The notes under the pieces: generated by a model | Seen by the model: only the letters and a program-made list of their open reading frames with translations | The model's database searches: none | What the model was told of the DNA's origin: nothing | Assembly (NCBI GenBank): GCA_038061995.1 | Contig: JBBTYA010000002.1 | Span: 1-60,511 of the forward strand | Reading direction: 5' to 3' | DNA length: 60,511 nt | Source: Patescibacteria group bacterium | GTDB taxonomy: Bacteria; Patescibacteriota; Minisyncoccia; 2-02-FULL-40-12; GWA2-44-9 | Shown: one piece after another, positions 1-60,511 of the stretch | Layout of the letters: the number at the start of each line of letters is the position of its first letter | Numbering within the stretch: the stretch's first letter is position 1 | Program-made: the position numbers and the translations under genes

Positions 1-209
1 TTTGGCTTGATAACTCCAGTCTTTGCGGCCTTATCAATCTTTTGGAACACGGCGGGAAGGAGTTTTTGTGCCTCCTTTATGTTGCCCGCTTCCACGAGCT
101 TGCGGAATTGCTTTACAACATCTTTATATGCCTTTGCGCGCGTGACATTACGGGCGCGGCGCGTCTTGGATTGGCGTAGTGCTTTCTCTGCAGATTTCGT
201 ATTTGGCAT
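1..209 (-). CDS. rpsT: 30S ribosomal protein S20 (3' end outside window)
   Basis: Manual minus-strand translation from ATG at 209: MPNTKSAEKALRQSKTRRARN...IDKAAKTGVIKP, the typical S20 signature; not in the ORF track. Confidence 0.95.
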   Translation of the reverse strand, partial: MPNTKSAEKALRQSKTRRARNVTRAKAYKDVVKQFRKLVEAGNIKEAQKLLPAVFQKIDKAAKTGVIKP

Positions 210-241
210 GGTCGCGAGTATACAATAATGGTCAGATGAAA

Positions 242-2248
242 TCAAGTATCTGCGTTATCCCGATGTTTGATTTTTTGGATCTGATCGCGGATGCTCATCG
301 CCGTTTCATAGTCCATTTTTCGAACGGCTCGCTCCATCATCTTTGTGAGCTGAGCAACTGCACCCTGAGAGCCAGAGCTTGCGAGCTGTGCGATGGTTGG
401 CGTGGTGGCTTCTGCGGGAGCGCGACTGACCGGGAGATCAAAGCCGCCAATGTGTTTTTGCACGCTTTGGGGGATAATGCCACGTTCGGTGTTATAAATT
501 TCTTGTCGCGCACGGCGACGTTGTGTTTCTCCAACAGCGGCAAGAATAGACTTTGTTTCCTTGTCCGCATATAAGATAACGTGCCCCTCTACGTGACGTG
601 CCGCGCGACCCATGGTTTGAATCATTGTTGTGGTGTTGCGGAGGAACCCTTCTTTATCCGCATCAAGAATGGCAACAAGAGATACTTCGGGGAGGTCGAG
701 ACCTTCGCGGAGGAGGTTTACTCCTACAATGACATCGTAGGAGCCTAGGCGAAAGTCTTTGAGAATTTGCAGGCGGTCGAGCGTTTTAATTTCTGAATGG
801 AGATAGTTTACCTTCACATCGTTGCGCGCTAAAAATTCAGCAAGGTCTTCCGCCATACGCTTGGTGAGTGTTGTCACAATAACGCGCTCGTTGCGCGCGA
901 CGCGCTCGCGGATGCGTCCAAGGAGGTGCTCTATCTGGCCTTCGGTTGGATGTATCTCTACTGTTGGATCAAGAAGCCCTGTGGGGCGTACGAGTTGCTC
1001 TGCGATGCCTTTCTTCTTTGCTTTCTTGAGCTCGTATTCGCTCGGCGTAGCAGAAACATACACTGTCTTTTGGATGCGCTTCACAAACTCAGTAAACATG
1101 AGGGGGCGATTATCGATTGCCGAGGGGAGGCGAAAGCCATAATTAACCAGCGTTGTTTTGCGGGCGTGGTCACCGGCGTACATACTGCGCAATTGAGGTA
1201 CTGAAATATGCGACTCATCGATAATGGTGAGAAACTCTCCCTTTTGTGCAAAGAAGTCTAAAAGCGTATACGGCGGCGCTCCCGGCTTGCGGAAGTCGAG
1301 GTGTGCTGAATAGTTTTCGATGCCATGGCAGTAGCCAGTCTGGCGAATCATCTCCATGTCGTGGAGTGTGCGTTCATGGAGTCGACCGGCTTCAAGGTGC
1401 TTGTCTTGTGCTTTTAATACTTTGACGTGCTTTTGGAGCTCGCTCTTTATATTCTCAATGGCGATACCATTTTTTGAATCATCTGCAATCCAATACTTTG
1501 CGGGGAAAATAGTAGTCTCCTCAATAGGCTCATATGTTGGCGTGAGTGTGGCGAGTTCATCGGCGTCAGGAATATCGGCGCGCTCAATGGCGGCGATGGC
1601 AGTGCCGCGGAATGTAACGCGAGTAATCTCTTGAGCGCTTGGTGAAATGATTTCAATCTCATCACGTGTTTTTCGGAATGTGCCACGCTTAAGTTCGATA
1701 TCTTGCGCATACTGAAGTCGCATGAGATTACGCGCAAGATCCGAGGGCGTCATCTTCTTTTTTGTGAAGAGCTCAAGGCCCATCTTCTTGTAATCTTCAG
1801 GAGAGCCGAGGTTATAGATACACGAGACTGAGGCGATAATAATAACGTCATCGCGACTCATAATCGCCTGCGTTGCGGCGTGACGAAGTCGATCAATCTC
1901 TTCGTTTATCTTTGAGTCCTTTTCAATGTACGTATCGGTAGTCGGGAGGTATGCTTCCGGTTGGTAATAATCGAAGTAACTCACGAAGTAGTGCACGGCA
2001 TTGTCTGGGAAGAATGTTTTAAATTCTCGATAGAGCTGGGCGGCGAGCGTTTTATTGTGAGAGATAATAAGTGTCGGCTTGTTATACTTTTGGATAACGT
2101 GGGCCATGGTAAATGTCTTTCCAGAACCCGTAACACCCAAAAGCACCTGGTCACGCAGGCCTTCTTTAAGTCCTCCAGTGAGTTGTGTGATAGCCTCTGG
2201 CTGGTCGCCAGCTGGTTCGTAGGTTGATTTGAGGTTAAAGAGTGGCAT
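242..2248 (-). CDS. uvrB: Excinuclease ABC subunit B
   Basis: GDQPEAI, GVTGSGKT Walker A, YFVSYFDYYQPEAY, DESH, C-terminal UVR domain. Confidence 0.98.
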   Translation of the reverse strand: MPLFNLKSTYEPAGDQPEAITQLTGGLKEGLRDQVLLGVTGSGKTFTMAHVIQKYNKPTLIISHNKTLAAQLYREFKTFFPDNAVHYFVSYFDYYQPEAYLPTTDTYIEKDSKINEEIDRLRHAATQAIMSRDDVIIIASVSCIYNLGSPEDYKKMGLELFTKKKMTPSDLARNLMRLQYAQDIELKRGTFRKTRDEIEIISPSAQEITRVTFRGTAIAAIERADIPDADELATLTPTYEPIEETTIFPAKYWIADDSKNGIAIENIKSELQKHVKVLKAQDKHLEAGRLHERTLHDMEMIRQTGYCHGIENYSAHLDFRKPGAPPYTLLDFFAQKGEFLTIIDESHISVPQLRSMYAGDHARKTTLVNYGFRLPSAIDNRPLMFTEFVKRIQKTVYVSATPSEYELKKAKKKGIAEQLVRPTGLLDPTVEIHPTEGQIEHLLGRIRERVARNERVIVTTLTKRMAEDLAEFLARNDVKVNYLHSEIKTLDRLQILKDFRLGSYDVIVGVNLLREGLDLPEVSLVAILDADKEGFLRNTTTMIQTMGRAARHVEGHVILYADKETKSILAAVGETQRRRARQEIYNTERGIIPQSVQKHIGGFDLPVSRAPAEATTPTIAQLASSGSQGAVAQLTKMMERAVRKMDYETAMSIRDQIQKIKHRDNADT

Positions 2249-2289
2249 GTCGCAGAGATAAAAATCGTGCTATGCTCTTGCCTATACGT

Positions 2290-2880
2290 ATGATTAGTTA
2301 TCTTGAAGGAATCGTTGTTGCACGCGGCGAGCGCACGCTTACTATCACTGCTGGAGGGGTGGGGTACACCCTTGTCTGTACGTCAAAATTGCAGGAAAGT
2401 GTAACAAAGATAGGGGCAGTAGTCAAGGCATTCGTGCATACCCAAATGAACATGCGAGAGGGGGTTTTTGACCTCTTTGGGTTTCTCTCGGAGCGTGAGC
2501 GCGAGCTCTTCGTGCTACTCACATCCGTTTCCGGTATCGGCCCTAAAAATGCCATGAGTATTCTTGCAACCGTAGATCCTGGCTTGCTCAAAGCTGCGGT
2601 TATGAAGGGGGATGCCGACTATTTACGCACAGTCTCTGGCCTTGGCCCAAAGACTGCACAGCGTCTTATTATTGAGTTGAAAACAAAGATCGAAGGCATG
2701 GATGTCGGTTCGATGCCCGATGTTGATCTGGACGCAGAACGGCAGGCGATGGAAGCCCTTATCGCATTGGGGTATTCGGCCTACCAAGCAAAAGAAGCGC
2801 TTGCGCATGTTTCTACAGAGGCTCGTGACGCTCGCGAGCGAGTCCGCGATGCACTGCGCGCGTTGAGTAAACACTCATAA
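2290..2880 (+). CDS. ruvA: Holliday junction branch migration protein RuvA
   Basis: MISYLEG start, GGVGY, LTSVSGIGPKNA and GLGPKTAQRLIIELK HhH motifs, ALIALGYS C-terminal domain. Confidence 0.96.
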   Translation: MISYLEGIVVARGERTLTITAGGVGYTLVCTSKLQESVTKIGAVVKAFVHTQMNMREGVFDLFGFLSERERELFVLLTSVSGIGPKNAMSILATVDPGLLKAAVMKGDADYLRTVSGLGPKTAQRLIIELKTKIEGMDVGSMPDVDLDAERQAMEALIALGYSAYQAKEALAHVSTEARDARERVRDALRALSKHS

Positions 2881-3803
2881 TGCAGAACTCATTTCTCACA
2901 ACTATCGAGTGGCTTGCATTTCAGAAGAAGCTTGGCCGTGCCGCATGGCGATATGACGCCGGCGGGGTTGTCGCGAACATCATTCGCCACGATCTTTCTT
3001 TTGGAAAAAATTACCTGTACATACCACATGGTCCTATCCTTGATACCGCAGAAGCAGCCGGTGGGTATGATCGTGCCATCCGTGCTTTTGTAGACGCGGT
3101 GACAGCTATCGCAAAGCGCGAAGGAAGTATTTTTATCAAATGTGAGCCATTGCACGATCCCGTAAAACAATTACTTATTCGCGCCGGGTTCGCTCACAGT
3201 ACAAAAGCATTGCAACCGACGCGGTCGCTCCTCCTAGATCTCTCGCAATCAGAGGAGGATCTTCTCTCTGGCATGCACCACAAAACGCGCTATAACATCC
3301 GTCTCGGCGAGCGCAAAGGGTTGCGACTTGAACCAAGTATGGACGGCACTGCATTTTGGCGACTTATGCAACAGACGGCGAAGCATGATGGCTTCTCTCC
3401 TCACCCCGCGTCATACTATCAGGCGCTTATTGATTCTTTTGCCGGCGCTGGCGTGCTCCAGACACAGCTCTTTCTTGTACGTTATGAGGATGCCGTAGTC
3501 GCTGGTGCTATTATCCTCACGCACGGCGATACCATCTATTACTTGCATGGTGCTATGGATCGGGCGCATAAAACGCTCAAGGCTCCTAGTTTCATGCGTT
3601 GGGAGATTATTCGGCACTACCAGGGGAAGGGAGTCCACTGGTATAACTTTTGGGGGATCGACGACGATCGTTGGCCGGGCGTTACACGCTTTAAAACGGG
3701 GTTTGGCGGTGCGGAGGTTGAATATCCAGGCGCATGTGATATGACGATATCGCGTGGGTGGCATGTCATATATCGCATCGCCCGCTCCCTACGTTTTTCA
3801 TGA
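2880..3803 (+). CDS. FemABX-family peptidoglycan bridge aminoacyltransferase
   Basis: YIPHGP, KTRYNIRLGERKGL, YYLHGA, YNFWGI, GVTRFKTGFGG motifs; abuts murE. Confidence 0.9.
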   Translation: MQNSFLTTIEWLAFQKKLGRAAWRYDAGGVVANIIRHDLSFGKNYLYIPHGPILDTAEAAGGYDRAIRAFVDAVTAIAKREGSIFIKCEPLHDPVKQLLIRAGFAHSTKALQPTRSLLLDLSQSEEDLLSGMHHKTRYNIRLGERKGLRLEPSMDGTAFWRLMQQTAKHDGFSPHPASYYQALIDSFAGAGVLQTQLFLVRYEDAVVAGAIILTHGDTIYYLHGAMDRAHKTLKAPSFMRWEIIRHYQGKGVHWYNFWGIDDDRWPGVTRFKTGFGGAEVEYPGACDMTISRGWHVIYRIARSLRFS

Positions 3804-5032
3804 AGAAACTCTTCCGTCGTATAAAAAATACTCTCGCTCCGTGGTATCACGGAGGCGTTGCTCATCTTGCGGCATGGTACTACGGGTACCCCTCTCGTCA
3901 GATGAAAGTTATTGGCGTGACGGGAACAAAAGGGAAGTCAACGGTGGTATTCATGCTCGCGCATATTCTTGAGGCCGCAGGGCATCGCGTCGCATCAATC
4001 GGCTCTCTTGGGACTCGTATTGGAAGCCAGTCATGGCCCAACACGTTAAAAATGACCATGCCAGGGCGATTTTATCTGCAGCGTTTTTTAGCGCGAGCAC
4101 GAGAGGCGCAATGTGAGTATGTAGTAATGGAGGCTACGTCTGAAGGACTTGCTCAGAATCGTCACTACGGAGTGACGTTTGATTGTGCCGTATTTACGAA
4201 TCTGCACCCGGAGCATATTGAGTCTCATGGATCGCTGGATCGATACCGGGAAGCAAAAGAAAAACTGTTTGCGGTAACGAGTGGTATCCATGTGATCAAC
4301 GCAGACGATGCAGTCAGTGAGATATTTGCTCAGCATCCCGCAAAGCGCACTATCTTTTTTGGCATTGATCGTGGCGATATCCGTGCGAGTAATGTCACGG
4401 TAAATGCTCATACTGCTACCTTTCACGTATTTGATACACCGTGCACACTCCATGTGGGCGGGCGTTTCATGATAGCGAATGCACTTGCAGCGATTGCTAC
4501 GGCTGCGATGTATGATATCGATGTTCCTACGAGCTGTGCTGCGCTCGGTGCTCTGCCTATAGTGCCGGGGCGTATGCAGTACATACAGCGAGAGCCGTTC
4601 TCGGTTGTTGTTGATTATGCACACACGCCCGACTCGTTGCGTGCGGTGTATGAAACGCTCCGTCCATTAAAGCCTTTTCGTCTCATTGTGGTGCTTGGTG
4701 CTGCTGGTGGCGGTCGTGACACGTGGAAGCGTCCGCAATTCGGTGCTATCGCAGGAGAATGTGCGAGTGAAATCATTCTTACCAACGAAGATCCTTACGA
4801 TGAAGATCCAGATGCTATCGTGCATGCAGTGCATGCAGGTATTCCAGCGCATGCATCGGTTCGCGTTATTATGGATCGGGGGCAGGCAATTCGCGCGGCA
4901 ATTCGTTTAGCGCAAACGGGTGATGTCGTGGTGATCACGGGGAAGGGGTCGGAGACGTCGATTGCGGGCCCTCGGGGCCTACGTACGTCTTGGTCTGATG
5001 CCGACGTCGCCCAAGAGGCTTTGAGGCCCTGA
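3800..5032 (+). CDS. murE: MurE-type UDP-MurNAc-tripeptide ligase
   Basis: GVTGTKGKST, MEATSEG, FTNLHPEH, PGRMQ, VDYAHTPD, ITGKGSE; ATGA overlap with the upstream stop. Confidence 0.9.
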   Translation: MKKLFRRIKNTLAPWYHGGVAHLAAWYYGYPSRQMKVIGVTGTKGKSTVVFMLAHILEAAGHRVASIGSLGTRIGSQSWPNTLKMTMPGRFYLQRFLARAREAQCEYVVMEATSEGLAQNRHYGVTFDCAVFTNLHPEHIESHGSLDRYREAKEKLFAVTSGIHVINADDAVSEIFAQHPAKRTIFFGIDRGDIRASNVTVNAHTATFHVFDTPCTLHVGGRFMIANALAAIATAAMYDIDVPTSCAALGALPIVPGRMQYIQREPFSVVVDYAHTPDSLRAVYETLRPLKPFRLIVVLGAAGGGRDTWKRPQFGAIAGECASEIILTNEDPYDEDPDAIVHAVHAGIPAHASVRVIMDRGQAIRAAIRLAQTGDVVVITGKGSETSIAGPRGLRTSWSDADVAQEALRP

Positions 5033-5063
5033 CAATGGTCGCTGACTGGTTTATACTTTCACT

Positions 5064-5540
5064 ATGGACGAAGAGCTCTATGCACGCCTTGCGCGCAATG
5101 AGGAACAGCGCCTAAACACGCTCAGCGATACGGGCGGTTTTTGGGGGCTCATCGTGCTCGTGCTCCTTCTTCTCGCAGCTGCAGTTTTCATGTTCCGTGC
5201 CGGTGATCCTGTTGACCCCACCATAACAGCGCAGCCATCACCAACGCAGGCAGAAGTGCGCCAGCCGCGCATGTATACCGTTTCGTATCGTGGTGGCGTG
5301 TTTAGTCCCACCAACCTTCGCATTCATATTGGCGACACTGTGCGCATGAGAAACGATGGCATTGCACCATTACGTATTGTGAGTGATCCGCATCCCGCCC
5401 ACACAGGACTCCCCGGACTTGATAGTGTTTCCGATATTCCTCAAGGAAGTTATTTTGCTTTTACCTTTACGAAAGCGGGAATTTTTGGCTATCATAACGA
5501 GCGCGATAGTTCAGAAACAGGAGCGATCATGGTACGCTAA
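5064..5540 (+). CDS. Membrane-anchored cupredoxin-like protein
   Basis: One TM helix, then FSPTNLRIHIGDTV, SDPHPAH, FTFTKAGIFGYH cupredoxin-fold pattern. Confidence 0.7.
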   Translation: MDEELYARLARNEEQRLNTLSDTGGFWGLIVLVLLLLAAAVFMFRAGDPVDPTITAQPSPTQAEVRQPRMYTVSYRGGVFSPTNLRIHIGDTVRMRNDGIAPLRIVSDPHPAHTGLPGLDSVSDIPQGSYFAFTFTKAGIFGYHNERDSSETGAIMVR

Positions 5541-5548
5541 TACTATTC

Positions 5549-6931
5549 ATGGCAAAAACTCTTTCATTCCACGGGGGCACGAAGACAGTAACAGGTTCGA
5601 ACTATCTTATTGAAACAGATGACGCTCGTATTCTCATCGACTGCGGCCTCTTCCAAGGTTCTCGCTATAACGAATCTCTTAATTTCGAAAAGTTTGCTTA
5701 TAATCCGGTTTCCGTTGGAGCTATTTGTATTACTCACAGTCACGCCGATCACGTAGGGCGACTGCCTAAGCTATATAAAGACGGGTTCCGAGGTGCGGTG
5801 CTCGCAACTGAACCTTCAGCGGCTGTTATGCGCGTTGCGCTCTTTGATACGTTTGAAAAAATGATGCAAGACGCACAGGAAGAGGGTCATCAGCCTATGT
5901 ACTATCGTGAAGATGTCGAGGCGGTGCTCCAACTTATCGAGCCAATCCGCTACGATGAACCACGTTCTGTAGGTTCTCTAACCGTCACCTTCCGTCAGTC
6001 GAGCCATATTCTTGGCTCAGCATTTGTTGAGGTGCGCATCCCAGAAGCATCTGGAGAGCGCCTCCTCTTATTTACGGGAGACTTGGGCAACCCACCTTCC
6101 GCGATCCTCAACCCCATTGATGAACCTAGCGCTGCGCGAGACGTTATCATTGAAGCTGCATATGGCAATCGGCTACACGAAGATCGCGACGAGCGGCGGA
6201 CTATTTTGCGCGACACTATTTTAGAAACGGTACGCGCAGAGGGCACGCTCATGATCCCATCGTTTGCTATAGAACGTACGCAAGAGATTCTCTTAGAGCT
6301 TGAAGAGCTTTTTAGTACAGGTCAGATCCCTAACACTATTCCCGTATTCGTGGATAGCCCTCTCGCCATTCATATCACGGAAGTGTATAGCAAGTTTTCA
6401 AATTACATGAACGCTGGCGCAGTGCAGACGCTCGAGAAGTATGGCGGACTCTTCTCATTCCCGTGGTTGACCTTTACTCATACCGTAGAGCAATCAAAGG
6501 GGATTAATAACGTGTCTGGTCCTAAAATTATTATTGCCGGTTCAGGCATGTCGCAAGGTGGTCGCATCTTGCATCACGAGACGCGCTACCTTCCTGATGC
6601 TAAAAGCACCATTCTGTTTGTAGGGTATCAGGTGCAGGGGAGTCTCGGCCGTCGTATCCTAGACAAGGAGCCGCACGTGACGATCTTCGGGCAACTTGTT
6701 CCGGTGAAGTGTCGCGTGAAGGCTATCGGCGGCTACTCTGCGCACGCTGATCAGCAGGGCCTCATGGATTTTCTTAAGCGCATTCATGCACAAGGGAATC
6801 TCTCCCGCGTATTCGTAGTCCAAGGAGAACCTGATGCAGTTACGGCGCTGAGCGAGCGCATTACCAGTGAGCTTGGAGTTGAGGCCTTTTGCCCCGATCA
6901 AGGCGCCTCGTTCCCTCTTGACGAGAAATAA
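5549..6931 (+). CDS. MBL-fold beta-CASP ribonuclease
   Basis: VTGSNY, IDCGLFQG, THSHADHVG, PSFAIERTQE, GSGMSQGGRI, YSAHADQ. Confidence 0.92.
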   Translation: MAKTLSFHGGTKTVTGSNYLIETDDARILIDCGLFQGSRYNESLNFEKFAYNPVSVGAICITHSHADHVGRLPKLYKDGFRGAVLATEPSAAVMRVALFDTFEKMMQDAQEEGHQPMYYREDVEAVLQLIEPIRYDEPRSVGSLTVTFRQSSHILGSAFVEVRIPEASGERLLLFTGDLGNPPSAILNPIDEPSAARDVIIEAAYGNRLHEDRDERRTILRDTILETVRAEGTLMIPSFAIERTQEILLELEELFSTGQIPNTIPVFVDSPLAIHITEVYSKFSNYMNAGAVQTLEKYGGLFSFPWLTFTHTVEQSKGINNVSGPKIIIAGSGMSQGGRILHHETRYLPDAKSTILFVGYQVQGSLGRRILDKEPHVTIFGQLVPVKCRVKAIGGYSAHADQQGLMDFLKRIHAQGNLSRVFVVQGEPDAVTALSERITSELGVEAFCPDQGASFPLDEK

Positions 6932-6995
6932 AAAACGGGTTGATTTTAGCTGCCCATCGTGCTAGGATGGGGCGCTTGTACGTCACTGTATTTCT

Positions 6996-9323
6996 ATGGC
7001 CACCATTTCAATTCCAGAAGAACTGCCTTTAATTCCGTTGAAAAATACGGTGCTTTTTCCGAAGATTGTCATGCCGCTGGTCGTGCAGCGTCAGAAATCT
7101 GTGCATGCCTTGGATGTTGCTATGGCGCGCGACCAGCTCGTGTGTTTTGTCGCACAGAAAGATATGCGCGACGATGTCTCCGCTGATGACTTTTATCGCG
7201 TTGGTGTTGTCGGCCGTGTCATTTCCGTCTTCCGTCTTCCCGACGGTTCCGCAAAAGTAGACGTCGAAGGTATTGTGCGTGTACGTCTTGAGAGTGTACT
7301 CCAAGATGATCCGCTATTCCGCGTGCGCGTAACTGCGATGCCACTCCAATACGCACATGAAGATCTCCCAACACAAGTACTCTTGCGTCGAGTGATTGAT
7401 CAGTTTTTAAAGATCTCTGAACTGCGCTCAGTCCAGGCGGTTGCTCCAGAAGTGGCGTTCATGATTTCTAATAGTAAAGATATCGAGCAGGTCATTAGCT
7501 TCGTCGCGGTAAACGTGAACCACGGCGGCCCTGAAGATCAGCAACGAATCCTTGAGCAGGTAGCAAGTAAAGATGCGCTCTCGAACCTCAATGTACTTAT
7601 AGCGCGCGAGTTAGAGATTCTTGAAACGGAACGATCCCTTGCTCGCGAAACCAAAAAGAAAATTGGTAAAATGCAGCGCGAAATGTTTTTGCGTGAGCAA
7701 ATGAAGAGCATTGAAAAAGAGCTTGGCGTCGATGATGAGCAGGCGGAGTTCGATGTGCTGAGGGAAAAAATCCTTGCGGCGCACATGCCCGAAGAGACCG
7801 AAGCTAAGGCGCTCAAAGAATTGGGTCGCCTTGCGCGCATGCCAACCTATAGCCCAGAGACATCGTACATTCGTACCTATTTAGACTGGCTGATCGAATT
7901 GCCGTGGCAAGAAATCTCTCAAGAGAAGATTGATCTCAAAGAAGCTGAAAAAATCCTCCACACCGACCACCATGGCATGGAGAAGGTAAAGGAGCGTATT
8001 TTAGAGTACATCGCAGTGAAAAAGAAAGTTGCGAAACTGCGCGGCCCTATTCTGTGTTTTGTTGGCCCGCCAGGAACGGGCAAGACGTCTGTAGGTAAAT
8101 CTATCGCCCGCGCGCTTGGACGCACATTTGTGCGTATGTCGTTAGGTGGTATTCGCGATGAGGCAGAGATTCGCGGCCATCGCCGTACGTACGTTGGAGC
8201 GATGCCAGGCCGTATTATTCAGAGCATCAATAACGCCAAGGTGAAAAACCCGGTGATTATGCTTGATGAGATTGATAAGATCGGTGCCGACTTCCGCGGT
8301 GACCCATCTGCAGCATTGCTTGAGGCATTGGATCCAGAACAAAATAGTTCCTTCTCGGACCACTATTTAGAGGTTCCGTTTGATCTCTCCGACGTGCTTT
8401 TCATTGCAACCGCGAATGCGCTCGATACTATTCCACCAGCATTGCGCGACCGTCTCGAAATGATCCGTTTTCCGGGATATACCGAATTGGAAAAAATTGA
8501 GATCGCAAAACAGTTTATTTTACCAAAGGTGCTAGAGAACCATGGTCTCACGAAGCGTTCGGTCACATTCCCAATTCCCGTATTAAAAGATATTGTCACC
8601 AAACACACCTATGAAGCAGGTGTGCGTGATCTCGAGCGCCAGATCGCCACCATCGTACGTAAGGCGACACGTCAATTAGTGCAAAATCCAAAGAAGACAT
8701 CAATCGCGATTAATCCAGCTACACTACACACCTATTTGGGCCCCGTGAAGTTTACGCATCAGAAAGCAGAGGCAAAAGATGAAGTAGGCGTCGCAACGGG
8801 TATGGTGTGGATGCCAACGGGCGGAGATGTGCTCACTATTGAAGCAACCATGATGCCGGGTAAGGGCCGCCTTACGCTCACTGGCCAGTTAGGTGATATG
8901 GCGCGAGAGTCTGCGCAGGCCGCTTTGAGTTTTGCTCGTGGCTATGTAGCGAAACAGAAAAAATCCAAAGAAGATTTTGGTGCTTTTGATATTCATATTC
9001 ACCTTCCTTCGGGCGCTATTAAAAAAGATGGACCTTCCGCAGGTACGGGGCTAGCAACTGCGCTCATTTCACTTTTCTCTGGAGTGCCGGTACGTCGTGA
9101 CGTTGCGATGACTGGTGAGGTCACGTTGCGCGGAAAGGTGCTTGAAATTGGGGGCGTGAAAGAGAAGGTGCTTGGCGCACATCGCGCAGGCATTCGTCAC
9201 GTGATCCTTCCTATGGAGAATAAAAAGGATCTTGAAGATGTTCCTGCAGAGATAAAGAAGCGGATTACTATCCATTTTGCACGCACGATGGAAGACGTGC
9301 TCAAGATCGCACTACGCGCATAA
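6996..9323 (+). CDS. lon: ATP-dependent protease La
   Basis: LON N-domain, GPPGTGKT, RRTYVGAMPG, KKDGPSAG catalytic Ser, IGGVKEK. Confidence 0.98.
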   Translation: MATISIPEELPLIPLKNTVLFPKIVMPLVVQRQKSVHALDVAMARDQLVCFVAQKDMRDDVSADDFYRVGVVGRVISVFRLPDGSAKVDVEGIVRVRLESVLQDDPLFRVRVTAMPLQYAHEDLPTQVLLRRVIDQFLKISELRSVQAVAPEVAFMISNSKDIEQVISFVAVNVNHGGPEDQQRILEQVASKDALSNLNVLIARELEILETERSLARETKKKIGKMQREMFLREQMKSIEKELGVDDEQAEFDVLREKILAAHMPEETEAKALKELGRLARMPTYSPETSYIRTYLDWLIELPWQEISQEKIDLKEAEKILHTDHHGMEKVKERILEYIAVKKKVAKLRGPILCFVGPPGTGKTSVGKSIARALGRTFVRMSLGGIRDEAEIRGHRRTYVGAMPGRIIQSINNAKVKNPVIMLDEIDKIGADFRGDPSAALLEALDPEQNSSFSDHYLEVPFDLSDVLFIATANALDTIPPALRDRLEMIRFPGYTELEKIEIAKQFILPKVLENHGLTKRSVTFPIPVLKDIVTKHTYEAGVRDLERQIATIVRKATRQLVQNPKKTSIAINPATLHTYLGPVKFTHQKAEAKDEVGVATGMVWMPTGGDVLTIEATMMPGKGRLTLTGQLGDMARESAQAALSFARGYVAKQKKSKEDFGAFDIHIHLPSGAIKKDGPSAGTGLATALISLFSGVPVRRDVAMTGEVTLRGKVLEIGGVKEKVLGAHRAGIRHVILPMENKKDLEDVPAEIKKRITIHFARTMEDVLKIALRA

Positions 9324-9366
9324 CATATCCCTTTCTGGCGCCTAGGGTGCGTGCTATGCTCTGCAT

Positions 9367-10524
9367 ATGCGCGCTGGGTATTTTCTTGATCCACAGTTTC
9401 TCCATGCTACTGCAGTATTAGCGGGTACGATGGTTGGTGTTGGCATCTTTGGACTCCCATTCGCATTCGCAAAGGCCGGCTTTGGCATGGGCCTTATTTT
9501 TTTTGCGCTGACCATTTCCGCGACCATCGCGATGAACCTCATGTTCTCTGAGGTGATTCTGAGAACACGAGGCAAACATCAGCTCGTAGGCTACACGCGA
9601 GAGTATTTAGGCCTCATTCCACAGCGCATCGTTCTGCTCGCGAACATACTCGGTATTTCCGGAGCACTGTTAGCATATATTATCGCAGCGGGTGAGTTCT
9701 TATCTTGCATTTCTGCTTCTTTCGTCGCCATCGACCCAAGCTGGTTTTCTTTCGCCTTTTTCCTTCTTGTCTCATGCATTCTTCCGTTTGGTTTCCGCAC
9801 TATTGCAACGATAGAATTTGGCTTAGCAATCATTTTTTCTGTCATCATTCTTTCCATCACCGGTGTGAGCATTCCTCATATCTCCGTAGAGCACTTCCAA
9901 GGTTTTAATAGTGATTTCTGGTTTCTTCCGTACGGAATTCTTTTGTTTGCTTTTGCTGGACTCACATCACTCCCCATACAGCGAGAAGTGTTGCGTGGCA
10001 AAGAGAGATTACTGCGCCCCTCCATCATTACGGCGGTGAGCATTGTGGGTACGCTCTTTCTTCTCTTTACGATTGCTGTTGTGGGTGTGATGGGGCCCAA
10101 CACCGAGCCACAGGCGCTTACGAATCTTGCGGATACGCTCGGTGGTGTGGGGCATCTCATCGTAACCCTCGGATCATTATTTGGAGTTGTCGCGATCACC
10201 ACATCATACCTCATGCTGGGTACGGCGCTTACTGACATCTTCCGTCTTGACTACGGCATCCCGCGACGTTGGGCGCTTCTGCTTGCCGGTGTTCCGCCCA
10301 TTCTTTTATATATACTTGGATTGCGGAGCTTCATCACCGTCATTAGTCTTATTGGCACACTTGCCATCGGTATTGAATCCGTGGTGCTGATCGTCCTCTA
10401 CCGGCGTTCTCAAAAAGAGGGGACGCGGGACCCTGAGTACCAAGTGCATATCCCATTTGCACTCCAGATTGCACTTGCTATGGTGTTTGTAGGAGGGGTT
10501 ATTTATGAGCTTCTTTTTGCGTAA
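9367..10524 (+). CDS. Aromatic amino acid/HAAAP-type permease
   Basis: GTMVGVGIFGLP N-terminal motif, about 11 hydrophobic segments. Confidence 0.8.
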   Translation: MRAGYFLDPQFLHATAVLAGTMVGVGIFGLPFAFAKAGFGMGLIFFALTISATIAMNLMFSEVILRTRGKHQLVGYTREYLGLIPQRIVLLANILGISGALLAYIIAAGEFLSCISASFVAIDPSWFSFAFFLLVSCILPFGFRTIATIEFGLAIIFSVIILSITGVSIPHISVEHFQGFNSDFWFLPYGILLFAFAGLTSLPIQREVLRGKERLLRPSIITAVSIVGTLFLLFTIAVVGVMGPNTEPQALTNLADTLGGVGHLIVTLGSLFGVVAITTSYLMLGTALTDIFRLDYGIPRRWALLLAGVPPILLYILGLRSFITVISLIGTLAIGIESVVLIVLYRRSQKEGTRDPEYQVHIPFALQIALAMVFVGGVIYELLFA

Positions 10525-11791
10525 GTATGCTGGTCGCATTGAGCGCATCGCCTGGTATACGTGGTGCGCCTTGGTGCCACTACAACTACGATGGGTTCTC
10601 TGGTCAGCCGACTGGTATTTTATCGAATGGCGGTCGGTCTTCTTTTATGCGTCCGACGCGCTTTTTTGTATAGCGTTTGGTGCGTGGCTTTTACGTATGG
10701 CGCGCGCCCGAACGCCTTTGTGGCGCCCGAGTGACACTATTCTTAGCATCTTTCTCTTGTGGGCGTTACTGGGCGTAGGCTGGGCTGATAGTCGCGTTGT
10801 GGCCCTATATGCCTGGCTACGCCTTGCGCAGGGGGCTGCCATCTATTGGATGACTCGTAGTAGCGTCGGAGGGTACGTTTCCACTGCCCGCACACTGGGT
10901 GCTCTCGCGGCAGGCGTTTCGTTACAAGCGATAATTGCCATTGGGCAATATATTACTCAGCACGATCTTGGACTTCGCTTTCTTGGCGAGACACTGCTTG
11001 CCCCCGGCATGTTTGGAGTTGCCTCATTCTTTGTTGGCGATATGCCGATCCTCCGTGCCTATGGCACATTTCCTCATGCGAACGTACTGGCTGCGTGGAT
11101 GCTGTTAGCGCTTTGCATAGCCGCGGGCGTTGCCAGGTATAACCGCTCTTGGTTGTTTGGGGGCGTGATCTTTCTATGGACGTGGGCATATGCGGTTTCG
11201 TTTTCCCGCACGGCGTGGTTTGCCGGAGCAATCGTGTTACTTGGGGCGTTGGTGGTAAAGTACGCGCGCCACATCCCGCGAGCATTTCTCTGGGGGGCAG
11301 GCGTTGGAGCTGTTTCTATTTTTCTTTTGTTTCCGAATCATTTCCTCACGCGAGCGCGACTGGACTCGGGTGAGGAGGCGGTGCGCTTACGTGCGTTATA
11401 CATGAGAGAGTCTGTAGGTGCGGCATCAAGTCATCCGTTGAGTTTTACGACGATTGCTGGTGTGGGGATCGGCCAATATACGACGTGGCTTGCCGGTGCT
11501 GTTCCCTTTCTCCCGCGTCAATACTATCAACCGGCACATAGTGTTCCCATTCTTATCTTTTCCGAGCTTGGTGTTATCGGATTTGTTATAGGTATATGGT
11601 GGCTCGTGCGCGTTGGCAGTGAGCTTTTTCCACTTCGGGGCAGGGAGTTTGTTTTTTGGAGCGTGTGTGCCGTAGTCGCTACGCTTGGTTTCTTCGATCA
11701 TTTCTTTTGGACGCTTCAGCAAGGGCGCGTAGCGTTCTGGCTTTTACTAGGAGCGTTCAGTACAATGCATCCACATTGGTATGACGTCTAA
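10505..11791 (+). CDS. O-antigen ligase (Wzy_C)-family membrane protein
   Basis: RAYGTFPHANV, SFSRTAW, HSVPILIFSELGVIG, FFDHF motifs. Confidence 0.8.
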   Translation: MSFFLRKYAGRIERIAWYTWCALVPLQLRWVLWSADWYFIEWRSVFFYASDALFCIAFGAWLLRMARARTPLWRPSDTILSIFLLWALLGVGWADSRVVALYAWLRLAQGAAIYWMTRSSVGGYVSTARTLGALAAGVSLQAIIAIGQYITQHDLGLRFLGETLLAPGMFGVASFFVGDMPILRAYGTFPHANVLAAWMLLALCIAAGVARYNRSWLFGGVIFLWTWAYAVSFSRTAWFAGAIVLLGALVVKYARHIPRAFLWGAGVGAVSIFLLFPNHFLTRARLDSGEEAVRLRALYMRESVGAASSHPLSFTTIAGVGIGQYTTWLAGAVPFLPRQYYQPAHSVPILIFSELGVIGFVIGIWWLVRVGSELFPLRGREFVFWSVCAVVATLGFFDHFFWTLQQGRVAFWLLLGAFSTMHPHWYDV

Positions 11792-12401
11792 CGATCCCTC
11801 ACAGCGAATGCAACTCATGAAGGCGATTAGAGATGAGGTGTTCGCATTTCACACTTCTCCTCTGTATCACGAACGCGTACAAGCCGGTGTATTTCCAGTT
11901 ATCGGAGAGGGGAGTCATGATGCGCGGATCGTATTCGTTGGCGAAGCTCCTGGGAAGAATGAAGCGCTGACGGGGAGGCCCTTCTGTGGTGCTTCTGGAA
12001 AAGTACTGGACATATTACTTGCAGGTGTGGGTATTGCGCGTGGCGATGTCTACATTACGAATGTGGTGAAAGATAGGCCGCCAATGAATCGCGACCCTCT
12101 TCCTGAAGAGATTGCTGCATACGGTCCGTTCCTCGAGCGTCAGCTTTCTATTATTCAACCAAACGTTATTGCACCACTAGGACGTTTTGCTATGGCATAC
12201 GTTATGCAGTTGTATGGCATCGGAGATGAGGTAAAACCAATTAGCCATATCCATGGTACGGCGTTCACGGGAGCCGCGCCGTGGGGAGTCGTCCACGTAG
12301 TGCCTCTCTACCATCCCGCAGTTGCGGTGTATAATCGTACTATGTTGCCAACGCTCCAAAAGGACATAGAGCAACTCACTCAATTAGTGGCGCATCAGTA
12401 A
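11781..12401 (+). CDS. Uracil-DNA glycosylase, family 4-like
   Basis: FVGEAPGKNE, GRPFCG, TNVVKDRPP, YHPA. Confidence 0.92.
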   Translation: MTSNDPSQRMQLMKAIRDEVFAFHTSPLYHERVQAGVFPVIGEGSHDARIVFVGEAPGKNEALTGRPFCGASGKVLDILLAGVGIARGDVYITNVVKDRPPMNRDPLPEEIAAYGPFLERQLSIIQPNVIAPLGRFAMAYVMQLYGIGDEVKPISHIHGTAFTGAAPWGVVHVVPLYHPAVAVYNRTMLPTLQKDIEQLTQLVAHQ

Positions 12402-13078
12402 TGGAAGCACTCATACAAACACTGCAGGGGTATATCGGGAGCATCGATCAATATTGGTATCTCATTCTTTTCGTCGGGCTTTTTATTGAAGGGTTTAGCG
12501 CCTTACTTATCGGCGGCTTTCTTATTTCTATTGGTGCTATCGCGCTAGTACCTGGGATTATCGTATTAAGTGCGGGAGAAATATTGGCAGGATACATGTG
12601 GTATGGCGTCGGAGTATGGGGCGGCACTGCCTCACTGCAGTGGTTTGTGCGTGGGCGACCTAGCCGTGAGCGGCTACTCACAAGAGTGCGCAAAGCATTT
12701 GAACAATATGGGGGAGCGGTTATTTTTCTTGCAAAGGTTACTTTTTCTATCACTATCGTAACGCAAATTCTCGCAGGTTCTCTTAAATATCCATTCAAAA
12801 AGTTTTCGCTCTACAATATTACGGGTTCTCTTATTTGGGTTGGGATTGTTGCTGGATTCGGATTCTTCTTTGGGGCGAGCTACCAGGCGTTCGTGGATTA
12901 CTGGGATAGCGTCAGTAATATGATTATGGTGGCGCTGGTGACTATCGCACTCGTTATGCTATTTCGGTCACTCTTCCGCTCGGTTATTACTGAATACCTC
13001 GATGTTGCAGAGGGCATTGAGCGCATTCATACCATTTCACATCGGTGGCTCCGTAAGCTTTTCGGCCCACACGAATAG
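12401..13078 (+). CDS. DedA-family membrane protein
   Basis: GLFIEG, AGEILAGYMWYGVG, GSLKYPFKKF..N..GSLIW pattern. Confidence 0.8.
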   Translation: MEALIQTLQGYIGSIDQYWYLILFVGLFIEGFSALLIGGFLISIGAIALVPGIIVLSAGEILAGYMWYGVGVWGGTASLQWFVRGRPSRERLLTRVRKAFEQYGGAVIFLAKVTFSITIVTQILAGSLKYPFKKFSLYNITGSLIWVGIVAGFGFFFGASYQAFVDYWDSVSNMIMVALVTIALVMLFRSLFRSVITEYLDVAEGIERIHTISHRWLRKLFGPHE

Positions 13079-13129
13079 GCCGCGTTTTATTGTCTGTGAG
13101 CCGTTGGTATGGTATACTCTAAGAACATT

Positions 13130-14296
13130 ATGAATCTTAGGAAATATGCGGTGTTTTGCGCGCTTTCTCTGGCGCTCACGCTCTCGCATTCCGCACAGGC
13201 TGCTTCTAAGCAATCCAACCCGGAATCCCGGTTTTTTGTGAAGTCGCAATCTCCACTATGGCGAAACAGCTTCAATGCGCGCCATGTTTTTCCTGAAGGC
13301 TTTTCTGCCAATCTCTCTGATTGGCAGCTTCGTGTTGCTCGCGCATTTAATATAGATGTTCAGCCTCTTGGCCAGCTCTTTATTTTAGAAGAGGCCGCAC
13401 CGCAGGAGCGCGCATTACCTGATGCGTCAATTCCTTGGGGTGTTGGAGCAATGTATGACCTTCCTTCTCTTGCCACTCGCCCTGTGGGCGGCAAAGGCGT
13501 TTCCGTCGCGGTTGTTGATACGGGCGTTTCACAACACCCTGATCTTGATCGCCGTGTCTCGCTTTGCAAAGATTTTACGGTTGCACGAGGAGCTACAAAT
13601 GTGTGCATTGATACCAACGGTCATGGCACTCATGTCGCTGGGGTCATAGCCGCCGATGGTGGGGAAGACGGACTTGGTATTTTTGGTGTTGCGCCTGAAG
13701 CATCTCTTGCGATTTACAAGGCATGCTCTGCAGAGGGTGAGTGTTGGGTTGACGATGTTGCTGCTGCGATTCGCGCGGGCGTTGATGATGGTGCGCAGAT
13801 CGTTGTGGTGAGCGCCGGTGCAGATTCTGCGCACAGCGTTTTAGCAAATGCAGTAAAATATGCTCTTGATAAAGGAGTTCTTGTCATCGCTGCCGCGGGG
13901 AATGATGGGCCATACGCGGGAAGCGTTGACACACCAGCTCGTTTGTCCGGAGTGCTTGCCGTTGGCGCACTTGATACCCAAGGCGGTACTCCAGAATGGA
14001 GCTCTCGTGGTTCGAACTCACGCTCGCTCCTAGGCGTGCTCGAAGATGGAGATATCGCTTTTGCTGCTCCTGGCGTGCGCGTGCAAGGTCCTTGGCTTTC
14101 TGGTGTATATGCTGAACTTTCTGGCACCTCTGTTGCCGCCCCGCACGTTGCTGGCGTTGCTGCAAAAGTGTGGAATGCAAGTGTAAAGAATCCGGCGTAC
14201 TATGTGCGCGATGTTCTCGAGAAGATCGCTCGCGATCAAGGCGTTGAAGGTGAAGACAACGCAACGGGTCTTGGCACTCCCGTGATCAGTCAGTAG
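13130..14296 (+). CDS. Secreted subtilisin-like S8 serine peptidase
   Basis: Signal peptide; catalytic motifs VDTG, HGTHVAG, AAAGN, GTSVAAPHVAG. Confidence 0.93.
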   Translation: MNLRKYAVFCALSLALTLSHSAQAASKQSNPESRFFVKSQSPLWRNSFNARHVFPEGFSANLSDWQLRVARAFNIDVQPLGQLFILEEAAPQERALPDASIPWGVGAMYDLPSLATRPVGGKGVSVAVVDTGVSQHPDLDRRVSLCKDFTVARGATNVCIDTNGHGTHVAGVIAADGGEDGLGIFGVAPEASLAIYKACSAEGECWVDDVAAAIRAGVDDGAQIVVVSAGADSAHSVLANAVKYALDKGVLVIAAAGNDGPYAGSVDTPARLSGVLAVGALDTQGGTPEWSSRGSNSRSLLGVLEDGDIAFAAPGVRVQGPWLSGVYAELSGTSVAAPHVAGVAAKVWNASVKNPAYYVRDVLEKIARDQGVEGEDNATGLGTPVISQ

Positions 14297-14316
14297 GAGT
14301 AGATAAAAAGAATCCC

Positions 14317-14347
14317 CGACGCCGCATTGCGGCGTTGCTTTGTTTTT
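14317..14347 (+). terminator. Intrinsic terminator
   Basis: CGACGCCGC-att-GCGGCGTTG followed by a T-rich tract. Confidence 0.6.
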
Positions 14348-14363
14348 CGGTACAATAGAGGTA

Positions 14364-14984
14364 ATGCGAATCAATCACGTCATCAAGACGCTCATCACTT
14401 CAGATTTTCTTATTAACTCTGGCTTCGCATCCTTCGGCCCGATCTTTGCGATATTCATCACACAGCAGATAGATGGTGGGTCAGTGCAAGTCGTTGGCTT
14501 TGGTACGGCAATTGCGCAACTCTGCAAAGTGCTCTTCCAAATTCCAGTAGCTCGGTATCTTGATAAGAATCATGGAGAGTACGATGATTTTATTTCTATG
14601 GTTCTTGGGACCGCGCTTGTTTCTGCTATTCCGTTTCTTTATCTCTTTGCTTCGCTACCGCTCCACATTTATCTCATTCAAGGATTATTCGGCCTAGGGC
14701 TCGCACTTACTGTGCCGCCTTGGTATGCCATTTTTACGCGCCATATTGATCGAGGGCAGGAGAATGTTGAATGGTCGCTCGAATCAGTGGCGGTTGGCAT
14801 CTCGGGAGCATGCGCCGCGGCTCTCGGAGGGTTGCTCGCAACGCACTTTGGATTTCAATCAGTATTCTTTGTGGCGGGGCTCTTTACGATGGCGGGGATG
14901 GGTGTACAGTTGTTGATATACAACGATCTTCGTCGCAAGGTACCACGAGGTGTTGTAAAACCGAACCCAGATCGCATCGGATAG
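14364..14984 (+). CDS. Half-size (about 6 TM) MFS-like protein
   Basis: MFS motif A-like ARYLDKNHGE; only about 206 aa. Confidence 0.7.
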   Translation: MRINHVIKTLITSDFLINSGFASFGPIFAIFITQQIDGGSVQVVGFGTAIAQLCKVLFQIPVARYLDKNHGEYDDFISMVLGTALVSAIPFLYLFASLPLHIYLIQGLFGLGLALTVPPWYAIFTRHIDRGQENVEWSLESVAVGISGACAAALGGLLATHFGFQSVFFVAGLFTMAGMGVQLLIYNDLRRKVPRGVVKPNPDRIG

Positions 14985-14994
14985 TATCTCTCAT

Positions 14995-16134
14995 ATGGAA
15001 CTTCGTTTTCTTCTTGTCGGTGGCGGCTCTGGTGGGCATGCGTTTCCGCTTGCTGCTATCGGTCGCGCACTTGGTGAGCGCGTTACTGCGCAAAGTTACA
15101 CTCCTCGCATCCTTATGCTTGGTATCGGTGGTCGCGATGGGTTTCTTGCTCGCGCCGCAACGGAGTATGGGTTTGCATACACGTCTATTTTTGCAGGGAA
15201 GACGGATCGTAGCATTGTGCGCTTGCCGTGGGAGGCGTTCAAAACAAGCGTTGGCTTTTTGCAATCGCTATGGCACCTTCTCTGGTTTATGCCCGATGCG
15301 GTTATTAGTAAGGGCGGATACGATTCACTGGCACCGGCTCTTGTCGCATGGCTCTATCGCATCCCACTGTTTCTCCATGAGTCTGACGCTGTTCCCGGCT
15401 CGGTACAGCGCATCGTGACGCCCTTTGCAAAGAGTGTGTTTCTAGGGTTTAAAGAGGCTCAGCGTTTTTTTGGTACAACGCCTACGCTCGTAACGGGGAA
15501 TCCAGTGCGCCCCAACATCACAACGGGTAATCGCGAGAGGGCGATAACAACCTTTCATGTACAGAAAGAGATCCCAACACTTTTCGTTCTTGGAGGGAGT
15601 CAGGGTGCACAACAAATAAACGATATTATTCTTAGCGGTATTTCTGAAATAACAGAAGCGTATAATGTCATCCACCAGTGTGGTACGGAAAAACATCCTG
15701 CCGTACAAGCGGAACGCGAGCGTCTCATTCGTGATGGTGCGGGTTCGTACGGAGATCGGATTGCCGCTCGATACAGCGCAGTCCCATTTCTTGACGGACA
15801 AGAGCTCGCAGATGCGTATGCGCTCGCAGACGTCGTGATTGCCCGCGCGGGCGCCGGTACGCTCGCGGAGCTTTTGGTATTAGGGAAGCCGGCCGTTGTG
15901 GTGCCGCTCGCATGGGCGGCCCACGGACACCAGCTGGCGAATGCTGCAGCGGTTGCAACCTATGGCGTGCGCATCGTTGAGGGGGCGAATATTACGCCGC
16001 ATATTCTTATGAATCAGGTGCGTGCACTTCTTGATCCCAGTGAGCGCGACCGCGTGAGCGCTCTTATGCGTACGGGCGCACAGCCAGATGCCGCTATGCG
16101 TATTGCAGATGCCGTGCTCACGAGTATACTCTAA
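14995..16134 (+). CDS. murG: MurG glycosyltransferase
   Basis: GGGSGGH, SKGGY, HESD, GNPVR, GGSQGA, RAGAGT, HQLANA. Confidence 0.93.
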   Translation: MELRFLLVGGGSGGHAFPLAAIGRALGERVTAQSYTPRILMLGIGGRDGFLARAATEYGFAYTSIFAGKTDRSIVRLPWEAFKTSVGFLQSLWHLLWFMPDAVISKGGYDSLAPALVAWLYRIPLFLHESDAVPGSVQRIVTPFAKSVFLGFKEAQRFFGTTPTLVTGNPVRPNITTGNRERAITTFHVQKEIPTLFVLGGSQGAQQINDIILSGISEITEAYNVIHQCGTEKHPAVQAERERLIRDGAGSYGDRIAARYSAVPFLDGQELADAYALADVVIARAGAGTLAELLVLGKPAVVVPLAWAAHGHQLANAAAVATYGVRIVEGANITPHILMNQVRALLDPSERDRVSALMRTGAQPDAAMRIADAVLTSIL

Positions 16135-16139
16135 CCACC

Positions 16140-16967
16140 ATGTCGTGGCGTACTATCGGTTTTGAGACTCACAAAAAGCGCTGGGAACAAGGGCTCCCTA
16201 GTGGAGCTCACGCATTTTTGTGGTCCGGTCTTGGAGGTATCGGAAAGCGCACATTCGCGCTCGAGCTTATCGAGCGCATACAGCCAAACCCGGGAGCGCG
16301 TATCATTATTGCGCCCCAAGACGATTCGGGGGACCACTCCATCTCCATTGAAGCGGTTCGAGACATTATTCCGCTTACCGCGCTTGCATCTGCTCACGGG
16401 CCACTGTGCATTATCGTGGACGACATTGAGTCGCTCACGCGCGAGGCGGCAAACGCTTTTTTAAAAACACTTGAAGAGCCGCGCGGCCCTACACTCTTTA
16501 TCGGCATTACGAGCCGTCCAGGATCTGTCCTTCCCACTATTCGTTCTCGGTGTATTGGAGAATCATTTCCATCGCATAGCGACGCTGTCATTGCTGCGCT
16601 TCCGGAAATACAATCATTAAAAAAGGAAGATCGCGAACAGGCTGTTGCCATAGCATGCGGGCGTATCGGTTGGGTAAATCGCGCTCACGCCTCTGAAACA
16701 CTTGTGGAGTTGTGCGCTTATGCTGCCGCATTTGAGAAGTTGCAAACACAGAGCGTGGCAGAACGCTTTGTGTTTGCACAAAAGCTTATTGCAGATGAGG
16801 GCCTTTCTGACGCGCTTGATGTGTGGGTCGCAGCCGCGCATCGAAACTCTTCCAACTTCGCCTCGCGGCCTCACGTGCTGCGCGGCCTTTTAGATCTCGC
16901 AGAAAGTGCGCGATTTACGAATGCAAATCAGCGCATTGCGCTTGAAAGCTTTCTTATGAGTTTCTGA
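16140..16967 (+). CDS. holB: DNA polymerase III delta-prime subunit
   Basis: HAFLWSG..GIGK, AANAFLKTLEEP, LPTIRSRC. Confidence 0.88.
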   Translation: MSWRTIGFETHKKRWEQGLPSGAHAFLWSGLGGIGKRTFALELIERIQPNPGARIIIAPQDDSGDHSISIEAVRDIIPLTALASAHGPLCIIVDDIESLTREAANAFLKTLEEPRGPTLFIGITSRPGSVLPTIRSRCIGESFPSHSDAVIAALPEIQSLKKEDREQAVAIACGRIGWVNRAHASETLVELCAYAAAFEKLQTQSVAERFVFAQKLIADEGLSDALDVWVAAAHRNSSNFASRPHVLRGLLDLAESARFTNANQRIALESFLMSF

Positions 16968-17005
16968 CTTTCGTTTCTCCCGCTCCTCTGATACACTTGG
17001 CAGGT

Positions 17006-17563
17006 ATGTATCAAGCACTTATTCAGTCAAAAAAGAAGGATTTTGATGGTGTTTTTGCCTTTGCACAACAGGAGGCGTCTATGTTGCGCACGGGTCGGGC
17101 GCACAGCAGTATCGTTTCCGATGTTCCTGTGGAGTATCTCGGCTCCCGTCTGACCGTAAAAGAACTCGCTACAATCACTGTTCCTGAACCTCGTACCATA
17201 TTCATTCAGCCGTGGGACAAGGGAGCGCTCTCTGCTATCGAGTCGGGTATCCGCGCGAGCTCTTTAGGGCTGAACCCAGTTGTTGATGGCACTACTGTTC
17301 GACTCACGATCCCATCGCTTACAGAAGAACGTCGAAAAGAGTTAGTACGCACACTGAATAGCAAAATGGAGGAGGCGCGTATTCGTATCCGCCAAGTTCG
17401 TGAAGATATTTTAAAGAAGGTGCAAACGGCGGTGCGTGAAAAAGAAGCTCGCGAAGATGATCTACGTCATGCGAAAGACGCGGTGCAAAAGATTGTTGAC
17501 GACCTCAATAAGAAAATTGATACACTTGCACAGGCAAAAGAGCAAGAACTCATGCAATCATAA
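17006..17563 (+). CDS. frr: Ribosome recycling factor
   Basis: LRTGRA, IQPWDK, LGLNP..DG, PSLTEERRKEL. Confidence 0.96.
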   Translation: MYQALIQSKKKDFDGVFAFAQQEASMLRTGRAHSSIVSDVPVEYLGSRLTVKELATITVPEPRTIFIQPWDKGALSAIESGIRASSLGLNPVVDGTTVRLTIPSLTEERRKELVRTLNSKMEEARIRIRQVREDILKKVQTAVREKEAREDDLRHAKDAVQKIVDDLNKKIDTLAQAKEQELMQS

Positions 17564-18648
17564 TGACCGCAATTCTCTTCATCCTCGTCATTAGTTTGCT
17601 GATCTTTATCCATGAGCTTGGCCATTTTATTATGGCGAAGCGTGCAGGCATGCGTGTTGAAGAATTTGGATTTGGCTTTCCCCCGCGTCTCTGGGGAGTG
17701 ACGCGTGGAGAAACGGTTTACTCTATAAACTGGATTCCGTTCGGGGGATTCGTAAAAGTGTTTGGGGAGGACGGCGAGCATGCGGCATCTCCTCGTAGTT
17801 TTTCTGCCGGCACTGCCTGGCAACGATTTGCGGTTCTTGTCGCTGGCATTGTGATGAACTTTTTGCTCGCAGTTGTATTTCTCACCGTCAACAATGCGGT
17901 GGGTGTTCGAACGGCGCTTGATGAAGCTGACCAGGCTATGATCGCCGCGGCAACGCATAAGGCGGTTTATATTGCTCGTGTAGCCCCCGAGAGCCCCGCA
18001 GAAGCCGCAGGGATGCGCACATTGGATGTATTAGTCTCTGCACGACGTGGCGACGTGCTACAGTCCATTATGACCGCGGCTGATGTGCAAACATTTACGA
18101 ATACATACAAGGGCGAAACGGTACAATTTACACTGAAGCGTGGTGAAGAAATGCTTGTGCGCGATGTCGCGCTTCGGGCCGATCCGCCAGTGGGACAGGG
18201 ACCACTGGGTATCTCTCCATTGTTGATCGGCAAGGTCTCGCATCCGTGGTACGAAGCTCCTCTTCGTGGTTTCCTTGATGCGGCACGCCTTACGTGGGTG
18301 ACGGTGCAGGGATACGCATCACTTCTAGCCCAACTGGTAACAACGGGAACAGTGAGCGCTGATCTCTCTGGCCCTATCGGTATCGCGTCGCTGACGGGCC
18401 AGGCCGCTCGCGTGGGCTGGGATTATCTCATCCAGTTTATTGCGATGATCTCTATCAACTTGGCCGTATTAAACGCATTCCCGTTCCCAGCACTTGATGG
18501 CGGAAGAATCCTCTTTCTGGCGATAGAAAAAATCCGCGGCGCGCCTCTTGCGCATACCACAGAAGGACTCGTGAATGGCGTGGGATTTCTTGTACTGCTT
18601 CTTGCGATGATCCTCATCACCGCTCGTGACGTGATGCAATTATTCTAA
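17563..18648 (+). CDS. rseP: RseP-like M50 intramembrane metalloprotease with PDZ domain
   Basis: HELGH, PFGGFVK, NLAVLNAFPFPALDGGR. Confidence 0.93.
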   Translation: MTAILFILVISLLIFIHELGHFIMAKRAGMRVEEFGFGFPPRLWGVTRGETVYSINWIPFGGFVKVFGEDGEHAASPRSFSAGTAWQRFAVLVAGIVMNFLLAVVFLTVNNAVGVRTALDEADQAMIAAATHKAVYIARVAPESPAEAAGMRTLDVLVSARRGDVLQSIMTAADVQTFTNTYKGETVQFTLKRGEEMLVRDVALRADPPVGQGPLGISPLLIGKVSHPWYEAPLRGFLDAARLTWVTVQGYASLLAQLVTTGTVSADLSGPIGIASLTGQAARVGWDYLIQFIAMISINLAVLNAFPFPALDGGRILFLAIEKIRGAPLAHTTEGLVNGVGFLVLLLAMILITARDVMQLF

Positions 18649-18652
18649 CGAT

Positions 18653-19900
18653 ATGCGATTTTCAAAACTACTTACAAAAACACTCCGCCATGCTCCTGCT
18701 GATGAAAGCGCAGTGAATGCGCAGCTTCTTGCGCGTGGGGGATTCGTACACAAGGAAATGGCGGGTGTGTATAGCATACTGCCCCTCGGTCTTCGTGTTG
18801 TCGAAAAAATCGTGCGTATTATCGCAGAAGAAATGGATGCCATCGGCGGGGTGCAGATGAGAACGTCGGTGCTTCAGAACAAGGACATATGGGAAAAGAC
18901 AGGACGTTGGGATGATGCCGTCGTGGACAATTGGTTTAAAACAACTCTCAAAAGCGGCGGAGAAGTTGGTCTCTCATTCACGAACGAAGAAGCATACGCG
19001 GCAATCGTCAAAAATTTTGTGAGCTCGTATAAAGATCTTCCCGTCTACCCCTACGATTTTAAAACTATCTTTCGCAATGAAGCACGTGCGAAGAGTGGCA
19101 TTCTCCGTGGTCGGGAATTTTATTGGAAAGCACTTTACTCGTTTTCAAAAAACAAGGAAGAGCACGATGTTTTCTACGAACATGCGAAAGAGGCATACCG
19201 CCGCGTTTTCGAACGCGTAGGCATTGGCGCGCGTACCTACCAGACATTCGCATCGGGCGGGACATTCTCAAAATACTCACACGAGTTTCAAATGCTCTCA
19301 GATGCCGGTGAAGACACTATTTACGTGCATAAAGAAAAGGGCGTTGCGGTGAATCGCGAGGTGCTTACTGATGAAGTACTCGCAGACCTTAGTCTCAATC
19401 GCGACGAGCTTACTGAAGAGAAGGCTATCGAAGTGGGTAACATATTCTCGCTTGGGTTTAAGTTCTCGGAACCTTTTAACCTTACCTATAAAGATAGCGA
19501 AGGAAATGACGTGCCGGTGTTTATGGGCTCCTATGGCATTGGTATCACGCGACTCATGGGTGCGATTGTAGAGGCATCGCATGATGATCGTGGTATTATC
19601 TGGCCCGAGACGGTCGCTCCGTATCGTGTGCATCTTATATCGCTGGGGGATGCTGCTGAACGAGCCGATACTCTTTATGTCGCACTTACGAAAGAAGGGA
19701 TTGAAGTACTTTATGATGACCGCATAGACGCAACCGCCGGCGAGAAGTTTGTTGACGCAGATCTCATCGGTTGTCCTCTGCGGTGTGTGATTAGCGAGAA
19801 AACCGTTGCGCAAGACGTGATCGAGATGAAGCGTCGTGCTGTGTCTGAGCCAGAGCTTGTCACCTACGAAGAACTCATGAACGCGTGCCGTTCTCTCTAG
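18653..19900 (+). CDS. proS: Prolyl-tRNA ligase (short form)
   Basis: FRNEARAKSGILRGREF, IEVGNIFSLG, MGSYGIGITR, anticodon domain DADLIG. Confidence 0.95.
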   Translation: MRFSKLLTKTLRHAPADESAVNAQLLARGGFVHKEMAGVYSILPLGLRVVEKIVRIIAEEMDAIGGVQMRTSVLQNKDIWEKTGRWDDAVVDNWFKTTLKSGGEVGLSFTNEEAYAAIVKNFVSSYKDLPVYPYDFKTIFRNEARAKSGILRGREFYWKALYSFSKNKEEHDVFYEHAKEAYRRVFERVGIGARTYQTFASGGTFSKYSHEFQMLSDAGEDTIYVHKEKGVAVNREVLTDEVLADLSLNRDELTEEKAIEVGNIFSLGFKFSEPFNLTYKDSEGNDVPVFMGSYGIGITRLMGAIVEASHDDRGIIWPETVAPYRVHLISLGDAAERADTLYVALTKEGIEVLYDDRIDATAGEKFVDADLIGCPLRCVISEKTVAQDVIEMKRRAVSEPELVTYEELMNACRSL

Positions 19901-19945
19901 ATCTTTGCGTCCCCAGAGGCTTTCTGCTAGGGTTGACGTGCTCTC

Positions 19946-21007
19946 ATGCTCAGTAAATTTTTTGGACTCTGGTCAAAGGATATTGGCATCGATTTAGGTA
20001 CGGCAAATACCCTCGTCTATGTGCGCGGCAAGGGCATTGTTATTAATGAACCTTCGATCGTCGCACTCAACCAAAAGACTGGAAAAATTCTTGCTATCGG
20101 CGAAGGCGCGCGCCGTATGGTTGGCCGTACGCCAGGTCACATTGTCGTAACGCGCCCGATGGTAAATGGCGTTGTTTCTGACTTCGACGTCACCGAGCAG
20201 ATGTTGAAGTATTTTATTGATCGCGTTCATCGCGAAGGTTTCACCCTATTGCCGCGTCCTCGAGTTGTCGTCGGTATTCCTTCTGGCGTTACAGAAGTGG
20301 AGAAGCGTGCTGTGGAAGACGCAACATATAACGCCGGCGCTCGCGAAGTATTTCTTATAGAAGAGCCCATGGCAGCTGCTATCGGTGCTCGTTTACCCGT
20401 ACAAGAAGCTGTTGCGAATGTCATCGTAGACATGGGCGGCGGAACTACCGAAGTTGCCGTGATTTCTATGGGAGGTCTCATTGCTTCGCGCTCTCTCCGT
20501 ATCGCGGGAGATAAGCTTATTGATGATATCATCCGCTATATGCGCGACGAGCGGAATATTCTTATTGGTGAAGCAACCGCAGAAAATTTAAAAGTAACCC
20601 TTGGTTCCGCACACCCACTCCAGGAAGAATTAAAAGGTACGGTGCGTGGGCGAGACCTGGTCTCTGGTTTGCCACGAGAAATCGCCGTATCATCACATGA
20701 TATTCGTGAGGCAATGCAGCGTTCTATCAGAAGCATTGTCACGGCGATTAAAGATACTATCGAACAAACGCCACCAGAGCTTACCGCTGATCTTATCAAT
20801 CGTCAGGTCTATTTAGCGGGTGGTGGGGCGCTCTTGCGCGGCTTAGACACTATGATCGCCGCAGAGACGCAGCTCAATGTTACCGTTGTCGACGACCCAC
20901 TCACGGCAGTCGCTCGTGGATGTGGTATGGTGCTAGAGAATATTGATGAGCTTCGATCGATGCTCGTGGCGATTGATCGCCAAGCATATACATCGCTCTC
21001 ATCGTAG
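19946..21007 (+). CDS. mreB: Rod shape-determining protein MreB
   Basis: DIGIDLGTANT, IEEPMAAAIGA, VDMGGGTTE, GGGALLRG. Confidence 0.98.
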   Translation: MLSKFFGLWSKDIGIDLGTANTLVYVRGKGIVINEPSIVALNQKTGKILAIGEGARRMVGRTPGHIVVTRPMVNGVVSDFDVTEQMLKYFIDRVHREGFTLLPRPRVVVGIPSGVTEVEKRAVEDATYNAGAREVFLIEEPMAAAIGARLPVQEAVANVIVDMGGGTTEVAVISMGGLIASRSLRIAGDKLIDDIIRYMRDERNILIGEATAENLKVTLGSAHPLQEELKGTVRGRDLVSGLPREIAVSSHDIREAMQRSIRSIVTAIKDTIEQTPPELTADLINRQVYLAGGGALLRGLDTMIAAETQLNVTVVDDPLTAVARGCGMVLENIDELRSMLVAIDRQAYTSLSS

Positions 21008-21010
21008 CGA

Positions 21011-21799
21011 ATGGCGCGTCCTTCAGGAATACGGAAACTAAGCATTGCCCTTGTGAGCATCCTCTGTATTGGGGGTGTGAATGCTGCAACGGGCGGAGCG
21101 CTCCAACGCCTTGCGCAACGCGTTGTCGAGCCTGCTGTAGTTCACATGCCAGGCCTCACGCGTGCGATCCACTGGGTTGGCCAGTGGCAGATTACTCATG
21201 AAACGCAAGATGATCTTCAGGCGCACATCGTTTCTTTGTCGGGCCGCTTGGCGCACACACAAGATCTTGTGGATGAGAATACATTTCTGCGTTCCCTACT
21301 CAGGCTTTCACTTCCCGAAACGTACGAACGCGTCGAGGCTCGCTTATGGAGTGTCCGCATGGACGGAGACGGCATCAGCGCGCGTATTCAGCGTGGGTCA
21401 CGCGACGGTATCCGCGAAGGCGGCATCGTTATCTCTCAAGAAGGCGCGCTTGTAGGAGTGGTACGCTCTGTCGCCGAGACAAGCGCCCATATCCAGCTGA
21501 TTATGGATCCAACATTTTCTGTTGCCGCGCGTACGCTTGAGGGCGGTGTCGATCTCCTTGTGCGAGGCGACGCAGATAAAGGATTGCGCCTTGAGCTGGT
21601 CTCTGTGGAAGATGCGATACAAACGGGGGAGACGCTGGTTACTACTGGCGCCGACTCAATCCCTAGCGGCCTTATGATTGGGACTATCGAAAGCGTTGTG
21701 CGAGATGCGGCTGCAGTATTTCAATCAGTGCGAGCATCTCCACTCTTTGAGCGTGACTTTGATGGCCGTGTGCTGGTACTCGTTCCTCCGAAACTCTAA
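21011..21799 (+). CDS. mreC: Rod shape-determining protein MreC
   Basis: Follows mreB; coiled coil ENTFLRSLL, GSRDGI, LVGVV, GETLVTTG. Confidence 0.88.
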   Translation: MARPSGIRKLSIALVSILCIGGVNAATGGALQRLAQRVVEPAVVHMPGLTRAIHWVGQWQITHETQDDLQAHIVSLSGRLAHTQDLVDENTFLRSLLRLSLPETYERVEARLWSVRMDGDGISARIQRGSRDGIREGGIVISQEGALVGVVRSVAETSAHIQLIMDPTFSVAARTLEGGVDLLVRGDADKGLRLELVSVEDAIQTGETLVTTGADSIPSGLMIGTIESVVRDAAAVFQSVRASPLFERDFDGRVLVLVPPKL

Positions 21800-22323
21800 T
21801 GTATCCATCTATACTCTCACTGCGTACCTCATGGCTTTTCCTCGGCGCGTTGTGCGCGGCACTGTGGGGCGTCTCGTTTCTTTTTCCCCTTACCTATCCA
21901 GTCATATACACCACGCTTGCAAGCGTGGTTATCTTTGGAGGTGTGGCGTGGACGGGGCGTATCCTCGTTAGCGCATGGATGTGCGAGATTCTCTTTGGCG
22001 CCTCTTTCGGAGCATATATCGTACCTGCGCTGTGCATGGTCGCAGTGTATGCGTTATTCCAGTCCGTTGTAGTAGTGCAGCCCATCGAAGATATTCGCAC
22101 CCCCTCTTTTTCACAGGTTGGTATTGCGGTGTGTGGTGTCTACGCCCTGGCGTTTACAGGATGGGCCATTGATGCGCTCGTGTTCCACGCGCTCTCGACG
22201 GAAAGCCTGCGCTCGCGGGTGTACGTATGGGCACGATGGTCATGGATGCTCACCAGTGCCTTTGTAAGTGTCTGCGTGTGGCTTGTTGGGGTAGCGCTGG
22301 CGCGCACCAGTGCCTTGAGGTAG
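21799..22323 (+). CDS. Hydrophobic protein in the MreD position
   Basis: About 5 TM segments, between mreC and PBP2; assignment is mainly positional. Confidence 0.5.
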   Translation: MYPSILSLRTSWLFLGALCAALWGVSFLFPLTYPVIYTTLASVVIFGGVAWTGRILVSAWMCEILFGASFGAYIVPALCMVAVYALFQSVVVVQPIEDIRTPSFSQVGIAVCGVYALAFTGWAIDALVFHALSTESLRSRVYVWARWSWMLTSAFVSVCVWLVGVALARTSALR

Positions 22324-22333
22324 AGTTATCCAT

Positions 22334-24271
22334 ATGCCGCGATGGTGGTTTTTTAAGCGTCGCACTACTGCGTATGCCGTCTCACTGGACGGTGATGATT
22401 GGGTTGCTCCTGAAGAAACACTTGTTGATGTTGGAAGTAGCCACGTTGACGTAGAGCGCCCTGTCGATACCCGTATTTTTTCTCTCGCTCGAGGCACGGT
22501 GTGGGTGATAGCTATCGCACTGATGTGTGCATCAGGCGCCCTTGCCGTACAGCAACACGCAACGCTTTCCGCAGCTGCTGAGGCAAATCGTACCGTGCAG
22601 ATTTCAGTAAGTCCTCCACGCGGAGCGATTGTAGATCGTATGGGGACTCCTTTGGTAAAAAACACGCCTAGCTTTCAAATCGCAATTGTATCTCGCGAGC
22701 TTCCCACAGATGCCACAGAGCGCGAAGCCCTCTTCCATACGGTCGCAACGATATTAGGAGAAGATCCGAGCGTATTTGTACCACAATTAGGAGAGCGAGC
22801 TCGTGCGCAAAGCGTTTTTTTCGCCGCAACGGGTGTTCCTAAAGAGGCCACTGTGCAGTTCGCACAGTTGTTGGGGAATGGTGTGCATGTGGTAACAACC
22901 ACAGATCGCGCGTATCTTGATGGCGAGCAGTTTTCCACGGTGCTAGGCTACACGGGGCGAGTATCAGTTGCCGACCGTGAGCGCGACGCAACGTATGCTC
23001 AATCAGATCGTGTCGGTCGCGCCGGCGTCGAAGCCTTCTACGAAGAGGAGCTCCGTGGCTCACACGGTAGTATCACGTTCTCTCGCGGAGAGGAGAGCGT
23101 GCAAAAGAACGCTACCCCAGGGCATACAGTTGTGCTTGAAGTTGATGCCGATGTGCAAAAGGCACTGTATAATAGTCTCTTTTCGGTCCTGCAAGGTGCG
23201 GCAGTTTCTGGCGCTGCGGCAATCGCGCAAGATCCACAGACGGGTGCGGTGCTTGGTATGGTGAGCTTTCCATCCTATGACAACAACCTTTTCGCTGACG
23301 GCATCTCACAGTTGGAATATCAACGGCTGTTCACGTCATCGCGAAAACCACTCTTTAATCGTGTGATCGGCGGTACGTATAACCCGGGCTCTACGATTAA
23401 GCCCTTCATCGGCATGGCAGCAGTGGAAGAAAATATTATCAGACCTTCAGACAACATTTGGGAATGTGTGAACATCACGATTCCCAACCCCAGCAACCCG
23501 TCGCGGCCATACGTGTTTGAAAACTGGCGCCCAGAACACGGACCATTCAACCTCGCGAGAGCAATAGCAACGTCGTGTAACATTTATTTCTTTACCGTTG
23601 GTGGCGGGCGCGATGCATTCCAGGGCCTTGGCATTGATCGCATTTCTTCGTATTTACAGAAAGCATTTGCTGATAAGGTGTTAGGCATTGATCTTCCAGG
23701 AGAAGTTGCCGGCTTCGTGCCAACTGCTACCTGGAAGCAAGAAAAGCGTGGAGAGCCGTGGTATCAGGGTGATACGTACAACGTTTCCATTGGCCAAGGA
23801 GATCTTTCTGTTTCTCCGCTGTGGCTGAACACATACATTAGCGCCATTGCGAATGGTGGGACGCTCTACCAGCCGCGCGTTGCGCAACGAATCCAATATG
23901 GTGCTGGTACTCCCGATACTGTTTTTCAGCCAACAGCGCTGGCTAAGCTACCGTTTAGCGGAACGACCATTGCTGCAATGCAAAAAGCAATGCGTGAAAC
24001 GGTTCTTACAGGGACAGCAAAATTATTAGGAGATCTCCCGGTCTCATCTGCGGCAAAAACAGGAACAGCCGAAGTGACGAAGCACGGAAAGATCAACTCG
24101 CTCTTTACCGCGTTTGCGCCCGCAGAGAATCCAAAAGTTGCTATTACCGTGTTGGTTGAAAGTTCGATCTATCGAGAGGGGTATGCGAGCCGCACGGCAC
24201 ACACGTTCTTAAAGTGGTTCTTTACGCGCCCATCCCCGACATCCCCAGCCCAGCCCTTGCCATCCCAGTGA
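22334..24271 (+). CDS. mrdA: Penicillin-binding protein 2
   Basis: PPRGAIVDR, GRAGVEAFYE, PGSTIK (SxxK), SCN (SxN), KTGT. Confidence 0.94.
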   Translation: MPRWWFFKRRTTAYAVSLDGDDWVAPEETLVDVGSSHVDVERPVDTRIFSLARGTVWVIAIALMCASGALAVQQHATLSAAAEANRTVQISVSPPRGAIVDRMGTPLVKNTPSFQIAIVSRELPTDATEREALFHTVATILGEDPSVFVPQLGERARAQSVFFAATGVPKEATVQFAQLLGNGVHVVTTTDRAYLDGEQFSTVLGYTGRVSVADRERDATYAQSDRVGRAGVEAFYEEELRGSHGSITFSRGEESVQKNATPGHTVVLEVDADVQKALYNSLFSVLQGAAVSGAAAIAQDPQTGAVLGMVSFPSYDNNLFADGISQLEYQRLFTSSRKPLFNRVIGGTYNPGSTIKPFIGMAAVEENIIRPSDNIWECVNITIPNPSNPSRPYVFENWRPEHGPFNLARAIATSCNIYFFTVGGGRDAFQGLGIDRISSYLQKAFADKVLGIDLPGEVAGFVPTATWKQEKRGEPWYQGDTYNVSIGQGDLSVSPLWLNTYISAIANGGTLYQPRVAQRIQYGAGTPDTVFQPTALAKLPFSGTTIAAMQKAMRETVLTGTAKLLGDLPVSSAAKTGTAEVTKHGKINSLFTAFAPAENPKVAITVLVESSIYREGYASRTAHTFLKWFFTRPSPTSPAQPLPSQ

Positions 24272-24324
24272 AAGCAGAGTAGTATGGGCCAACAGAAAAG
24301 CACCGCCGAGAGGCGGTTTAGTAT

Positions 24325-24786
24325 ATGGATACACAATATTTCAGCAAAGAAGGGCTAGAAAAACTCAAACAGGAGCTTTTTGATCGCACTGAAAACGTGC
24401 GTCCTGAAATCGCGCGTCGTATCCGTGAGGCAAAGGAACAGGGCGACTTGAGCGAGAACGCAGAATACTCAGAGGCAAAAGAAGCGCAAGCAATCAACGA
24501 AGGTCGCATTGAAGAACTCAAGGCAATCCTCGAGAACGCTGTGATCATCGATGACGATCGCAAGCGGGGAGGCATCGTTGCTGTGGGTGCTTCGGTAAAA
24601 GTAGAATCAAAGCTTGGTGCGCACACCTACACTATTGTTGGTCCTGCAGAATCAGACCCAGCGCAAGGCTTCATCTCAAATGAATCTCCTCTCGGCTCGG
24701 CATTTCTTGGCCGCAAAAAGGGAGACTCCGTGGATGTCAAAACTCCCAAAGGTCTCACAACCTACAAGATCGTAGACGTGAAGTAA
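24325..24786 (+). CDS. greA: Transcription elongation factor GreA
   Basis: AKEQGDLSENAEY, ISNESPLG. Confidence 0.97.
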   Translation: MDTQYFSKEGLEKLKQELFDRTENVRPEIARRIREAKEQGDLSENAEYSEAKEAQAINEGRIEELKAILENAVIIDDDRKRGGIVAVGASVKVESKLGAHTYTIVGPAESDPAQGFISNESPLGSAFLGRKKGDSVDVKTPKGLTTYKIVDVK

Positions 24787-24800
24787 GGAGTATACAGAGA

Positions 24801-24823
24801 AGCCGCCCACTCGGGCGGTTTTT
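24801..24823 (+). terminator. Intrinsic terminator after greA
   Basis: GCCGCCC-actc-GGGCGGT followed by TTTT. Confidence 0.7.
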
Positions 24824-24860
24824 CGTTGCAATTCGGAAGTGAAATGATACTATATCCGAT

Positions 24861-26330
24861 ATGCCTTTGGACGATATTCGCGATGGCCGCGTTGCAAAGC
24901 GTGCCCATCTTCTTGCATCCCAGCAGGACCCATATCCAGCACACACGTCTCGCACGCACACGATCCGTGCCGTGCTCGATTCATTTGATTCTCTGAGCGC
25001 AGAAGCAACGCCGCTCGTGCTTGCGGGGCGCGTGATGGCACGTCGTGAACATGGTGGCGCAATGTTTTTGGATCTCATGGACGCAAGTGGCACATTACAA
25101 CTCCACGCAACACGCGATGCGCTCGGAGACGACATGTATGCATTGCTCACTGAAACGCTTGATATCGGAGATATCATCGAAGCGTCGGGAACGGTGTTTG
25201 TCACAAAACGCGGTGAGCGCACGCTTGAGGTGCGTGGTGCGCGCATGCTTACCAAAACACTCTTGCCGCTTCCAGAAAAGTGGCACGGCCTGCAAGATGT
25301 GGAAGAACGCTACCGCAAGCGCTATTTGGATATCCTCTTAAACACAGAGGTGCGGGAAAAGATGATGACCCGTTCGCGCATCGTGCAAGCAATGCGTAGC
25401 TTTATGCAGACGCACGGCTTTCTGGAAGTACAAACACCAACACTCCAGCCACTGTATGGAGGCGCATCTGCGCGGCCTTTTAAAACACACATGCATGCGT
25501 TAGATATCGATCTCTACCTCCGCATTGCACCGGAACTGTATTTAAAGCGCCTATTGGTTGGTGGTTTTGAGCGAGTGTGCGAATTTACGACCAACTTCCG
25601 CAACGAGGGCATTGATCGGGATCACAACCCAGAATTTTCTGGCATGGAGTTCTATGCCGCATTCCAAGATCTCGATTGGGCGATGACCTTCACCGAAGAT
25701 CTCATAACTCACGTCCTTGAATCACTCCAGCTTGGCACTGCAACCACCTACCAAGGTGTGGAGGTGCATTGGATGCGCCCATTCGTCCGCGCAACATTCT
25801 TTGAACTATTACAACAACATGCCGGCGTTTCTTATACGGAAGCCTCAGAAGACGACATGCGTGCAGCAGCAAAGAAACTCGGTGTGGTGATCGAAAAACA
25901 CGTGACTAAGCCAGGCATCGCTGACGAGCTATTCAAGAAGGTGGTGCGTCCTACGCTTATAGAGCCCACGTTTGTTATCGAATATCCCGTAGAACTCCTT
26001 CCGCTTGCGAAGCGTATTCCCGAGCGCCCAGAAGTGGTGAGCGCGTTTCAATTCTATGCAGGCGGCCTTGAGCTCATCAAAGCATTCACTGAATTAAATG
26101 ACCCCATCGATCAGCGTGAGCGCTTTGCGGGGCAAGAAAACCAGCGTGCGAAGGGCGACGAAGAAGCACAACGCATGGACGAAGATTTTATCCAAGCATT
26201 AGAATACGGCATGCCACCTGCCGCAGGGTGGGGTATCGGCCTTGATCGTTTTGTAGCGCTCCTTACTGACTCTCATTCGTTGCGTGAAGTGATCCTCTTC
26301 CCGCTCATGAAGCCACAAGAGAACGAATAA
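24861..26330 (+). CDS. lysS: Lysyl-tRNA ligase (class II)
   Basis: YLRIAPELYLKRL, FRNEG, HNPEF, LEYGMPPAAGWGIGLDR. Confidence 0.98.
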   Translation: MPLDDIRDGRVAKRAHLLASQQDPYPAHTSRTHTIRAVLDSFDSLSAEATPLVLAGRVMARREHGGAMFLDLMDASGTLQLHATRDALGDDMYALLTETLDIGDIIEASGTVFVTKRGERTLEVRGARMLTKTLLPLPEKWHGLQDVEERYRKRYLDILLNTEVREKMMTRSRIVQAMRSFMQTHGFLEVQTPTLQPLYGGASARPFKTHMHALDIDLYLRIAPELYLKRLLVGGFERVCEFTTNFRNEGIDRDHNPEFSGMEFYAAFQDLDWAMTFTEDLITHVLESLQLGTATTYQGVEVHWMRPFVRATFFELLQQHAGVSYTEASEDDMRAAAKKLGVVIEKHVTKPGIADELFKKVVRPTLIEPTFVIEYPVELLPLAKRIPERPEVVSAFQFYAGGLELIKAFTELNDPIDQRERFAGQENQRAKGDEEAQRMDEDFIQALEYGMPPAAGWGIGLDRFVALLTDSHSLREVILFPLMKPQENE

Positions 26331-26331
26331 T

Positions 26332-27639
26332 ATGCTCGATATTCATTTCATCCGAGAGAATGCAGATCGTGTTCGTGAAGCGGCACGCGCTAAGCGTGTG
26401 ACCGTTGATATCGATGCCATTCTTCGCCTCGATACCGAGGCGCGTGCTATACAAACACAGATTGGTGAAAAAAATCATCAGCGCAATGAGCTTGCAAAGC
26501 AGGCCACCGATGGTAAGCCATCCGCCGAAGTCATTGAGGCAGGAAAGCAGATGAAAGAAGAAGTGGCCGAACTTGAAGCGCGCCACGCCGCATTACTGCA
26601 AGAGCTCACGCCACTTCTACACGCGGTTCCTAATGTTCCTACCGAAGACGTTCCCGTTGGTCCCGATGAATCGGGTAACGTGGTAGTGCGCACGTGGGGT
26701 ACTCCAGCGGCATTTCCTTTCCAACCAAAAGACCACATTGAACTGGGCGAGTCACTCGGCATCATCGATACCGAACGCGCAGCAAAGGTAACCGGCGCGC
26801 GCTTTGCGTACCTAAAGGGAGACGGTGCACTCTTAGAATTCGCCATCGTGCAGTATGTGATGCAACTACTCACCTCCTCGGAAGAAATGCAGAAACTTGC
26901 CGCATCAGTGAGTCCCGATGTTTCTCCAAAGCCATTTGTTCCTGTCGTTCCTCCGGTCATGATTCGCCCTGAAACATTTACACGCATGGCGCGTCTTAGC
27001 CCAGAAGATAAAGATGAACGCTATTATATTCCAAGCGATGATTTGTATCTGGTAGGAAGCGCGGAGCACACACTCGGTTCGCTCCACATGGATGAGATCC
27101 TTGAAGAAAAGGAGATGCCCGTGCGCTACATCGGTTTTTCTACGAGCTTCCGCCGTGAAGCGGGTTCCTATGGAAAGGACACGAAAGGTATTTTGCGCGT
27201 CCACCAATTTGATAAGTTAGAGATGGAATCATTTACCACGCCAGAGCACTCGCGTCACGAGCAAGATTTCATCGTTGCCATCCAGGAAAAATTACTCCAG
27301 GGCCTCGAGCTGCCCTATCAAGTCGTCGCAGTGTGCACGGGCGACATGGGAAAACCAGATGCGCGCCAAATCGATATCGAAACATGGATTCCGACACAGG
27401 GGAAATATCGCGAGACACATACTGCAGACTTGATGACGGATTACCAAACACGTCGTTTGAATACAAAAATTCGGCGTGCCGATGGTTCGCTAGTGCTTGC
27501 GCATACGAACGATGCCACCGCATTCGCTATTGGCCGCATCCTTATTGCCATTATCGAAAACTATCAAACAGAAGCGGGAACGGTGCGCATTCCTCTCGCA
27601 CTTCAGCCATTTATGGGGGGTAAGAAAGAAATAGTTTAA
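26332..27639 (+). CDS. serS: Seryl-tRNA ligase
   Basis: MLDIHFIRE, GSAEH, FRREAGS, RVHQFDKLE, TNDATAFAIGR. Confidence 0.98.
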   Translation: MLDIHFIRENADRVREAARAKRVTVDIDAILRLDTEARAIQTQIGEKNHQRNELAKQATDGKPSAEVIEAGKQMKEEVAELEARHAALLQELTPLLHAVPNVPTEDVPVGPDESGNVVVRTWGTPAAFPFQPKDHIELGESLGIIDTERAAKVTGARFAYLKGDGALLEFAIVQYVMQLLTSSEEMQKLAASVSPDVSPKPFVPVVPPVMIRPETFTRMARLSPEDKDERYYIPSDDLYLVGSAEHTLGSLHMDEILEEKEMPVRYIGFSTSFRREAGSYGKDTKGILRVHQFDKLEMESFTTPEHSRHEQDFIVAIQEKLLQGLELPYQVVAVCTGDMGKPDARQIDIETWIPTQGKYRETHTADLMTDYQTRRLNTKIRRADGSLVLAHTNDATAFAIGRILIAIIENYQTEAGTVRIPLALQPFMGGKKEIV

Positions 27640-27640
27640 T

Positions 27641-28459
27641 ATGCCTGTACGTCCTCTTGCGACAACGTCCGTGCGTACGTCGGACCGATTTGCACGTCGG
27701 AGAGAGCGCCGCGGCCGCCTTTTACGCTGGGGCATGGGCATAGGTGCCTTTGTACTCGTTTCCGGAAGTGTGTACGCCTTTTTCTTTGCTCCGTGGCTTT
27801 CTGTTCGTTCTGTGGTAGTCGAAGGTGCACAGTCGCTGAATCCTGATGCGCTCCTTGCGCACATTGAAGCAGCGCGAGCACAACGCACATGGGGATACAT
27901 GCGCGAGCACTTTATGATTCCCGCTCGTCCCCAACACATTGCCACATCTCTTATAGCCGCGTTTCCAGCATTAGCAACAGTGACGACAGACAAGCGCTTT
28001 CCTCACACGATTGCTTTCACCGTGCACGAACGAACCCCCGTCGCGCAGTGGTGCGTTGCCAGTGAGTGCGCTCACATAGATGCCTCTGGTGTGCGCTGGG
28101 ACCCACTCGCAGAGGTCGCAGATCTTCCTGTGATCCGTGACATGCGGAACACTCAACGGTGGCCACAGGATGAAGCAACGATACTGCGCATGATAGAAAC
28201 ACTACGCCCACAGTTGCGCGCTATGCGCATTGAGCCGCTTGCATGGGATCTTCCCGAAACTGCTGTTCCTGAATTGCGCGTCCCCACCACAGAGGGGAGT
28301 GAGCTTCGCTTTAGTCTCGAAGACGATCTCCAAAAGCAGACAACCGTGCTTGCGGTTTTTTTACGTGATACCTCTGGTGGCATAGACGCCTTTGAGTATG
28401 TAGATATGCGCATTCCAGGGCGTGTGTATTCAAAGAAAAAAGCCACAAGCGGGCTATAA
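27641..28459 (+). CDS. FtsQ/DivIB-like cell division protein
   Basis: N-terminal TM, POTRA-like segment (SVVVEGAQ), KRFPHTI..ER, C-terminal EYVDMRIPGRVY. Confidence 0.8.
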   Translation: MPVRPLATTSVRTSDRFARRRERRGRLLRWGMGIGAFVLVSGSVYAFFFAPWLSVRSVVVEGAQSLNPDALLAHIEAARAQRTWGYMREHFMIPARPQHIATSLIAAFPALATVTTDKRFPHTIAFTVHERTPVAQWCVASECAHIDASGVRWDPLAEVADLPVIRDMRNTQRWPQDEATILRMIETLRPQLRAMRIEPLAWDLPETAVPELRVPTTEGSELRFSLEDDLQKQTTVLAVFLRDTSGGIDAFEYVDMRIPGRVYSKKKATSGL

Positions 28460-28468
28460 GAGGGACTA

Positions 28469-28496
28469 TTGACTCACTCGCTGGGTATGCTATAAT
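28469..28496 (+). promoter_or_regulatory. Sigma70-type promoter
   Basis: TTGACT-16 nt-TATAAT with extended -10 TG. Confidence 0.85.
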
Positions 28497-28501
28497 AGAT
28501 G

Positions 28502-28773
28502 AAGCCTCCTAGTTCTTTAAACAACCGGGCCGCAAGGCTCGGAAAAAGCAAAGAAACAGCATTCCTTGTTTTTTCCGGCTCTTGGGCTCGTGTGTTTACC
28601 GGGTCACCGGCAACTTTGGCTGTCCGTCTGCAGCGGTCTTCAGCCAGGAGGCAAGTTGAGTCTTCCGATTCCGTTCCTAGGCGCCTTGCCTCCAGAGGCG
28701 TGTAGGTTTCCTCATCCGGGCCATTAGGCCCTTCCTGCCCCCCAAAGCTTTTTGCTGCGGGGGGTGCTTTTTT
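28502..28773 (+). ncRNA. Candidate structured non-coding RNA (unassigned)
   Basis: Lies between a strong promoter and a terminator; GCAA-tetraloop hairpin, 12-bp stem, long-range GCCTCCT/AGGAGGC pairing; next gene is convergent. Confidence 0.6.
28737..28773 (+). terminator. Intrinsic terminator
   Basis: CCCCCC..AGC-tttt-GCT..GGGGGG followed by a T6 tract. Confidence 0.7.
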
Positions 28774-28781
28774 ATATAAAC

Positions 28782-30212
28782 CTACGGAAGCACGAGCACG
28801 AGCGTGCCGTCAGAGATGCGCACTCTACTGTACTGCTCTGGCGAGAGATACAAAATATTTTTAATATTCTGCTGTTCTTCAGTAGCTGTTTGCGTGAGAT
28901 AGCGGAGCGGAGCACTTTGCGCCGTTGTGCGTGCAATAATAATGACTGGCCCGCCGTGTTCGCGGATGCGCTTGAGCATCGCGATATCATCTGCGCGATA
29001 CGTTTCGCGAACGTCTGGGTTTGTGCCCCATATAACATGTGCCCGCACTGTTTCAGCAACGCCCATAGCAAGTACAAAAGTGAGTGCCACCATGACTGCG
29101 GTAAGTGCTCCTTCTTGCACGTGCATGCTTCCATGAGGGAGGCGAATGTCGAGGTTGTGAGGATGGTTGGCATGGTACCAATCAGCGAGACGATCCATCA
29201 GCCACCACAGCGCTTGTCCAGCGAAGAGGAACACGACAGGGGCGATACCAGCAAGACGTAGTGTAACGCGCATGTCATCAACTAGCGCCCCGCCTACAAG
29301 TCCGCAGAAGAACCATGCGACAAGAAGGGTGTGTGTCGGGGATACGTGGCTACTATCGTGGAGCTCTTTGAGGATTTTTATAATATTACGGAGAAGGCCA
29401 ACGATAGCGAGTGCGGCTACTGGCCAGAACACCAGCGAGCTCCCTACGATACCATTCTGCCACTGCGTGATGCTTGGCATGAAGAGTCGTGCAAGTGTAG
29501 TGCGGACAGCACCGCTCCAATCGGAAACCAATGCCGTACCTGCTGGAGCGGGAAGAATATTTTGCGCGCCAAAGTATGAAACGAGCAAGAGCGCAATGAT
29601 ACCAAAGAGCACGAGTCCATTGCGAAGTGAGTCATGCGCACGTTGTGCGCGAGCGTCTTGCGTGTGTACACGCGTCATGTGGAGATACGCAGCCGCAGTA
29701 ATAGCGCCAGCTAACAAGAGTGGGCGCGCGAGCGTATGTGTTGAGAGTGCCGCCGCCCAAATGATAGCTGCAGCGGCAAATGTCCCATGAGTATGCGTAG
29801 CAAGCGCCATCCACAGCGCATAAAGGCCCCACGTGGCGAAGAACGCAAGACTCGCTTCAGGAAGCGCGGTGCGCGAGATGAGGAAATACCAGAACGAGCC
29901 AGCATACAAGATGCTCGCGAGCGAAGCGATCTCCCAAGAGAACAGTCGGCGCGCTAAGAAGTAGAGTCCAGCAACTGATCCAATACCAAAGAAGAGCGAG
30001 GGAACGCGCGCCGCCCACGGCGTTGAGCCAAATGCGCGTACCGATATATTTTGGAGCACGCCATAGACACCGCTTTCTGGTTCTGAGAGCGCGCGAATTG
30101 CATGCTGCGCTTCAATGCCAGAGATGCCCGCAGGAATTCCTCCGATGTTAAACAACGAAACAACGAGCGTACCAAGAATAAGTGCGCCAAGCGCGATTCG
30201 GTGTAGATGCAT
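28782..30212 (-). CDS. GT39/ArnT/PMT-like membrane glycosyltransferase
   Basis: FGSTPWAARVPSLFFG, SRTALPE, multiple TM helices; acidic DE motif appears degenerate. Confidence 0.75.
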   Translation of the reverse strand: MHLHRIALGALILGTLVVSLFNIGGIPAGISGIEAQHAIRALSEPESGVYGVLQNISVRAFGSTPWAARVPSLFFGIGSVAGLYFLARRLFSWEIASLASILYAGSFWYFLISRTALPEASLAFFATWGLYALWMALATHTHGTFAAAAIIWAAALSTHTLARPLLLAGAITAAAYLHMTRVHTQDARAQRAHDSLRNGLVLFGIIALLLVSYFGAQNILPAPAGTALVSDWSGAVRTTLARLFMPSITQWQNGIVGSSLVFWPVAALAIVGLLRNIIKILKELHDSSHVSPTHTLLVAWFFCGLVGGALVDDMRVTLRLAGIAPVVFLFAGQALWWLMDRLADWYHANHPHNLDIRLPHGSMHVQEGALTAVMVALTFVLAMGVAETVRAHVIWGTNPDVRETYRADDIAMLKRIREHGGPVIIIARTTAQSAPLRYLTQTATEEQQNIKNILYLSPEQYSRVRISDGTLVLVLP

Positions 30213-30286
30213 AATGCTAAAAATATACCACATTATGCGCAGTGTGTGCGGTTGGACAAGTGGAAAGTGTGCTATACTTTTTCTGT

Positions 30287-30682
30287 ATGAGTGAAGAAAT
30301 ACACGTCCAGTTGGAGCAAGATATCCGTCGTCTTGAAAGCGAGCTTGAAAAGAAGCGCGCAGCTCGTGATATCGGCGCAGAACAGAGCACGGTAGAGCAT
30401 CGTGATGACCAAACAGCTCTCCGTGAAGTCGTGCGCGAGCAGATCACCGGCGCACCAGTGCCTGCGGCGTCCACAGAGCACGGCCCAGCCGTTCCGCTCA
30501 ATGATGACCAAGTATCGCAGGTGCAAACATTAGTGCAGACGGCGCTTGCGAGTGGCCTTGATGCCGCAGTCGCCGCCGCTCGCGAAACTCAAAATCCAGC
30601 AATCATGGACGCTTTACACGACGCGCTCGCAGACGTGTATTGGAAAGAAATGCTTCAGCGAGGTTTTGTAAAAGCGCTCTAA
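30287..30682 (+). CDS. Hypothetical coiled-coil protein
   Basis: Leaderless-type start (TATACT 8 nt upstream); directly precedes the VirD4-like ATPase. Confidence 0.7.
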   Translation: MSEEIHVQLEQDIRRLESELEKKRAARDIGAEQSTVEHRDDQTALREVVREQITGAPVPAASTEHGPAVPLNDDQVSQVQTLVQTALASGLDAAVAAARETQNPAIMDALHDALADVYWKEMLQRGFVKAL

Positions 30683-30686
30683 ATTC

Positions 30687-33113
30687 GTGTCCGGCATTTT
30701 TCTCATTGCCTACGGTGCAGTGTTTATGCTCACGGCGACAGCCGCGCTCGTCTTTTTTGGCTCTCTTCGTACGCGCGGACGCATCATGCGTGGCATGGAT
30801 ATGTCGCTCTACCGCGTGACATTGCCGCGCGAAGCGCAGCCAAACCAAAAACAAGATCGAGAGCTCATCGCAGTCATGGAGCAGCTTTTCGCTTCCATGA
30901 CCAGCATCCACGCACGTGGGTGGAACAAATTTTTATATGGCGAACCGTACATTGCGCTCGAAATGGCGGTGCATCACGTAGGGGAAGATATTTTCTTTTA
31001 CTGTGCGGTTCCCAAAAACTATGAAGCGGTGTTCGTGAAACAGGTGCACGGCCTGTATCCAACTGCAGAAGTGGTGCAGTCTCCAGAATACACCATCTTT
31101 CACCCCACGGGCGCATTTACTGGCGCGTATCTCTCGCAGAAAAAAGATGCCATCTTGCCATTCCGCACCTATACACGTCTTGAGAGCGATCCTCTTGGCG
31201 GCATCATTTCTGCGTTATCGAAACTCGAAAAAGAAGGTGAAGGAGCCGCGATTCAGGTACTCATCCGTCCTTCCCATAAAGAGAGCGTGCGCTCACTCGC
31301 ACAGCGTGTAGCGCAAGAGATGCAAAAGGGCAATCCGTTTACGGAAGCTTTTTCGCGCGCGACCGCGAGTAAGAAAAAAGAAGAAGAGCAGGCAAAGCCA
31401 GCAACGGCATTTGAAGACGATGTTATTAAAGCGCTTCAGAGTAAGGCATCGCGCCCACTCTTTGATACCAACGTACGCATTCTTGTGTCTGCAGAAACAC
31501 AAGATCGTGCCGATGCCATGTTGAAAGATATCCAGTCTTCATTTGTGCAACTGGGAAGCCCTGACTTAAACGAGCTTGTCCCTGTGGGGATGCGTGCAAA
31601 AGGCAAAGAGAAACTCGCATATGAATATGCATTTCGCATGTTTAATGACGGCTACACTATGCGGCTTTCGAGCGAAGAGCTTGCAAGCATCTACCATTTT
31701 CCATTACAGCACAGCCAAGCGGCACGCGTAGCATTCTCTCACGTGAAAGCGGCAGAGCCACCAACAAACCTCCCCGAGCAGGGTATTATTCTTGGTACGA
31801 ATGTGTTCCGTGGGCAAGAACGTCCCGTGCGCATGACTGACACCGATCGCCGCCGTCACCTCTATGTCGTTGGGCAAACGGGCACGGGTAAGACAACGTT
31901 CATGAAGCACATGATTGCGCAGGATATCCGTGCCGGAAAGGGTGTGTGTATTATTGATCCGCACGGAGATTTCGCAGAGTATGCTCTCTCCGTTGTTCCT
32001 AAAGAGCGTGTTGACGACGTCATCTATTTCAACCCCGGTGATACTGACCGTCCACTGGGATTCAACATCTTAGAATTTGATCCCACAAAACCAGAGCAAA
32101 AAACATTTCTTGCAAATGAACTGCTCGCCATTATTAAATCGCTCTACAAATCGCTCCCCGAAGCATTCGGCCCGATGTTTGAGCAGTACTTTAAGAACGC
32201 CATCTTATTGGTGATGGACGTGTATGAGCGGGCTGTGCGTGAGAAGGGTTCCAAAGAAGGTCTTGATCACCTCATTCCCACCATGGCGGACATTCCGCGC
32301 GTGTTAGTAGACGAAGCATATCGCGCAGAGAAGTTAGCGCTTGAAGACAACCCACTCGTGAAATCATTCTGGGAACTGGAGGCAGAAAAAGCAGGTGGCG
32401 ATGCGGCATTGGCCAACATGGCGCCTTATATCAACTCAAAGCTCAACCCATTTCTGGCGAATGATTACTTGCGCCCTATCGTAGGCCAAAAGGTGAGCGC
32501 ATTTGATCTGCGCGCTATCATGGATGGCAAAAAGATACTCATCGTGAACCTTTCTAAGGGCCGTATCGGTGAGATGAACGCCAACTTACTTGGCATGATG
32601 ATCGTCTCGCGCCTGCTGATGGCCGCACTAGGGCGCATTGATCTCTCCGAAGAACAGCGCAATGATTTCTATCTCTACATCGATGAATTCCAAAACGTCA
32701 CCACAGATAGCATCACTACTATTCTTTCGGAAGCGCGCAAGTACCGCCTTGATCTCATCATTGCACACCAGTACATCAAACAGCTTCCCGAAACGATTCG
32801 CGACGCAGTGTTTGGGAATGTTGGTTCGCAAATTGCATTCCGCATCGGTGCCGATGATGCCGAAGCACTGAAGAATAAATTTGAACCAGTATTTACACCC
32901 GCAGATCTCACCAGCATCGATAACTTCAATGCGCACGTACGCATGTTGATCGATGGCCAAAATGCTCGCCCGTTTTCCATCCAAACCATTCGCGAGCCCG
33001 CAGGGGATCAGCGGCTGGTGGGTGCATTAGCCGAACTTTCTCGTTTGACGCACGGGCGTCCCCGTGCATTAGTAGAGGAGGAATTAAAGAGTGGCTATCG
33101 GAACAATGCCTAG
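30687..33113 (+). CDS. VirD4/TrwB/HerA-like ATPase with N-terminal TM (DUF87-like)
   Basis: RRRHLYVVGQTGTGKT Walker A, IDPHGD, YIDEFQN Walker B, SEARKYRL..AHQY..QL, FGNVGS. Confidence 0.88.
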   Translation: MSGIFLIAYGAVFMLTATAALVFFGSLRTRGRIMRGMDMSLYRVTLPREAQPNQKQDRELIAVMEQLFASMTSIHARGWNKFLYGEPYIALEMAVHHVGEDIFFYCAVPKNYEAVFVKQVHGLYPTAEVVQSPEYTIFHPTGAFTGAYLSQKKDAILPFRTYTRLESDPLGGIISALSKLEKEGEGAAIQVLIRPSHKESVRSLAQRVAQEMQKGNPFTEAFSRATASKKKEEEQAKPATAFEDDVIKALQSKASRPLFDTNVRILVSAETQDRADAMLKDIQSSFVQLGSPDLNELVPVGMRAKGKEKLAYEYAFRMFNDGYTMRLSSEELASIYHFPLQHSQAARVAFSHVKAAEPPTNLPEQGIILGTNVFRGQERPVRMTDTDRRRHLYVVGQTGTGKTTFMKHMIAQDIRAGKGVCIIDPHGDFAEYALSVVPKERVDDVIYFNPGDTDRPLGFNILEFDPTKPEQKTFLANELLAIIKSLYKSLPEAFGPMFEQYFKNAILLVMDVYERAVREKGSKEGLDHLIPTMADIPRVLVDEAYRAEKLALEDNPLVKSFWELEAEKAGGDAALANMAPYINSKLNPFLANDYLRPIVGQKVSAFDLRAIMDGKKILIVNLSKGRIGEMNANLLGMMIVSRLLMAALGRIDLSEEQRNDFYLYIDEFQNVTTDSITTILSEARKYRLDLIIAHQYIKQLPETIRDAVFGNVGSQIAFRIGADDAEALKNKFEPVFTPADLTSIDNFNAHVRMLIDGQNARPFSIQTIREPAGDQRLVGALAELSRLTHGRPRALVEEELKSGYRNNA

Positions 33114-33717
33114 TTTATCTCGCCTCGATTATATAGGCGCGCTTATCACCGGTGTAACAACCGGTTGTATTTCATGGCTCATTCTTTCGTGGTTTCATAT
33201 GCCACTCTACTTAGGTTTTTCATGGGCGTGGCTTATGGCGCTTGTCCCAGTGCTGTGGCTGGCGGGGGTAGTAAAAGGCTACTTGCTAGGGAAATATGTT
33301 TCCCCCGTTTTTGCTGATTTTGGAAAATTTGTGGCCGTTGGTGCCACAAACGCAGCGGTCGATTTCGGCATCATGTATTTTCTCATCGCGCACACGGGCA
33401 TTGCGTCAGGTGGGTGGTTCTCCGTTTTTAAAACAGCATCGTTTCTAGTCGCTCTCGGGCATAGTTACGCCTGGAACGCTCTGTGGGTGTTCTCAAACCA
33501 TGGACGCGGGCTCAACCGACGTGACTTTATCCGCTTTACCACTGTTGCGCTCGCAGCGCTTGCGGTGAACGTAGGAGCGGCCTCCTTTGTGGTAAACGGC
33601 ATAGGACCCATGTTCGATCTTTCCCTGCGCGCCTGGGCTGGCGTGGGGGCTATCGTGGGCTCTGCGGTGGCGCTCTTCGTGAGCTTCACGGGCTTTCGAA
33701 AGGTAGTCTTTGCGTAA
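33106..33717 (+). CDS. GtrA-family membrane protein
   Basis: KFVAVGATNAAVDFG, SYAWNALWVF, SFTGFRKVVF. Confidence 0.85.
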   Translation: MPSLSRLDYIGALITGVTTGCISWLILSWFHMPLYLGFSWAWLMALVPVLWLAGVVKGYLLGKYVSPVFADFGKFVAVGATNAAVDFGIMYFLIAHTGIASGGWFSVFKTASFLVALGHSYAWNALWVFSNHGRGLNRRDFIRFTTVALAALAVNVGAASFVVNGIGPMFDLSLRAWAGVGAIVGSAVALFVSFTGFRKVVFA

Positions 33718-33743
33718 CGCCTTCTTTCTGCTAAGGTGCCCCT

Positions 33744-34829
33744 ATGCTGTATCGTACGCATCGTCCCCATACATTCGCTGATGTCGTAGGACAGGAACAC
33801 GTGGTCCGCACGCTCAAAGGAGCGCTGACGAGCGGCCGTGTTGCACATGCTTATCTTTTTACAGGTCCTCGTGGCACGGGCAAGACAACGCTCGCGCGCA
33901 TTTTTGCAAAAGCAATCATGTGCCAGAATCGTAGCGCAAGCGGCGAGCCAGATAATACTTGTCCGCACTGTGTTGCGGTAGACAACGGTTCATCACTTGA
34001 TCTCATCGAAATCGATGGCGCGTCACACGGGCGCGTTGATGAAATTCGTGCGTTGAAAGAATCAGCTTCTGTTGCTGCTTCCAGTGCAGAGAAAAAGATC
34101 TTTCTCATTGACGAGGTGCACATGGTAACGACGGGCGCGTTCAACGCCCTGCTCAAAGTGCTCGAAGAACCGCCTTCGCACGTGATGTTCCTTTTTGCAA
34201 CAACTGATCCACAGAAAATTCCAGCAACAGTGCTCTCGCGTGTGCAGCGCTATGACTTACGGCGCCTCACTATTCCTGAAATAGCTGACAAGCTTATGCG
34301 CATCGCTGCAGTAGAAAAGATGCCGCTCAAACCAGACGCAGCCCAGCTCATCGCCGCAGCCGCCGATGGCGCACTGCGTGATGCAGAGGTGCTTCTTTCT
34401 AAAATGCATGGCATGAACGTGCCAGCGCTTGATGTGGCAACGGTCACTGATGCGCTTGGTCTCGTGCCCCACGCACTGCACCCAGAGTTTTTTGGATATT
34501 TGGTGGCGAATGATAGTGCTAGCGCGCTTGCGTTTCTTGCGCGCCTCACAGAAGCGGGGATTAACCTCGACATCTTCGCGCGAGACTTTTTAGAATACGC
34601 ACGGGCGGCCATGATCGCACACGCGAACCCAGCGCTTCTCGCAGGAGTCAGCGGCGTGCATGATCACGCAACGCTCACCGCACACGGGCAAGCATGCACA
34701 TCGGAACAGCACATTCGTATTATCATGGCATTCACCGACGCCCGCGCACGCATGCGCACGGCATCTCTTCCACAACTTCCCCTTGAGCTTGCGGTGTTAG
34801 AACTTGCCGTCACCCCGAGCGCTAATTGA
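33744..34829 (+). CDS. dnaX: DNA polymerase III gamma/tau (short form)
   Basis: LYRTHRP..F.DVVGQ, GPRGTGKT, Zn-binding Cys, IDEVHM, ALLKVLEEPP. Confidence 0.96.
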   Translation: MLYRTHRPHTFADVVGQEHVVRTLKGALTSGRVAHAYLFTGPRGTGKTTLARIFAKAIMCQNRSASGEPDNTCPHCVAVDNGSSLDLIEIDGASHGRVDEIRALKESASVAASSAEKKIFLIDEVHMVTTGAFNALLKVLEEPPSHVMFLFATTDPQKIPATVLSRVQRYDLRRLTIPEIADKLMRIAAVEKMPLKPDAAQLIAAAADGALRDAEVLLSKMHGMNVPALDVATVTDALGLVPHALHPEFFGYLVANDSASALAFLARLTEAGINLDIFARDFLEYARAAMIAHANPALLAGVSGVHDHATLTAHGQACTSEQHIRIIMAFTDARARMRTASLPQLPLELAVLELAVTPSAN

Positions 34830-34854
34830 CAGAAGCTAGAAAGAGTTTTATACT
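34826..34854 (+). promoter_or_regulatory. Sigma70-type promoter
   Basis: TTGACA-17-TATACT, with the -35 overlapping the dnaX stop. Confidence 0.85.
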
Positions 34855-34879
34855 CCAGTCTCTTTCAAGGAGGTGAGGA

Positions 34880-35113
34880 GTGAACATTCACGTCTTCGTG
34901 TCCACAGTTTTGGAGCTTGCTGTGATGTGGTGGCTTACCATCGTACTCACTACTGCTTCCGTGATCTGGGCGAAGAAGGGAGCTGGGGAGGAGGAGTACC
35001 TCGAGTCTTCGGGATACCTGCTCGGGTCCAGTGTGCTTGGAGGGTGCTCGGCGTTCTCCATGCTACGAGCCATCATCCTCATGAAGACGCTCGTCAATTT
35101 CTTCGCCCCCTAA
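34880..35113 (+). CDS. Small 2-TM hypothetical protein (orphan cassette)
   Basis: AAGGAGGTGAGGA SD before GTG; own promoter and terminator. Confidence 0.7.
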   Translation: MNIHVFVSTVLELAVMWWLTIVLTTASVIWAKKGAGEEEYLESSGYLLGSSVLGGCSAFSMLRAIILMKTLVNFFAP

Positions 35114-35120
35114 CCCCTCT

Positions 35121-35160
35121 GGCCGGACGTGCGTTCTACGCATGCCCGGCCTGGTTTTTT
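35121..35160 (+). terminator. Intrinsic terminator
   Basis: GGCCGG..GCG-ttcta-CGC..CCGGCC followed by T6. Confidence 0.8.
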
Positions 35161-35196
35161 ATTGCGAGAACTTTTACGGATGCGTATACTAGAAGC

Positions 35197-36369
35197 ATGA
35201 TCAACGTCATCTTGCTGGGGATCACCTCACTCCTTACTGATCTTTCCAGTGAAATGATCGTCCCGATTCTCCCGTTCCTTATTCAATCGCTTGGCGGTGG
35301 TGGCTTAGCGATCGGACTTGCGTTTGGCGTGGGCGATGCGGTCGCCGCGCTCATGAAAGTGTTCTCGGGCTACTGGGCTGACCGCACCAAGCGATTTAAA
35401 ACATTTGTGTTCGTCGGCTATTTCTTTTCTGCATTTGCGAAGTTTTTCTATCCGTTCATTTCCAGTTGGCAGAGCATCGCAGTGTTGCGCCCTATCGAAC
35501 GCTTAGGCAAAGGATTTCGCGACGCGCCTCGTGATGCCATTGTATCTGAATCAGTACCACCAGAGATGCGAGGAAAAGCGTTTGGTGTCCAGCGTGCTAT
35601 GGATAGCGTTGGTGCGCTGATCGGTTCCGTTGCGGTGCTCGTGCTCTTTCTCATCTTCGGGCTTTCACTGCAGACGCTCTTTTTCTTTGCGGCGCTTATC
35701 GGGCTCGTTGCGGTGTTCCCGATCTTCTTCGTGCGCGTGCCTAGCAACCTCACGCTTTCTCGCAAGCGCATTGGATTTCGCGAACTCCCATTGAAGGCCC
35801 GCCACTTCATCGCTATTGCAACGGTGTTCGCGATCGCTAACTTTAGCAACGCATTCTTCATTCTCCGCGCACAGAGTTTGTTCGTTGATCTCTCGTTCCA
35901 AGACTCGCTTTCGCTTGCGTTGGTGCTCTACATCTTCTTTGGTATTTTTGATGCTGTGTTTTCAGAGCCCGCGGGTGCGCTGTCAGATCAGCTTGGTCGC
36001 CGCCGCATTATTCTCACCGGATATCTTCTCTTTAGCGTGGTGTCGCTTGGGTTCATGGTAGTGCCGTATATCGCACACACTACCGTGACGCAGTTTCTCA
36101 TCATGCTCATCTTCTTTGCGCTTTACGGCGTCTTCCGTGCCTTCATAGACGCATCACAGCGCGCCATGGTTGCTGATCTCTCTGACCCGGGCCAGCGCGC
36201 AACCGCGCTAGGCACTTTCGAAGCCGCAACGGGCCTTGCCGCAATTCCTGCAGGGCTCATTGCGGGGTTCTTGTGGGATTTCTCTCCTACGCTCACCTTC
36301 GCGCACGGGTTTGGTTTTAGTATTCTCGCCAGTGCATTGCTCCTCGTCTTCATCCGCGGCCAAAAGTAG
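35197..36369 (+). CDS. MFS transporter
   Basis: SLLTDLSSEM, SGYWADR, GKGFRDAPRDA, GALSDQLGRR; start reassigned to ATG 35197 (TATACT 6 nt upstream). Confidence 0.92.
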   Translation: MINVILLGITSLLTDLSSEMIVPILPFLIQSLGGGGLAIGLAFGVGDAVAALMKVFSGYWADRTKRFKTFVFVGYFFSAFAKFFYPFISSWQSIAVLRPIERLGKGFRDAPRDAIVSESVPPEMRGKAFGVQRAMDSVGALIGSVAVLVLFLIFGLSLQTLFFFAALIGLVAVFPIFFVRVPSNLTLSRKRIGFRELPLKARHFIAIATVFAIANFSNAFFILRAQSLFVDLSFQDSLSLALVLYIFFGIFDAVFSEPAGALSDQLGRRRIILTGYLLFSVVSLGFMVVPYIAHTTVTQFLIMLIFFALYGVFRAFIDASQRAMVADLSDPGQRATALGTFEAATGLAAIPAGLIAGFLWDFSPTLTFAHGFGFSILASALLLVFIRGQK

Positions 36370-36419
36370 TCTTGTTTTTTAGGAGAGAATCTTCTATAAC
36401 CCATGATAAGGAGGTGGCT

Positions 36420-36986
36420 ATGGGTCGGATCATTCGCATTCCGTTGCGAGTTCGCTACGTTGAGCTTGGATCGGGCATGCACGACAAGCGCGTGAGCTAT
36501 CTGACCGTTCAGAAACAGGGGATTGAGTTGGCTTTTGAGTCTTCACACATTGACCCCGTTACTGACATGATCAACTTCAAGCTCACTAATGCCAAGATCC
36601 GATATGACGACATTCTCGTGACTGCGCAAGATGCGCTCTCTGCGTGTGAGATACTCACGCGACATCAGGGGTGGAATACAGGATCTGGGGAGCATCGCTA
36701 TCGGGCGGTCTCGATCGACGTTCGTCGTCCCATAGTGGCTCTCCCGCACTGTCCCCACATGTGGAGCAATAAAGAAGACGAACTGACCTGCGGGGAGCCC
36801 GATGAGAGCGGCGTGGGAGAAAGTGGTATGTGTTTTCTCGCAGGATTCGCACCACCAGATTTCTGCCCCGTTTCGGAACCGTATGAGCGCGCCTGTGAGC
36901 GTGTGCTCAGCATGGCGCGCCACCGGCGGGTGCGGACGTCGACTATTGCGTTTCAGGGTCTTCGCCTGCGTGTCATCGAGGCATAG
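36420..36986 (+). CDS. Hypothetical protein with 4-Cys cluster (orphan cassette)
   Basis: AAGGAGGT SD before ATG 36420; followed by a terminator. Confidence 0.7.
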   Translation: MGRIIRIPLRVRYVELGSGMHDKRVSYLTVQKQGIELAFESSHIDPVTDMINFKLTNAKIRYDDILVTAQDALSACEILTRHQGWNTGSGEHRYRAVSIDVRRPIVALPHCPHMWSNKEDELTCGEPDESGVGESGMCFLAGFAPPDFCPVSEPYERACERVLSMARHRRVRTSTIAFQGLRLRVIEA

Positions 36987-36998
36987 TGCTTCGTGCAG

Positions 36999-37037
36999 CT
37001 CCTCTGCGCAGTCGGTGCGTAGGGGAGTTTTCTTTTT
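36999..37037 (+). terminator. Intrinsic terminator
   Basis: CTCCTCTGCGCA-gtcgg-TGCGTAGGGGAG followed by a T tract. Confidence 0.8.
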
Positions 37038-37083
37038 ATAAAAAACGAAGCCCCAGGGGTTGCCTGGGGCGGGGGGGGGGGTG

Positions 37084-37779
37084 TTATGACCAGTTGTCGA
37101 CGATTCGGCGCAGCGCATCAACGCGCGCCGCTGTCTGCCATGGAAGGAGCCTGAAGATCTGGATGAGTCTCTCCATGCGCATCGTCTCGCGCAGTTCGAA
37201 GCGTGCGATGTCTTCGATGTTCTTCAAGCAGATCACTTGGAGCTCGTGGCCGTTGTAGAACCGCTCCAGCATGCCCCACACAGTGTTGAGATGCTGAAGG
37301 TTCCGCTCTCGCGTGGCGATCTGGATCGCGTGCTGCACGATCGTCTCCGTGAGGTGCCCTGCGGTGGGAGCGTATTCCAACAAGCTCCACACCGCTTCGA
37401 ATGAGGCGGCGTTCTTCGCCTTCACCATCCCGACCTTCATGAGTCGCTCCAGCGCCAGTTGGCGCACGGGGCTGCTCGTGGGAGCGTTGCGAAAGATAAT
37501 CCCGAGCTCTTCGTAGGTCTTCGCGCGATTGGTGAGCCACCAATCGAGGATGTGTTCCACGAGCGGGTGTTCGGGGCCCACTTCTTCCACCGCGCGAGCG
37601 ATGATAGCGCGCAAGCCGTCACACGAATGGGTGATCGTGAGCGCCTTATCCGAGCGCTCGCACAGGCGCGCATCATCGACGTGGATGAAGTTGAGCGCGA
37701 GGCGCACCTCCATAGTCGAAATTCCGAGCTTTGTTGCGACGTCTTCGATGTGCCGCTCTTGCTGCGCTCTATTTGCCAC
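37084..37779 (-). CDS. Hypothetical all-helical protein (orphan cassette)
   Basis: AAGGAGG SD before GTG 37779, upstream TGTGGTATAAC -10-like element, terminator at about 37040-37070. Confidence 0.7.
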   Translation of the reverse strand: MANRAQQERHIEDVATKLGISTMEVRLALNFIHVDDARLCERSDKALTITHSCDGLRAIIARAVEEVGPEHPLVEHILDWWLTNRAKTYEELGIIFRNAPTSSPVRQLALERLMKVGMVKAKNAASFEAVWSLLEYAPTAGHLTETIVQHAIQIATRERNLQHLNTVWGMLERFYNGHELQVICLKNIEDIARFELRETMRMERLIQIFRLLPWQTAARVDALRRIVDNWS

Positions 37780-37863
37780 AGTGCCTCCTTGGCGCACGTT
37801 ATACCACATAATACAAAGAATGACAAAATCGAATTTTCTTTAGCGTTTGCTACTATGCAGGGT

Positions 37864-38214
37864 ATGACAACGCTTCGTCTTTCTGCATCTGAACAGGTAT
37901 ATCGCGACGCTATCACACGTGGCGCGCTGACGGGTCCATGTCCTTTGTGCGAGAAGGAGGCCATCCAAACATTTATGCACTGGCGCCTTGTGCAAAACGA
38001 TTTTCCTTACGATCGCATCGCGCACAAGCACGATATGCTTATTCCGAAACGGTGCGTCACAGAAGCTGATCTTTCCCCAGAAGAGCGCGCAGAGCTTTTT
38101 GAGCTCAAGCGGGGAGCGGTGAATGATATGTACGACTATCTTATTGAGGCCCTCCACAAAAAGAAATCGATTCCTCATCACTTCCACATACACTGTATTA
38201 CACCGAAAGAGTAG
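37864..38214 (+). CDS. HIT-like protein
   Basis: CPLC, NDFPY, HDMLIPKR, C-terminal HFHIH triad. Confidence 0.75.
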   Translation: MTTLRLSASEQVYRDAITRGALTGPCPLCEKEAIQTFMHWRLVQNDFPYDRIAHKHDMLIPKRCVTEADLSPEERAELFELKRGAVNDMYDYLIEALHKKKSIPHHFHIHCITPKE

Positions 38215-38388
38215 CAAAAGAAAAGAGCGAGGTGCGTGAAGCCCCGCTCATTTGTTTTCTGCAGCATGGAGCAGGGAAATAGAGACCCTCCTCGTTTGAT
38301 TGTTAGTCTTTGGGAGAAGCCCACGCGCGCCTCTCCCACATTGGCTCTACATATTATACATTAAAAATACAGAAAGTACAATATTGTT

Positions 38389-38417
38389 TTGACGCACGTG
38401 TCTTTTTCCTGTATTCT
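38389..38417 (+). promoter_or_regulatory. Sigma70-type promoter of the tRNA locus
   Basis: TTGACG-17-TATTCT ending 8 nt before the tRNA 5' fragment. Confidence 0.8.
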
Positions 38418-38425
38418 GGCCCTAT

Positions 38426-38467
38426 TGCGGGGTCGTCCCTGGCCGGGCAGGCTAATGGTAGGACAGC
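38426..38467 (+). pseudogene. tRNA-Gln 5' fragment with a 15-nt palindromic insertion
   Basis: TGCGGGGTCGTC+CCTGGCCGGGCAGGC+TAATGGTAGGACAGC matches tRNA nt 1-27 apart from the insert. Confidence 0.9.
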
Positions 38468-38468
38468 T

Positions 38469-38726
38469 ATGGCTTTCTTCGTGTATATTTTGAAGAGCGA
38501 GAAAGATAACGGGCTGTACGTTGGCATGTCGCAAGATGTAGGTAAGCGTCTCGCCTCGCATAATTTCGGATCCACTCGCTCAACAAAATATCGAAGGCCG
38601 CTGAAGGTGATTTATGTTGAAGAGTATTCTACGCGGGTAGAGGCACGTGCTCGGGAGAAGTTTTTAAAAAGTTACGCTGGCTCGTCTGAGAAGATGAGTA
38701 TCGTAGAACATTGCGGGGTCGTCTAA
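38469..38726 (+). CDS. Small GIY-YIG endonuclease
   Basis: FFVYILKS...LYVGMS..V.KRL..HN.G..RSTK.RRP...Y.E....EA..REK.LKS. Confidence 0.92.
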   Translation: MAFFVYILKSEKDNGLYVGMSQDVGKRLASHNFGSTRSTKYRRPLKVIYVEEYSTRVEARAREKFLKSYAGSSEKMSIVEHCGVV

Positions 38727-38782
38727 TGGTAGGACAGCGGCCTTTGAAGCCGTGAATCTTGGTTCGAGTCCAGGCCCCGCAG
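38712..38782 (+). tRNA. tRNA-Gln (TTG)
   Basis: Acceptor TGCGGGG/CCCCGCA, anticodon arm GCGGC-CT TTG AA-GCCGT, T arm CTTGG-TTCGAGT-CCAGG; CCA not encoded. Confidence 0.97.
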
Positions 38783-38794
38783 CAAGGAGCGAAG

Positions 38795-38998
38795 GCAACG
38801 CAGTGCCCGAGAGCAGTAGCGACGGGTACATACATTGCCCGGAGCGATGTATCATCAGCAGATGATACCGCGAGGGCAGGAGCCTGAAGCCGAGATCGGC
38901 GATGACCGAGCGTGAGCGAGGAAATACTAAAGGTCAGTAGACCGTATGTACGGCAAGGTCGAGAGCGGAAGGTGAGGGAAGGCCCCCCTGCAGTATTC
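38795..38998 (+). other. Multi-hairpin non-coding region after the tRNA
   Basis: GTATCATC-agca-GATGATAC nested in TGCCC/GGGCA; GCCGA/TCGGC; CCGTA/TACGG; GGAAATACT/AGTATTCC. Confidence 0.5.
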
Positions 38999-39005
38999 CT
39001 AATCC

Positions 39006-39457
39006 ATGAAACCCCTCCCAACCCTCTTTTTGAAAGCAGCCATCGTGCTCATCGGCATCGGCGCTCTTGCCTTCCTACTTATAGAGCCCCACTTTGAGGG
39101 GAGAAATGTGAACGCCACACTCTTTGAAATTTACTTTAGAGACCCCTTCCTCGCATACGCATACATCGCTTCCATTCCATTCCATTCTTCATTGCGCTCT
39201 ATCAGGCGTTGGAGCTCTTAGGAAGCGCTGAGCGAGGCGAAGCACTCTCACGGAAAGCTCTGCGTACAATCCGACACTGCGCGATAGCCATCATTGGTTT
39301 CGTGGTGCCCGGAGTAGTCTTCATCCGGTTTTTCAGTGGCAGTGATGACGCCGCTGGCGGAGTTGCTATGGGTGCGCTCGTCATCTTGGGATCACTTGTT
39401 GTCATCGCCACATCCTCAACGCTCGAACGAATCGCGCAACAGGGTACAGAGCGCTAA
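39006..39457 (+). pseudogene. DUF2975-like membrane protein, frameshifted
   Basis: EPHFEGRN..ATLFEIYF.DPFLAYAYIASIPF N-half and KALRTIRHCA C-half are in different frames, split at (TCCAT)3. Confidence 0.8.
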
Positions 39458-39458
39458 A

Positions 39459-39487
39459 TTGACACCTAGTTAACTTTATTGTATCTT
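39459..39487 (+). promoter_or_regulatory. Sigma70-type promoter
   Basis: TTGACA-17-TATCTT. Confidence 0.65.
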
Positions 39488-39535
39488 ATACATCGATCTT
39501 TCCCCCGTATCTTTCTGGGGAGGAGGTGAGGAAGA

Positions 39536-39640
39536 GTGGCGCGCGATTGCAACCACGACGGCAAGTGCGGCACCAAGAACCACAGCGGCAACAGCAGTCA
39601 CGGGTGGTGCAAGCACTGCAAGACCTGCAACCCCCGCTGA
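39536..39640 (+). CDS. 34-aa Cys/His-rich peptide
   Basis: GGAGGAGGTGAGG SD, GTG start, MARDCNHDGKCGTKNHSGNSSHGWCKHCKTCNPR*, followed by a hairpin; below the ORF track cutoff. Confidence 0.65.
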   Translation: MARDCNHDGKCGTKNHSGNSSHGWCKHCKTCNPR

Positions 39641-39654
39641 CCAACAAGTCGTGA

Positions 39655-39689
39655 CATGGGGGAGGCTCGCATAGCTCCCCCATGTTTTT
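39655..39689 (+). terminator. Terminator-like hairpin
   Basis: CATGGGGGAG...CTCCCCCATG followed by TTTTT. Confidence 0.7.
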
Positions 39690-39705
39690 CATAGGGAGGC
39701 ACCAA

Positions 39706-39930
39706 GTGGCTCAAGTGAGCAAGCCGTTTCGTGAACTGACGAAAGGGGAGGCGGAGAAGATCATTCGAGGGATCGTGAACTCGTCTCACTCGGAAGAAGA
39801 GATCCGCCGGCGCCTGACGGAGGCGGGCTTCAGTGGAGCGCACGCGGCTGTCTACACGCACAGCTTCGGCGACATGTTCCAAGCGATGGTGATGGTCTGC
39901 TCCCCGCGTGGGGAAATCATCAGCGTCTAG
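39706..39930 (+). CDS. Small hypothetical protein
   Basis: GGGAGG SD before GTG 39706. Confidence 0.65.
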   Translation: MAQVSKPFRELTKGEAEKIIRGIVNSSHSEEEIRRRLTEAGFSGAHAAVYTHSFGDMFQAMVMVCSPRGEIISV

Positions 39931-39948
39931 TTTCACAAGGAGAAGGCT

Positions 39949-40164
39949 ATGAGCGTTCGAGAACAAGCAGAAGAAGTCGTCGAGTCTCTCGACGACGCGA
40001 CGTTCTTCACCGCGCTTCAGGGGGAGTGCGAAGAGACGCTCTTCCTCCTGAGGACGCGAGGGCCGAGGGGTGGAACGAAGGGATGGCACGCGCTCATGCG
40101 CGCACACATGAGCAGCCTGCACAAGCTCACCGGAACGGCCTTGGGCCTCGACAAGAAGAAGTAG
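39949..40164 (+). CDS. Small hypothetical protein
   Basis: AAGGAG SD; followed by a terminator. Confidence 0.65.
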   Translation: MSVREQAEEVVESLDDATFFTALQGECEETLFLLRTRGPRGGTKGWHALMRAHMSSLHKLTGTALGLDKKK

Positions 40165-40181
40165 ACATCACGACGACGTAC

Positions 40182-40210
40182 GGCGGCTAGCGATAGCCGC
40201 CTTTCTTTTT
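40182..40210 (+). terminator. Intrinsic terminator
   Basis: GGCGGCTA-gcga-TAGCCGCC followed by TTTCTTTTT. Confidence 0.85.
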
Positions 40211-40259
40211 GCAAAAGTCTAGCATTCCCATTGGTGAGCGCGTAGAATAGAGCCTATCT

Positions 40260-40604
40260 ATGTCATTCGAAAACCCAACACCGCCACAGCTGGAGTCTGT
40301 AGAGAAAGAACCAACCCTCGCAGAGCGTTTGGGAGATGCCCTGCGCACGGAAGGCCTTGCGGGAGAGCGCACCAAGCAGTGCATCCAAGAGTGGTGGACT
40401 GCACGCGAAGCCCTTTCCGACGAAGCGCGGTGGGAAGCAGATCTCCAACGTGCCGAAATACTCTACACCGCAGGCTTAGTGACCGAAGCGCTTGAGGAAT
40501 ACGAATCTCTTGCCCAACAAGCCTACGAAGCCCAGAAAGACGACATCGTTGACCGTTGCGATCAGTGTATCGAGGCGATCCGCAAAACTATCCCAAACAA
40601 ATAA
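40260..40604 (+). CDS. Hypothetical helical protein
   Basis: 114-aa ORF with an upstream TAGAAT element. Confidence 0.6.
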   Translation: MSFENPTPPQLESVEKEPTLAERLGDALRTEGLAGERTKQCIQEWWTAREALSDEARWEADLQRAEILYTAGLVTEALEEYESLAQQAYEAQKDDIVDRCDQCIEAIRKTIPNK

Positions 40605-40652
40605 GTACTCACCATACTTGGTTTCGCTGGAGAGCGGGAGTAGAATGAGGAT

Positions 40653-40865
40653 ATGAAAAGCTATCTCAACATACTTTTGGCGGTGTTGGTTGTGGTAGTG
40701 CTTGGCTTAGTGTTTGCTTCTTTTGATAACGCTCCTGCGCCAGGAGGGAATGGGGGAAATGGTGGGCCGGTAGCATGCACGATGGATGCGAAGATCTGCC
40801 CCGATGGCTCCGCGGTAGGCCGCACCGGTCCTCGCTGTGAATTTGCTCCGTGCCCCGGTGAGTAG
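40653..40865 (+). CDS. Small exported protein with CT.DAK.CPDGS.VGR.GP.C.FAPCP motif
   Basis: Signal/TM segment plus a 4-Cys motif; paralog of 47741..48319. Confidence 0.8.
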   Translation: MKSYLNILLAVLVVVVLGLVFASFDNAPAPGGNGGNGGPVACTMDAKICPDGSAVGRTGPRCEFAPCPGE

Positions 40866-40926
40866 CTATGTGCGGTAGCTTGACCGTCTTCCTTTTGTAT
40901 AGCACAATAGCGCACGGAGGTTTTGC

Positions 40927-41232
40927 ATGAGCTTGATCACGCAGGTGGCGTACTTCGAGATGCACGATTCGTGCGGGCAGATCGTCTACTACAAAGACGG
41001 GGAGCAGCGTAGAACCGATCCCTACTTCTCGAAGGACTTCGCGGTCCTGATGTGCCGCACCCTCTTTCTTCTGAAGTGGATTTCGGAAGAGGAGTTCATG
41101 GCGGTGCGAGAGCAGATCTCCAACGCGGAAGAACTTCTCGAAGGAGGTTGGCCGACCCTTTCGGATGAGGAGCTCCTCGAGATCTCCAACGGATTTCTGA
41201 CCATGGGAAGCCCGTCGGAAGCCGTTCACTAG
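40927..41232 (+). CDS. Small hypothetical protein (orphan cassette)
   Basis: GGAGGT SD, upstream TTGACC; terminator at 41240-41277. Confidence 0.7.
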   Translation: MSLITQVAYFEMHDSCGQIVYYKDGEQRRTDPYFSKDFAVLMCRTLFLLKWISEEEFMAVREQISNAEELLEGGWPTLSDEELLEISNGFLTMGSPSEAVH

Positions 41233-41239
41233 TCCCTTC

Positions 41240-41277
41240 ACGCCCTGTGCACCCGTTGCATAGGGCGTCTGTTTTTT
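41240..41277 (+). terminator. Intrinsic terminator
   Basis: ACGCCCTGTGCA-cccgt-TGCATAGGGCGT followed by a T tract. Confidence 0.8.
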
Positions 41278-41305
41278 AGGAATGATGTGGGATAGAATGA
41301 CTGCA

Positions 41306-42319
41306 ATGAAGCGCTTCTCTTATAGTGTGATGACGCTGGTACTCGTTGTGCTTGTGGTGGGCGGTGTTTCGCTTTTGAACGGCAGGAGCCAGACCATCAC
41401 CAACGGAACTGAAACAGGATCGCCATTTTCATTCCCCGACGTTCCTTCTTTCTTTTCCAGCAAAGAGGGAAGCATGATCTTTGTGGGAGATATTATGCTC
41501 TCGCGTTCCGTGGGCATTCGGATGGCGAAAGAAAACGATTACACCTTTCCATTCCTGCACGCCGCCGCGTTTTTGCAGGATGCAGATATCACCTTCGCGA
41601 ATCTTGAGAACCCTGTTTCTACTCGGGGGAAGAACGTGGGGAGCATCTACTCGTTTCGTGCTGATCCAAAAACCATTGAAGGGCTTCTGTTCGCGGGCTT
41701 CGATGTGGTCTCCATCGCCAATAACCACCTGTGGGACTACGGGCGTGAAGCGTTCCTTGATACGCTCTCGCACCTCACGCAGGCCGGCATTGATTTCGTG
41801 GGCGGTGGGAACAACATCGCAGAGGCAGAGCGCCCCGTGATCCGAGATGTGCATGGCACGCGGGTGGCGTTCTTAGCCTATACCGAATTTCTGCAGAGCG
41901 CGGTGGCGCGTGAGACATCGGCGGGTATCAGCCGATGGGATCCTGAGCGCATGGCCGCTGCTATTGCCAGCGCAAAGCAAGCGAATGATATTGTCGTGGT
42001 TTCGTTGCACTGGGGTGAGGAGTACAAAACACAGCACAACCAACAGCAAGAAACTATCGCGAAAGCAGCAATTGATGCGGGGGCAGATCTGGTCATCGGG
42101 CACCATCCGCATGTGGTGCAAGAAGTGGAGCGCTACAAAGAAGGTTGGATAGCCTACAGCCTGGGTAATTTTATATTTGATCAGTATTTTTCAGAAGAAA
42201 CGATGCGGGGCCTTGTGCTGAAGGTGCGCATCAAAGAGGGGAAAGTGCAGAGCGTAGAAGAATATGATAGCGCGCTCTCAAAAGAGTTTCAGGTGCGCAT
42301 CACCGCACGCGAGATATAA
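41306..42319 (+). CDS. CapA-family (PGA_cap) metallophosphatase-like protein
   Basis: VGDIML, NLE, SIANNH, HWGEEY, GHHPHV, YSLGNFIFDQ. Confidence 0.92.
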   Translation: MKRFSYSVMTLVLVVLVVGGVSLLNGRSQTITNGTETGSPFSFPDVPSFFSSKEGSMIFVGDIMLSRSVGIRMAKENDYTFPFLHAAAFLQDADITFANLENPVSTRGKNVGSIYSFRADPKTIEGLLFAGFDVVSIANNHLWDYGREAFLDTLSHLTQAGIDFVGGGNNIAEAERPVIRDVHGTRVAFLAYTEFLQSAVARETSAGISRWDPERMAAAIASAKQANDIVVVSLHWGEEYKTQHNQQQETIAKAAIDAGADLVIGHHPHVVQEVERYKEGWIAYSLGNFIFDQYFSEETMRGLVLKVRIKEGKVQSVEEYDSALSKEFQVRITAREI

Positions 42320-42347
42320 GACATAGTACAACTGGCCAGTATAATAA

Positions 42348-42376
42348 TTGACATAAGGTCTATAACTTTATATAAT
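42348..42376 (+). promoter_or_regulatory. Perfect-consensus sigma70 promoter
   Basis: TTGACA-17-TATAAT. Confidence 0.9.
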
Positions 42377-42466
42377 ATTTTTACTGGAGTGCTACGGCAC
42401 TACCAGAGGCTGTGGTGACTGAACGCCTACTGGCGTATCGGCATCACATTAACAAAGAGGAAGCAC

Positions 42467-43429
42467 ATGGAATTCGCCGGTTTGTTGTTGAACGCCGCAA
42501 ACGTGTTCATCTGGATCTTCGGGCTCTTGATGATGGCGGCTGGCGCGATCAAGCTGATCGCCAAGCGTGTGCGCGGGCAGTGCTATATCGTCTACAACCA
42601 CAAGAACAATCGCATCGCCGTCTGCACTGCGGATCAGTTTCAGAAGGCGCCGCCACGCACGGCTGGGTACTACCGAATCGTGCGCGAGGTGAAGTACTTC
42701 AGCCGGCTCTCGAAGTGCGCCGCTGCGTTCCACCGGCTCGCCGAGCAGGGGTTAGTTCGCTCTTCTGACGAGCTCTTCGTACCCTTCTTGTCGAGCATGC
42801 ACATGACGCAAGAGGCGCAACGGAAGCTGTTCGCCAACGCTAACCTGGACGACGGCGATCTCACCGCTGAGCCTCCGGCGTGGGGAGAGGAGATGCTCCA
42901 TGAAATGCGAGAGGCGAACTGGCTTCGCCTCTTCGCCTTCAGCGGGTACTCTCGGTTCTTGCCGCTGGTGTTGGAGATTGTGAGTCTCGTGATGGCAGCT
43001 CTGTTGGCGGTAGCAATGGTAGCCTACGTCTTCCGTTCGCCTCAGGACAGATCTCATGTGGAGGCCCGTTTCCACTACTTCACCAACGGAGAACGAGCCG
43101 TTCCCATCACGGTTACGGACGCTGAGCTTCCGAAGTTGCCCATGCGCGACATGGAGGCGCAGTATCGGCAAGTGCAGCGAGGCATCGTGTTTCGCGTGAT
43201 GCCCATCGGCGGCGGCCTGGACTACGGCTGTCTCTCACAGATGGACGGACGGCATGTGTGCGGGTTCGCGGCACGGGAGCTCGGATGGCGTCTCGGCACG
43301 CTTGCGTTTCTGCGACCTGGCCGCGCAAGTCAGAACGGCCTTGTCCAGGGCGCTGAATGGCTCTGGTGGGGCATCAACGAACGCGAAGCTGATGCGCTCG
43401 AGCGCGTCGGCTTCAAAGTGACGCACTAG
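42467..43429 (+). CDS. Hypothetical 2-TM membrane protein (orphan cassette)
   Basis: 320-aa ORF, AGAGGA SD, C/G-ending codons, own promoter and terminator. Confidence 0.75.
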   Translation: MEFAGLLLNAANVFIWIFGLLMMAAGAIKLIAKRVRGQCYIVYNHKNNRIAVCTADQFQKAPPRTAGYYRIVREVKYFSRLSKCAAAFHRLAEQGLVRSSDELFVPFLSSMHMTQEAQRKLFANANLDDGDLTAEPPAWGEEMLHEMREANWLRLFAFSGYSRFLPLVLEIVSLVMAALLAVAMVAYVFRSPQDRSHVEARFHYFTNGERAVPITVTDAELPKLPMRDMEAQYRQVQRGIVFRVMPIGGGLDYGCLSQMDGRHVCGFAARELGWRLGTLAFLRPGRASQNGLVQGAEWLWWGINEREADALERVGFKVTH

Positions 43430-43436
43430 TTCTTCC

Positions 43437-43477
43437 CCCCAGAGTGGCGGCACCGCCTCCACTCTGGGGATTTTTTT
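43437..43477 (+). terminator. Intrinsic terminator
   Basis: CCCCAGAGTGG...CCACTCTGGGG followed by T7. Confidence 0.85.
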
Positions 43478-43514
43478 ATTGTGCGTGCATGCGCGGACGC
43501 GGTATACTACATAC

Positions 43515-44504
43515 ATGAAAGAGGGCATGCCACTACCGCAGAAAGAGAAAAAAGATATTCGCTCACTGTTAGACGTGTTGCGTCGCGGTGCAGTGATGGG
43601 CATGCTCGGTGTGGCAACGGCACAGGGCGCAGAAAGCGCTCCCGTGGCATACGCGGGTCACACACATGAAGAACCTTCTGCAGAGGCAACGAACATTGAG
43701 CGAACACATGAGGGAGCGCTCACCGAAGCGCAGATTCGCACCATGCTGCGCTATGACGTAGGCGAGCGCGTTTTTTTGGGTACAGAGAAAGGGACGGCGC
43801 GCATAGCAGAAGGCCGCGGTGAGTGGATTGGAGCCTCCGCTACTGCTATTCGAGAACTGCTTGATCGCGGTGAGGGGGCGCCGATCATCGGCCACACGCA
43901 TCCGCTTTCAATCTATCGCAACGTTGGGTACACGGCAGAAGATTTAGAGACACTGCGAGCCCGCGGCGAGACTCCCGGGCCCATGCCACCCAGTTTCACT
44001 GATGTGCTGGGTGCTATCAATACTGCAGAACATTTCAGTGAGAGTGAGGTTGCTATTCTGAGTCGCGCATATGATCCCACGGGCGTGTGGGAGTATTCTA
44101 TTGATGAAGATCACGTCGCAGTGCGCACCTTTCTCCGTTTTCGAGACGGCTTAGAGCGTGCGGTAAACGACGCACTTACCACCGACGAGCATGCGCAGAT
44201 GCGGGAGTGGAGCATTCAGAATGTACACCCAGCAAAGCGCATCCAACTGGTAAGGAAAAAAGTGAATGGCGTACCGATAGCTGCCAAGATGGAAATGGCC
44301 ATGATGCGCTTCACTGCCTCACTTCCAGAAAGGACGCTCCGCATCGTGGAGCGCTTCGCGAGTTTAGAAACACTGAGCGTACAACTGGCGAGCGCGAAAC
44401 GAAATGCGGCTGACTCCCAGCAGATTGCACGCGCTATAGACACCTACATTACTTCGTGCGAACGTTTGGGCATCTCGGTTTCGTATCAGGCATATCAGCA
44501 GTAA
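43515..44504 (+). CDS. Exported protein with a JAB/MPN-like metal-binding motif
   Basis: RR plus hydrophobic leader; E...GHTHP...PPSFTD. Confidence 0.55.
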   Translation: MKEGMPLPQKEKKDIRSLLDVLRRGAVMGMLGVATAQGAESAPVAYAGHTHEEPSAEATNIERTHEGALTEAQIRTMLRYDVGERVFLGTEKGTARIAEGRGEWIGASATAIRELLDRGEGAPIIGHTHPLSIYRNVGYTAEDLETLRARGETPGPMPPSFTDVLGAINTAEHFSESEVAILSRAYDPTGVWEYSIDEDHVAVRTFLRFRDGLERAVNDALTTDEHAQMREWSIQNVHPAKRIQLVRKKVNGVPIAAKMEMAMMRFTASLPERTLRIVERFASLETLSVQLASAKRNAADSQQIARAIDTYITSCERLGISVSYQAYQQ

Positions 44505-45583
44505 TGAATCTTTCTGACATTGCACAACTCCGCTTGCGGAACCAACATATTGGGAGCGCGCCATTTCAGAAGCCAGAAGATGTGGTGCGGCATTTAGGCG
44601 CCGTGCAGGCACAAGACTTCCCTAGTGCGCTCTGGGCTATTGGGTTGCGCATGAAGCGTGCGAACGAGCAGGTGATTGAAGACGCGCTCTCAAAGGGGCG
44701 TATCGTGCGTACGTGGCCGATGCGTTCTACGTTGCATTTTGTTGCACGAGAAGATGTGCGGTGGATGCTCGATCTCATGACGCCCCGCGTGCTTTCTGCC
44801 TACGCGCACCGCATGCGCTACCACGGCATTACCACCGCAACCTATGATAAAAGCCGTGTCATTTTTGAAAAAGCGTTGAAGGGTGGCAAGGCGCTCACGC
44901 GAGAAGAATTATATATAGCGTTAGAAGCCGCCGGCATTCCCGCAAAGAAAGGAAGTCTTGGATTGCACATCATTGGGCGCCTAGCACATGAACAGTTGCT
45001 TTGTTTTGGTCCACGGCGAGGTAAGCAGCAAACACTCGTGTTGTTAGATGAGTGGGTGCCGCGCACAGAAAAGCCGCGCGAACGTGACGATGCGCTACGT
45101 GAACTTGCGGTGCGCTACTTCACAAGCCACGGCCCTGCGCAGGAAAAAGATCTCGCGTGGTGGTCAGGACTTTCTCTGAAAGACATTCGAGCAGGCATTG
45201 CGCATGCGGGAAAAAAGCTCGTAAGTGTAGAGGTAGAAGGTGCAACCTATTGGATGGCGCCACAGCGCATTATTCCTCAAGCAACGGGCAGCGCGTTTCT
45301 CTTGCCTGCGTTTGATGAATTCTTTGTTGCCTATCGAGACAGAAGCGCTTCACTGGAAGCGATACATGCAAAGCACATCAACCCAGGTGCGAATGGCATG
45401 CTTCAACCTATTATCGTGATCGACGGGCAAGTGATTGGTATATGGAAGCGCGCGCTCATAAAAGATACCGTGCAAATAACCCCGCGCTTTTTTGCAGAAC
45501 CTTCTCCAAAAGCAAAAGCTGTAATACATGAGGCGAGCGAGCGCTACGCTAGTTTTCTTAGACTTCCCGTTCGTTGGGAGTAG
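44504..45583 (+). CDS. AlkZ/YcaQ-like winged-helix DNA glycosylase (HTH_42)
   Basis: AVQAQD, VRTWPMRSTLH, YFTSHGPA..DLAWWSG, LLPAFDEF. Confidence 0.9.
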   Translation: MNLSDIAQLRLRNQHIGSAPFQKPEDVVRHLGAVQAQDFPSALWAIGLRMKRANEQVIEDALSKGRIVRTWPMRSTLHFVAREDVRWMLDLMTPRVLSAYAHRMRYHGITTATYDKSRVIFEKALKGGKALTREELYIALEAAGIPAKKGSLGLHIIGRLAHEQLLCFGPRRGKQQTLVLLDEWVPRTEKPRERDDALRELAVRYFTSHGPAQEKDLAWWSGLSLKDIRAGIAHAGKKLVSVEVEGATYWMAPQRIIPQATGSAFLLPAFDEFFVAYRDRSASLEAIHAKHINPGANGMLQPIIVIDGQVIGIWKRALIKDTVQITPRFFAEPSPKAKAVIHEASERYASFLRLPVRWE

Positions 45584-45601
45584 GGTATACTTTCTAAAAA
45601 C

Positions 45602-46024
45602 ATGAAACTCAACGTACAACTGCTAAACAAAGATGCGCGGATGCCGAGCTATGCCAACGCTGGTGATGCGGGGATGGATCTCTACACCGTCTCGCGTATG
45701 GTGATAAAACCAAAACAGCTTGTGGCGGTGCCTACAGGCATTGCGATGGCGCTCCCGCGTGGCACGGTAGGGCTCATTTGGGATAAAAGTGGATTAGCGA
45801 TAAAACATGGGCTCAAGGTAATGGGCGGTGTGATCGATTCTAGCTACCGTGGCGAAGTGCAGGTGGGGATCATCAACCTTGGTACAAAGGCGGTAACGCT
45901 CGAGGCAGGACACAAAGTGGCACAGATGCTGATTCAAAAAGTAGAGCATGTTTCTTTCAAGCAAGTTGTTTCTCTCTCCACAACCAAACGTGGCGCAAAG
46001 GGCTTTGGCTCGAGTGGGAAGTAG
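45602..46024 (+). CDS. dut: dUTP diphosphatase
   Basis: AGMDL, DKSGLA, GVIDSSYRGE, RGAKGFGSSG. Confidence 0.97.
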   Translation: MKLNVQLLNKDARMPSYANAGDAGMDLYTVSRMVIKPKQLVAVPTGIAMALPRGTVGLIWDKSGLAIKHGLKVMGGVIDSSYRGEVQVGIINLGTKAVTLEAGHKVAQMLIQKVEHVSFKQVVSLSTTKRGAKGFGSSGK

Positions 46025-46062
46025 CTTGCAGGGGATTTCTAAGGGGCGTACAGTTGGGAGGC

Positions 46063-47181
46063 ATGGCATTCCTTATTGGCGCTCTTTATCGCCACATTGC
46101 AAAGCCGATTCTCTTTCTGTTTCCGGCAGATCTCGTACATGAGTGGGCCCTTGTGCTTGGTTTGTGGCTAGGGCGCTTTGCGCTCCCGCGCGACGTTATT
46201 CGTGCGCTTCTTTTGTATACGCATCCAAGCTTGCGCACAGAAGTTGCCGGCATTTCTTTTGAAAATCCAGTAGGGCTTGCCGCTGGCTTTGATTACGACG
46301 CACGCTTGATTGGTATCATGCCGAGTGTCGGATTTGGCTTTCACACCGTGGGTACAGTCACGCACCAAGCCTACGGCGGGAACCCGCCACCCATGTTAGG
46401 GCGCTTGCCTCGTTCACGTTCCCTCTTGGTGAATAAAGGATTTAAGAACGCAGGCATGGAACGTATCCTCGCTACGCTTCCTACGCAGGGGAGTATCCCT
46501 GTGGGCATGAGCATTGGGTCTACAAATCGAGCGTATGCATCATTCGATGCAGTGATTACTGATATCGCCACTGGATTCCGAGCGGCACACGCGCACCCAC
46601 TTTTGACTTACCTTGAGCTCAACATCAGTTGTCCGAATCTTATCCACGTTACGTCATTTGCAGAGCGCCCCGACACGCCAACGGGCTTACGACGCATTCT
46701 GGAAGCGCTCGCACCTCTAGAAATATCGCGACCCGTGTTTATTAAAATGCCCCTCGAGCGTTCACTCGATGAGATGGATGCGCTTCTCGCTGTTGCGAGC
46801 GAGTTCCCCTTTATTCGCGGTGTTATCCTCTCCAATTTAGTGAAAGATCGGGGTAATTCAGCACTTGATCCAGAAGAAGTGGCACATGCGGGCAAGGGGA
46901 ATTTTAGTGGTGCGCCAACGCGTATAGGTTCTAACGCGCTGATCAGTTACGCATACACACGCTACGGCTCTCGCTTCGTCATTATTGGGTGCGGTGGTAT
47001 TTTTACCACAGAAGACGCCTATGAAAAAATTCGTCTGGGCGCGTCGCTAGTGCAGCTAATCACCGCTATGATTTACGAAGGTCCGCAATGCATCGGAGAG
47101 ATTAATGAAGGATTGGTGCGCCTTTTAAAGCGTGACGGCTATGCGCGCATTCATGAGGCGGTGGGGGCGGCACACCGTTAA
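46063..47181 (+). CDS. pyrD: Dihydroorotate dehydrogenase, class 2-like
   Basis: NPVGLAAGFD, GNPPPMLGRL, NISCPN, GNFSGAP, IIGCGGI, GASLVQL. Confidence 0.9.
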   Translation: MAFLIGALYRHIAKPILFLFPADLVHEWALVLGLWLGRFALPRDVIRALLLYTHPSLRTEVAGISFENPVGLAAGFDYDARLIGIMPSVGFGFHTVGTVTHQAYGGNPPPMLGRLPRSRSLLVNKGFKNAGMERILATLPTQGSIPVGMSIGSTNRAYASFDAVITDIATGFRAAHAHPLLTYLELNISCPNLIHVTSFAERPDTPTGLRRILEALAPLEISRPVFIKMPLERSLDEMDALLAVASEFPFIRGVILSNLVKDRGNSALDPEEVAHAGKGNFSGAPTRIGSNALISYAYTRYGSRFVIIGCGGIFTTEDAYEKIRLGASLVQLITAMIYEGPQCIGEINEGLVRLLKRDGYARIHEAVGAAHR

Positions 47182-47200
47182 ACCTGTGGTACTATAGGGC

Positions 47201-47695
47201 ATGCGTTATATCATTCTTCTCATTGTTGTTTTGGGCGGTGGGTGGTTACTGTGGCAAAAAGGGGACACCACTCTTGAATATGCGAGTGATTATGGAAATG
47301 CAGCATACACTATAGAAGGGAAGCGCGTGCAATTAGTGGAGGGCGCCGCAGAAGCCGAGGGCGTTATTACGCAAGAGTTTGGCAACGAGGTGATGGGCGA
47401 TTTTTCTGGTGATGGCATTGCTGACGTTGCCTTTATTTTGGCACAACAACCTGGTGGCACAGGCACGTTTTATTACATTGCTGTTGCGCGTGGTGCTGAA
47501 GGTGGCTATGTAGGCACGAATGCTCTTTTATTAGGCGATCGCATTGCGCCTCAAACAACTGAGATCCGCGACGGAGCTATTATCGTGAACTACGCTGATC
47601 GAAAGCCGGGCGAGCCTATGACCGCTGATCCTTCAGTGGGGGTCTCCCGTACGTTCCGCATGGAAAGCGGTATTTTGAAAGAAATTACTCAGTAG
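47201..47695 (+). CDS. Membrane-anchored hypothetical protein
   Basis: N-terminal TM; FGNEVMGD, GGTGTFYY, LGDRIAPQ, VNYADR. Confidence 0.75.
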   Translation: MRYIILLIVVLGGGWLLWQKGDTTLEYASDYGNAAYTIEGKRVQLVEGAAEAEGVITQEFGNEVMGDFSGDGIADVAFILAQQPGGTGTFYYIAVARGAEGGYVGTNALLLGDRIAPQTTEIRDGAIIVNYADRKPGEPMTADPSVGVSRTFRMESGILKEITQ

Positions 47696-47740
47696 CATGC
47701 TCTTCTTGGTATTCGTGGAGAGAGCGAGTAGACTGAGGAC

Positions 47741-48319
47741 ATGAAAAGCTACTTAAACATTCTCCTTGCGGTGTTGGCAGTGGTGGTGCTGGGTGTTGTG
47801 TTTACGTCTTTTGATAATGCGCCAGCTCCTGGAGGTATCGCTTGCACTGAGGAAGCGAAATTGTGCCCTGATGGTTCTGCGGTGGGGCGTACGGGGCCGA
47901 ATTGCGCCTTCGCGCCATGCCCGGGGACGATCGCCTATACCAATAGTGATTATGGATTTGCACTTGCGTTACCCCAAAGCTGGAACGACTTTACAGTGGT
48001 GAAGGGAACTCGAGAGGTTCGCGACATAGCAACGGGTTTAGTAGTGGGCTCAGCGCCAACTGTCGCCATTCGCCATCCAAAGTGGACAGAGGCCGTGCCA
48101 CGCCAAGATGTTCCAGTTGATGTGTATACGCTTGCTCAGTGGGAGGGTATTGCTGCGGGAAAGTATTCGGTTGGTGCCGCGCCTATGGCGCCTACAGAGC
48201 TTGCGCGCAGTAGTCGCTATGTCTTTGCGCTCCCCGCTCGCTACAACTATGCATTTCCAGCTGGGTTTGAAGAGGTAGAAACTATTCTCTCTGAAGGTGC
48301 GCTTTCTGTGCTGCGGTAG
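47741..48319 (+). CDS. Exported protein: 4-Cys motif plus a C-terminal domain
   Basis: N-terminus near-identical to 40653..40865, then YTNSDYGF.L.LP..W. Confidence 0.8.
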   Translation: MKSYLNILLAVLAVVVLGVVFTSFDNAPAPGGIACTEEAKLCPDGSAVGRTGPNCAFAPCPGTIAYTNSDYGFALALPQSWNDFTVVKGTREVRDIATGLVVGSAPTVAIRHPKWTEAVPRQDVPVDVYTLAQWEGIAAGKYSVGAAPMAPTELARSSRYVFALPARYNYAFPAGFEEVETILSEGALSVLR

Positions 48320-48338
48320 TTGTTGGGGATAGTGGGTA

Positions 48339-48367
48339 TTGACTTTTTTGGCCAAATATGATAGTAT
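48339..48367 (+). promoter_or_regulatory. Sigma70-type promoter
   Basis: TTGACT-17-TAGTAT with extended TG. Confidence 0.75.
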
Positions 48368-48372
48368 GACAA

Positions 48373-48611
48373 CACTGAGCAGTAGAGCTCACCACCTCTC
48401 ACTTTCAGGGCTTCAGAAAGCCAGTAACTTGTATCTCTTTTTGTAGATTCTAGCTATCTTTCAGGCAAACAGACTCGTAAGCATTTCGCTTTATTTTCGT
48501 CGATCGGCCTCAGCAAACATAGTTAGGTATTGGTTTTCTAAAACACTGAACAGCTCAGTCATCTCAGTTCGGAGAAACAAAAAGCACCACGCAATGTGGT
48601 GTTTTTTGTTT
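48373..48611 (+). ncRNA. Candidate AT-rich small RNA
   Basis: Promoter-to-terminator unit with no transcribable ORF; end-to-end ACTGAG/CTCAGT and GAGC/GCTC complementarity. Confidence 0.45.
48575..48611. repeat. Palindromic repeat copy 1 (bidirectional terminator-like)
   Basis: AAACAAAAAGCACCAC-gcaat-GTGGTGTTTTTTGTTT. Confidence 0.85.
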
Positions 48612-48703
48612 GTCAGAGGTATTGATTTTTAAAAGATTAATTGTATATTATGAGAAGGACGTTTGGCCGTTAAACTTCGTTCTTTTGAAAAAAGGAGAAG
48701 CCC

Positions 48704-48904
48704 ATGGGCTTCTGGAAGGCAAGTAAGCCGCACGACTCGGACAGTCCGATCGGGCGGCACATCGACGTGTACCATACGGATGATCGAGGTAAGCGCGATC
48801 AGCCGCATCATACCGACATGAAGATCGACTACGACGAATCCAAGCCGACCACGCAGGACATCCGCACGGACCTGCTGCAGACGGTGGACCTTCGCAACAA
48901 GTAG
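48704..48904 (+). CDS. Small hydrophilic hypothetical protein (orphan cassette)
   Basis: AAAGGAG SD; C/G-ending codons in an AT-rich context. Confidence 0.6.
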   Translation: MGFWKASKPHDSDSPIGRHIDVYHTDDRGKRDQPHHTDMKIDYDESKPTTQDIRTDLLQTVDLRNK

Positions 48905-48950
48905 TCGGAGGAGAGCTGGGCATCTCAAAAAACTGCCCCCCTATTTTTAT

Positions 48951-49235
48951 ATGGATATTCCCATCTCTCATACAAAAGGAGTACTTTCTTCGGGTGACGC
49001 ATGGGACGAAGCCCTATTGGAACGAGTCCGCTCTCTCGCGAGTACGCTTTCTTTTGCAACATTAGCAATGGTGTGGCTCCGTGAGCGACAAGTTGCCGGG
49101 GCTTCTGAAGAGGCAGTGCGCCAGCTCATGCGCGACCTCTCGCATTTTTCACATCAAGAACTTGTCGATCTCATTCATGAATTGGGCTCCGCTGCTGGTG
49201 AGCGGATTCTTAAAGAATACGGGAAAGATCGCTAA
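48951..49235 (+). CDS. Small hypothetical protein
   Basis: 94-aa ORF ending just before repeat copy 2. Confidence 0.55.
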   Translation: MDIPISHTKGVLSSGDAWDEALLERVRSLASTLSFATLAMVWLRERQVAGASEEAVRQLMRDLSHFSHQELVDLIHELGSAAGERILKEYGKDR

Positions 49236-49245
49236 CGGTTTATAC

Positions 49246-49280
49246 AAACAAAAAGCACCACAATACGTGGTGTTTTTTGT
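49246..49280. repeat. Palindromic repeat copy 2
   Basis: AAACAAAAAGCACCAC-aatac-GTGGTGTTTTTTGT. Confidence 0.85.
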
Positions 49281-49494
49281 AGGGCCTAAGAGCACACGAG
49301 TAATCTTACTTACCCAGCGACTTTCCCTTGCAGTACGGCCGCCCAGCCATCCCTTGCGGTACAACTACCGTACTCCCAAACCCTACATACAGGATGCGCC
49401 TCTTTTGGAGAGCGCCAAGAATTCTTCTGTGGATAACTCGTGAGCGCTTTACTGTGGGTAAAATATGTGGCATACTTCTATCTCCTTTTTTGCT

Positions 49495-50961
49495 ATGGCA
49501 CACGGCGAATCCATTATTCGGTTCGAAAAAGTATCATTTGAATATGGGCACAAGAAGCCCATCCTCTCGGAGGTAGATTTTTCCATTCGCCGTGGAGCGA
49601 AAATCACCATCATGGGACAGAACGGCGCGGGGAAGAGCACACTGTTTCACCTCATCACGCCATCGGGGCATGCGGGGGCGCTTGCTCCAGAGTCTGGCTC
49701 GGTGCATCGTGCACCGGGGCTTACTATTGCTATGGCTCGCCAAGTTATTGCTCGAGATCAGCTCGACATGACGGTGCGAGAATTCTTTCAGCAGTGCTTT
49801 GCGCAGAAGGTGCATGATATTGATCCCAAAATCGACGCAGTGCTTGAGGTAGTAAATCTTCATGCGCCCCATGATCGTATCGTGCGTTCATTTTCTGGCG
49901 GCCAGCAAGCGCGGCTTCTCTTAGCCTCCGCGCTTATCCAAGATGCGGATGTGTTGCTACTCGATGAGCCAACAAACAATTTAGATAAAGAAGGCATTGC
50001 TCACCTGCGCCAGTTCTTGGTGCACTATAAGAAAACGTGCGTGGTTATCTCTCACGACGCAGATTTCTTGAACGCTTTCACTGATGGCGTGCTTTATTTA
50101 GATATTTTCACGCGCAAGATAGAACAGTATCAGGGCAACTACTTTGATGTGGTGGAGCAGATTGCTGCACGTATTGAAAAAGAAAACAGTAAGAATGCCC
50201 GCCTTGCGAAAGAGGCTATAGAAAAGAAAGAGAAAGCAAACTACTTTGCCATGAAGGGTGGCCGGTTGCGCTTGCTTGCAAAGCGTATGCGTGAGGACGC
50301 GGCAGAAATGGAAGACTCGCAAGTTGATGTACGTAAGGAGGATAAAACCATTCGTCCTTTTACTATCCCTGCACAGCAAGGACTTATTGGGCCCGTAGTG
50401 AGCATTTCTTCCGTATCGGTAATCAAGGACCACAAAGCCACCACAAAGAAAGTGAATGTCGTGTTGCATAAAAATCGCCACCTCTTGCTTTCGGGCCCTA
50501 ATGGGATTGGAAAGAGCACGCTTCTTGAGTCGCTCGCATCAGGGAAAGCGAAGGGCGCAGTCATCGCTCCTGGGGTGAAGATCGGCTACTATCGCCAAGA
50601 TTTTTCGACCCTCAATTTTGAACACTCAGTGATGGAATCGCTGAAAACAGTCGGAGCCGGATTAAGTGACGAAGAATTGCGTGGTGTTGCTGCGAGCTTT
50701 CTTATTACCGGAGATACTATTTTTACCAAGATTGGTAGCTTATCTGAGGGACAGAAGGGACTTGTGGCGTTTATCCACTTAGTGTTGCAGAAACCCGGGC
50801 TCCTCATTTTAGATGAACCAACAAATCATATTAACTTCCGTCACATTCCCGTGATCGCGAAGGCGCTTGATGCCTATCAGGGCGCGATGATCCTCGTAAG
50901 TCACGTGCCAGAGTTTGTACACCAGATTCGTATTGATGAAATACTCGAGTTAGGGGAATAG
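49495..50961 (+). CDS. ABC-F family ATPase
   Basis: Two NBDs (GQNGAGKST/FSGGQQ/LLLDEPTNNLD; GPNGIGKST/LSEGQK/ILDEPTNH) with a linker and no TM. Confidence 0.93.
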   Translation: MAHGESIIRFEKVSFEYGHKKPILSEVDFSIRRGAKITIMGQNGAGKSTLFHLITPSGHAGALAPESGSVHRAPGLTIAMARQVIARDQLDMTVREFFQQCFAQKVHDIDPKIDAVLEVVNLHAPHDRIVRSFSGGQQARLLLASALIQDADVLLLDEPTNNLDKEGIAHLRQFLVHYKKTCVVISHDADFLNAFTDGVLYLDIFTRKIEQYQGNYFDVVEQIAARIEKENSKNARLAKEAIEKKEKANYFAMKGGRLRLLAKRMREDAAEMEDSQVDVRKEDKTIRPFTIPAQQGLIGPVVSISSVSVIKDHKATTKKVNVVLHKNRHLLLSGPNGIGKSTLLESLASGKAKGAVIAPGVKIGYYRQDFSTLNFEHSVMESLKTVGAGLSDEELRGVAASFLITGDTIFTKIGSLSEGQKGLVAFIHLVLQKPGLLILDEPTNHINFRHIPVIAKALDAYQGAMILVSHVPEFVHQIRIDEILELGE

Positions 50962-51025
50962 TTGACGAAGTGGCGCATGTGTGACAAAACCCCTTGCGTT
51001 CTTCAAAAAGTGTTATACTAAAGGG

Positions 51026-51514
51026 GTGAAAAATACTATCATTTTCGTTCTCGTAGTGGTTGTTTTGGGCGGTGTAGGGTATCTCCTCAAGGGAGAATAT
51101 GTGGATACTCCAGAGGTGGCAGAGCAAAAAGCAATTGGCGGCACGCTCGATATGAGCGGTAAGGGGCTTACAAAGGTGCCTTCTTATGTGTTTGAAGCCC
51201 GTGAAATCGCAGTGTTAGATCTCTCAAATAATGCACTCTCGGGTTCTCTCCCTGCTGAAGTGCGTCAGCTGCAGAATCTCAAAGTGTTGGACTTGAGTAA
51301 TAACGTATTTACGGGTGTGCCTGCAGAGATTGGCCAACTGGTGAATTTAGAGGTGCTTGATCTTTCCAACAACAAGATCACGGGGCTTCCAAATGAGCTT
51401 GGGAACCTTTCGAAGCTCACCACGCTTGATCTTTCTGGTAACCTATACTCAGAAATGGATCTTGCAGGTATTCGGGCGCGCTTGCCTGCGTCAACGGTGA
51501 TTAAAACACAGTAG
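51026..51514 (+). CDS. Membrane-anchored leucine-rich repeat protein
   Basis: N-terminal TM; repeated LxxLDLSxNxxxGxP units. Confidence 0.9.
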   Translation: MKNTIIFVLVVVVLGGVGYLLKGEYVDTPEVAEQKAIGGTLDMSGKGLTKVPSYVFEAREIAVLDLSNNALSGSLPAEVRQLQNLKVLDLSNNVFTGVPAEIGQLVNLEVLDLSNNKITGLPNELGNLSKLTTLDLSGNLYSEMDLAGIRARLPASTVIKTQ

Positions 51515-51545
51515 ACCCTTGCGAGTCGGCGTCTCTCTTCGTTCT

Positions 51546-51836
51546 ATGTTCACAACGTACTTACGATACATTCGCGATAATCCTCAGCATCTGTGGTTTA
51601 AGCGGAAGTGGTATGGATGGGGATGGACGCCAGCAACGTGGCAAGGGTGGGTGGTTACTCTCGCGTATGTTGGCATCATCGTGCGTCTCAGCTTAACTGT
51701 TGATGAGGCATACATGGGTCAAGAAGTCATTCGTGAGTTTGTTATTCCTGTTGTGGTGCTTACTGCCGCACTTCTTTGTGTGGCATACGCGACGGGCGAG
51801 CGGCCACGTTGGCAATGGGGAGCGCCCAAAGAATAG
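51546..51836 (+). CDS. Small membrane protein (WFKRKWYGWGWTPATWQGW)
   Basis: Trp-rich motif plus 2 TM helices. Confidence 0.7.
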   Translation: MFTTYLRYIRDNPQHLWFKRKWYGWGWTPATWQGWVVTLAYVGIIVRLSLTVDEAYMGQEVIREFVIPVVVLTAALLCVAYATGERPRWQWGAPKE

Positions 51837-51838
51837 GA

Positions 51839-52084
51839 ATGTACGTTGTTTATATTCTGAAGTGTCGGGACGGTAGTTTGTATACAGGTATCACCACCGA
51901 TGTGGTGCGTCGTTTGCGCGAGCATAAGACGGGGAAGGGCGGTAACTATACGCGCGCTCACGGCGCAGTGCGTATGGTGTACCAAGAACGGTGCGGCTCG
52001 CGGAGTACCGCACTGAAGCGTGAAGCAGCTATAAAACGCCTTCCGCGTGTGCAAAAAGAGGCGCTCGTAAACAGGCGCGTATAA
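51839..52084 (+). CDS. GIY-YIG nuclease (YhbQ/YazA-like)
   Basis: YVVYILKCRDGSLYTGIT.D..RR..EH..GKG..YTR, ALKREAAIK. Confidence 0.92.
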   Translation: MYVVYILKCRDGSLYTGITTDVVRRLREHKTGKGGNYTRAHGAVRMVYQERCGSRSTALKREAAIKRLPRVQKEALVNRRV

Positions 52085-52127
52085 TTATCTTCTTTTCAGA
52101 AGAGTGGGAGGGGTGTACAGTAGATGT

Positions 52128-52289
52128 ATGAATCACAATACTTCTTCGGATGCGGTGTATGGTATGGGGCTTATTGGCGCGGCAGTGTATTTCATCCAGC
52201 AAGCAGATTCATTTAGTACCGGGCTTCTAGGGCTTTTGAAAGCATTTGTGTGGCCAGCACTTTTAGTATACCGCTTCCTTGCGCTCTAG
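52128..52289 (+). CDS. Small membrane protein
   Basis: VYGMGLIGAAVYFIQ..SF..GLL..LKAFVWPA.LVY. Confidence 0.7.
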   Translation: MNHNTSSDAVYGMGLIGAAVYFIQQADSFSTGLLGLLKAFVWPALLVYRFLAL

Positions 52290-52327
52290 TGGGCAGTAGA
52301 GTATACCTTACGCTTAGGAGGCATCAC

Positions 52328-52597
52328 ATGGCTGAAGAGGTGAGCGTTGTATCCTTTTTCGTTTGTTCGGATGAAAAATGTCGTCTTAGCTGGCGGCATG
52401 GCCATTTCACTATCCCGCTTGGGTCCGGGCTGGGCGAGATCTGGTCCAAGGCACTCTTCTCGCAGGCGAGCGCGCGTGAGTACATTTGGGAGCACTTTCC
52501 GCGAGAGGACCGAGAGCGTCTTCAGAAGGAAGTGGGAGCCACGGAGCTCCCGCTCATGCTCGAGGATGACATTGGTGACCCTGACGAGGACGAGTAG
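52328..52597 (+). CDS. Small hypothetical protein (orphan cassette)
   Basis: AGGAGG SD; terminator at 52609-52646. Confidence 0.7.
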   Translation: MAEEVSVVSFFVCSDEKCRLSWRHGHFTIPLGSGLGEIWSKALFSQASAREYIWEHFPREDRERLQKEVGATELPLMLEDDIGDPDEDE

Positions 52598-52608
52598 CTG
52601 TCAGCCTA

Positions 52609-52646
52609 CACCCCGTACGAACGTATCGTGCGGGGTGGTTTTATTT
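52609..52646 (+). terminator. Intrinsic terminator
   Basis: CACCCCGTACGA-acgta-TCGTGCGGGGTG followed by a T-rich tract. Confidence 0.8.
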
Positions 52647-52673
52647 GATATTTTTACAGTTTTATGGTATGAT
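52645..52673 (+). promoter_or_regulatory. Sigma70-type promoter for the DEAD-box gene
   Basis: TTGATA-17-TATGAT. Confidence 0.7.
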
Positions 52674-52748
52674 TGTTCCACGTAGCTTTGATCTCTCGCG
52701 GTGAGGCTTTGTGAAACGCGCGGTGGGTTCTCTAGTTCGTATTTTATT

Positions 52749-53981
52749 TTGGAACAAAACACATCACTACCGTCAGTTGGATTCTCTGGGTTAACTATCG
52801 CCCCGTTGTTTTTAGAGGCGCTTGTGCGCATGAACTACACGGAGCCAACGCCTATTCAGCAACAAGTTATTCCCGTTGCTATTGAAGGCAAAGATATCGT
52901 CGGCATCGCACAAACGGGCACGGGAAAAACGCTCGCTTTCTGCTTGCCTATGCTTCAGCGCCTTTCAAACATGGATGCGCAAGGGCTGGTGCTCGTCCCA
53001 ACACGCGAGCTTGCTACTCAGGTTGAGGAATCTATTCAAGAAATAAGCAAAGGTATGGGCGTTCGCACTGCCGTGCTGATCGGTGGCGCGCAAATGTACC
53101 CGCAAGTTCGTGCGCTACGAAACAACCCCCATATTATTGTAGCAACCCCTGGTCGCTTCATGGACCACCTCAAGCAAAAGCATTTTAATCTGACACGCGT
53201 GCGCGTTGTCGTACTTGATGAAGCTGATCGCATGCTTGATATGGGTTTTGCGCAGCAAATCACTACGATCTTAAAGATGATCTCAACAGAGCGTCAGACG
53301 ATGCTCTTCTCAGCGACAATGCCTCCAGAGATTATGAAACTTGCAACGGGGCACATGCAGTTGCCTATTCGCATTGAAATCGCGCCAGCAGGAACGACAG
53401 CTTCTCGTGTAACGCAAGAAATTTTCATTGTGCAACGCGACGCAAAGATCCCTATGGTAGAAAAGCTGCTTGCACAGTATTCGGGTACGACACTTATTTT
53501 CTCTAAAACGAAGCACGGAGCTCGTAAGTTAACTGACATGATCCGCGGCATGGGCCATACGGTTGCTGAATTGCACGCAAACCGTTCGCTTGGTCAGCGT
53601 CGTGAAGCACTCGCTGGATTTAAATCTGGCGCGTATCGCGTGCTCGTCGCTACCGATATTGCATCTCGCGGTATTGATGTAACGGGTATCGAGCTGGTGA
53701 TCAACTTTGACTTGCCGATGAACCCTGAGGATTATGTGCACCGCATTGGGCGCACTGCTCGCGCAGGTGCTGGCGGACACGCCATTTCTCTCGCAACGCC
53801 AGATCAACGTGGCACATTGCGTAACATTGAACGCATTATCCGCATGGAGATTCCTGTCTCAGAGGGGCCAGGCATGCCGCCACTCGCGCGGCAGGGTGGC
53901 CAAGATTCTCGTCCGTTTGCCGCTCGTCGCCGTACATTCGGCGCACGCCGTGGTTTTCGTTCTCGCCGCCGCTCGTTTTAG
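52749..53981 (+). CDS. DEAD-box RNA helicase
   Basis: PTPIQ, AQTGTGKT, PTRELA, DEAD, SAT, ASRGID, HRIGRTAR; start codon uncertain (TTG). Confidence 0.96.
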   Translation: MEQNTSLPSVGFSGLTIAPLFLEALVRMNYTEPTPIQQQVIPVAIEGKDIVGIAQTGTGKTLAFCLPMLQRLSNMDAQGLVLVPTRELATQVEESIQEISKGMGVRTAVLIGGAQMYPQVRALRNNPHIIVATPGRFMDHLKQKHFNLTRVRVVVLDEADRMLDMGFAQQITTILKMISTERQTMLFSATMPPEIMKLATGHMQLPIRIEIAPAGTTASRVTQEIFIVQRDAKIPMVEKLLAQYSGTTLIFSKTKHGARKLTDMIRGMGHTVAELHANRSLGQRREALAGFKSGAYRVLVATDIASRGIDVTGIELVINFDLPMNPEDYVHRIGRTARAGAGGHAISLATPDQRGTLRNIERIIRMEIPVSEGPGMPPLARQGGQDSRPFAARRRTFGARRGFRSRRRSF

Positions 53982-54020
53982 TAGGTAGCATATGCCCTTT
54001 GTTTGTGGTATACTCACTGT

Positions 54021-54983
54021 ATGTTAGTTGATGACGTCACTATTTCAGTAAAAGCAGGAGATGGCGGCACGGGTGCCGTCGCTTTTGATAAGAACAAAAT
54101 GAGCCTTGGCCCTTCGGGAGCCAGCGGCGGCAATGGCGCAGACGTCTACATGGAAGGTGTCGCAGATATCGGTGCACTGACGCAGTTCCGTAACGTCAAA
54201 GAAGTCAAGGCAACTGATGGAGAGGACGGCAACCCTCAATTTCGTGATGGGCGTGACGGAGAGCCGGTAGTACTCAAAATTCCTGTTGGTACCGTTATTC
54301 ACAATCTCGATACAGGAGAAGATCAAGAGGTCATTAGCACGCACGATCGTGTTCTTGTGGCTCGTGGTGGGAAGGGTGGGAAGGGCAACTTCCACTTCCG
54401 TTCTTCAATAAATACAAGTCCAAAAGAATTCCAAGAGGGAACCCCGGGTGAATTTTTCCACATTCGTCTCGAGTTGAAACTTATCGCTGACGTTGGTTTC
54501 GTCGGGCTTCCTAATGCTGGGAAATCGAGCCTCCTGAACGAGCTTACGAACGCAAAGAGTCGTGTAGCGAACTATCCTTTTACCACACTAGAACCAAACC
54601 TTGGTTCATATTACGGACTCATTCTCGCCGACATTCCGGGTCTCATTGAAGGCGCGTCGCAAGGAAAGGGTCTTGGTATTCGTTTTCTCCAACACGTGGA
54701 ACGCACGAAGACGCTTTTTCATCTTATCTCAGCAGAGTCACTTGATCCTGTTGCTGATTATAAAACAGTGCGCAGTGAACTCTCTGCATATCGCGAGACA
54801 CTTGGCGCGAAGCCAGAGCATGTCTTTTTAAGTAAGAGCGATATGGTGACGCCAGAAGTGTTTGCAGAACACGTTGCCGCCCTAAAGAAGATAGGTGTTG
54901 CAGCAACGCCATTGTCTATCCACGATTCTGAGAGCCTTGCTCACGTAGAAACGATTCTACGCAGTATCCAGAAAGAAAAGTAG
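54021..54983 (+). CDS. obgE: GTPase Obg/CgtA (short form)
   Basis: AGDGG.G, GGKGGKGN, GLPNAGKSS, YPFTTLEPNLG, DIPGLIEGA. Confidence 0.96.
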   Translation: MLVDDVTISVKAGDGGTGAVAFDKNKMSLGPSGASGGNGADVYMEGVADIGALTQFRNVKEVKATDGEDGNPQFRDGRDGEPVVLKIPVGTVIHNLDTGEDQEVISTHDRVLVARGGKGGKGNFHFRSSINTSPKEFQEGTPGEFFHIRLELKLIADVGFVGLPNAGKSSLLNELTNAKSRVANYPFTTLEPNLGSYYGLILADIPGLIEGASQGKGLGIRFLQHVERTKTLFHLISAESLDPVADYKTVRSELSAYRETLGAKPEHVFLSKSDMVTPEVFAEHVAALKKIGVAATPLSIHDSESLAHVETILRSIQKEK

Positions 54984-55023
54984 TGCCTTGCGCGCTGTGG
55001 CGTATTTTCTATACTAGCGACAT

Positions 55024-55614
55024 ATGAATAAAGCCTTATTGTTAGGGATTGGTGGGGTTGTCGTTGTCGGCGGTATTGCGTGGGCGGTGATGAGCGGAGG
55101 GGATGAGGGCGATCTTAGTGGTGGTACTACGCTCGCGGGGCAAGAAGAAACAACCCTGCGCGCGCTCTTAGGGAATACCACACCTCAAAAGTGTGTGTAT
55201 GCTATCCCGGAATCTCCGGCTGACGAAACAGCAACTGCATATATTGCGAACGGAAAGCTTCGTCTTGACGTTTCTAGCGCGGAAGGCGTACATAGCATTA
55301 TGCGCGATAACGTAGTCTACGTATGGCGCGACGGCGCACGGGAAGGTATGCGCATCAATGCCCAGGCCCCAACCGAGACGCAGAAAGTGGATTCACAGAA
55401 TGTTGGTCTTGATGAAAGTGTCAAAGCTTCATGCGAAGACTGGCGCGTTGATGCTTCTCTGTTTGAGCTTCCTAAGGGTGTAACGTTCCAAGATCTTTCT
55501 GCGCTTATGCCACAAACGGGTGCCGCCTCTGGTGCCTCTGCGCAGTGTGGTATGTGTGCATCATTGCCTGCAGATCAGCAAGGAGCTTGCAAGCAAGCTC
55601 TCAAGTGTCAGTAG
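55024..55614 (+). CDS. Exported hypothetical protein with a C-terminal Cys motif
   Basis: N-terminal TM; C..W.VD.S.F..P and CGMC...C...C. Confidence 0.7.
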   Translation: MNKALLLGIGGVVVVGGIAWAVMSGGDEGDLSGGTTLAGQEETTLRALLGNTTPQKCVYAIPESPADETATAYIANGKLRLDVSSAEGVHSIMRDNVVYVWRDGAREGMRINAQAPTETQKVDSQNVGLDESVKASCEDWRVDASLFELPKGVTFQDLSALMPQTGAASGASAQCGMCASLPADQQGACKQALKCQ

Positions 55615-55675
55615 CACTGCGAGTGTTGGCTAAGCACCACTTCCGATTCGTTCAGAAATACGATATTATATACCC

Positions 55676-56404
55676 ATGTCTGCACTTGGTTCTCTGGTAG
55701 CGGCAACGCTCCTTATCAGCGCCGGTTCCCTTATCGGCGCGCTCACACTCTTCTGGCAAGGGGCCCAAGGGAAAAAAGTATTGCTATTGTTGGTAGGGCT
55801 TTCTGCCGGCGCGCTCATCGGCAACGCTTTTTTACATTTGTTGCCTGAAGCTGCTGAATCGTTGGAAAGCGTGCTCTTGTTCCGCATCGTTCTTGTTTCG
55901 TTTATCGTATTCTTTCTTATCGAGAAAGTGCTGCACTGGCGCCACTGCCACGAGGGCGTTTGTCCTGAGCATGCGTTTGGGACGATGAACCTCATCGGTG
56001 ATTTTGTGCACAATTTCATCGATGGGCTTATTCTCGCAGCGACCTTTGCCGTTGATGCATCGCTTGGATGGGCAACCGCTATCGCTGTTGCGATGCACGA
56101 AACTCCTCAAGAGATTAGTGACTTTGGTGTGCTGTTGTATGCGGGATTTTCTCGTGGGCGGGCGCTTGTGTGGAATTTTTTCGTGTCTTTGGGAGTAGTG
56201 TTCGGGGGCATCATTGGATGGTATGCAGTCGAGCACGTTACTGATATGGTTCCCCTTCTTTTGCCTATCGCCGCAGGAGGCTTCTTGTACATTGCAGCTT
56301 CAGATCTCATGCCAGAGCTTCGTCGTGAAACGCAATTTAACACCTCGGCCCTTTCGTTTATGATGTTCCTTGTCGGCGTTGCCATGATGTTCTTTATAGG
56401 ATAA
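55676..56404 (+). CDS. ZIP-family metal transporter
   Basis: AFLHLLPEA, HWRHCH, DFVHNFIDG, HETPQE..DF, AGGFLYIA.SDL.PE. Confidence 0.94.
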   Translation: MSALGSLVAATLLISAGSLIGALTLFWQGAQGKKVLLLLVGLSAGALIGNAFLHLLPEAAESLESVLLFRIVLVSFIVFFLIEKVLHWRHCHEGVCPEHAFGTMNLIGDFVHNFIDGLILAATFAVDASLGWATAIAVAMHETPQEISDFGVLLYAGFSRGRALVWNFFVSLGVVFGGIIGWYAVEHVTDMVPLLLPIAAGGFLYIAASDLMPELRRETQFNTSALSFMMFLVGVAMMFFIG

Positions 56405-56408
56405 CGAT

Positions 56409-56897
56409 ATGACCGTATCTCTATTGAAGCGTTTTATACGAATGAATGGGTTTCCACTTCTTTTTGCGGCGGCGCTTTTCACTGCGGGGTGGTTTATCCT
56501 CAAGGGGCAGACAATTACATTTCCTGGTGTGCAGGTGGGGAAGAACGCATTGCTCGTCGTTGACCAGCGTCCGGGGCTCGCAACTCGCGTTGAGCTCGCC
56601 GCGCTTGATCGCCCTGGGTTTGTGGTGATCCAGTATGCCATCGTACGACCTGGTGCGCGCTCGTATGCGGGCGCTACACCACTGCTTGAGGTCGGGGAGC
56701 ATCAAGGCATAGAGATTGTGCTCTCATCGCCTACAAAAGATGGAGAAGGGTATGTCGCGGTGCTCTACGCTGACGATGGTGACGAGCGCTTTGATCCGCT
56801 ACTCGATACGCCTATCACCGATGTGTGGAAGAACCCCATTGCAGCACTTTTCCACACGCTTGATTCCGCAAAAGACTCCTGGGACATACGTTTTTAG
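56409..56897 (+). CDS. Membrane-anchored hypothetical protein
   Basis: TM segment, then PGFVVI...G...A.LY.DDGD..FD..LD.P beta domain. Confidence 0.7.
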   Translation: MTVSLLKRFIRMNGFPLLFAAALFTAGWFILKGQTITFPGVQVGKNALLVVDQRPGLATRVELAALDRPGFVVIQYAIVRPGARSYAGATPLLEVGEHQGIEIVLSSPTKDGEGYVAVLYADDGDERFDPLLDTPITDVWKNPIAALFHTLDSAKDSWDIRF

Positions 56898-56956
56898 AGA
56901 AGTTTTGTGTGCATAAATGTTCTTGCGCTTAAGAGTGGGCGTTATATACTTAGTGT

Positions 56957-57784
56957 ATGAAACGACATTCAATCGTGTTTATTGCAGTCGCATTAGCGTG
57001 GGGTGCTTCATGCGCTCCCTTTGTGTATGCCCAGGAAGATGCGGATGAAACAGCATCACCATCTCCGAAGAGTGAACTTCGTGAAAAAGAGCGCGAGGCT
57101 CTAAAGAAGAAAGCAGAAGCAGAGAAAGAGGCGCTTCAAGAAAAGCGAGAAGAAGAAAAAGAACAAGCCAAGAAGAAAATAGAAGTTGAGAAAACAAAGC
57201 GCGAAGAAGAGCGCGAAGCTTTTAAACAAAAAGCAGAGAATGAGCGCGAAGCAATGAAAGATGAGCGAGAGGCTGAGCGCGAAGCGTTTAAGAAGAAGCT
57301 TGCTACCGTGAAGGATGAGAAAAAGAAACAGATCGTCGAACGTATTGATGATCAGATAGATGCGTTGAACGCACGCATTACTACTCACTTTGCAAATATC
57401 CTTGAGAAGGTAGAAACATCACTTGCTCGTATTGAGTCTCGTATTGCTGGCTTAAAGAGCGAGGGTAAGGATGTAGCAAAGGCGGAAGCCGCGGTTATTG
57501 TCGCTAAGGATGCTATTGCGGCAGCGCGTGTAAGCATTGAAGCACAAGCGGTTGAGGGGTATGTGATCACCATCACTACTGAAGATAAATTAGGCTCAGC
57601 GGTTAGCGTGGCGCGTAAGTCACTCCATGAAGATTTAAAGGCTGCACAAGAATCGGTGCGCAAAGCACACGCTGCGGTAAAAGATCTCTCTGAAGTGGTA
57701 AAAGATATTATTCGGGGGCCAGAAGATGACGACGACACTTCGCCATCTCCAGCACCGAGCGTATCTCCTGCGGCAACTCAATAA
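56957..57784 (+). CDS. Secreted coiled-coil protein
   Basis: Signal peptide AQ cleavage site; long E/K-rich helical region. Confidence 0.75.
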   Translation: MKRHSIVFIAVALAWGASCAPFVYAQEDADETASPSPKSELREKEREALKKKAEAEKEALQEKREEEKEQAKKKIEVEKTKREEEREAFKQKAENEREAMKDEREAEREAFKKKLATVKDEKKKQIVERIDDQIDALNARITTHFANILEKVETSLARIESRIAGLKSEGKDVAKAEAAVIVAKDAIAAARVSIEAQAVEGYVITITTEDKLGSAVSVARKSLHEDLKAAQESVRKAHAAVKDLSEVVKDIIRGPEDDDDTSPSPAPSVSPAATQ

Positions 57785-57790
57785 TAACCT

Positions 57791-58030
57791 ATGAATGATT
57801 CTCATGGCTCGTTGGGTTGGTTGTGGGCGATTGTACTCATTGCACTTGCTGGCGCGATTGGGTGGGTCCTCATGCAGCAAGGCACCCCAGAAGAGGCAGA
57901 TCTCAAAAAGATGCCTGCCCCCTCATCTAGCATCTCTGCAACCCCAGATGTTCTAGAAGTAAACGCGATTGAAGATGTAAACATCGACGCAGAGCTTAAG
58001 GAAATCGATACTTCGGCACAAGGGCTCTAG
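57791..58030 (+). CDS. Small membrane protein
   Basis: One TM helix and an acidic tail. Confidence 0.6.
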   Translation: MNDSHGSLGWLWAIVLIALAGAIGWVLMQQGTPEEADLKKMPAPSSSISATPDVLEVNAIEDVNIDAELKEIDTSAQGL

Positions 58031-58045
58031 TATCATCATCTGACC

Positions 58046-58071
58046 AAAAAACCGGCGTGAGTCGGTTTTTT
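58046..58071. terminator. Bidirectional-type terminator
   Basis: AAAAAACCGGC-gtga-GTCGGTTTTTT. Confidence 0.75.
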
Positions 58072-58111
58072 GATACTTTTGTCAGACGATAAAATATGCG
58101 AACATAGAGCC

Positions 58112-58498
58112 ATGACTTCAGATGATGCGTACAAGCAGAAGCTCGCGCCTGAACAATATCGTATATTACGAGAAGGTGGCACAGAGGCGCCATTTTCTGG
58201 GAACTATGTTGCTACAAAAGAGACGGGCATGTATACCTGCGCAGCATGCGGACAAGAGCTTTTCTCTTCTGATACAAAGTTTGATTCTGGCACTGGGTGG
58301 CCCAGTTTTACTGATCCAGTGAATAGAGAGCATGTGACCCTTCGTTCCGATGCGTCGCATGGCATGGTACGCGTAGAGGTGCGTTGCAAAAACTGCGACT
58401 CGCATTTAGGGCACGTTTTTGACGACGGCCCACAAGCCGCTGGGGGAAAGCGTTTTTGTATTAATTCAGCATGTCTCCAATTCAAGCCAAAAAACTAA
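58112..58498 (+). CDS. msrB: Peptide-methionine (R)-S-oxide reductase
   Basis: GTEAPF, CAAC, KFDSGTGWPSF, CKNCDSHLGHVF.DGP, RFCINS. Confidence 0.97.
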   Translation: MTSDDAYKQKLAPEQYRILREGGTEAPFSGNYVATKETGMYTCAACGQELFSSDTKFDSGTGWPSFTDPVNREHVTLRSDASHGMVRVEVRCKNCDSHLGHVFDDGPQAAGGKRFCINSACLQFKPKN

Positions 58499-59136
58499 AA
58501 AACGCCCTTCAAGCGATTCTCACACCCGATGAGCGATCATGCATGGCGTCTTTACGTACCCCAGAGCGCATTCAAGACTTTCTTTCTGCGCTTCCGGCGA
58601 ATCACGAACGTAATGGCGATTCATGCCTCTCGCCTCGTGTTGTAATGCAGAAAAAGACCGCTCACTGTTTTGAAGGCGCACTTTTTGCAGCAGCGGTTCT
58701 GTGGTTCCACGGACAAAAACCGCTGCTCCTCGATCTCCAAACCGCGCCTCATGACTTTGATCACGTTGTCACACTATTCAAGCGCGATGGTTTGTGGGGT
58801 GCAATCAGTAAAACCAACCACGCAGTGCTCCGGTGGCGTGATCCTATCTATCGCACGGTCCGCGAACTAGCGCTCTCTTATTTTCACGAGTATTTTCTTG
58901 ATTCAGGAGAGAAGACGCTACGCGCCTATTCGCGGCCATTCTCTCTAGAGCGATTCGGTACGGGGTGGGTGGTTTCAGACGAGCCGCTTTGGTATATTGG
59001 TGATGTGCTCGACGTATCGCCCCATTATCCCATTGCGCCATTGCGCGCATTACGTCGCGCTCGTCCCGCTGAAGTATTCGAGCGCTCCGTAACGAAGCAC
59101 GAGGAATATCCGCACGCGCATAACAAAGATGACTAA
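58471..59136 (+). CDS. Conserved hypothetical protein (transglutaminase/papain-like C-H-D set possible)
   Basis: AHCFEGA, DHVV.LF, AISKTNH..LR.RDP.Y; start uncertain. Confidence 0.7.
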   Translation: MSPIQAKKLKNALQAILTPDERSCMASLRTPERIQDFLSALPANHERNGDSCLSPRVVMQKKTAHCFEGALFAAAVLWFHGQKPLLLDLQTAPHDFDHVVTLFKRDGLWGAISKTNHAVLRWRDPIYRTVRELALSYFHEYFLDSGEKTLRAYSRPFSLERFGTGWVVSDEPLWYIGDVLDVSPHYPIAPLRALRRARPAEVFERSVTKHEEYPHAHNKDD

Positions 59137-60253
59137 TCATCAGCATGAGCTCCACGATCATAAGCCCCACGGCATTCTCGCGCTTGCTGTGTTCTTACTT
59201 TCTCTTGGCATGCTCTGGTATGCTGGCTTTTTTGCTTCTGGGCGCACTGCAGAGTTGAGTGATGAGCGTATTTTTTCTGGCGTTGTTACGAATATTCTCG
59301 AAGAACGTACAGTTCAGAGTATCGTGCCTGGGCGCACTATTCGAGAACAGAAACTTTCTGTGCAGGCGACGCTTCCTGATGGTGCGCGTAGCGTTGCGGT
59401 GACTAATGATTTTGTACCTCTTAGTGCCGGAGATCGGGTATACGTACAGCAGACTGGAGGCGTTGAGAGCGAGCAGTTTTTCATTGTCGATGTACAGCGC
59501 CACAGGGGATTGTTCGCACTGGCGGCACTTTTCGTTGGAGCTGTGCTTGTGATGGCGGGCAAGAAGGGCCTCTATGCGCTTTCCGGCCTTGTCTTTAGTT
59601 TTGCCCTTATTATTACATGGATTGTGCCGCGTATTCTTGCGGGTAATGACCCTGTCCTTATTGGATTGATCGGATCGATGCTTATTCTCATTGTTACACT
59701 TGCCGTATCCTACGGAGTGAATCGAAAATCTATTTCTGCGCTGCTCGGCATTCTGGTTGCTCTTATGGTCGTTGGAGTGCTCTCGAGTGTCGCCGTGAAG
59801 GCGTTGCACTTCTCTGGTTTTTCTGCCGAAGAGGCGGTGTATTTGAATATGGAATCCGAGAATGCGGTGAACTTAGTCGCTCTTGTAGTCGCTGGTATCA
59901 TTATCGCGGCGATCGGTGTTCTTGATGATATAGCAATCACGCAAGCGGCTACTGTCTTTAGTTTAGCGCGCACTGATCCGCGCCTTACTCGCATGCAGCT
60001 CTTTGTGCGCGCTATGGACGTGGGGCGTGATCACATTTCAGCCGTGATTAATACCCTTGTTCTTGCATACACAGGAGCGGCGCTTCCTCTAGTCCTTCTT
60101 GTAAGTATGCGCAAGTTTCCACTTTCTTTTGTGATAAACGGAGAGATTGTTGCTGAGGAGATCGTGCGTACCCTCATTTCATCTACGGGGCTAGTGCTTG
60201 CTGTCCCAGCAACAACGCTGATCGCCGCGTATATGGCAAAACGAAATGCGTAA
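59129..60253 (+). CDS. YibE/F-family membrane protein
   Basis: IGVLDDIAITQ, VGRDHISAVINTLVLAY.GA.LP, EEIVRTL. Confidence 0.92.
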   Translation: MTNHQHELHDHKPHGILALAVFLLSLGMLWYAGFFASGRTAELSDERIFSGVVTNILEERTVQSIVPGRTIREQKLSVQATLPDGARSVAVTNDFVPLSAGDRVYVQQTGGVESEQFFIVDVQRHRGLFALAALFVGAVLVMAGKKGLYALSGLVFSFALIITWIVPRILAGNDPVLIGLIGSMLILIVTLAVSYGVNRKSISALLGILVALMVVGVLSSVAVKALHFSGFSAEEAVYLNMESENAVNLVALVVAGIIIAAIGVLDDIAITQAATVFSLARTDPRLTRMQLFVRAMDVGRDHISAVINTLVLAYTGAALPLVLLVSMRKFPLSFVINGEIVAEEIVRTLISSTGLVLAVPATTLIAAYMAKRNA

Positions 60254-60511
60254 TATTTTTATCTCGTTCTTCTTTGGTTTTGGCGCTCTTATTGTAGTGG
60301 GAGTGTATTCCCTTGGCATCTTTGGAGCGGGCACAAAAGAAGTGGTAACGGTGACAGCGACTCCTTCTCCTTTTGTGCCATATGCTACAGCGGCGCCAAC
60401 ACTTTCGCCAACGCCACAAGCAACAGCGCTTCCGGGGCGCGTCGTGCACTCCGCTCCTTTTACTGCGCAGGCTCCTTTTGGTGACTGGGCTGATCCTCGT
60501 CAACAAGGTGC
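60246..60511 (+). CDS. Membrane-anchored C39-like peptidase (5' partial)
   Basis: Manual translation: TM, T/P linker, then APFTAQAPFGDWADPRQQG, the usual lead-in to the C39_2 catalytic Cys; runs off the window. Confidence 0.6.
   Translation, partial: MRNIFISFFFGFGALIVVGVYSLGIFGAGTKEVVTVTATPSPFVPYATAAPTLSPTPQATALPGRVVHSAPFTAQAPFGDWADPRQQG

Follow-up and report, generated by a model that had tools for sequence, protein, structure and literature searches.

Evidence for an undescribed family of structured RNAs with a three-strand element in the ftsQ-PMT gap of Patescibacteria

What is made from the DNA that separates an FtsQ-like gene from a convergent glycosyltransferase gene in a Patescibacteria group bacterium? 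This gap occupies positions 28460-28781 of the 60,511-nt stretch of contig JBBTYA010000002.1 that we analyzed (the window). A preliminary description of this DNA had noted a promoter and a terminator with a folded RNA between them, and the promoter, the terminator and the helices were all found where it had placed them. From the extent of the transcription unit, its conservation in other genomes and the covariation of its helices, we are highly confident that the gap holds a real stand-alone structured noncoding RNA gene of a new family. How the RNA is made, and what it does, can be answered at lower strength.

The transcription unit between ftsQ and the glycosyltransferase gene

The features of the locus, from the FtsQ-like gene to its convergent neighbor, are given below.

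27641-28459, + strand: FtsQ-like gene, with POTRA_1 and FtsQ_DivIB_C matches, both weak.
28469-28496, + strand: sigma-70 promoter TTGACT-16-TG-n-TATAAT with an extended -10 (11 of 12 consensus matches), composed of TTGACT at 28469-28474, a 16-nt spacer, TG at 28488-89 and TATAAT at 28491-28496.
28503-28773, + strand: predicted noncoding RNA of ~271 nt, its inferred start 7 nt past the -10 hexamer and its 3´ end at the U-run.
28504-28512, + strand: 5´ strand of helix P1, anti-SD-like GCCUCCUAG, which pairs with 28646-28652; invariant in four close relatives and absent in distant clades.
28512-28522, + strand: boxA-like leader motif GUUCUUUAAAC, a consensus match with positions that are invariant in homologues.
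28525-28531, + strand: strand A (CCGGGCC), the 5´ arm of hairpin H1.
28532-28535, + strand: GNRA tetraloop (GCAA) of H1.
28536-28542, + strand: strand S (GGCUCGG), common to the A and A´ pairings; alignment A6 shows covariation with both partners at columns 46 and 49.
28543-28574, + strand: H2, an A/U-rich helix of 28543-55 with 28562-74, with the 6-nt tip ACAGCA.
28575-28584, + strand: strand A´ (CCGGCUCUUG), which pairs with S and extends H2 to a rod of ~23 bp; sequence conservation stops here.
28585-28645, + strand: variable body, unalignable between relatives, with S2 (28585-90) that pairs with A and hairpins at 28599-28610 and 28618-28645.
28646-28655, + strand: SD-like AGGAGGCAAG, which serves P1 as its 3´ strand or pairs with 28685-28693 instead.
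28681-28701, + strand: hairpin with an anti-SD-like GCCUCCA loop; the stems differ among close relatives and the loop motif is kept.
28707-28731, + strand: 3´ module, UUUCCUCAUCC followed by the hairpin GGGCC-AUUA-GGCCC.
28737-28773, + strand: intrinsic terminator, a G/C stem with an internal loop and then UGCUUUUUU, seen in the minimum-free-energy fold and in the alignment of relatives.
28782-30233, minus strand: PMT-type glycosyltransferase gene, convergent, with a PMT_2/PMT match.

The terminator was missed by a simple scan because its stem has an internal loop. The unit stands alone, as the preliminary description had argued, and is not the leader of another gene, given its own promoter and terminator and the convergent orientation of the next gene. 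No same-strand target gene of the kind expected for a riboswitch or other cis-acting leader lies downstream, and the neighbor is convergent both in the window and in nearly all of the homologues described below. The only run labeled as RNA that contained the sequence yielded one low-depth contig extending from ftsQ across the promoter, which may be DNA or read-through.

The predicted + strand fold has an energy of -123.9 kcal/mol (z = -6.9). None of 200 shuffles was as stable, which argues for structure beyond chance; the fold of the minus strand gave z = -4.9. Among the individual helices, the hairpin CCGGGCC-GCAA-GGCTCGG spans 28525-28542, a 12-bp stem joins 28540-51 to 28566-77, and the GGGCC/GGCCC hairpin is at 28718-28731.

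Homologues of the RNA and their shared 5´ core

A search of 5.8 billion proteins gave just two close relatives of the window's FtsQ, each 69% identical to it (contigs L001, L002 and L003, the last a complete 615-kb Paceibacterota genome). More distant contigs were located via SerRS matches and an FtsQ profile, with SerRS serving as a partial guide only: matches of ~60% identity span the whole phylum, and the SerRS of L001 is of a different type. The gene order GreA-LysS-SerS-FtsQ-[RNA]-PMT was found in ten contigs (L001-L003, L012, L014-L017, L020 and L022). In the distant contigs, the ftsQ-PMT gap is filled by a promoter-to-terminator unit for an RNA of ~600 nt in L012, ~680 nt in L014, L015, L016 and L017, ~455 nt in L020 and ~315 nt in L022. 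Counting the window's clade, the slot is filled in five sequence clades by homologues whose lengths run from ~270 to 680 nt, each preceded by a promoter of the same design, TTGAC[ATG]-16/17-TGnTATA[ACG]T. The corresponding FtsQ proteins have diverged far, with identities to that of the window of ~25-27% for L012 and L013 and 27-29% for L014-L017 (P0128-P0130). As for the other contigs searched, L018, L019 and L021 have no ftsQ after serS; the L013 contig stops 316 nt past ftsQ and the RNA is not present; and L024 has a G+C-rich gap, yet without a model match, promoter or terminator. A search for FtsQ in genome contigs gave no relatives, and exact 20-21-mers of the 5´ module, searched in genome and metagenome contigs, returned only the H41 organism and chance matches inside genes of unrelated bacteria.

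Alignment of the gap with those of L001-L003 revealed two conserved ends around a rapidly changing middle. The promoter hardly varies, nor do the first ~82 nt of the RNA, although these relatives have an FtsQ of only 69% identity. Conservation returns at the 3´ end, which comprises UUUCCUCAUCC, one hairpin and the terminator, whereas the middle is unalignable and varies in length, giving RNAs of ~270 to 500 nt. A UCAUYC-like motif ahead of a G+C-rich hairpin is also present in L012, L020 (as UCAUCG) and L022. The same boundary is apparent in metagenomes, where 31-mers of 28462-28584 are present in many runs and the contigs diverge from the window directly past 28582-84. In run X4, one contig leaves the window sequence at 28584 and another is identical from 28627, from which we do not argue for cassette exchange; the mosaic allele may reflect two strains, because run X5 of the same study carries the window allele.

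The distant homologues are connected to each other and to the window by independent searches. BLASTN linked L022 to L017 (E 2e-8) and to L014 (E 3e-5) as well as L012 to L020 (E 3e-9). A covariance model built from L012, L020, L014, L016 and L017 only (R2), with the window's clade left out, matched 28503-28584 of the window over its full length with 30.9 bits and an E-value, to be read as rough, of 4.9e-5. This was the top match in 117 kb, and the window had no other on the plus strand; on the minus strand, a faint echo (E 0.63, likewise rough) overlaps the same palindromic helix. R2 also recovered the equivalent place in L001-L003. A second model, made from all clades (R1), found no other copy in 174 kb, and the element is therefore single-copy in the window. 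The synteny and covariation analyses that the preliminary description had proposed were thus both positive (ten contigs, alignment A6 and the R2 match). All of the features that define the family, namely the promoter, the G-Y-U-C-N-U-U leader, the A/S/A´ element around H2 and the slot between ftsQ and the convergent PMT gene, are found in the window. As far as sampled, the family is restricted to a group of Paceibacteria-type Patescibacteria.

A three-strand element and a boxA-like leader motif

The core common to all clades consists of the leader motif, the A/S/A´ element and a rod tip that is itself variable. Strand S has two mutually exclusive pairings, either with the upstream strand A to form hairpin H1, usually capped by a GNRA loop, or with the downstream strand A´ to form the rod of ~23 bp. 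The H1 loop is GCAA or GAAA in seven of ten distinct homologues, the exceptions being a 7-nt loop in L017, a 49-nt insert in L020 and UUUG in L022; an insert at the loop, as in L020, is what a real hairpin would tolerate.

Both pairings are supported by covariation. In alignment A6, which draws on about five independent lineages and from which the variable tips were cut, 96.9% of the cells are paired for H1 and H2 and the score is 0.464, versus at most 0.152 for slid partners; none of 500 shuffles, which ignore relatedness, reached 0.464. For the rod, on the same basis, 93.8% of the cells are paired and the score is 0.387, versus at most 0.204 for slid partners, again with 0 of 500 shuffles. 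Two positions of S in this alignment change jointly with both partners. Where S changes from G to C, the partner in A changes from C to G and that in A´ from U or C to G; where S changes from C to U, the partners in A and A´ both change from G to A. Similarly, between L012 and L020, an A-to-G change in S is accompanied by a U-to-C change in both A and A´. RNAalifold applied to the six long homologues recovered the rod independently (23 of 36 predicted pairs), with compensated changes in 14 of the 36 pairs overall.

The energies of the A:S and S:A´ duplexes are alike (-6 to -15 kcal/mol). For a transcript extending up to A´, the rod state is favored by 2-6 kcal/mol in seven of nine homologues, and the window is near-isoenergetic, with 0.7 kcal/mol against the rod. 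In having one strand with two exclusive partners, of which the upstream one can pair before the downstream one gives the more stable final structure in those seven homologues, the element resembles the metastable 5´ hairpins of hok mRNA and the expression platforms of riboswitches. In contrast to these systems, no ORF, aptamer, terminator or SD decision is attached to the A/S/A´ switch. Collectively, these data indicate that the bistable element is probably a selected feature.

In every clade the rod comes close to a perfect duplex, at about 22-25 bp, and its tip differs greatly, from a 6-nt loop in the window's clade to 89-121 nt in the distant homologues. Clades 3-4 have AAGUCAGYAUUCAG and UAGAAGAAG in their long tips, motifs of which clade 2 retains only part, and a further tip motif, CUCUCG, is exact in L012, L014, L016 and L022. 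With its tip of 6 nt, against 89-121 nt elsewhere, the RNA of the window is a reduced or minimal member of the family that has lost the tip domain. Two further candidates, both checked by eye, were rejected as not conserved: a pairing between the leader and the tip, and a boxC-like GUGUGU at 28590-95.

The window also has the SD/anti-SD pairings that the preliminary description had called switch-like. AGGAGGC (28646-52) can pair with the 5´ GCCUCCU (28504-10; -14.9 kcal/mol) or, alternatively, with CUUGCCUCC (28685-93; -18.0 kcal/mol). This three-way arrangement is real, since L001, L002 and L003 have the same two options, and bases beside the GGAGG core change there in a compensating manner. 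In all four close relatives, either CCUCC element is a possible partner of GGAGG (-10 to -18 kcal/mol), and the flanking bases change in step, as in GGAGGCAAG/CUUGCCUCC in the window versus GGAGGUAGG/CCUUACCUCC in L003. The arrangement does not extend to the distant homologues, however, as the elements are missing at the equivalent places in L012, L014, L016, L020 and L022. It is therefore a clade-specific second switch rather than a family-defining one, and the deeply conserved switch, as predicted from the alignments, is not the SD/anti-SD pairing but the A/S/A´ element at 28525-28584.

The remaining part of the conserved core is the leader motif. The published boxA consensus is GYTCTTTAANA (PMC5725501), and GTTCTTTAAAC at 28512-28522 matches it at 10 of 11 positions. 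In eight of eight aligned homologues, positions 1 (G), 3 (U), 4 (C), 6 (U) and 7 (U) of the motif are invariant while other leader positions vary, and the leader of L022 also has GUUCUUU. In every homologue the motif is located 9-29 nt past the inferred start and 2-9 nt ahead of H1. Since the motif is short and matches to it are common (15 with at most one mismatch to GYTCTTTAANA in the window versus 6.8 expected), only the conserved position argues for function. For comparison, boxA is UGCUCUUUAACA in E. coli and AUGAUCUUUGAAA in B. subtilis, where it comes just after a small 5´ hairpin (PMC13753749); the clade-3 homologues likewise have a small 5´ hairpin directly ahead of the motif, as in the B. 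subtilis rrn leaders. Joint mutation of C4 and U6 in the boxA of E. coli suhB abolishes SuhB association (PMC5725501), and both of these positions are among those that are invariant in the family motif. Position 5 is U, C or A, and this variability may not suit NusB. In addition, the intrinsic terminator has to work despite any antitermination complex. No Nus gene was found at 1-21.8 kb of the window, and the whole window contains no rRNA operon. On these sequence comparisons, participation of boxA and Nus factors in the synthesis of the RNA is a real possibility, though one that we would put at somewhat less than even.

Competing readings and a proposed working

We weighed several other explanations of the locus against these observations. 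Were the transcript the mRNA of a small protein with a structured leader, the candidates would be a 68-aa ORF (28499-28705) and a 23-aa ORF (28656-28727) whose TTG has AGGAGG 4 nt ahead of it, the latter having been proposed earlier as a micropeptide. The ATG of the 68-aa ORF is 2 nt past the -10 hexamer, as had been pointed out, and is absent in L001, and a 4-nt insertion breaks the frame in L002 and L003. The 23-aa ORF sits in sequence that is unalignable between relatives and has no conserved counterpart, with the peptides that follow the SD-like site in relatives being unrelated or missing, and the micropeptide idea is not supported by these comparisons. Neither ORF being conserved, and the distant homologues having no ORF in common, we did not find the conserved ORF with a start signal expected of a small-protein mRNA or a type I toxin, and we regard a coding function as extremely unlikely. 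A strongly diverged housekeeping RNA, whether 6S- or Ms1-like or an SRP or RNase P RNA missed by the Rfam models, would fit the strong promoter, the conserved position and the highly structured, probably abundant product, as well as the stand-alone unit and rod-like element that 6S RNA and Ms1 also have; moreover, 6S RNAs are often missed by sequence models. However, cmscan with Rfam 15 returned only the tRNA-Gln at 38712 for the whole window at gathering thresholds. For 28400-28850 (451 nt), no 6S, SRP, RNase P or tmRNA model matched even with E up to 10, the best match being an unrelated sRNA with 21.5 bits (cut-off 48 bits). ARAGORN found no tmRNA in the window, and cmscan of the 600-nt and 680-nt homologues gave no meaningful Rfam match. 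In both the minimum-free-energy and the centroid fold, the partner of the 5´ end is the middle of the RNA (28646-52) rather than the 3´ end, and the end-to-end closing stem and large central bubble expected of 6S RNA are both absent. A length that ranges from 270 to 680 nt and a body that cannot be aligned between close relatives are also unlike the universal RNAs, and we consider this explanation very unlikely. The comparison with Rfam suggested in the preliminary description thus gave no family match and places the RNA outside Rfam 15, and a literature search found no description of an ftsQ-PMT gap RNA. Parallels exist with OLE, ROOL, GOLLD and raiA, orphan large structured RNAs of bacteria, which also have their own transcription unit, lengths of several hundred nt, many covarying helices and a narrow phylogenetic range. 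The RNA differs from these in having no sequence or model similarity to them (Rfam 15) and in that only the 5´ third is conserved across clades, with a body that turns over fast.

Two other explanations place the function in parts of the RNA outside the A/S/A´ switch. The 5´ GCCUCCUAG and the GCCUCCA loop (28688-28694) could bind the SD sequences of mRNAs in trans, as in the anti-SD-bearing regulator considered by the preliminary description, with AGGAGGC as a built-in mask that toggles them between exposed and masked. The two-way pairing in the close relatives is consistent with this, as is the display of the 3´ CCUCC in the loop of a hairpin with a stem that changes from one relative to the next; C-rich seed loops of Gram-positive sRNAs are displayed in such hairpin loops, and CCUCC both in a loop and at the 5´ end is reminiscent of RNAIII and RsaE/RoxS, whose C-rich seed loops bind Shine-Dalgarno sequences. 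In contrast to those RNAs, the display is limited to the closest relatives, the distant homologues keeping the 5´ core instead, and GGAGG/CCUCC helices are also plain stable G+C-rich helices. A trans-acting regulator of this type is therefore unlikely in our view. Alternatively, the conserved 5´ part could be a biogenesis cassette only, with a promoter, boxA and an RNase III-cut rod, and the functional product would be the piece set free: the tip domain in large members of the family or, in the clade of the window, the variable 3´ body. The rod is near-perfect in every clade, and a duplex of about 22-25 bp is the size that RNase III needs; boxA occurs together with a processing stem of this kind in rRNA operons, and the tip domain has conserved motifs in clades 2-4. 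Yet the window's clade, whose tip has shrunk to a 6-nt loop, has an almost invariant rod, which is hard to explain if the rod is a mere cleavage site, and we judge this explanation to be improbable.

We favor, with some reservation, a reading in which the locus encodes a stable RNA of an undescribed family that may be made like rRNA, with Nus/boxA assistance, and that passes through an ordered folding switch. The leader motif would act as boxA and, as in rRNA operons, have NusB and S10 load onto the RNA while it is being made. Loading of Nus factors would protect and chaperone an untranslated, highly folded RNA, leading to its completion and to ordered folding. H1 would form first and give way to the rod once A´ is transcribed, which would release strand A and the leader. 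The window's clade would then close the 5´ domain by a second exchange (5´ GCCUCC, GGAGGC and the 3´ CCUCC loop). The rod is long enough to be a substrate of RNase III, and processing is therefore possible. The finished molecule would most likely be a stable RNA that works in trans as part of a ribonucleoprotein.

This proposed working has a close model in rRNA leaders and lambda nut sites, where boxA and a nearby hairpin load NusB-S10 and build a termination-resistant, RNA-chaperoning polymerase. As in these systems, the motif, here GUUCUUUAAAC, comes early in an untranslated RNA that is extensively folded, ~10 nt from its predicted start; 2-9 nt past the motif there is a hairpin, in most members with a GNRA cap, and the leader is followed by a long duplex like the rRNA processing stem. 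The differences are that no rRNA or tRNA lies downstream, the cargo being the family's own 150-550-nt RNA that ends at an intrinsic terminator; that motif position 5 is variable and binding of Nus factors is a prediction here; and that the hairpin of the family is one arm of a three-strand switch, for which rrn and nut sites have no known counterpart. In a more specific form, the family could be a previously unseen kind of stable RNA made by a miniature rRNA-operon-like unit, in which a boxA launch site and an obligatory A/S/A´ timing device, conserved across clades, precede a fast-evolving body that varies in length and sequence and is the functional cargo. It might then serve as the RNA component of a ribonucleoprotein specific to the lineage, with a link to the envelope and division genes that always flank the RNA gene; we offer this as a speculation that is rather unlikely to be correct in full.

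The genomes of Patescibacteria, which are ultra-small bacteria, are tiny, with little spare DNA. In this setting, lineages whose FtsQ proteins share only ~27% identity have retained, in the same slot, a strongly promoted RNA gene that can reach 680 nt. The locus adds an RNA family missed by current annotation (Rfam 15), and the 68-aa ORF call in these genomes can be dropped as spurious. If the boxA reading is true, the family would represent a rare case of Nus-type transcription of an RNA that is neither rRNA nor phage and, because one strand covaries with two competing partners, would provide a natural, compact model of ordered co-transcriptional RNA folding.

Gene neighbourhood of the RNA

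The structured RNA gene lies between ftsQ and a convergent PMT-type glycosyltransferase gene, and the genes surrounding it in the window are as follows.

Features of the window around the RNA
14995-24271, upstream cell-envelope and division cluster: MurG, RRF, M50 protease, ProRS-like, MreB, MreC and a 645-aa ORF
28469-28773, + strand, promoter and RNA
28782-30233, minus strand, PMT gene
30687-33113, 808-aa ATPase, DUF87/HerA and TrwB/TraG-like (type IV coupling-protein-like)

The 645-aa ORF sits where three of the more distant contigs carrying the RNA (L012, L020 and L022) have a PBP (transpeptidase) gene. The cluster is followed by GreA, LysRS, SerRS and FtsQ, and no Nus-factor genes were seen in the first part of the window (1-21.8 kb). 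Downstream, the 808-aa ATPase adjoins a 146-aa protein of unknown family and is kept next to the PMT gene in the three closest related contigs, L001-L003.

The SerRS of the H41 organism (L001:1725-2999) shows only ~40% identity to the SerRS of the other relatives, whereas the L003 and window enzymes share 94% identity. This points to serS having been swapped for another type in a single lineage, with the gene order preserved.

Variation within and beside the RNA

In metagenome run X4, one contig matches the window to 28584 and then continues with different sequence, while a second contig is identical from 28627 onward. The break coincides exactly with the end of strand A´, the 3´ strand of the three-strand A/S/A´ element (window 28575-28584), and the pattern over 28584-28627 could reflect a strain mixture or an allele exchange.

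The 3´ module of the L001 RNA (L001:4255-4345) has four consecutive G+C-rich tetraloop hairpins, three of the form GGGCY-NNNN-RGCCC and one AGGCC-NNNN-GGCCU, where the window has a single counterpart (28718-28731). The hairpin unit has thus expanded locally in L001.

In L012, the ftsQ stop is separated from the RNA promoter by ~170 nt (L012:6118-6290) missing from the other homologues, with edges that form an inverted repeat (CTAGGATTTTGTG ... CACAAGAATCCTAGG), and this looks like a small inserted palindromic element, MITE- or REP-like. A second G+C-rich stretch of ~260 nt (L012:6940-7200), in which no ORF was found, lies 3´ of the RNA terminator and is closed by a strong hairpin and T-run (L012:7161-7191) right ahead of the PMT stop; this stretch may represent either a second RNA or the terminator region of PMT. 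L014 has an inserted 176-aa ORF (L014:4576-5106), which matches no Pfam family, separating the RNA terminator from the PMT gene. This ORF carries its own promoter-like sequence and is missing from the close relative L016.

The corresponding gap in L024

In L024, a more distant contig, a 364-nt G+C-rich gap (L024:7277-7640) separates a convergent PMT_2 gene from a 243-aa gene that may be FtsQ-like. Neither of the two RNA covariance models matches this gap, nor were promoter or terminator matches found in it. It may hold a different RNA occupying the same slot.

Follow-up and report, generated by a model that had tools for sequence, protein, structure and literature searches.

Two gene sets with different expression signals coexist, on sequence evidence, in a stretch of DNA from an ultra-small groundwater bacterium of the Patescibacteria group (contig JBBTYA010000002.1, positions 1-60,511, forward strand; 60,511 nt, hereafter the window): a leaderless, SD-free core, and a group of small units built of promoter, leader, strong SD, gene and terminator. 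These units are probably real, mostly monocistronic protein genes that form, in one clade of Paceibacteria, a flexible gene class specific to the lineage, shuffled by homologous recombination and with its composition held in place. In the literature searched, such an SD-led, GC3-rich, swappable gene class seems to be undescribed.

A sequence-only reading that preceded this work had named eight sites; all of them exist, and the eight loci, at 34.8-52.6 kb, resolve into ten ORFs read from the sequence and named U1 to U10 (Table 1). Promoter-like and terminator-like sites both flank U1, U3, U4-U6, U7 and U8. GC-rich terminators lie 3' of U1, U2, U3, U4, U6, U7, U8 and U10, that of U9 is weak, and promoters or terminators are weaker at U2, U9 and U10. 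The U1 protein has one clear N-terminal TM segment and, by eye, a second hydrophobic stretch, and the U8 protein combines a hypervariable N-terminal part of 200 aa with a conserved C-terminal part of 110 aa. Contigs from another, independent study run across the unit junctions with zero differences, so the units are not assembly chimeras.

Table 1. Units, ORFs and predicted expression signals in the window
Feature	Coordinates	Strand	Description
U1 unit	34826..35160	+	promoter 34826-34854 TTGACA-17-TATACT; SD 34867-34879 AAGGAGGTGAGGA
U1 ORF	34880-35113	+	77-aa membrane ORF; terminator 35119-35160
Start region of MFS gene (resident-grammar example)	35162..35199	+	TATACT box ends 6 nt before ATG at 35197
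U2 unit	36370..37037	+	SD 36407-36419 TAAGGAGGTGGCT; 188-aa ORF 36420-36986; terminator 36997-37037
U3 unit	37040..37826	-	promoter and SD 37780-37826 (TTGTCA-17-TATAAC, AAGGAGG)
U3 ORF	37084-37779	-	231 aa, all-helical; terminator 37040-37070
U4-U5-U6 unit	39459..40210	+	promoter 39459-39487; terminator 40182-40210
U4 ORF	39536-39640	+	34-aa peptide, five Cys, GC3 0.94; upstream GGGGAGGAGGTGAGGA
Hairpin inside U4-U5-U6 unit	39655-39689		
U5 ORF	39706-39930	+	74 aa; upstream AGGGAGG
U6 ORF	39949-40164	+	71 aa; upstream AAGGAGAAGG
U7 unit	40880..41277	+	promoter 40880-40908; SD 40914-40926 (ACGGAGG); terminator 41240-41277
U7 ORF	40927-41232	+	101 aa, acidic
U8 unit	42348..43477	+	perfect promoter TTGACA-17-TATAAT 42348-42376; terminator 43435-43477
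U8 leader	42383-42466		84 nt, two hairpins, conserved; SD AAAGAGGAAG
U8 ORF	42467-43429	+	320 aa; two TM segments
U9 unit	48622..48948	+	promoter 48622-48649; SD 48689-48703 AAAAGGAGAAG; weak terminator 48918-48948
U9 ORF	48704-48904	+	66 aa, charged, His-rich
U10 unit	52290..52646	+	SD 52314-52327 TTAGGAGG; terminator 52609-52646
U10 ORF	52328-52597	+	89 aa, acidic

Mean GC3 was 0.759 in the units (range 0.61-0.94) versus 0.502 in 55 resident genes (sd 0.043, range 0.39-0.61; Mann-Whitney p = 3e-7), and the GC1/GC2/GC3 values were 0.608/0.422/0.741 and 0.618/0.430/0.502, respectively. The codon shift ran toward both G and C endings in every codon family, GGG, CGG and CCG included. The mean predicted SD duplex energy was -12.0 kcal/mol in the units versus -2.4 kcal/mol in the residents (p = 1.5e-6); an SD of -8 kcal/mol or stronger preceded nine of the ten units and three of the 55 residents. 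Apart from two operon-internal genes (10505, 33091), all true gene starts with a strong SD fall within 34.8-52.6 kb. The strong SDs and C/G-ending codons first noted by inspection are confirmed.

About half of the residents show another layout. In 26 of the 55, the start codon is preceded at 5-9 nt (mode 6 nt) by the end of a TAnnnT box, compared with 5.3% of internal in-frame ATG/GTG codons taken as a control (p = 6e-19), although this enrichment is somewhat overstated because some starts were chosen after the box had been seen. The leaderless-type arrangement of the MFS gene (Table 1) recurs at 40653, 41306, 43515, 47741, 51026, 54021 and further starts. These boxes support the earlier view that the units lie among leaderless host genes, whose transcripts would begin at, or a few bases from, the start codon and would lack an SD.

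In sister genomes, U1 and U3-U9 have orthologues in matching positions whose promoter, SD and terminator are the same and whose GC3 is likewise high, and syntenic orthologues for eight of the ten units keep a GC3 of 0.69-0.94. The refuting outcome named in the sequence-only reading thus holds by half: most units are conserved in synteny, but their codon usage is unlike that of the core genome. The units do behave as exchangeable, self-contained single-gene modules that lack mobility genes, and their presence varies among close relatives by clean indels (U1, U2, U10, U5/U6, U7/U8). The sites of U1, U2, U10 and U7/U8, all between conserved genes, hold differing gene content across strains. The holB/MFS site is empty in L092, where the U1 unit has been deleted between two AGCAT microhomologies and the holB TGA overlaps the MFS ATG; elsewhere it holds three unalignable alleles, the allelic units of L093, L095 and L096 having conserved signals and an ORF that does not align. 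U2, a clean insertion of ~670 nt at an MFS/U3 site that varies in U2 presence, is found only in this genome and is absent in L092, L095 and L096, and U10, compared with sister genomes, is a cleanly inserted stretch of ~345 nt at the x52104/g52701 site; the protein clusters of both are singletons. U4 is retained in L092 and L093, U5 and U6 in L093 only, and at the U7/U8 site units are present in the window, L081 and L082 and missing from L086.

Alleles also differ between genomes that are otherwise nearly identical. L092 and L095 share holB at 99% identity and U3 at only 52%, the window U3 being 91% identical to that of L092. Between L081 and L082 the flanks are 97-99% identical, U7 46% and U8 52%, and the window is closest to L082 for U7 (74%) and to L081 for U8 (69%). 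A drop to 30-60% is confined to the U7 ORF and, within the U8 ORF, to the N-terminal two thirds, and everywhere else the sliding identity between these two genomes stays at 95-100%; the conserved flanks, which include the unit's own promoter, SD and terminator, are nearly identical, and the breakpoints lie at ORF borders. Both presence/absence states and whole alleles are thus reshuffled among related strains. Alleles swap independently of the flanking genes, in keeping with the recombination after DNA uptake proposed earlier, and the disagreement between allele trees and flank trees, together with the breakpoints at ORF borders, would fit movement of the units by natural transformation and recombination in the flanks. 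Movement of modules between sites was rejected: alleles swap within one locus, and there is no shared docking repeat. A DGR target gene was rejected too, as the ORFs scanned include no RT domain and the divergence, indels included, spans either entire ORFs or, in U8, the N-terminal 600 nt rather than a short C-terminal variable region.

Substitution rates were likewise distinct. Closer allele pairs of the units gave dS values of 0.13-0.65, versus ~1.0-2.1 for residents (window against sisters), and the most divergent unit allele pairs were saturated (dS 1.2-1.7); omega was 0.05-0.48 in pairs with the window and up to 0.94 for U1, versus 0.01-0.17 in residents. U9 shares 98.5% amino-acid identity with a sister genome, and its block has 90-98% nucleotide identity against a 65-85% background. 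The units occur in this lineage only and their proteins evolve fast; the high GC3 of the units persists across alleles saturated at synonymous sites, beside neighbours that stay at 0.50. Native genes expressed at very high levels, in which translational selection had favoured strong promoters, strong SDs and C/G-ending codons, would fit promoters at or near consensus, very strong SDs and a dS below that of the neighbours, since highly expressed genes of other bacteria have a reduced dS. This explanation is nonetheless very improbable: the shift is compositional and takes in GGG, CGG, CGA and CCG, the window's RRF, GreA, MreB, Lon and aminoacyl-tRNA synthetase genes, for which good expression would be expected, have a GC3 of only 0.44-0.53, and in the distant genome L097 the rplM (L13) and rpsI (S9) genes, at 0.53 and 0.52, adjoin a U8 homologue at 0.75.

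Some of the smallest units (U4, U9, U10, perhaps U5/U6) could instead be mainly structured or dual-function RNAs in which the ORFs are secondary. The noncoding parts of the U9 block are conserved as well, and unit CDSs fold slightly more stably than codon-shuffled versions (z<0 in seven of eight tested; U6 -4.0, U5 -2.05), eight resident controls averaging ~0. We regard an RNA role of this kind as improbable, because this structure signal is modest and the marks of coding are several: an estimated one non-synonymous versus about six synonymous changes in U9 (omega 0.05), an omega of 0.42 in U5, five Cys of U4 kept in three genomes, a strong SD at the correct spacing in all, and strong three-base periodicity in composition (U4, U5, U6, U9, U10).

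Recent horizontal import from a GC-richer, SD-using source, either the symbiont's host bacterium or phage morons, with donor codon usage retained, would account for the atypical composition and SD use and for insertions unique to this genome, and the promoter-gene-terminator layout fits the definition of a phage moron (PMC3594210). U2 and U10, which have no relatives, may be of foreign origin. For the units at large, import is unlikely. None matched Pfam, PHROGs, PADLOC or NCBIfam; four scans of viral contigs (U8, U3, U2 and a U8-family profile) and a JGI metagenome scan with a U3 alignment gave no match; and the neighbours of the units are housekeeping genes, not phage or prophage. The window ORFs scanned include no integrase or transposase, and the unit sequences share no attC-like repeat, in line with what had been read from the letters. 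The AF2 model of U3 is confident (pLDDT 89) and matched only generic TPR-like folds; that of U8 is poor (pLDDT 48).

The codon positions and the U8 family weigh further against a donor. GC1 and GC2 of the units equal those of the residents, and GC3 stayed high in the eight syntenic units despite saturation between the most divergent alleles. U8 has full-length matches in 57 representative clusters, and no homologue outside Patescibacteria was found in protein sets of 5.8 billion and 1.8 billion; it is a Patescibacteria-wide family, old within the group, and the leadered SD architecture has long been inherited in it. Three distant members examined (L097, L098, L099), set among housekeeping genes, all have a promoter, a ~95-nt leader, an SD and a terminator, and two of the three show raised GC3 (L097, as above; L098, 0.61 versus ~0.47). 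Other Paceibacteria carry similar units with GC3 0.2-0.3 above very different host baselines (0.32-0.40), which a local force fits better than a single donor. GC3 is not raised in L099, and across 46 other Paceibacteria loci SD and GC3 correlate weakly (Spearman -0.14), so the coupling of the two is not universal. A phage or host origin of the units, whether as moron-like genes or as captured host DNA, both of which had been suggested at the outset, is accordingly not supported. A recent foreign genomic islet was also rejected, there being no donor-like shift at all codon positions and the U8 homologues examined, from close relatives and the three distant members, lying in Patescibacteria-type housekeeping contexts. 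The same lasting GC3 would result if the units were steadily replenished from a GC3-rich reservoir that sampling has missed, for instance an unknown phage or plasmid.

Several known systems resemble this gene class in part. Phage morons, as described in HK97 and HK022 (Juhala et al. 2000; Cumby, Davidson and Maxwell 2012), are single genes that bring along a promoter and terminator of their own, and their products are often small envelope proteins, for instance HK97 gp15, a small inner-membrane protein that blocks superinfection (PMC3594210). The units share the single-gene layout with putative signals of their own, a composition unlike that of their neighbours (GC3 0.76 versus 0.50) and presence or absence between otherwise collinear genomes. 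Unlike morons, they are chromosomal, lie between housekeeping genes, have no phage homologues that we found, mostly stay at fixed sites with allele replacement, and differ from their neighbours in translation initiation as well. In Neisseria, minimal mobile elements (Saunders and Snyder 2002; Snyder et al. 2007; summary in PMC2784325) are variable cassettes between core genes that have no integrase, transposase or repeats and spread by transformation and homologous recombination in the flanks. Strain-variable content between conserved genes and the lack of mobility genes and terminal repeats are common to both, whereas the units are single tiny orphan genes with their own expression signals inside the conserved arms, form a class distinct in composition and translation, and would rely on a putative transformation step.

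A -10 box closely and constantly spaced from the start codon of many genes, beside a minority of genes led by an SD, is shared with mixed genomes. Such genomes, with leaderless and SD-led genes side by side, occur in Actinobacteria and Deinococcus-Thermus and correspond to the 'leaderless' genome class of GeneMarkS-2; the SD-led set there is not known to form a separate, GC3-rich, hypervariable and lineage-specific accessory class. Integron cassettes are also small single-gene modules with many orphans and strain-variable content, but the units lack attC, integrase and array, each come with a promoter and a terminator, and lie dispersed instead of in a stack. Hypervariable loci of the replacement type, which are under diversifying selection, include O-antigen and capsule loci, pherotype and bacteriocin-immunity cassettes. 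Deeply divergent alleles in near-identical genomes and sharp breakpoints in conserved flanks are features of these as well; the units differ in being single small genes, at many loci close together, with a shared and distinct expression grammar.

For the flexible gene class favoured here, core genes would be transcribed from at, or a few bases from, the start codon and translated without an SD, while genes of the class would use a -35/-10 promoter, a 5' leader with a strong SD, G/C-ending codons and an intrinsic terminator. For exchange, DNA uptake would be followed by homologous recombination in the flanks, the route taken by Neisseria minimal mobile elements. The GC3 bias would not be a fading donor signature and may be maintained in place, either by selection for a 30S-initiated mRNA that is stable and structured or by GC-biased gene conversion, which would act at these recombination-prone loci. 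The small membrane protein of U1 and the variable, TM-flanked part of U8 suggest envelope proteins under diversifying selection, perhaps involved in phage or host interplay.

A stronger proposal, which we put forward tentatively and hold to be possible but clearly less likely, is that Patescibacteria keep two gene compartments. The first would be the leaderless, SD-free core; the second would consist of leadered, SD-initiated, monocistronic accessory genes with synonymous sites actively held G/C-rich and a stable-mRNA design of 5' hairpin, very strong SD, GC-rich body and terminator. As homology arms, this system would use the conserved promoter/SD and terminator themselves, across which competence-driven recombination would swap hypervariable ORFs with no need for an integrase. 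If true, the chromosome would contain a cassette system with neither recombinase nor attachment sites, and the symbiont would draw from it envelope and interaction proteins for its arms races.

The window has a GC content of about 51% and carries mostly plus-strand housekeeping genes, including uvrB, ruvA, a Mur ligase, Lon, RRF, MreBC, PBP2, GreA, holB, dUTPase, DHODH, an ABC-F protein, Obg, and proline/histidine-type, lysyl- and seryl-tRNA synthetases. The eight sites at which the sequence-only reading had placed self-contained expression cassettes are all present and resolve into ten open reading frames, the units U1 to U10. Each unit is preceded by a Shine-Dalgarno (SD) sequence complementary to the canonical 16S tail; duplex energies range from -6 to -18 kcal/mol with a mean of -12.0, compared with a mean of -2.4 for the 55 resident genes (p = 1.5e-6). 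GC3 is likewise distinct, at 0.61-0.94 (mean 0.759) in units and 0.502 ± 0.043 in residents (p = 3e-7). Consensus-like -35/-10 pairs lie upstream of U1, U3, U4, U7, U8 and U9, with 12/12 matches in U8; U4, U5 and U6 share one common promoter, with a hairpin 3' of U4, and GC-rich hairpins with T-tracts occur 3' of every unit except U5 and U9. Outside the 34.8-52.6 kb region, strong SDs at true gene starts are found in only two genes, both internal to operons.

The same reading had described the resident genes as leaderless, which is borne out at the sequence level by the position of a TAnnnT box before the start codon. The box ends 5-9 nt (mode 6) upstream of the start in 26 of the 55 residents; among in-frame ATG/GTG codons inside genes the frequency is 5.3% (p = 6e-19). 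The contrast is somewhat inflated by the choice of some resident starts after the box was seen, but for MFS, PGA_cap and ABC-F, among others, the start calls of public relatives concur. A search of RNA-seq runs found none that contains this DNA. In a second study (runs X4-X6), contigs cross the junctions MFS/U2, U3/HIT, g40653/U7 and U8/g43515 with zero differences, so the mosaic of units is not an assembly artefact and a chimera was rejected. These contigs represent the same genotype as the window, and no strain polymorphism was seen in them.

Coordinates of features in the window and in loci of relatives (L numbers)
Feature	Sequence	Coordinates	Observation
Strong SDs in operon-internal genes	window	10505; 33091	
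U1 unit through MFS start codon	window	34826-35199	
Site of U1 loss	L092	9985-10010	
HIT-family-like gene	window	37855-38214	motif HHFHIH; leaderless-type TACTAT box; divergent from U3
ORF as listed	window	37459-38214	over-extension of the HIT-family-like gene
GIY-YIG nuclease ORF	window	38310-38783	abuts and overlaps 5' end of tRNA-Gln(TTG)
Related GIY-YIG genes	L086; L091	11789-12034; 2848-3482	at other variable sites of relatives
Direct repeat	window	40617-40747; 47705-47835	131 nt, 78% identical; spans promoter and signal-peptide-like N-terminus (MKSYLNILLAVL...) of g40653 and g47741, paralogous resident small secreted or membrane proteins
U8 5' leader	window; L081; L082	42383-42466; 9582-9664; 3335-3417	nearly invariant though proteins are 46-69% identical; fold of two hairpins, P1 (9 bp, UACG loop, two compensatory pairs) and P2 (15 bp); no Rfam match
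Units absent from window (examples)	L086; L092	12106-12486; 12178-12402	
AT-rich clusters upstream of U7 site	L081; L082; L083; L092	3236-7964; 2-1874; 1572-6074; 20219-21173	resemble defence islands (T5orf172, N6/N4 methyltransferase, MutH-like, AAA_15, DUF5677)
U9 block	window	48450-49150	upstream spacer, U9 and g48951
Hairpins bracketing U9 and g48951	window	48575-48613; 49244-49280	89% identical (AAACAAAAAGCACCAC...GTGGTGTTTTTTGT); look like bidirectional terminators; bracketed block roughly equals the stretch 90-98% identical to sister genome
Conserved 61-aa small membrane protein	window	52104-52289	85% identity with sister genome; may start at ATG 52128, behind GGGAGGGG SD and TATAAT promoter; GC3 0.46 is ordinary, so SD-led genes are not always GC3-rich

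A scan of GTDB species representatives anchored on PGA_cap returned anchor identities of at most 58%, no synteny and no unit homologues. Close relatives are represented by the complete 615-kb genome CP129474.1 (L086, L092), a Hainich groundwater contig (L093) and several Logan contigs (L081-85, L087-89, L095, L096), with core proteins 74-97% identical to those of the window. Synonymous divergence of core genes from the window is about 1.0-2.1 and therefore saturated, with omega at 0.01-0.17. Orthologues of U1, U3, U4, U5, U6, U7, U8 and U9 occupy the same sites in at least one relative and keep their promoter, SD, terminator and a GC3 of 0.63-0.94, compared with 0.42-0.61 in adjacent genes. 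Conserved synteny together with core-like codon usage had been named in advance as the pattern that would speak against inserted modules; the synteny was found for most units and the core-like codon usage was not, GC3 staying high. Relatives also carry units that are absent from the window. Atypical hot-spot DNA in relatives is AT-rich (GC3 0.32-0.40) and not GC3-rich; such clusters lie at the U7 hot spot, which therefore takes up atypical DNA of opposite bias.

Gain and loss of whole units can be followed at single sites. Between holB and the MFS gene, the window, L093 and L095/96 hold a unit of about 370 nt in which promoter and SD are semi-conserved and the terminator and the leaderless promoter of MFS are conserved, while the 77-82-aa ORFs share only 25-31% identity with one another (omega 0.45-0.94). 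In the sister genome CP129474.1 (L092) the whole U1 unit is missing exactly between two AGCAT microhomologies and the MFS gene's own leaderless promoter is removed; because the holB TGA thereby comes to overlap the MFS ATG (ATGA), L092 is a deletion derivative. This overlap would couple translation of MFS to holB. With respect to every relative, the window carries two clean insertions of one gene each, U2 (about 670 nt) and U10 (about 345 nt), both with single-member protein clusters. U5/U6 and U7/U8 are patchy, present in some relatives and absent from others.

Where alleles are shared, their similarity is out of step with that of the flanking genes. L092 and L095 are 99% identical in holB (dS 0.09) and 52% in U3, whereas the window and L092 are 93% identical in holB and 91% in U3. 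Similarly, L081 and L082 match at 97% in AlkZ and 99% in dut but at 46% in U7 and 52% in U8; AlkZ of the window is 84% identical to that of either locus, with U7 at 74% to L082 and U8 at 69% to L081. A sliding comparison of L081 with L082 gives 95-100% identity except in the ORF of U7 and the N-terminal two thirds of that of U8, where identity falls to 30-60%, to be restored at the terminators and the U8 C-terminal domain; the L092/L095 comparison gives the same pattern at U3. The U8 protein is itself a mosaic, its N-terminal ~200 aa comprising TM1, a variable domain and TM2, and the L081/L082 breakpoint falls inside the gene at a domain border. In closer allele pairs unit dS is 0.13-0.65, below that of adjacent core genes, and the U9 block matches the sister genome at 90-98% where the background is 65-85%. 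The incongruence between alleles and flanks, the drops in identity at ORF borders, the low unit dS and the U9 block show that cassettes, whole or in part, passed between lineages after these had diverged, and the conserved regulatory flanks appear to be the crossover zones of this exchange. No repeat common to the units was found, which argues that alleles are replaced at a single locus and that units are now and then inserted or deleted, not that they move between sites; for the same reason an integron or attC system was rejected. A reading by DGR hypermutation was also rejected.

A profile of U8 alleles matched 57 representative clusters over the full length, at 300-340 aa. The three distant members examined (L097, L098 and L099) all lie among housekeeping genes. 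L097 adjoins rplM-rpsI. Its signals are an extended -10 promoter, a structured leader about 95 nt long, an SD and a terminator, and its GC3 reaches 0.75, compared with 0.53 and 0.52 in the adjacent ribosomal-protein genes. L098 has the same architecture (GC3 0.61 versus about 0.47), and L099, from an AT-rich genome, keeps leader and SD with no GC3 excess. The pattern in these three indicates that the leadered, SD-led architecture is an inherited trait of the family, and that the GC3 excess is common but lineage-dependent and lacking in ribosomal-protein genes. The leaders of L097, L098 and L099 are similar in length to that of U8, with two hairpins and loops YUAAGG or CCAAGG. Only 9% of the genes at 46 further Paceibacteria loci reach an SD energy of -8 kcal/mol or stronger, and SD and GC3 are linked there weakly though significantly (rho = -0.14, p = 4e-5); clear unit-like cases have a GC3 0.2-0.3 over host baselines of 0.32-0.40.

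None of the ten units matched Pfam, PHROGs, PADLOC or NCBIfam. Nor did a match come from scanning viral sequences with U8, U3, U2 or the profile of the U8 family, JGI metagenomes with an alignment of U3, PDB sequences with that same U8 profile, or Rfam with the region. U1 is a 77-aa small membrane protein with one clear N-terminal TM segment and, judged by eye, a second hydrophobic stretch; U3 is a predicted 12-helix repeat protein (pLDDT 89) with only generic TPR-like structural neighbours (TM 0.4 or less); and U4, whose GC3 is 0.94, is a peptide of 34 aa in which five Cys are conserved. U7 and U10 are acidic and U9 is charged and His-rich. U8, of which the AlphaFold model is poor (pLDDT 48), has two TM segments; its N-terminal 200 aa are hypervariable, whereas its C-terminal 110 aa hardly vary. 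The hypervariable TM-bearing products suggest envelope proteins under diversifying selection.

The codon usage of the units differs from that of residents at third positions only: pooled GC1/GC2/GC3 values are 0.608/0.422/0.741 and 0.618/0.430/0.502, respectively, and amino-acid composition is alike. Since only third positions differ and all synonymous families shift to both G and C endings, with GGG, CGG, CGA and CCG included, the shift is one of synonymous-site base composition and not codon optimisation. Translational optimisation as the source of high GC3 was rejected as disfavoured, because selection for optimal codons would not favour the gain of those four codons and because the ribosomal-protein control, rplM/rpsI beside the L097 homologue (0.53 and 0.52), lacks the excess. 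The sequence-only reading had observed correctly that SD-led cassettes stand among host genes of leaderless-type layout, and its interpretation as plug-in modules is partly supported. Recent import, from a phage or a GC-rich donor, is disfavoured: no outside homologues turned up in the collections searched, GC1 and GC2 are equal in units and residents, a GC3 of about 0.75 persists across saturated alleles beside neighbours at about 0.50, and unit GC3 lies 0.2-0.3 above host baselines that themselves differ widely. This judgement does not extend to U2 and U10, which may be of foreign origin. With import and translational optimisation disfavoured, the explanation left is a force that acts in situ, for which the candidates are selection on mRNA and GC-biased gene conversion at recombination-prone unit loci. 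Pointing to the former are the 5' hairpin with which the U8 leader opens, backed by two compensatory pairs, and the very strong SDs; unit coding regions also fold slightly more stably than codon-shuffled versions (z < 0 in 7/8 tested).

Actinobacterial and Deinococcus-type genomes likewise mix leaderless and SD-led genes. In design the units are like phage morons, but their genomic home is a bacterial chromosome. Moron-encoded HK97 gp15, a small membrane protein that blocks superinfection (PMC3594210), may offer a useful analogy for the TM-bearing unit products. The integrase-free exchange between conserved flanks proposed for the units is the same as in the minimal mobile elements of Neisseria (PMC2784325). 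None of these systems, however, couples translation-initiation mode, synonymous-site composition and evolution mode in one gene class, and our literature search found no description of such coupling in Patescibacteria; the units are a new variant of flexible genes already known in kind. The persistence of GC3 values of about 0.75 and 0.50 side by side past synonymous saturation is a natural test bed in bacteria, in which GC-biased gene conversion could be distinguished from selection acting on the composition of mRNA. If the pattern is general, gene callers and expression models for CPR (Patescibacteria) would need two start-site models, and the fast-evolving, strain-variable part of the genome would be recognisable from sequence alone by SD and high GC3, a set that would be a candidate shortlist for host or phage interaction in unculturable organisms.
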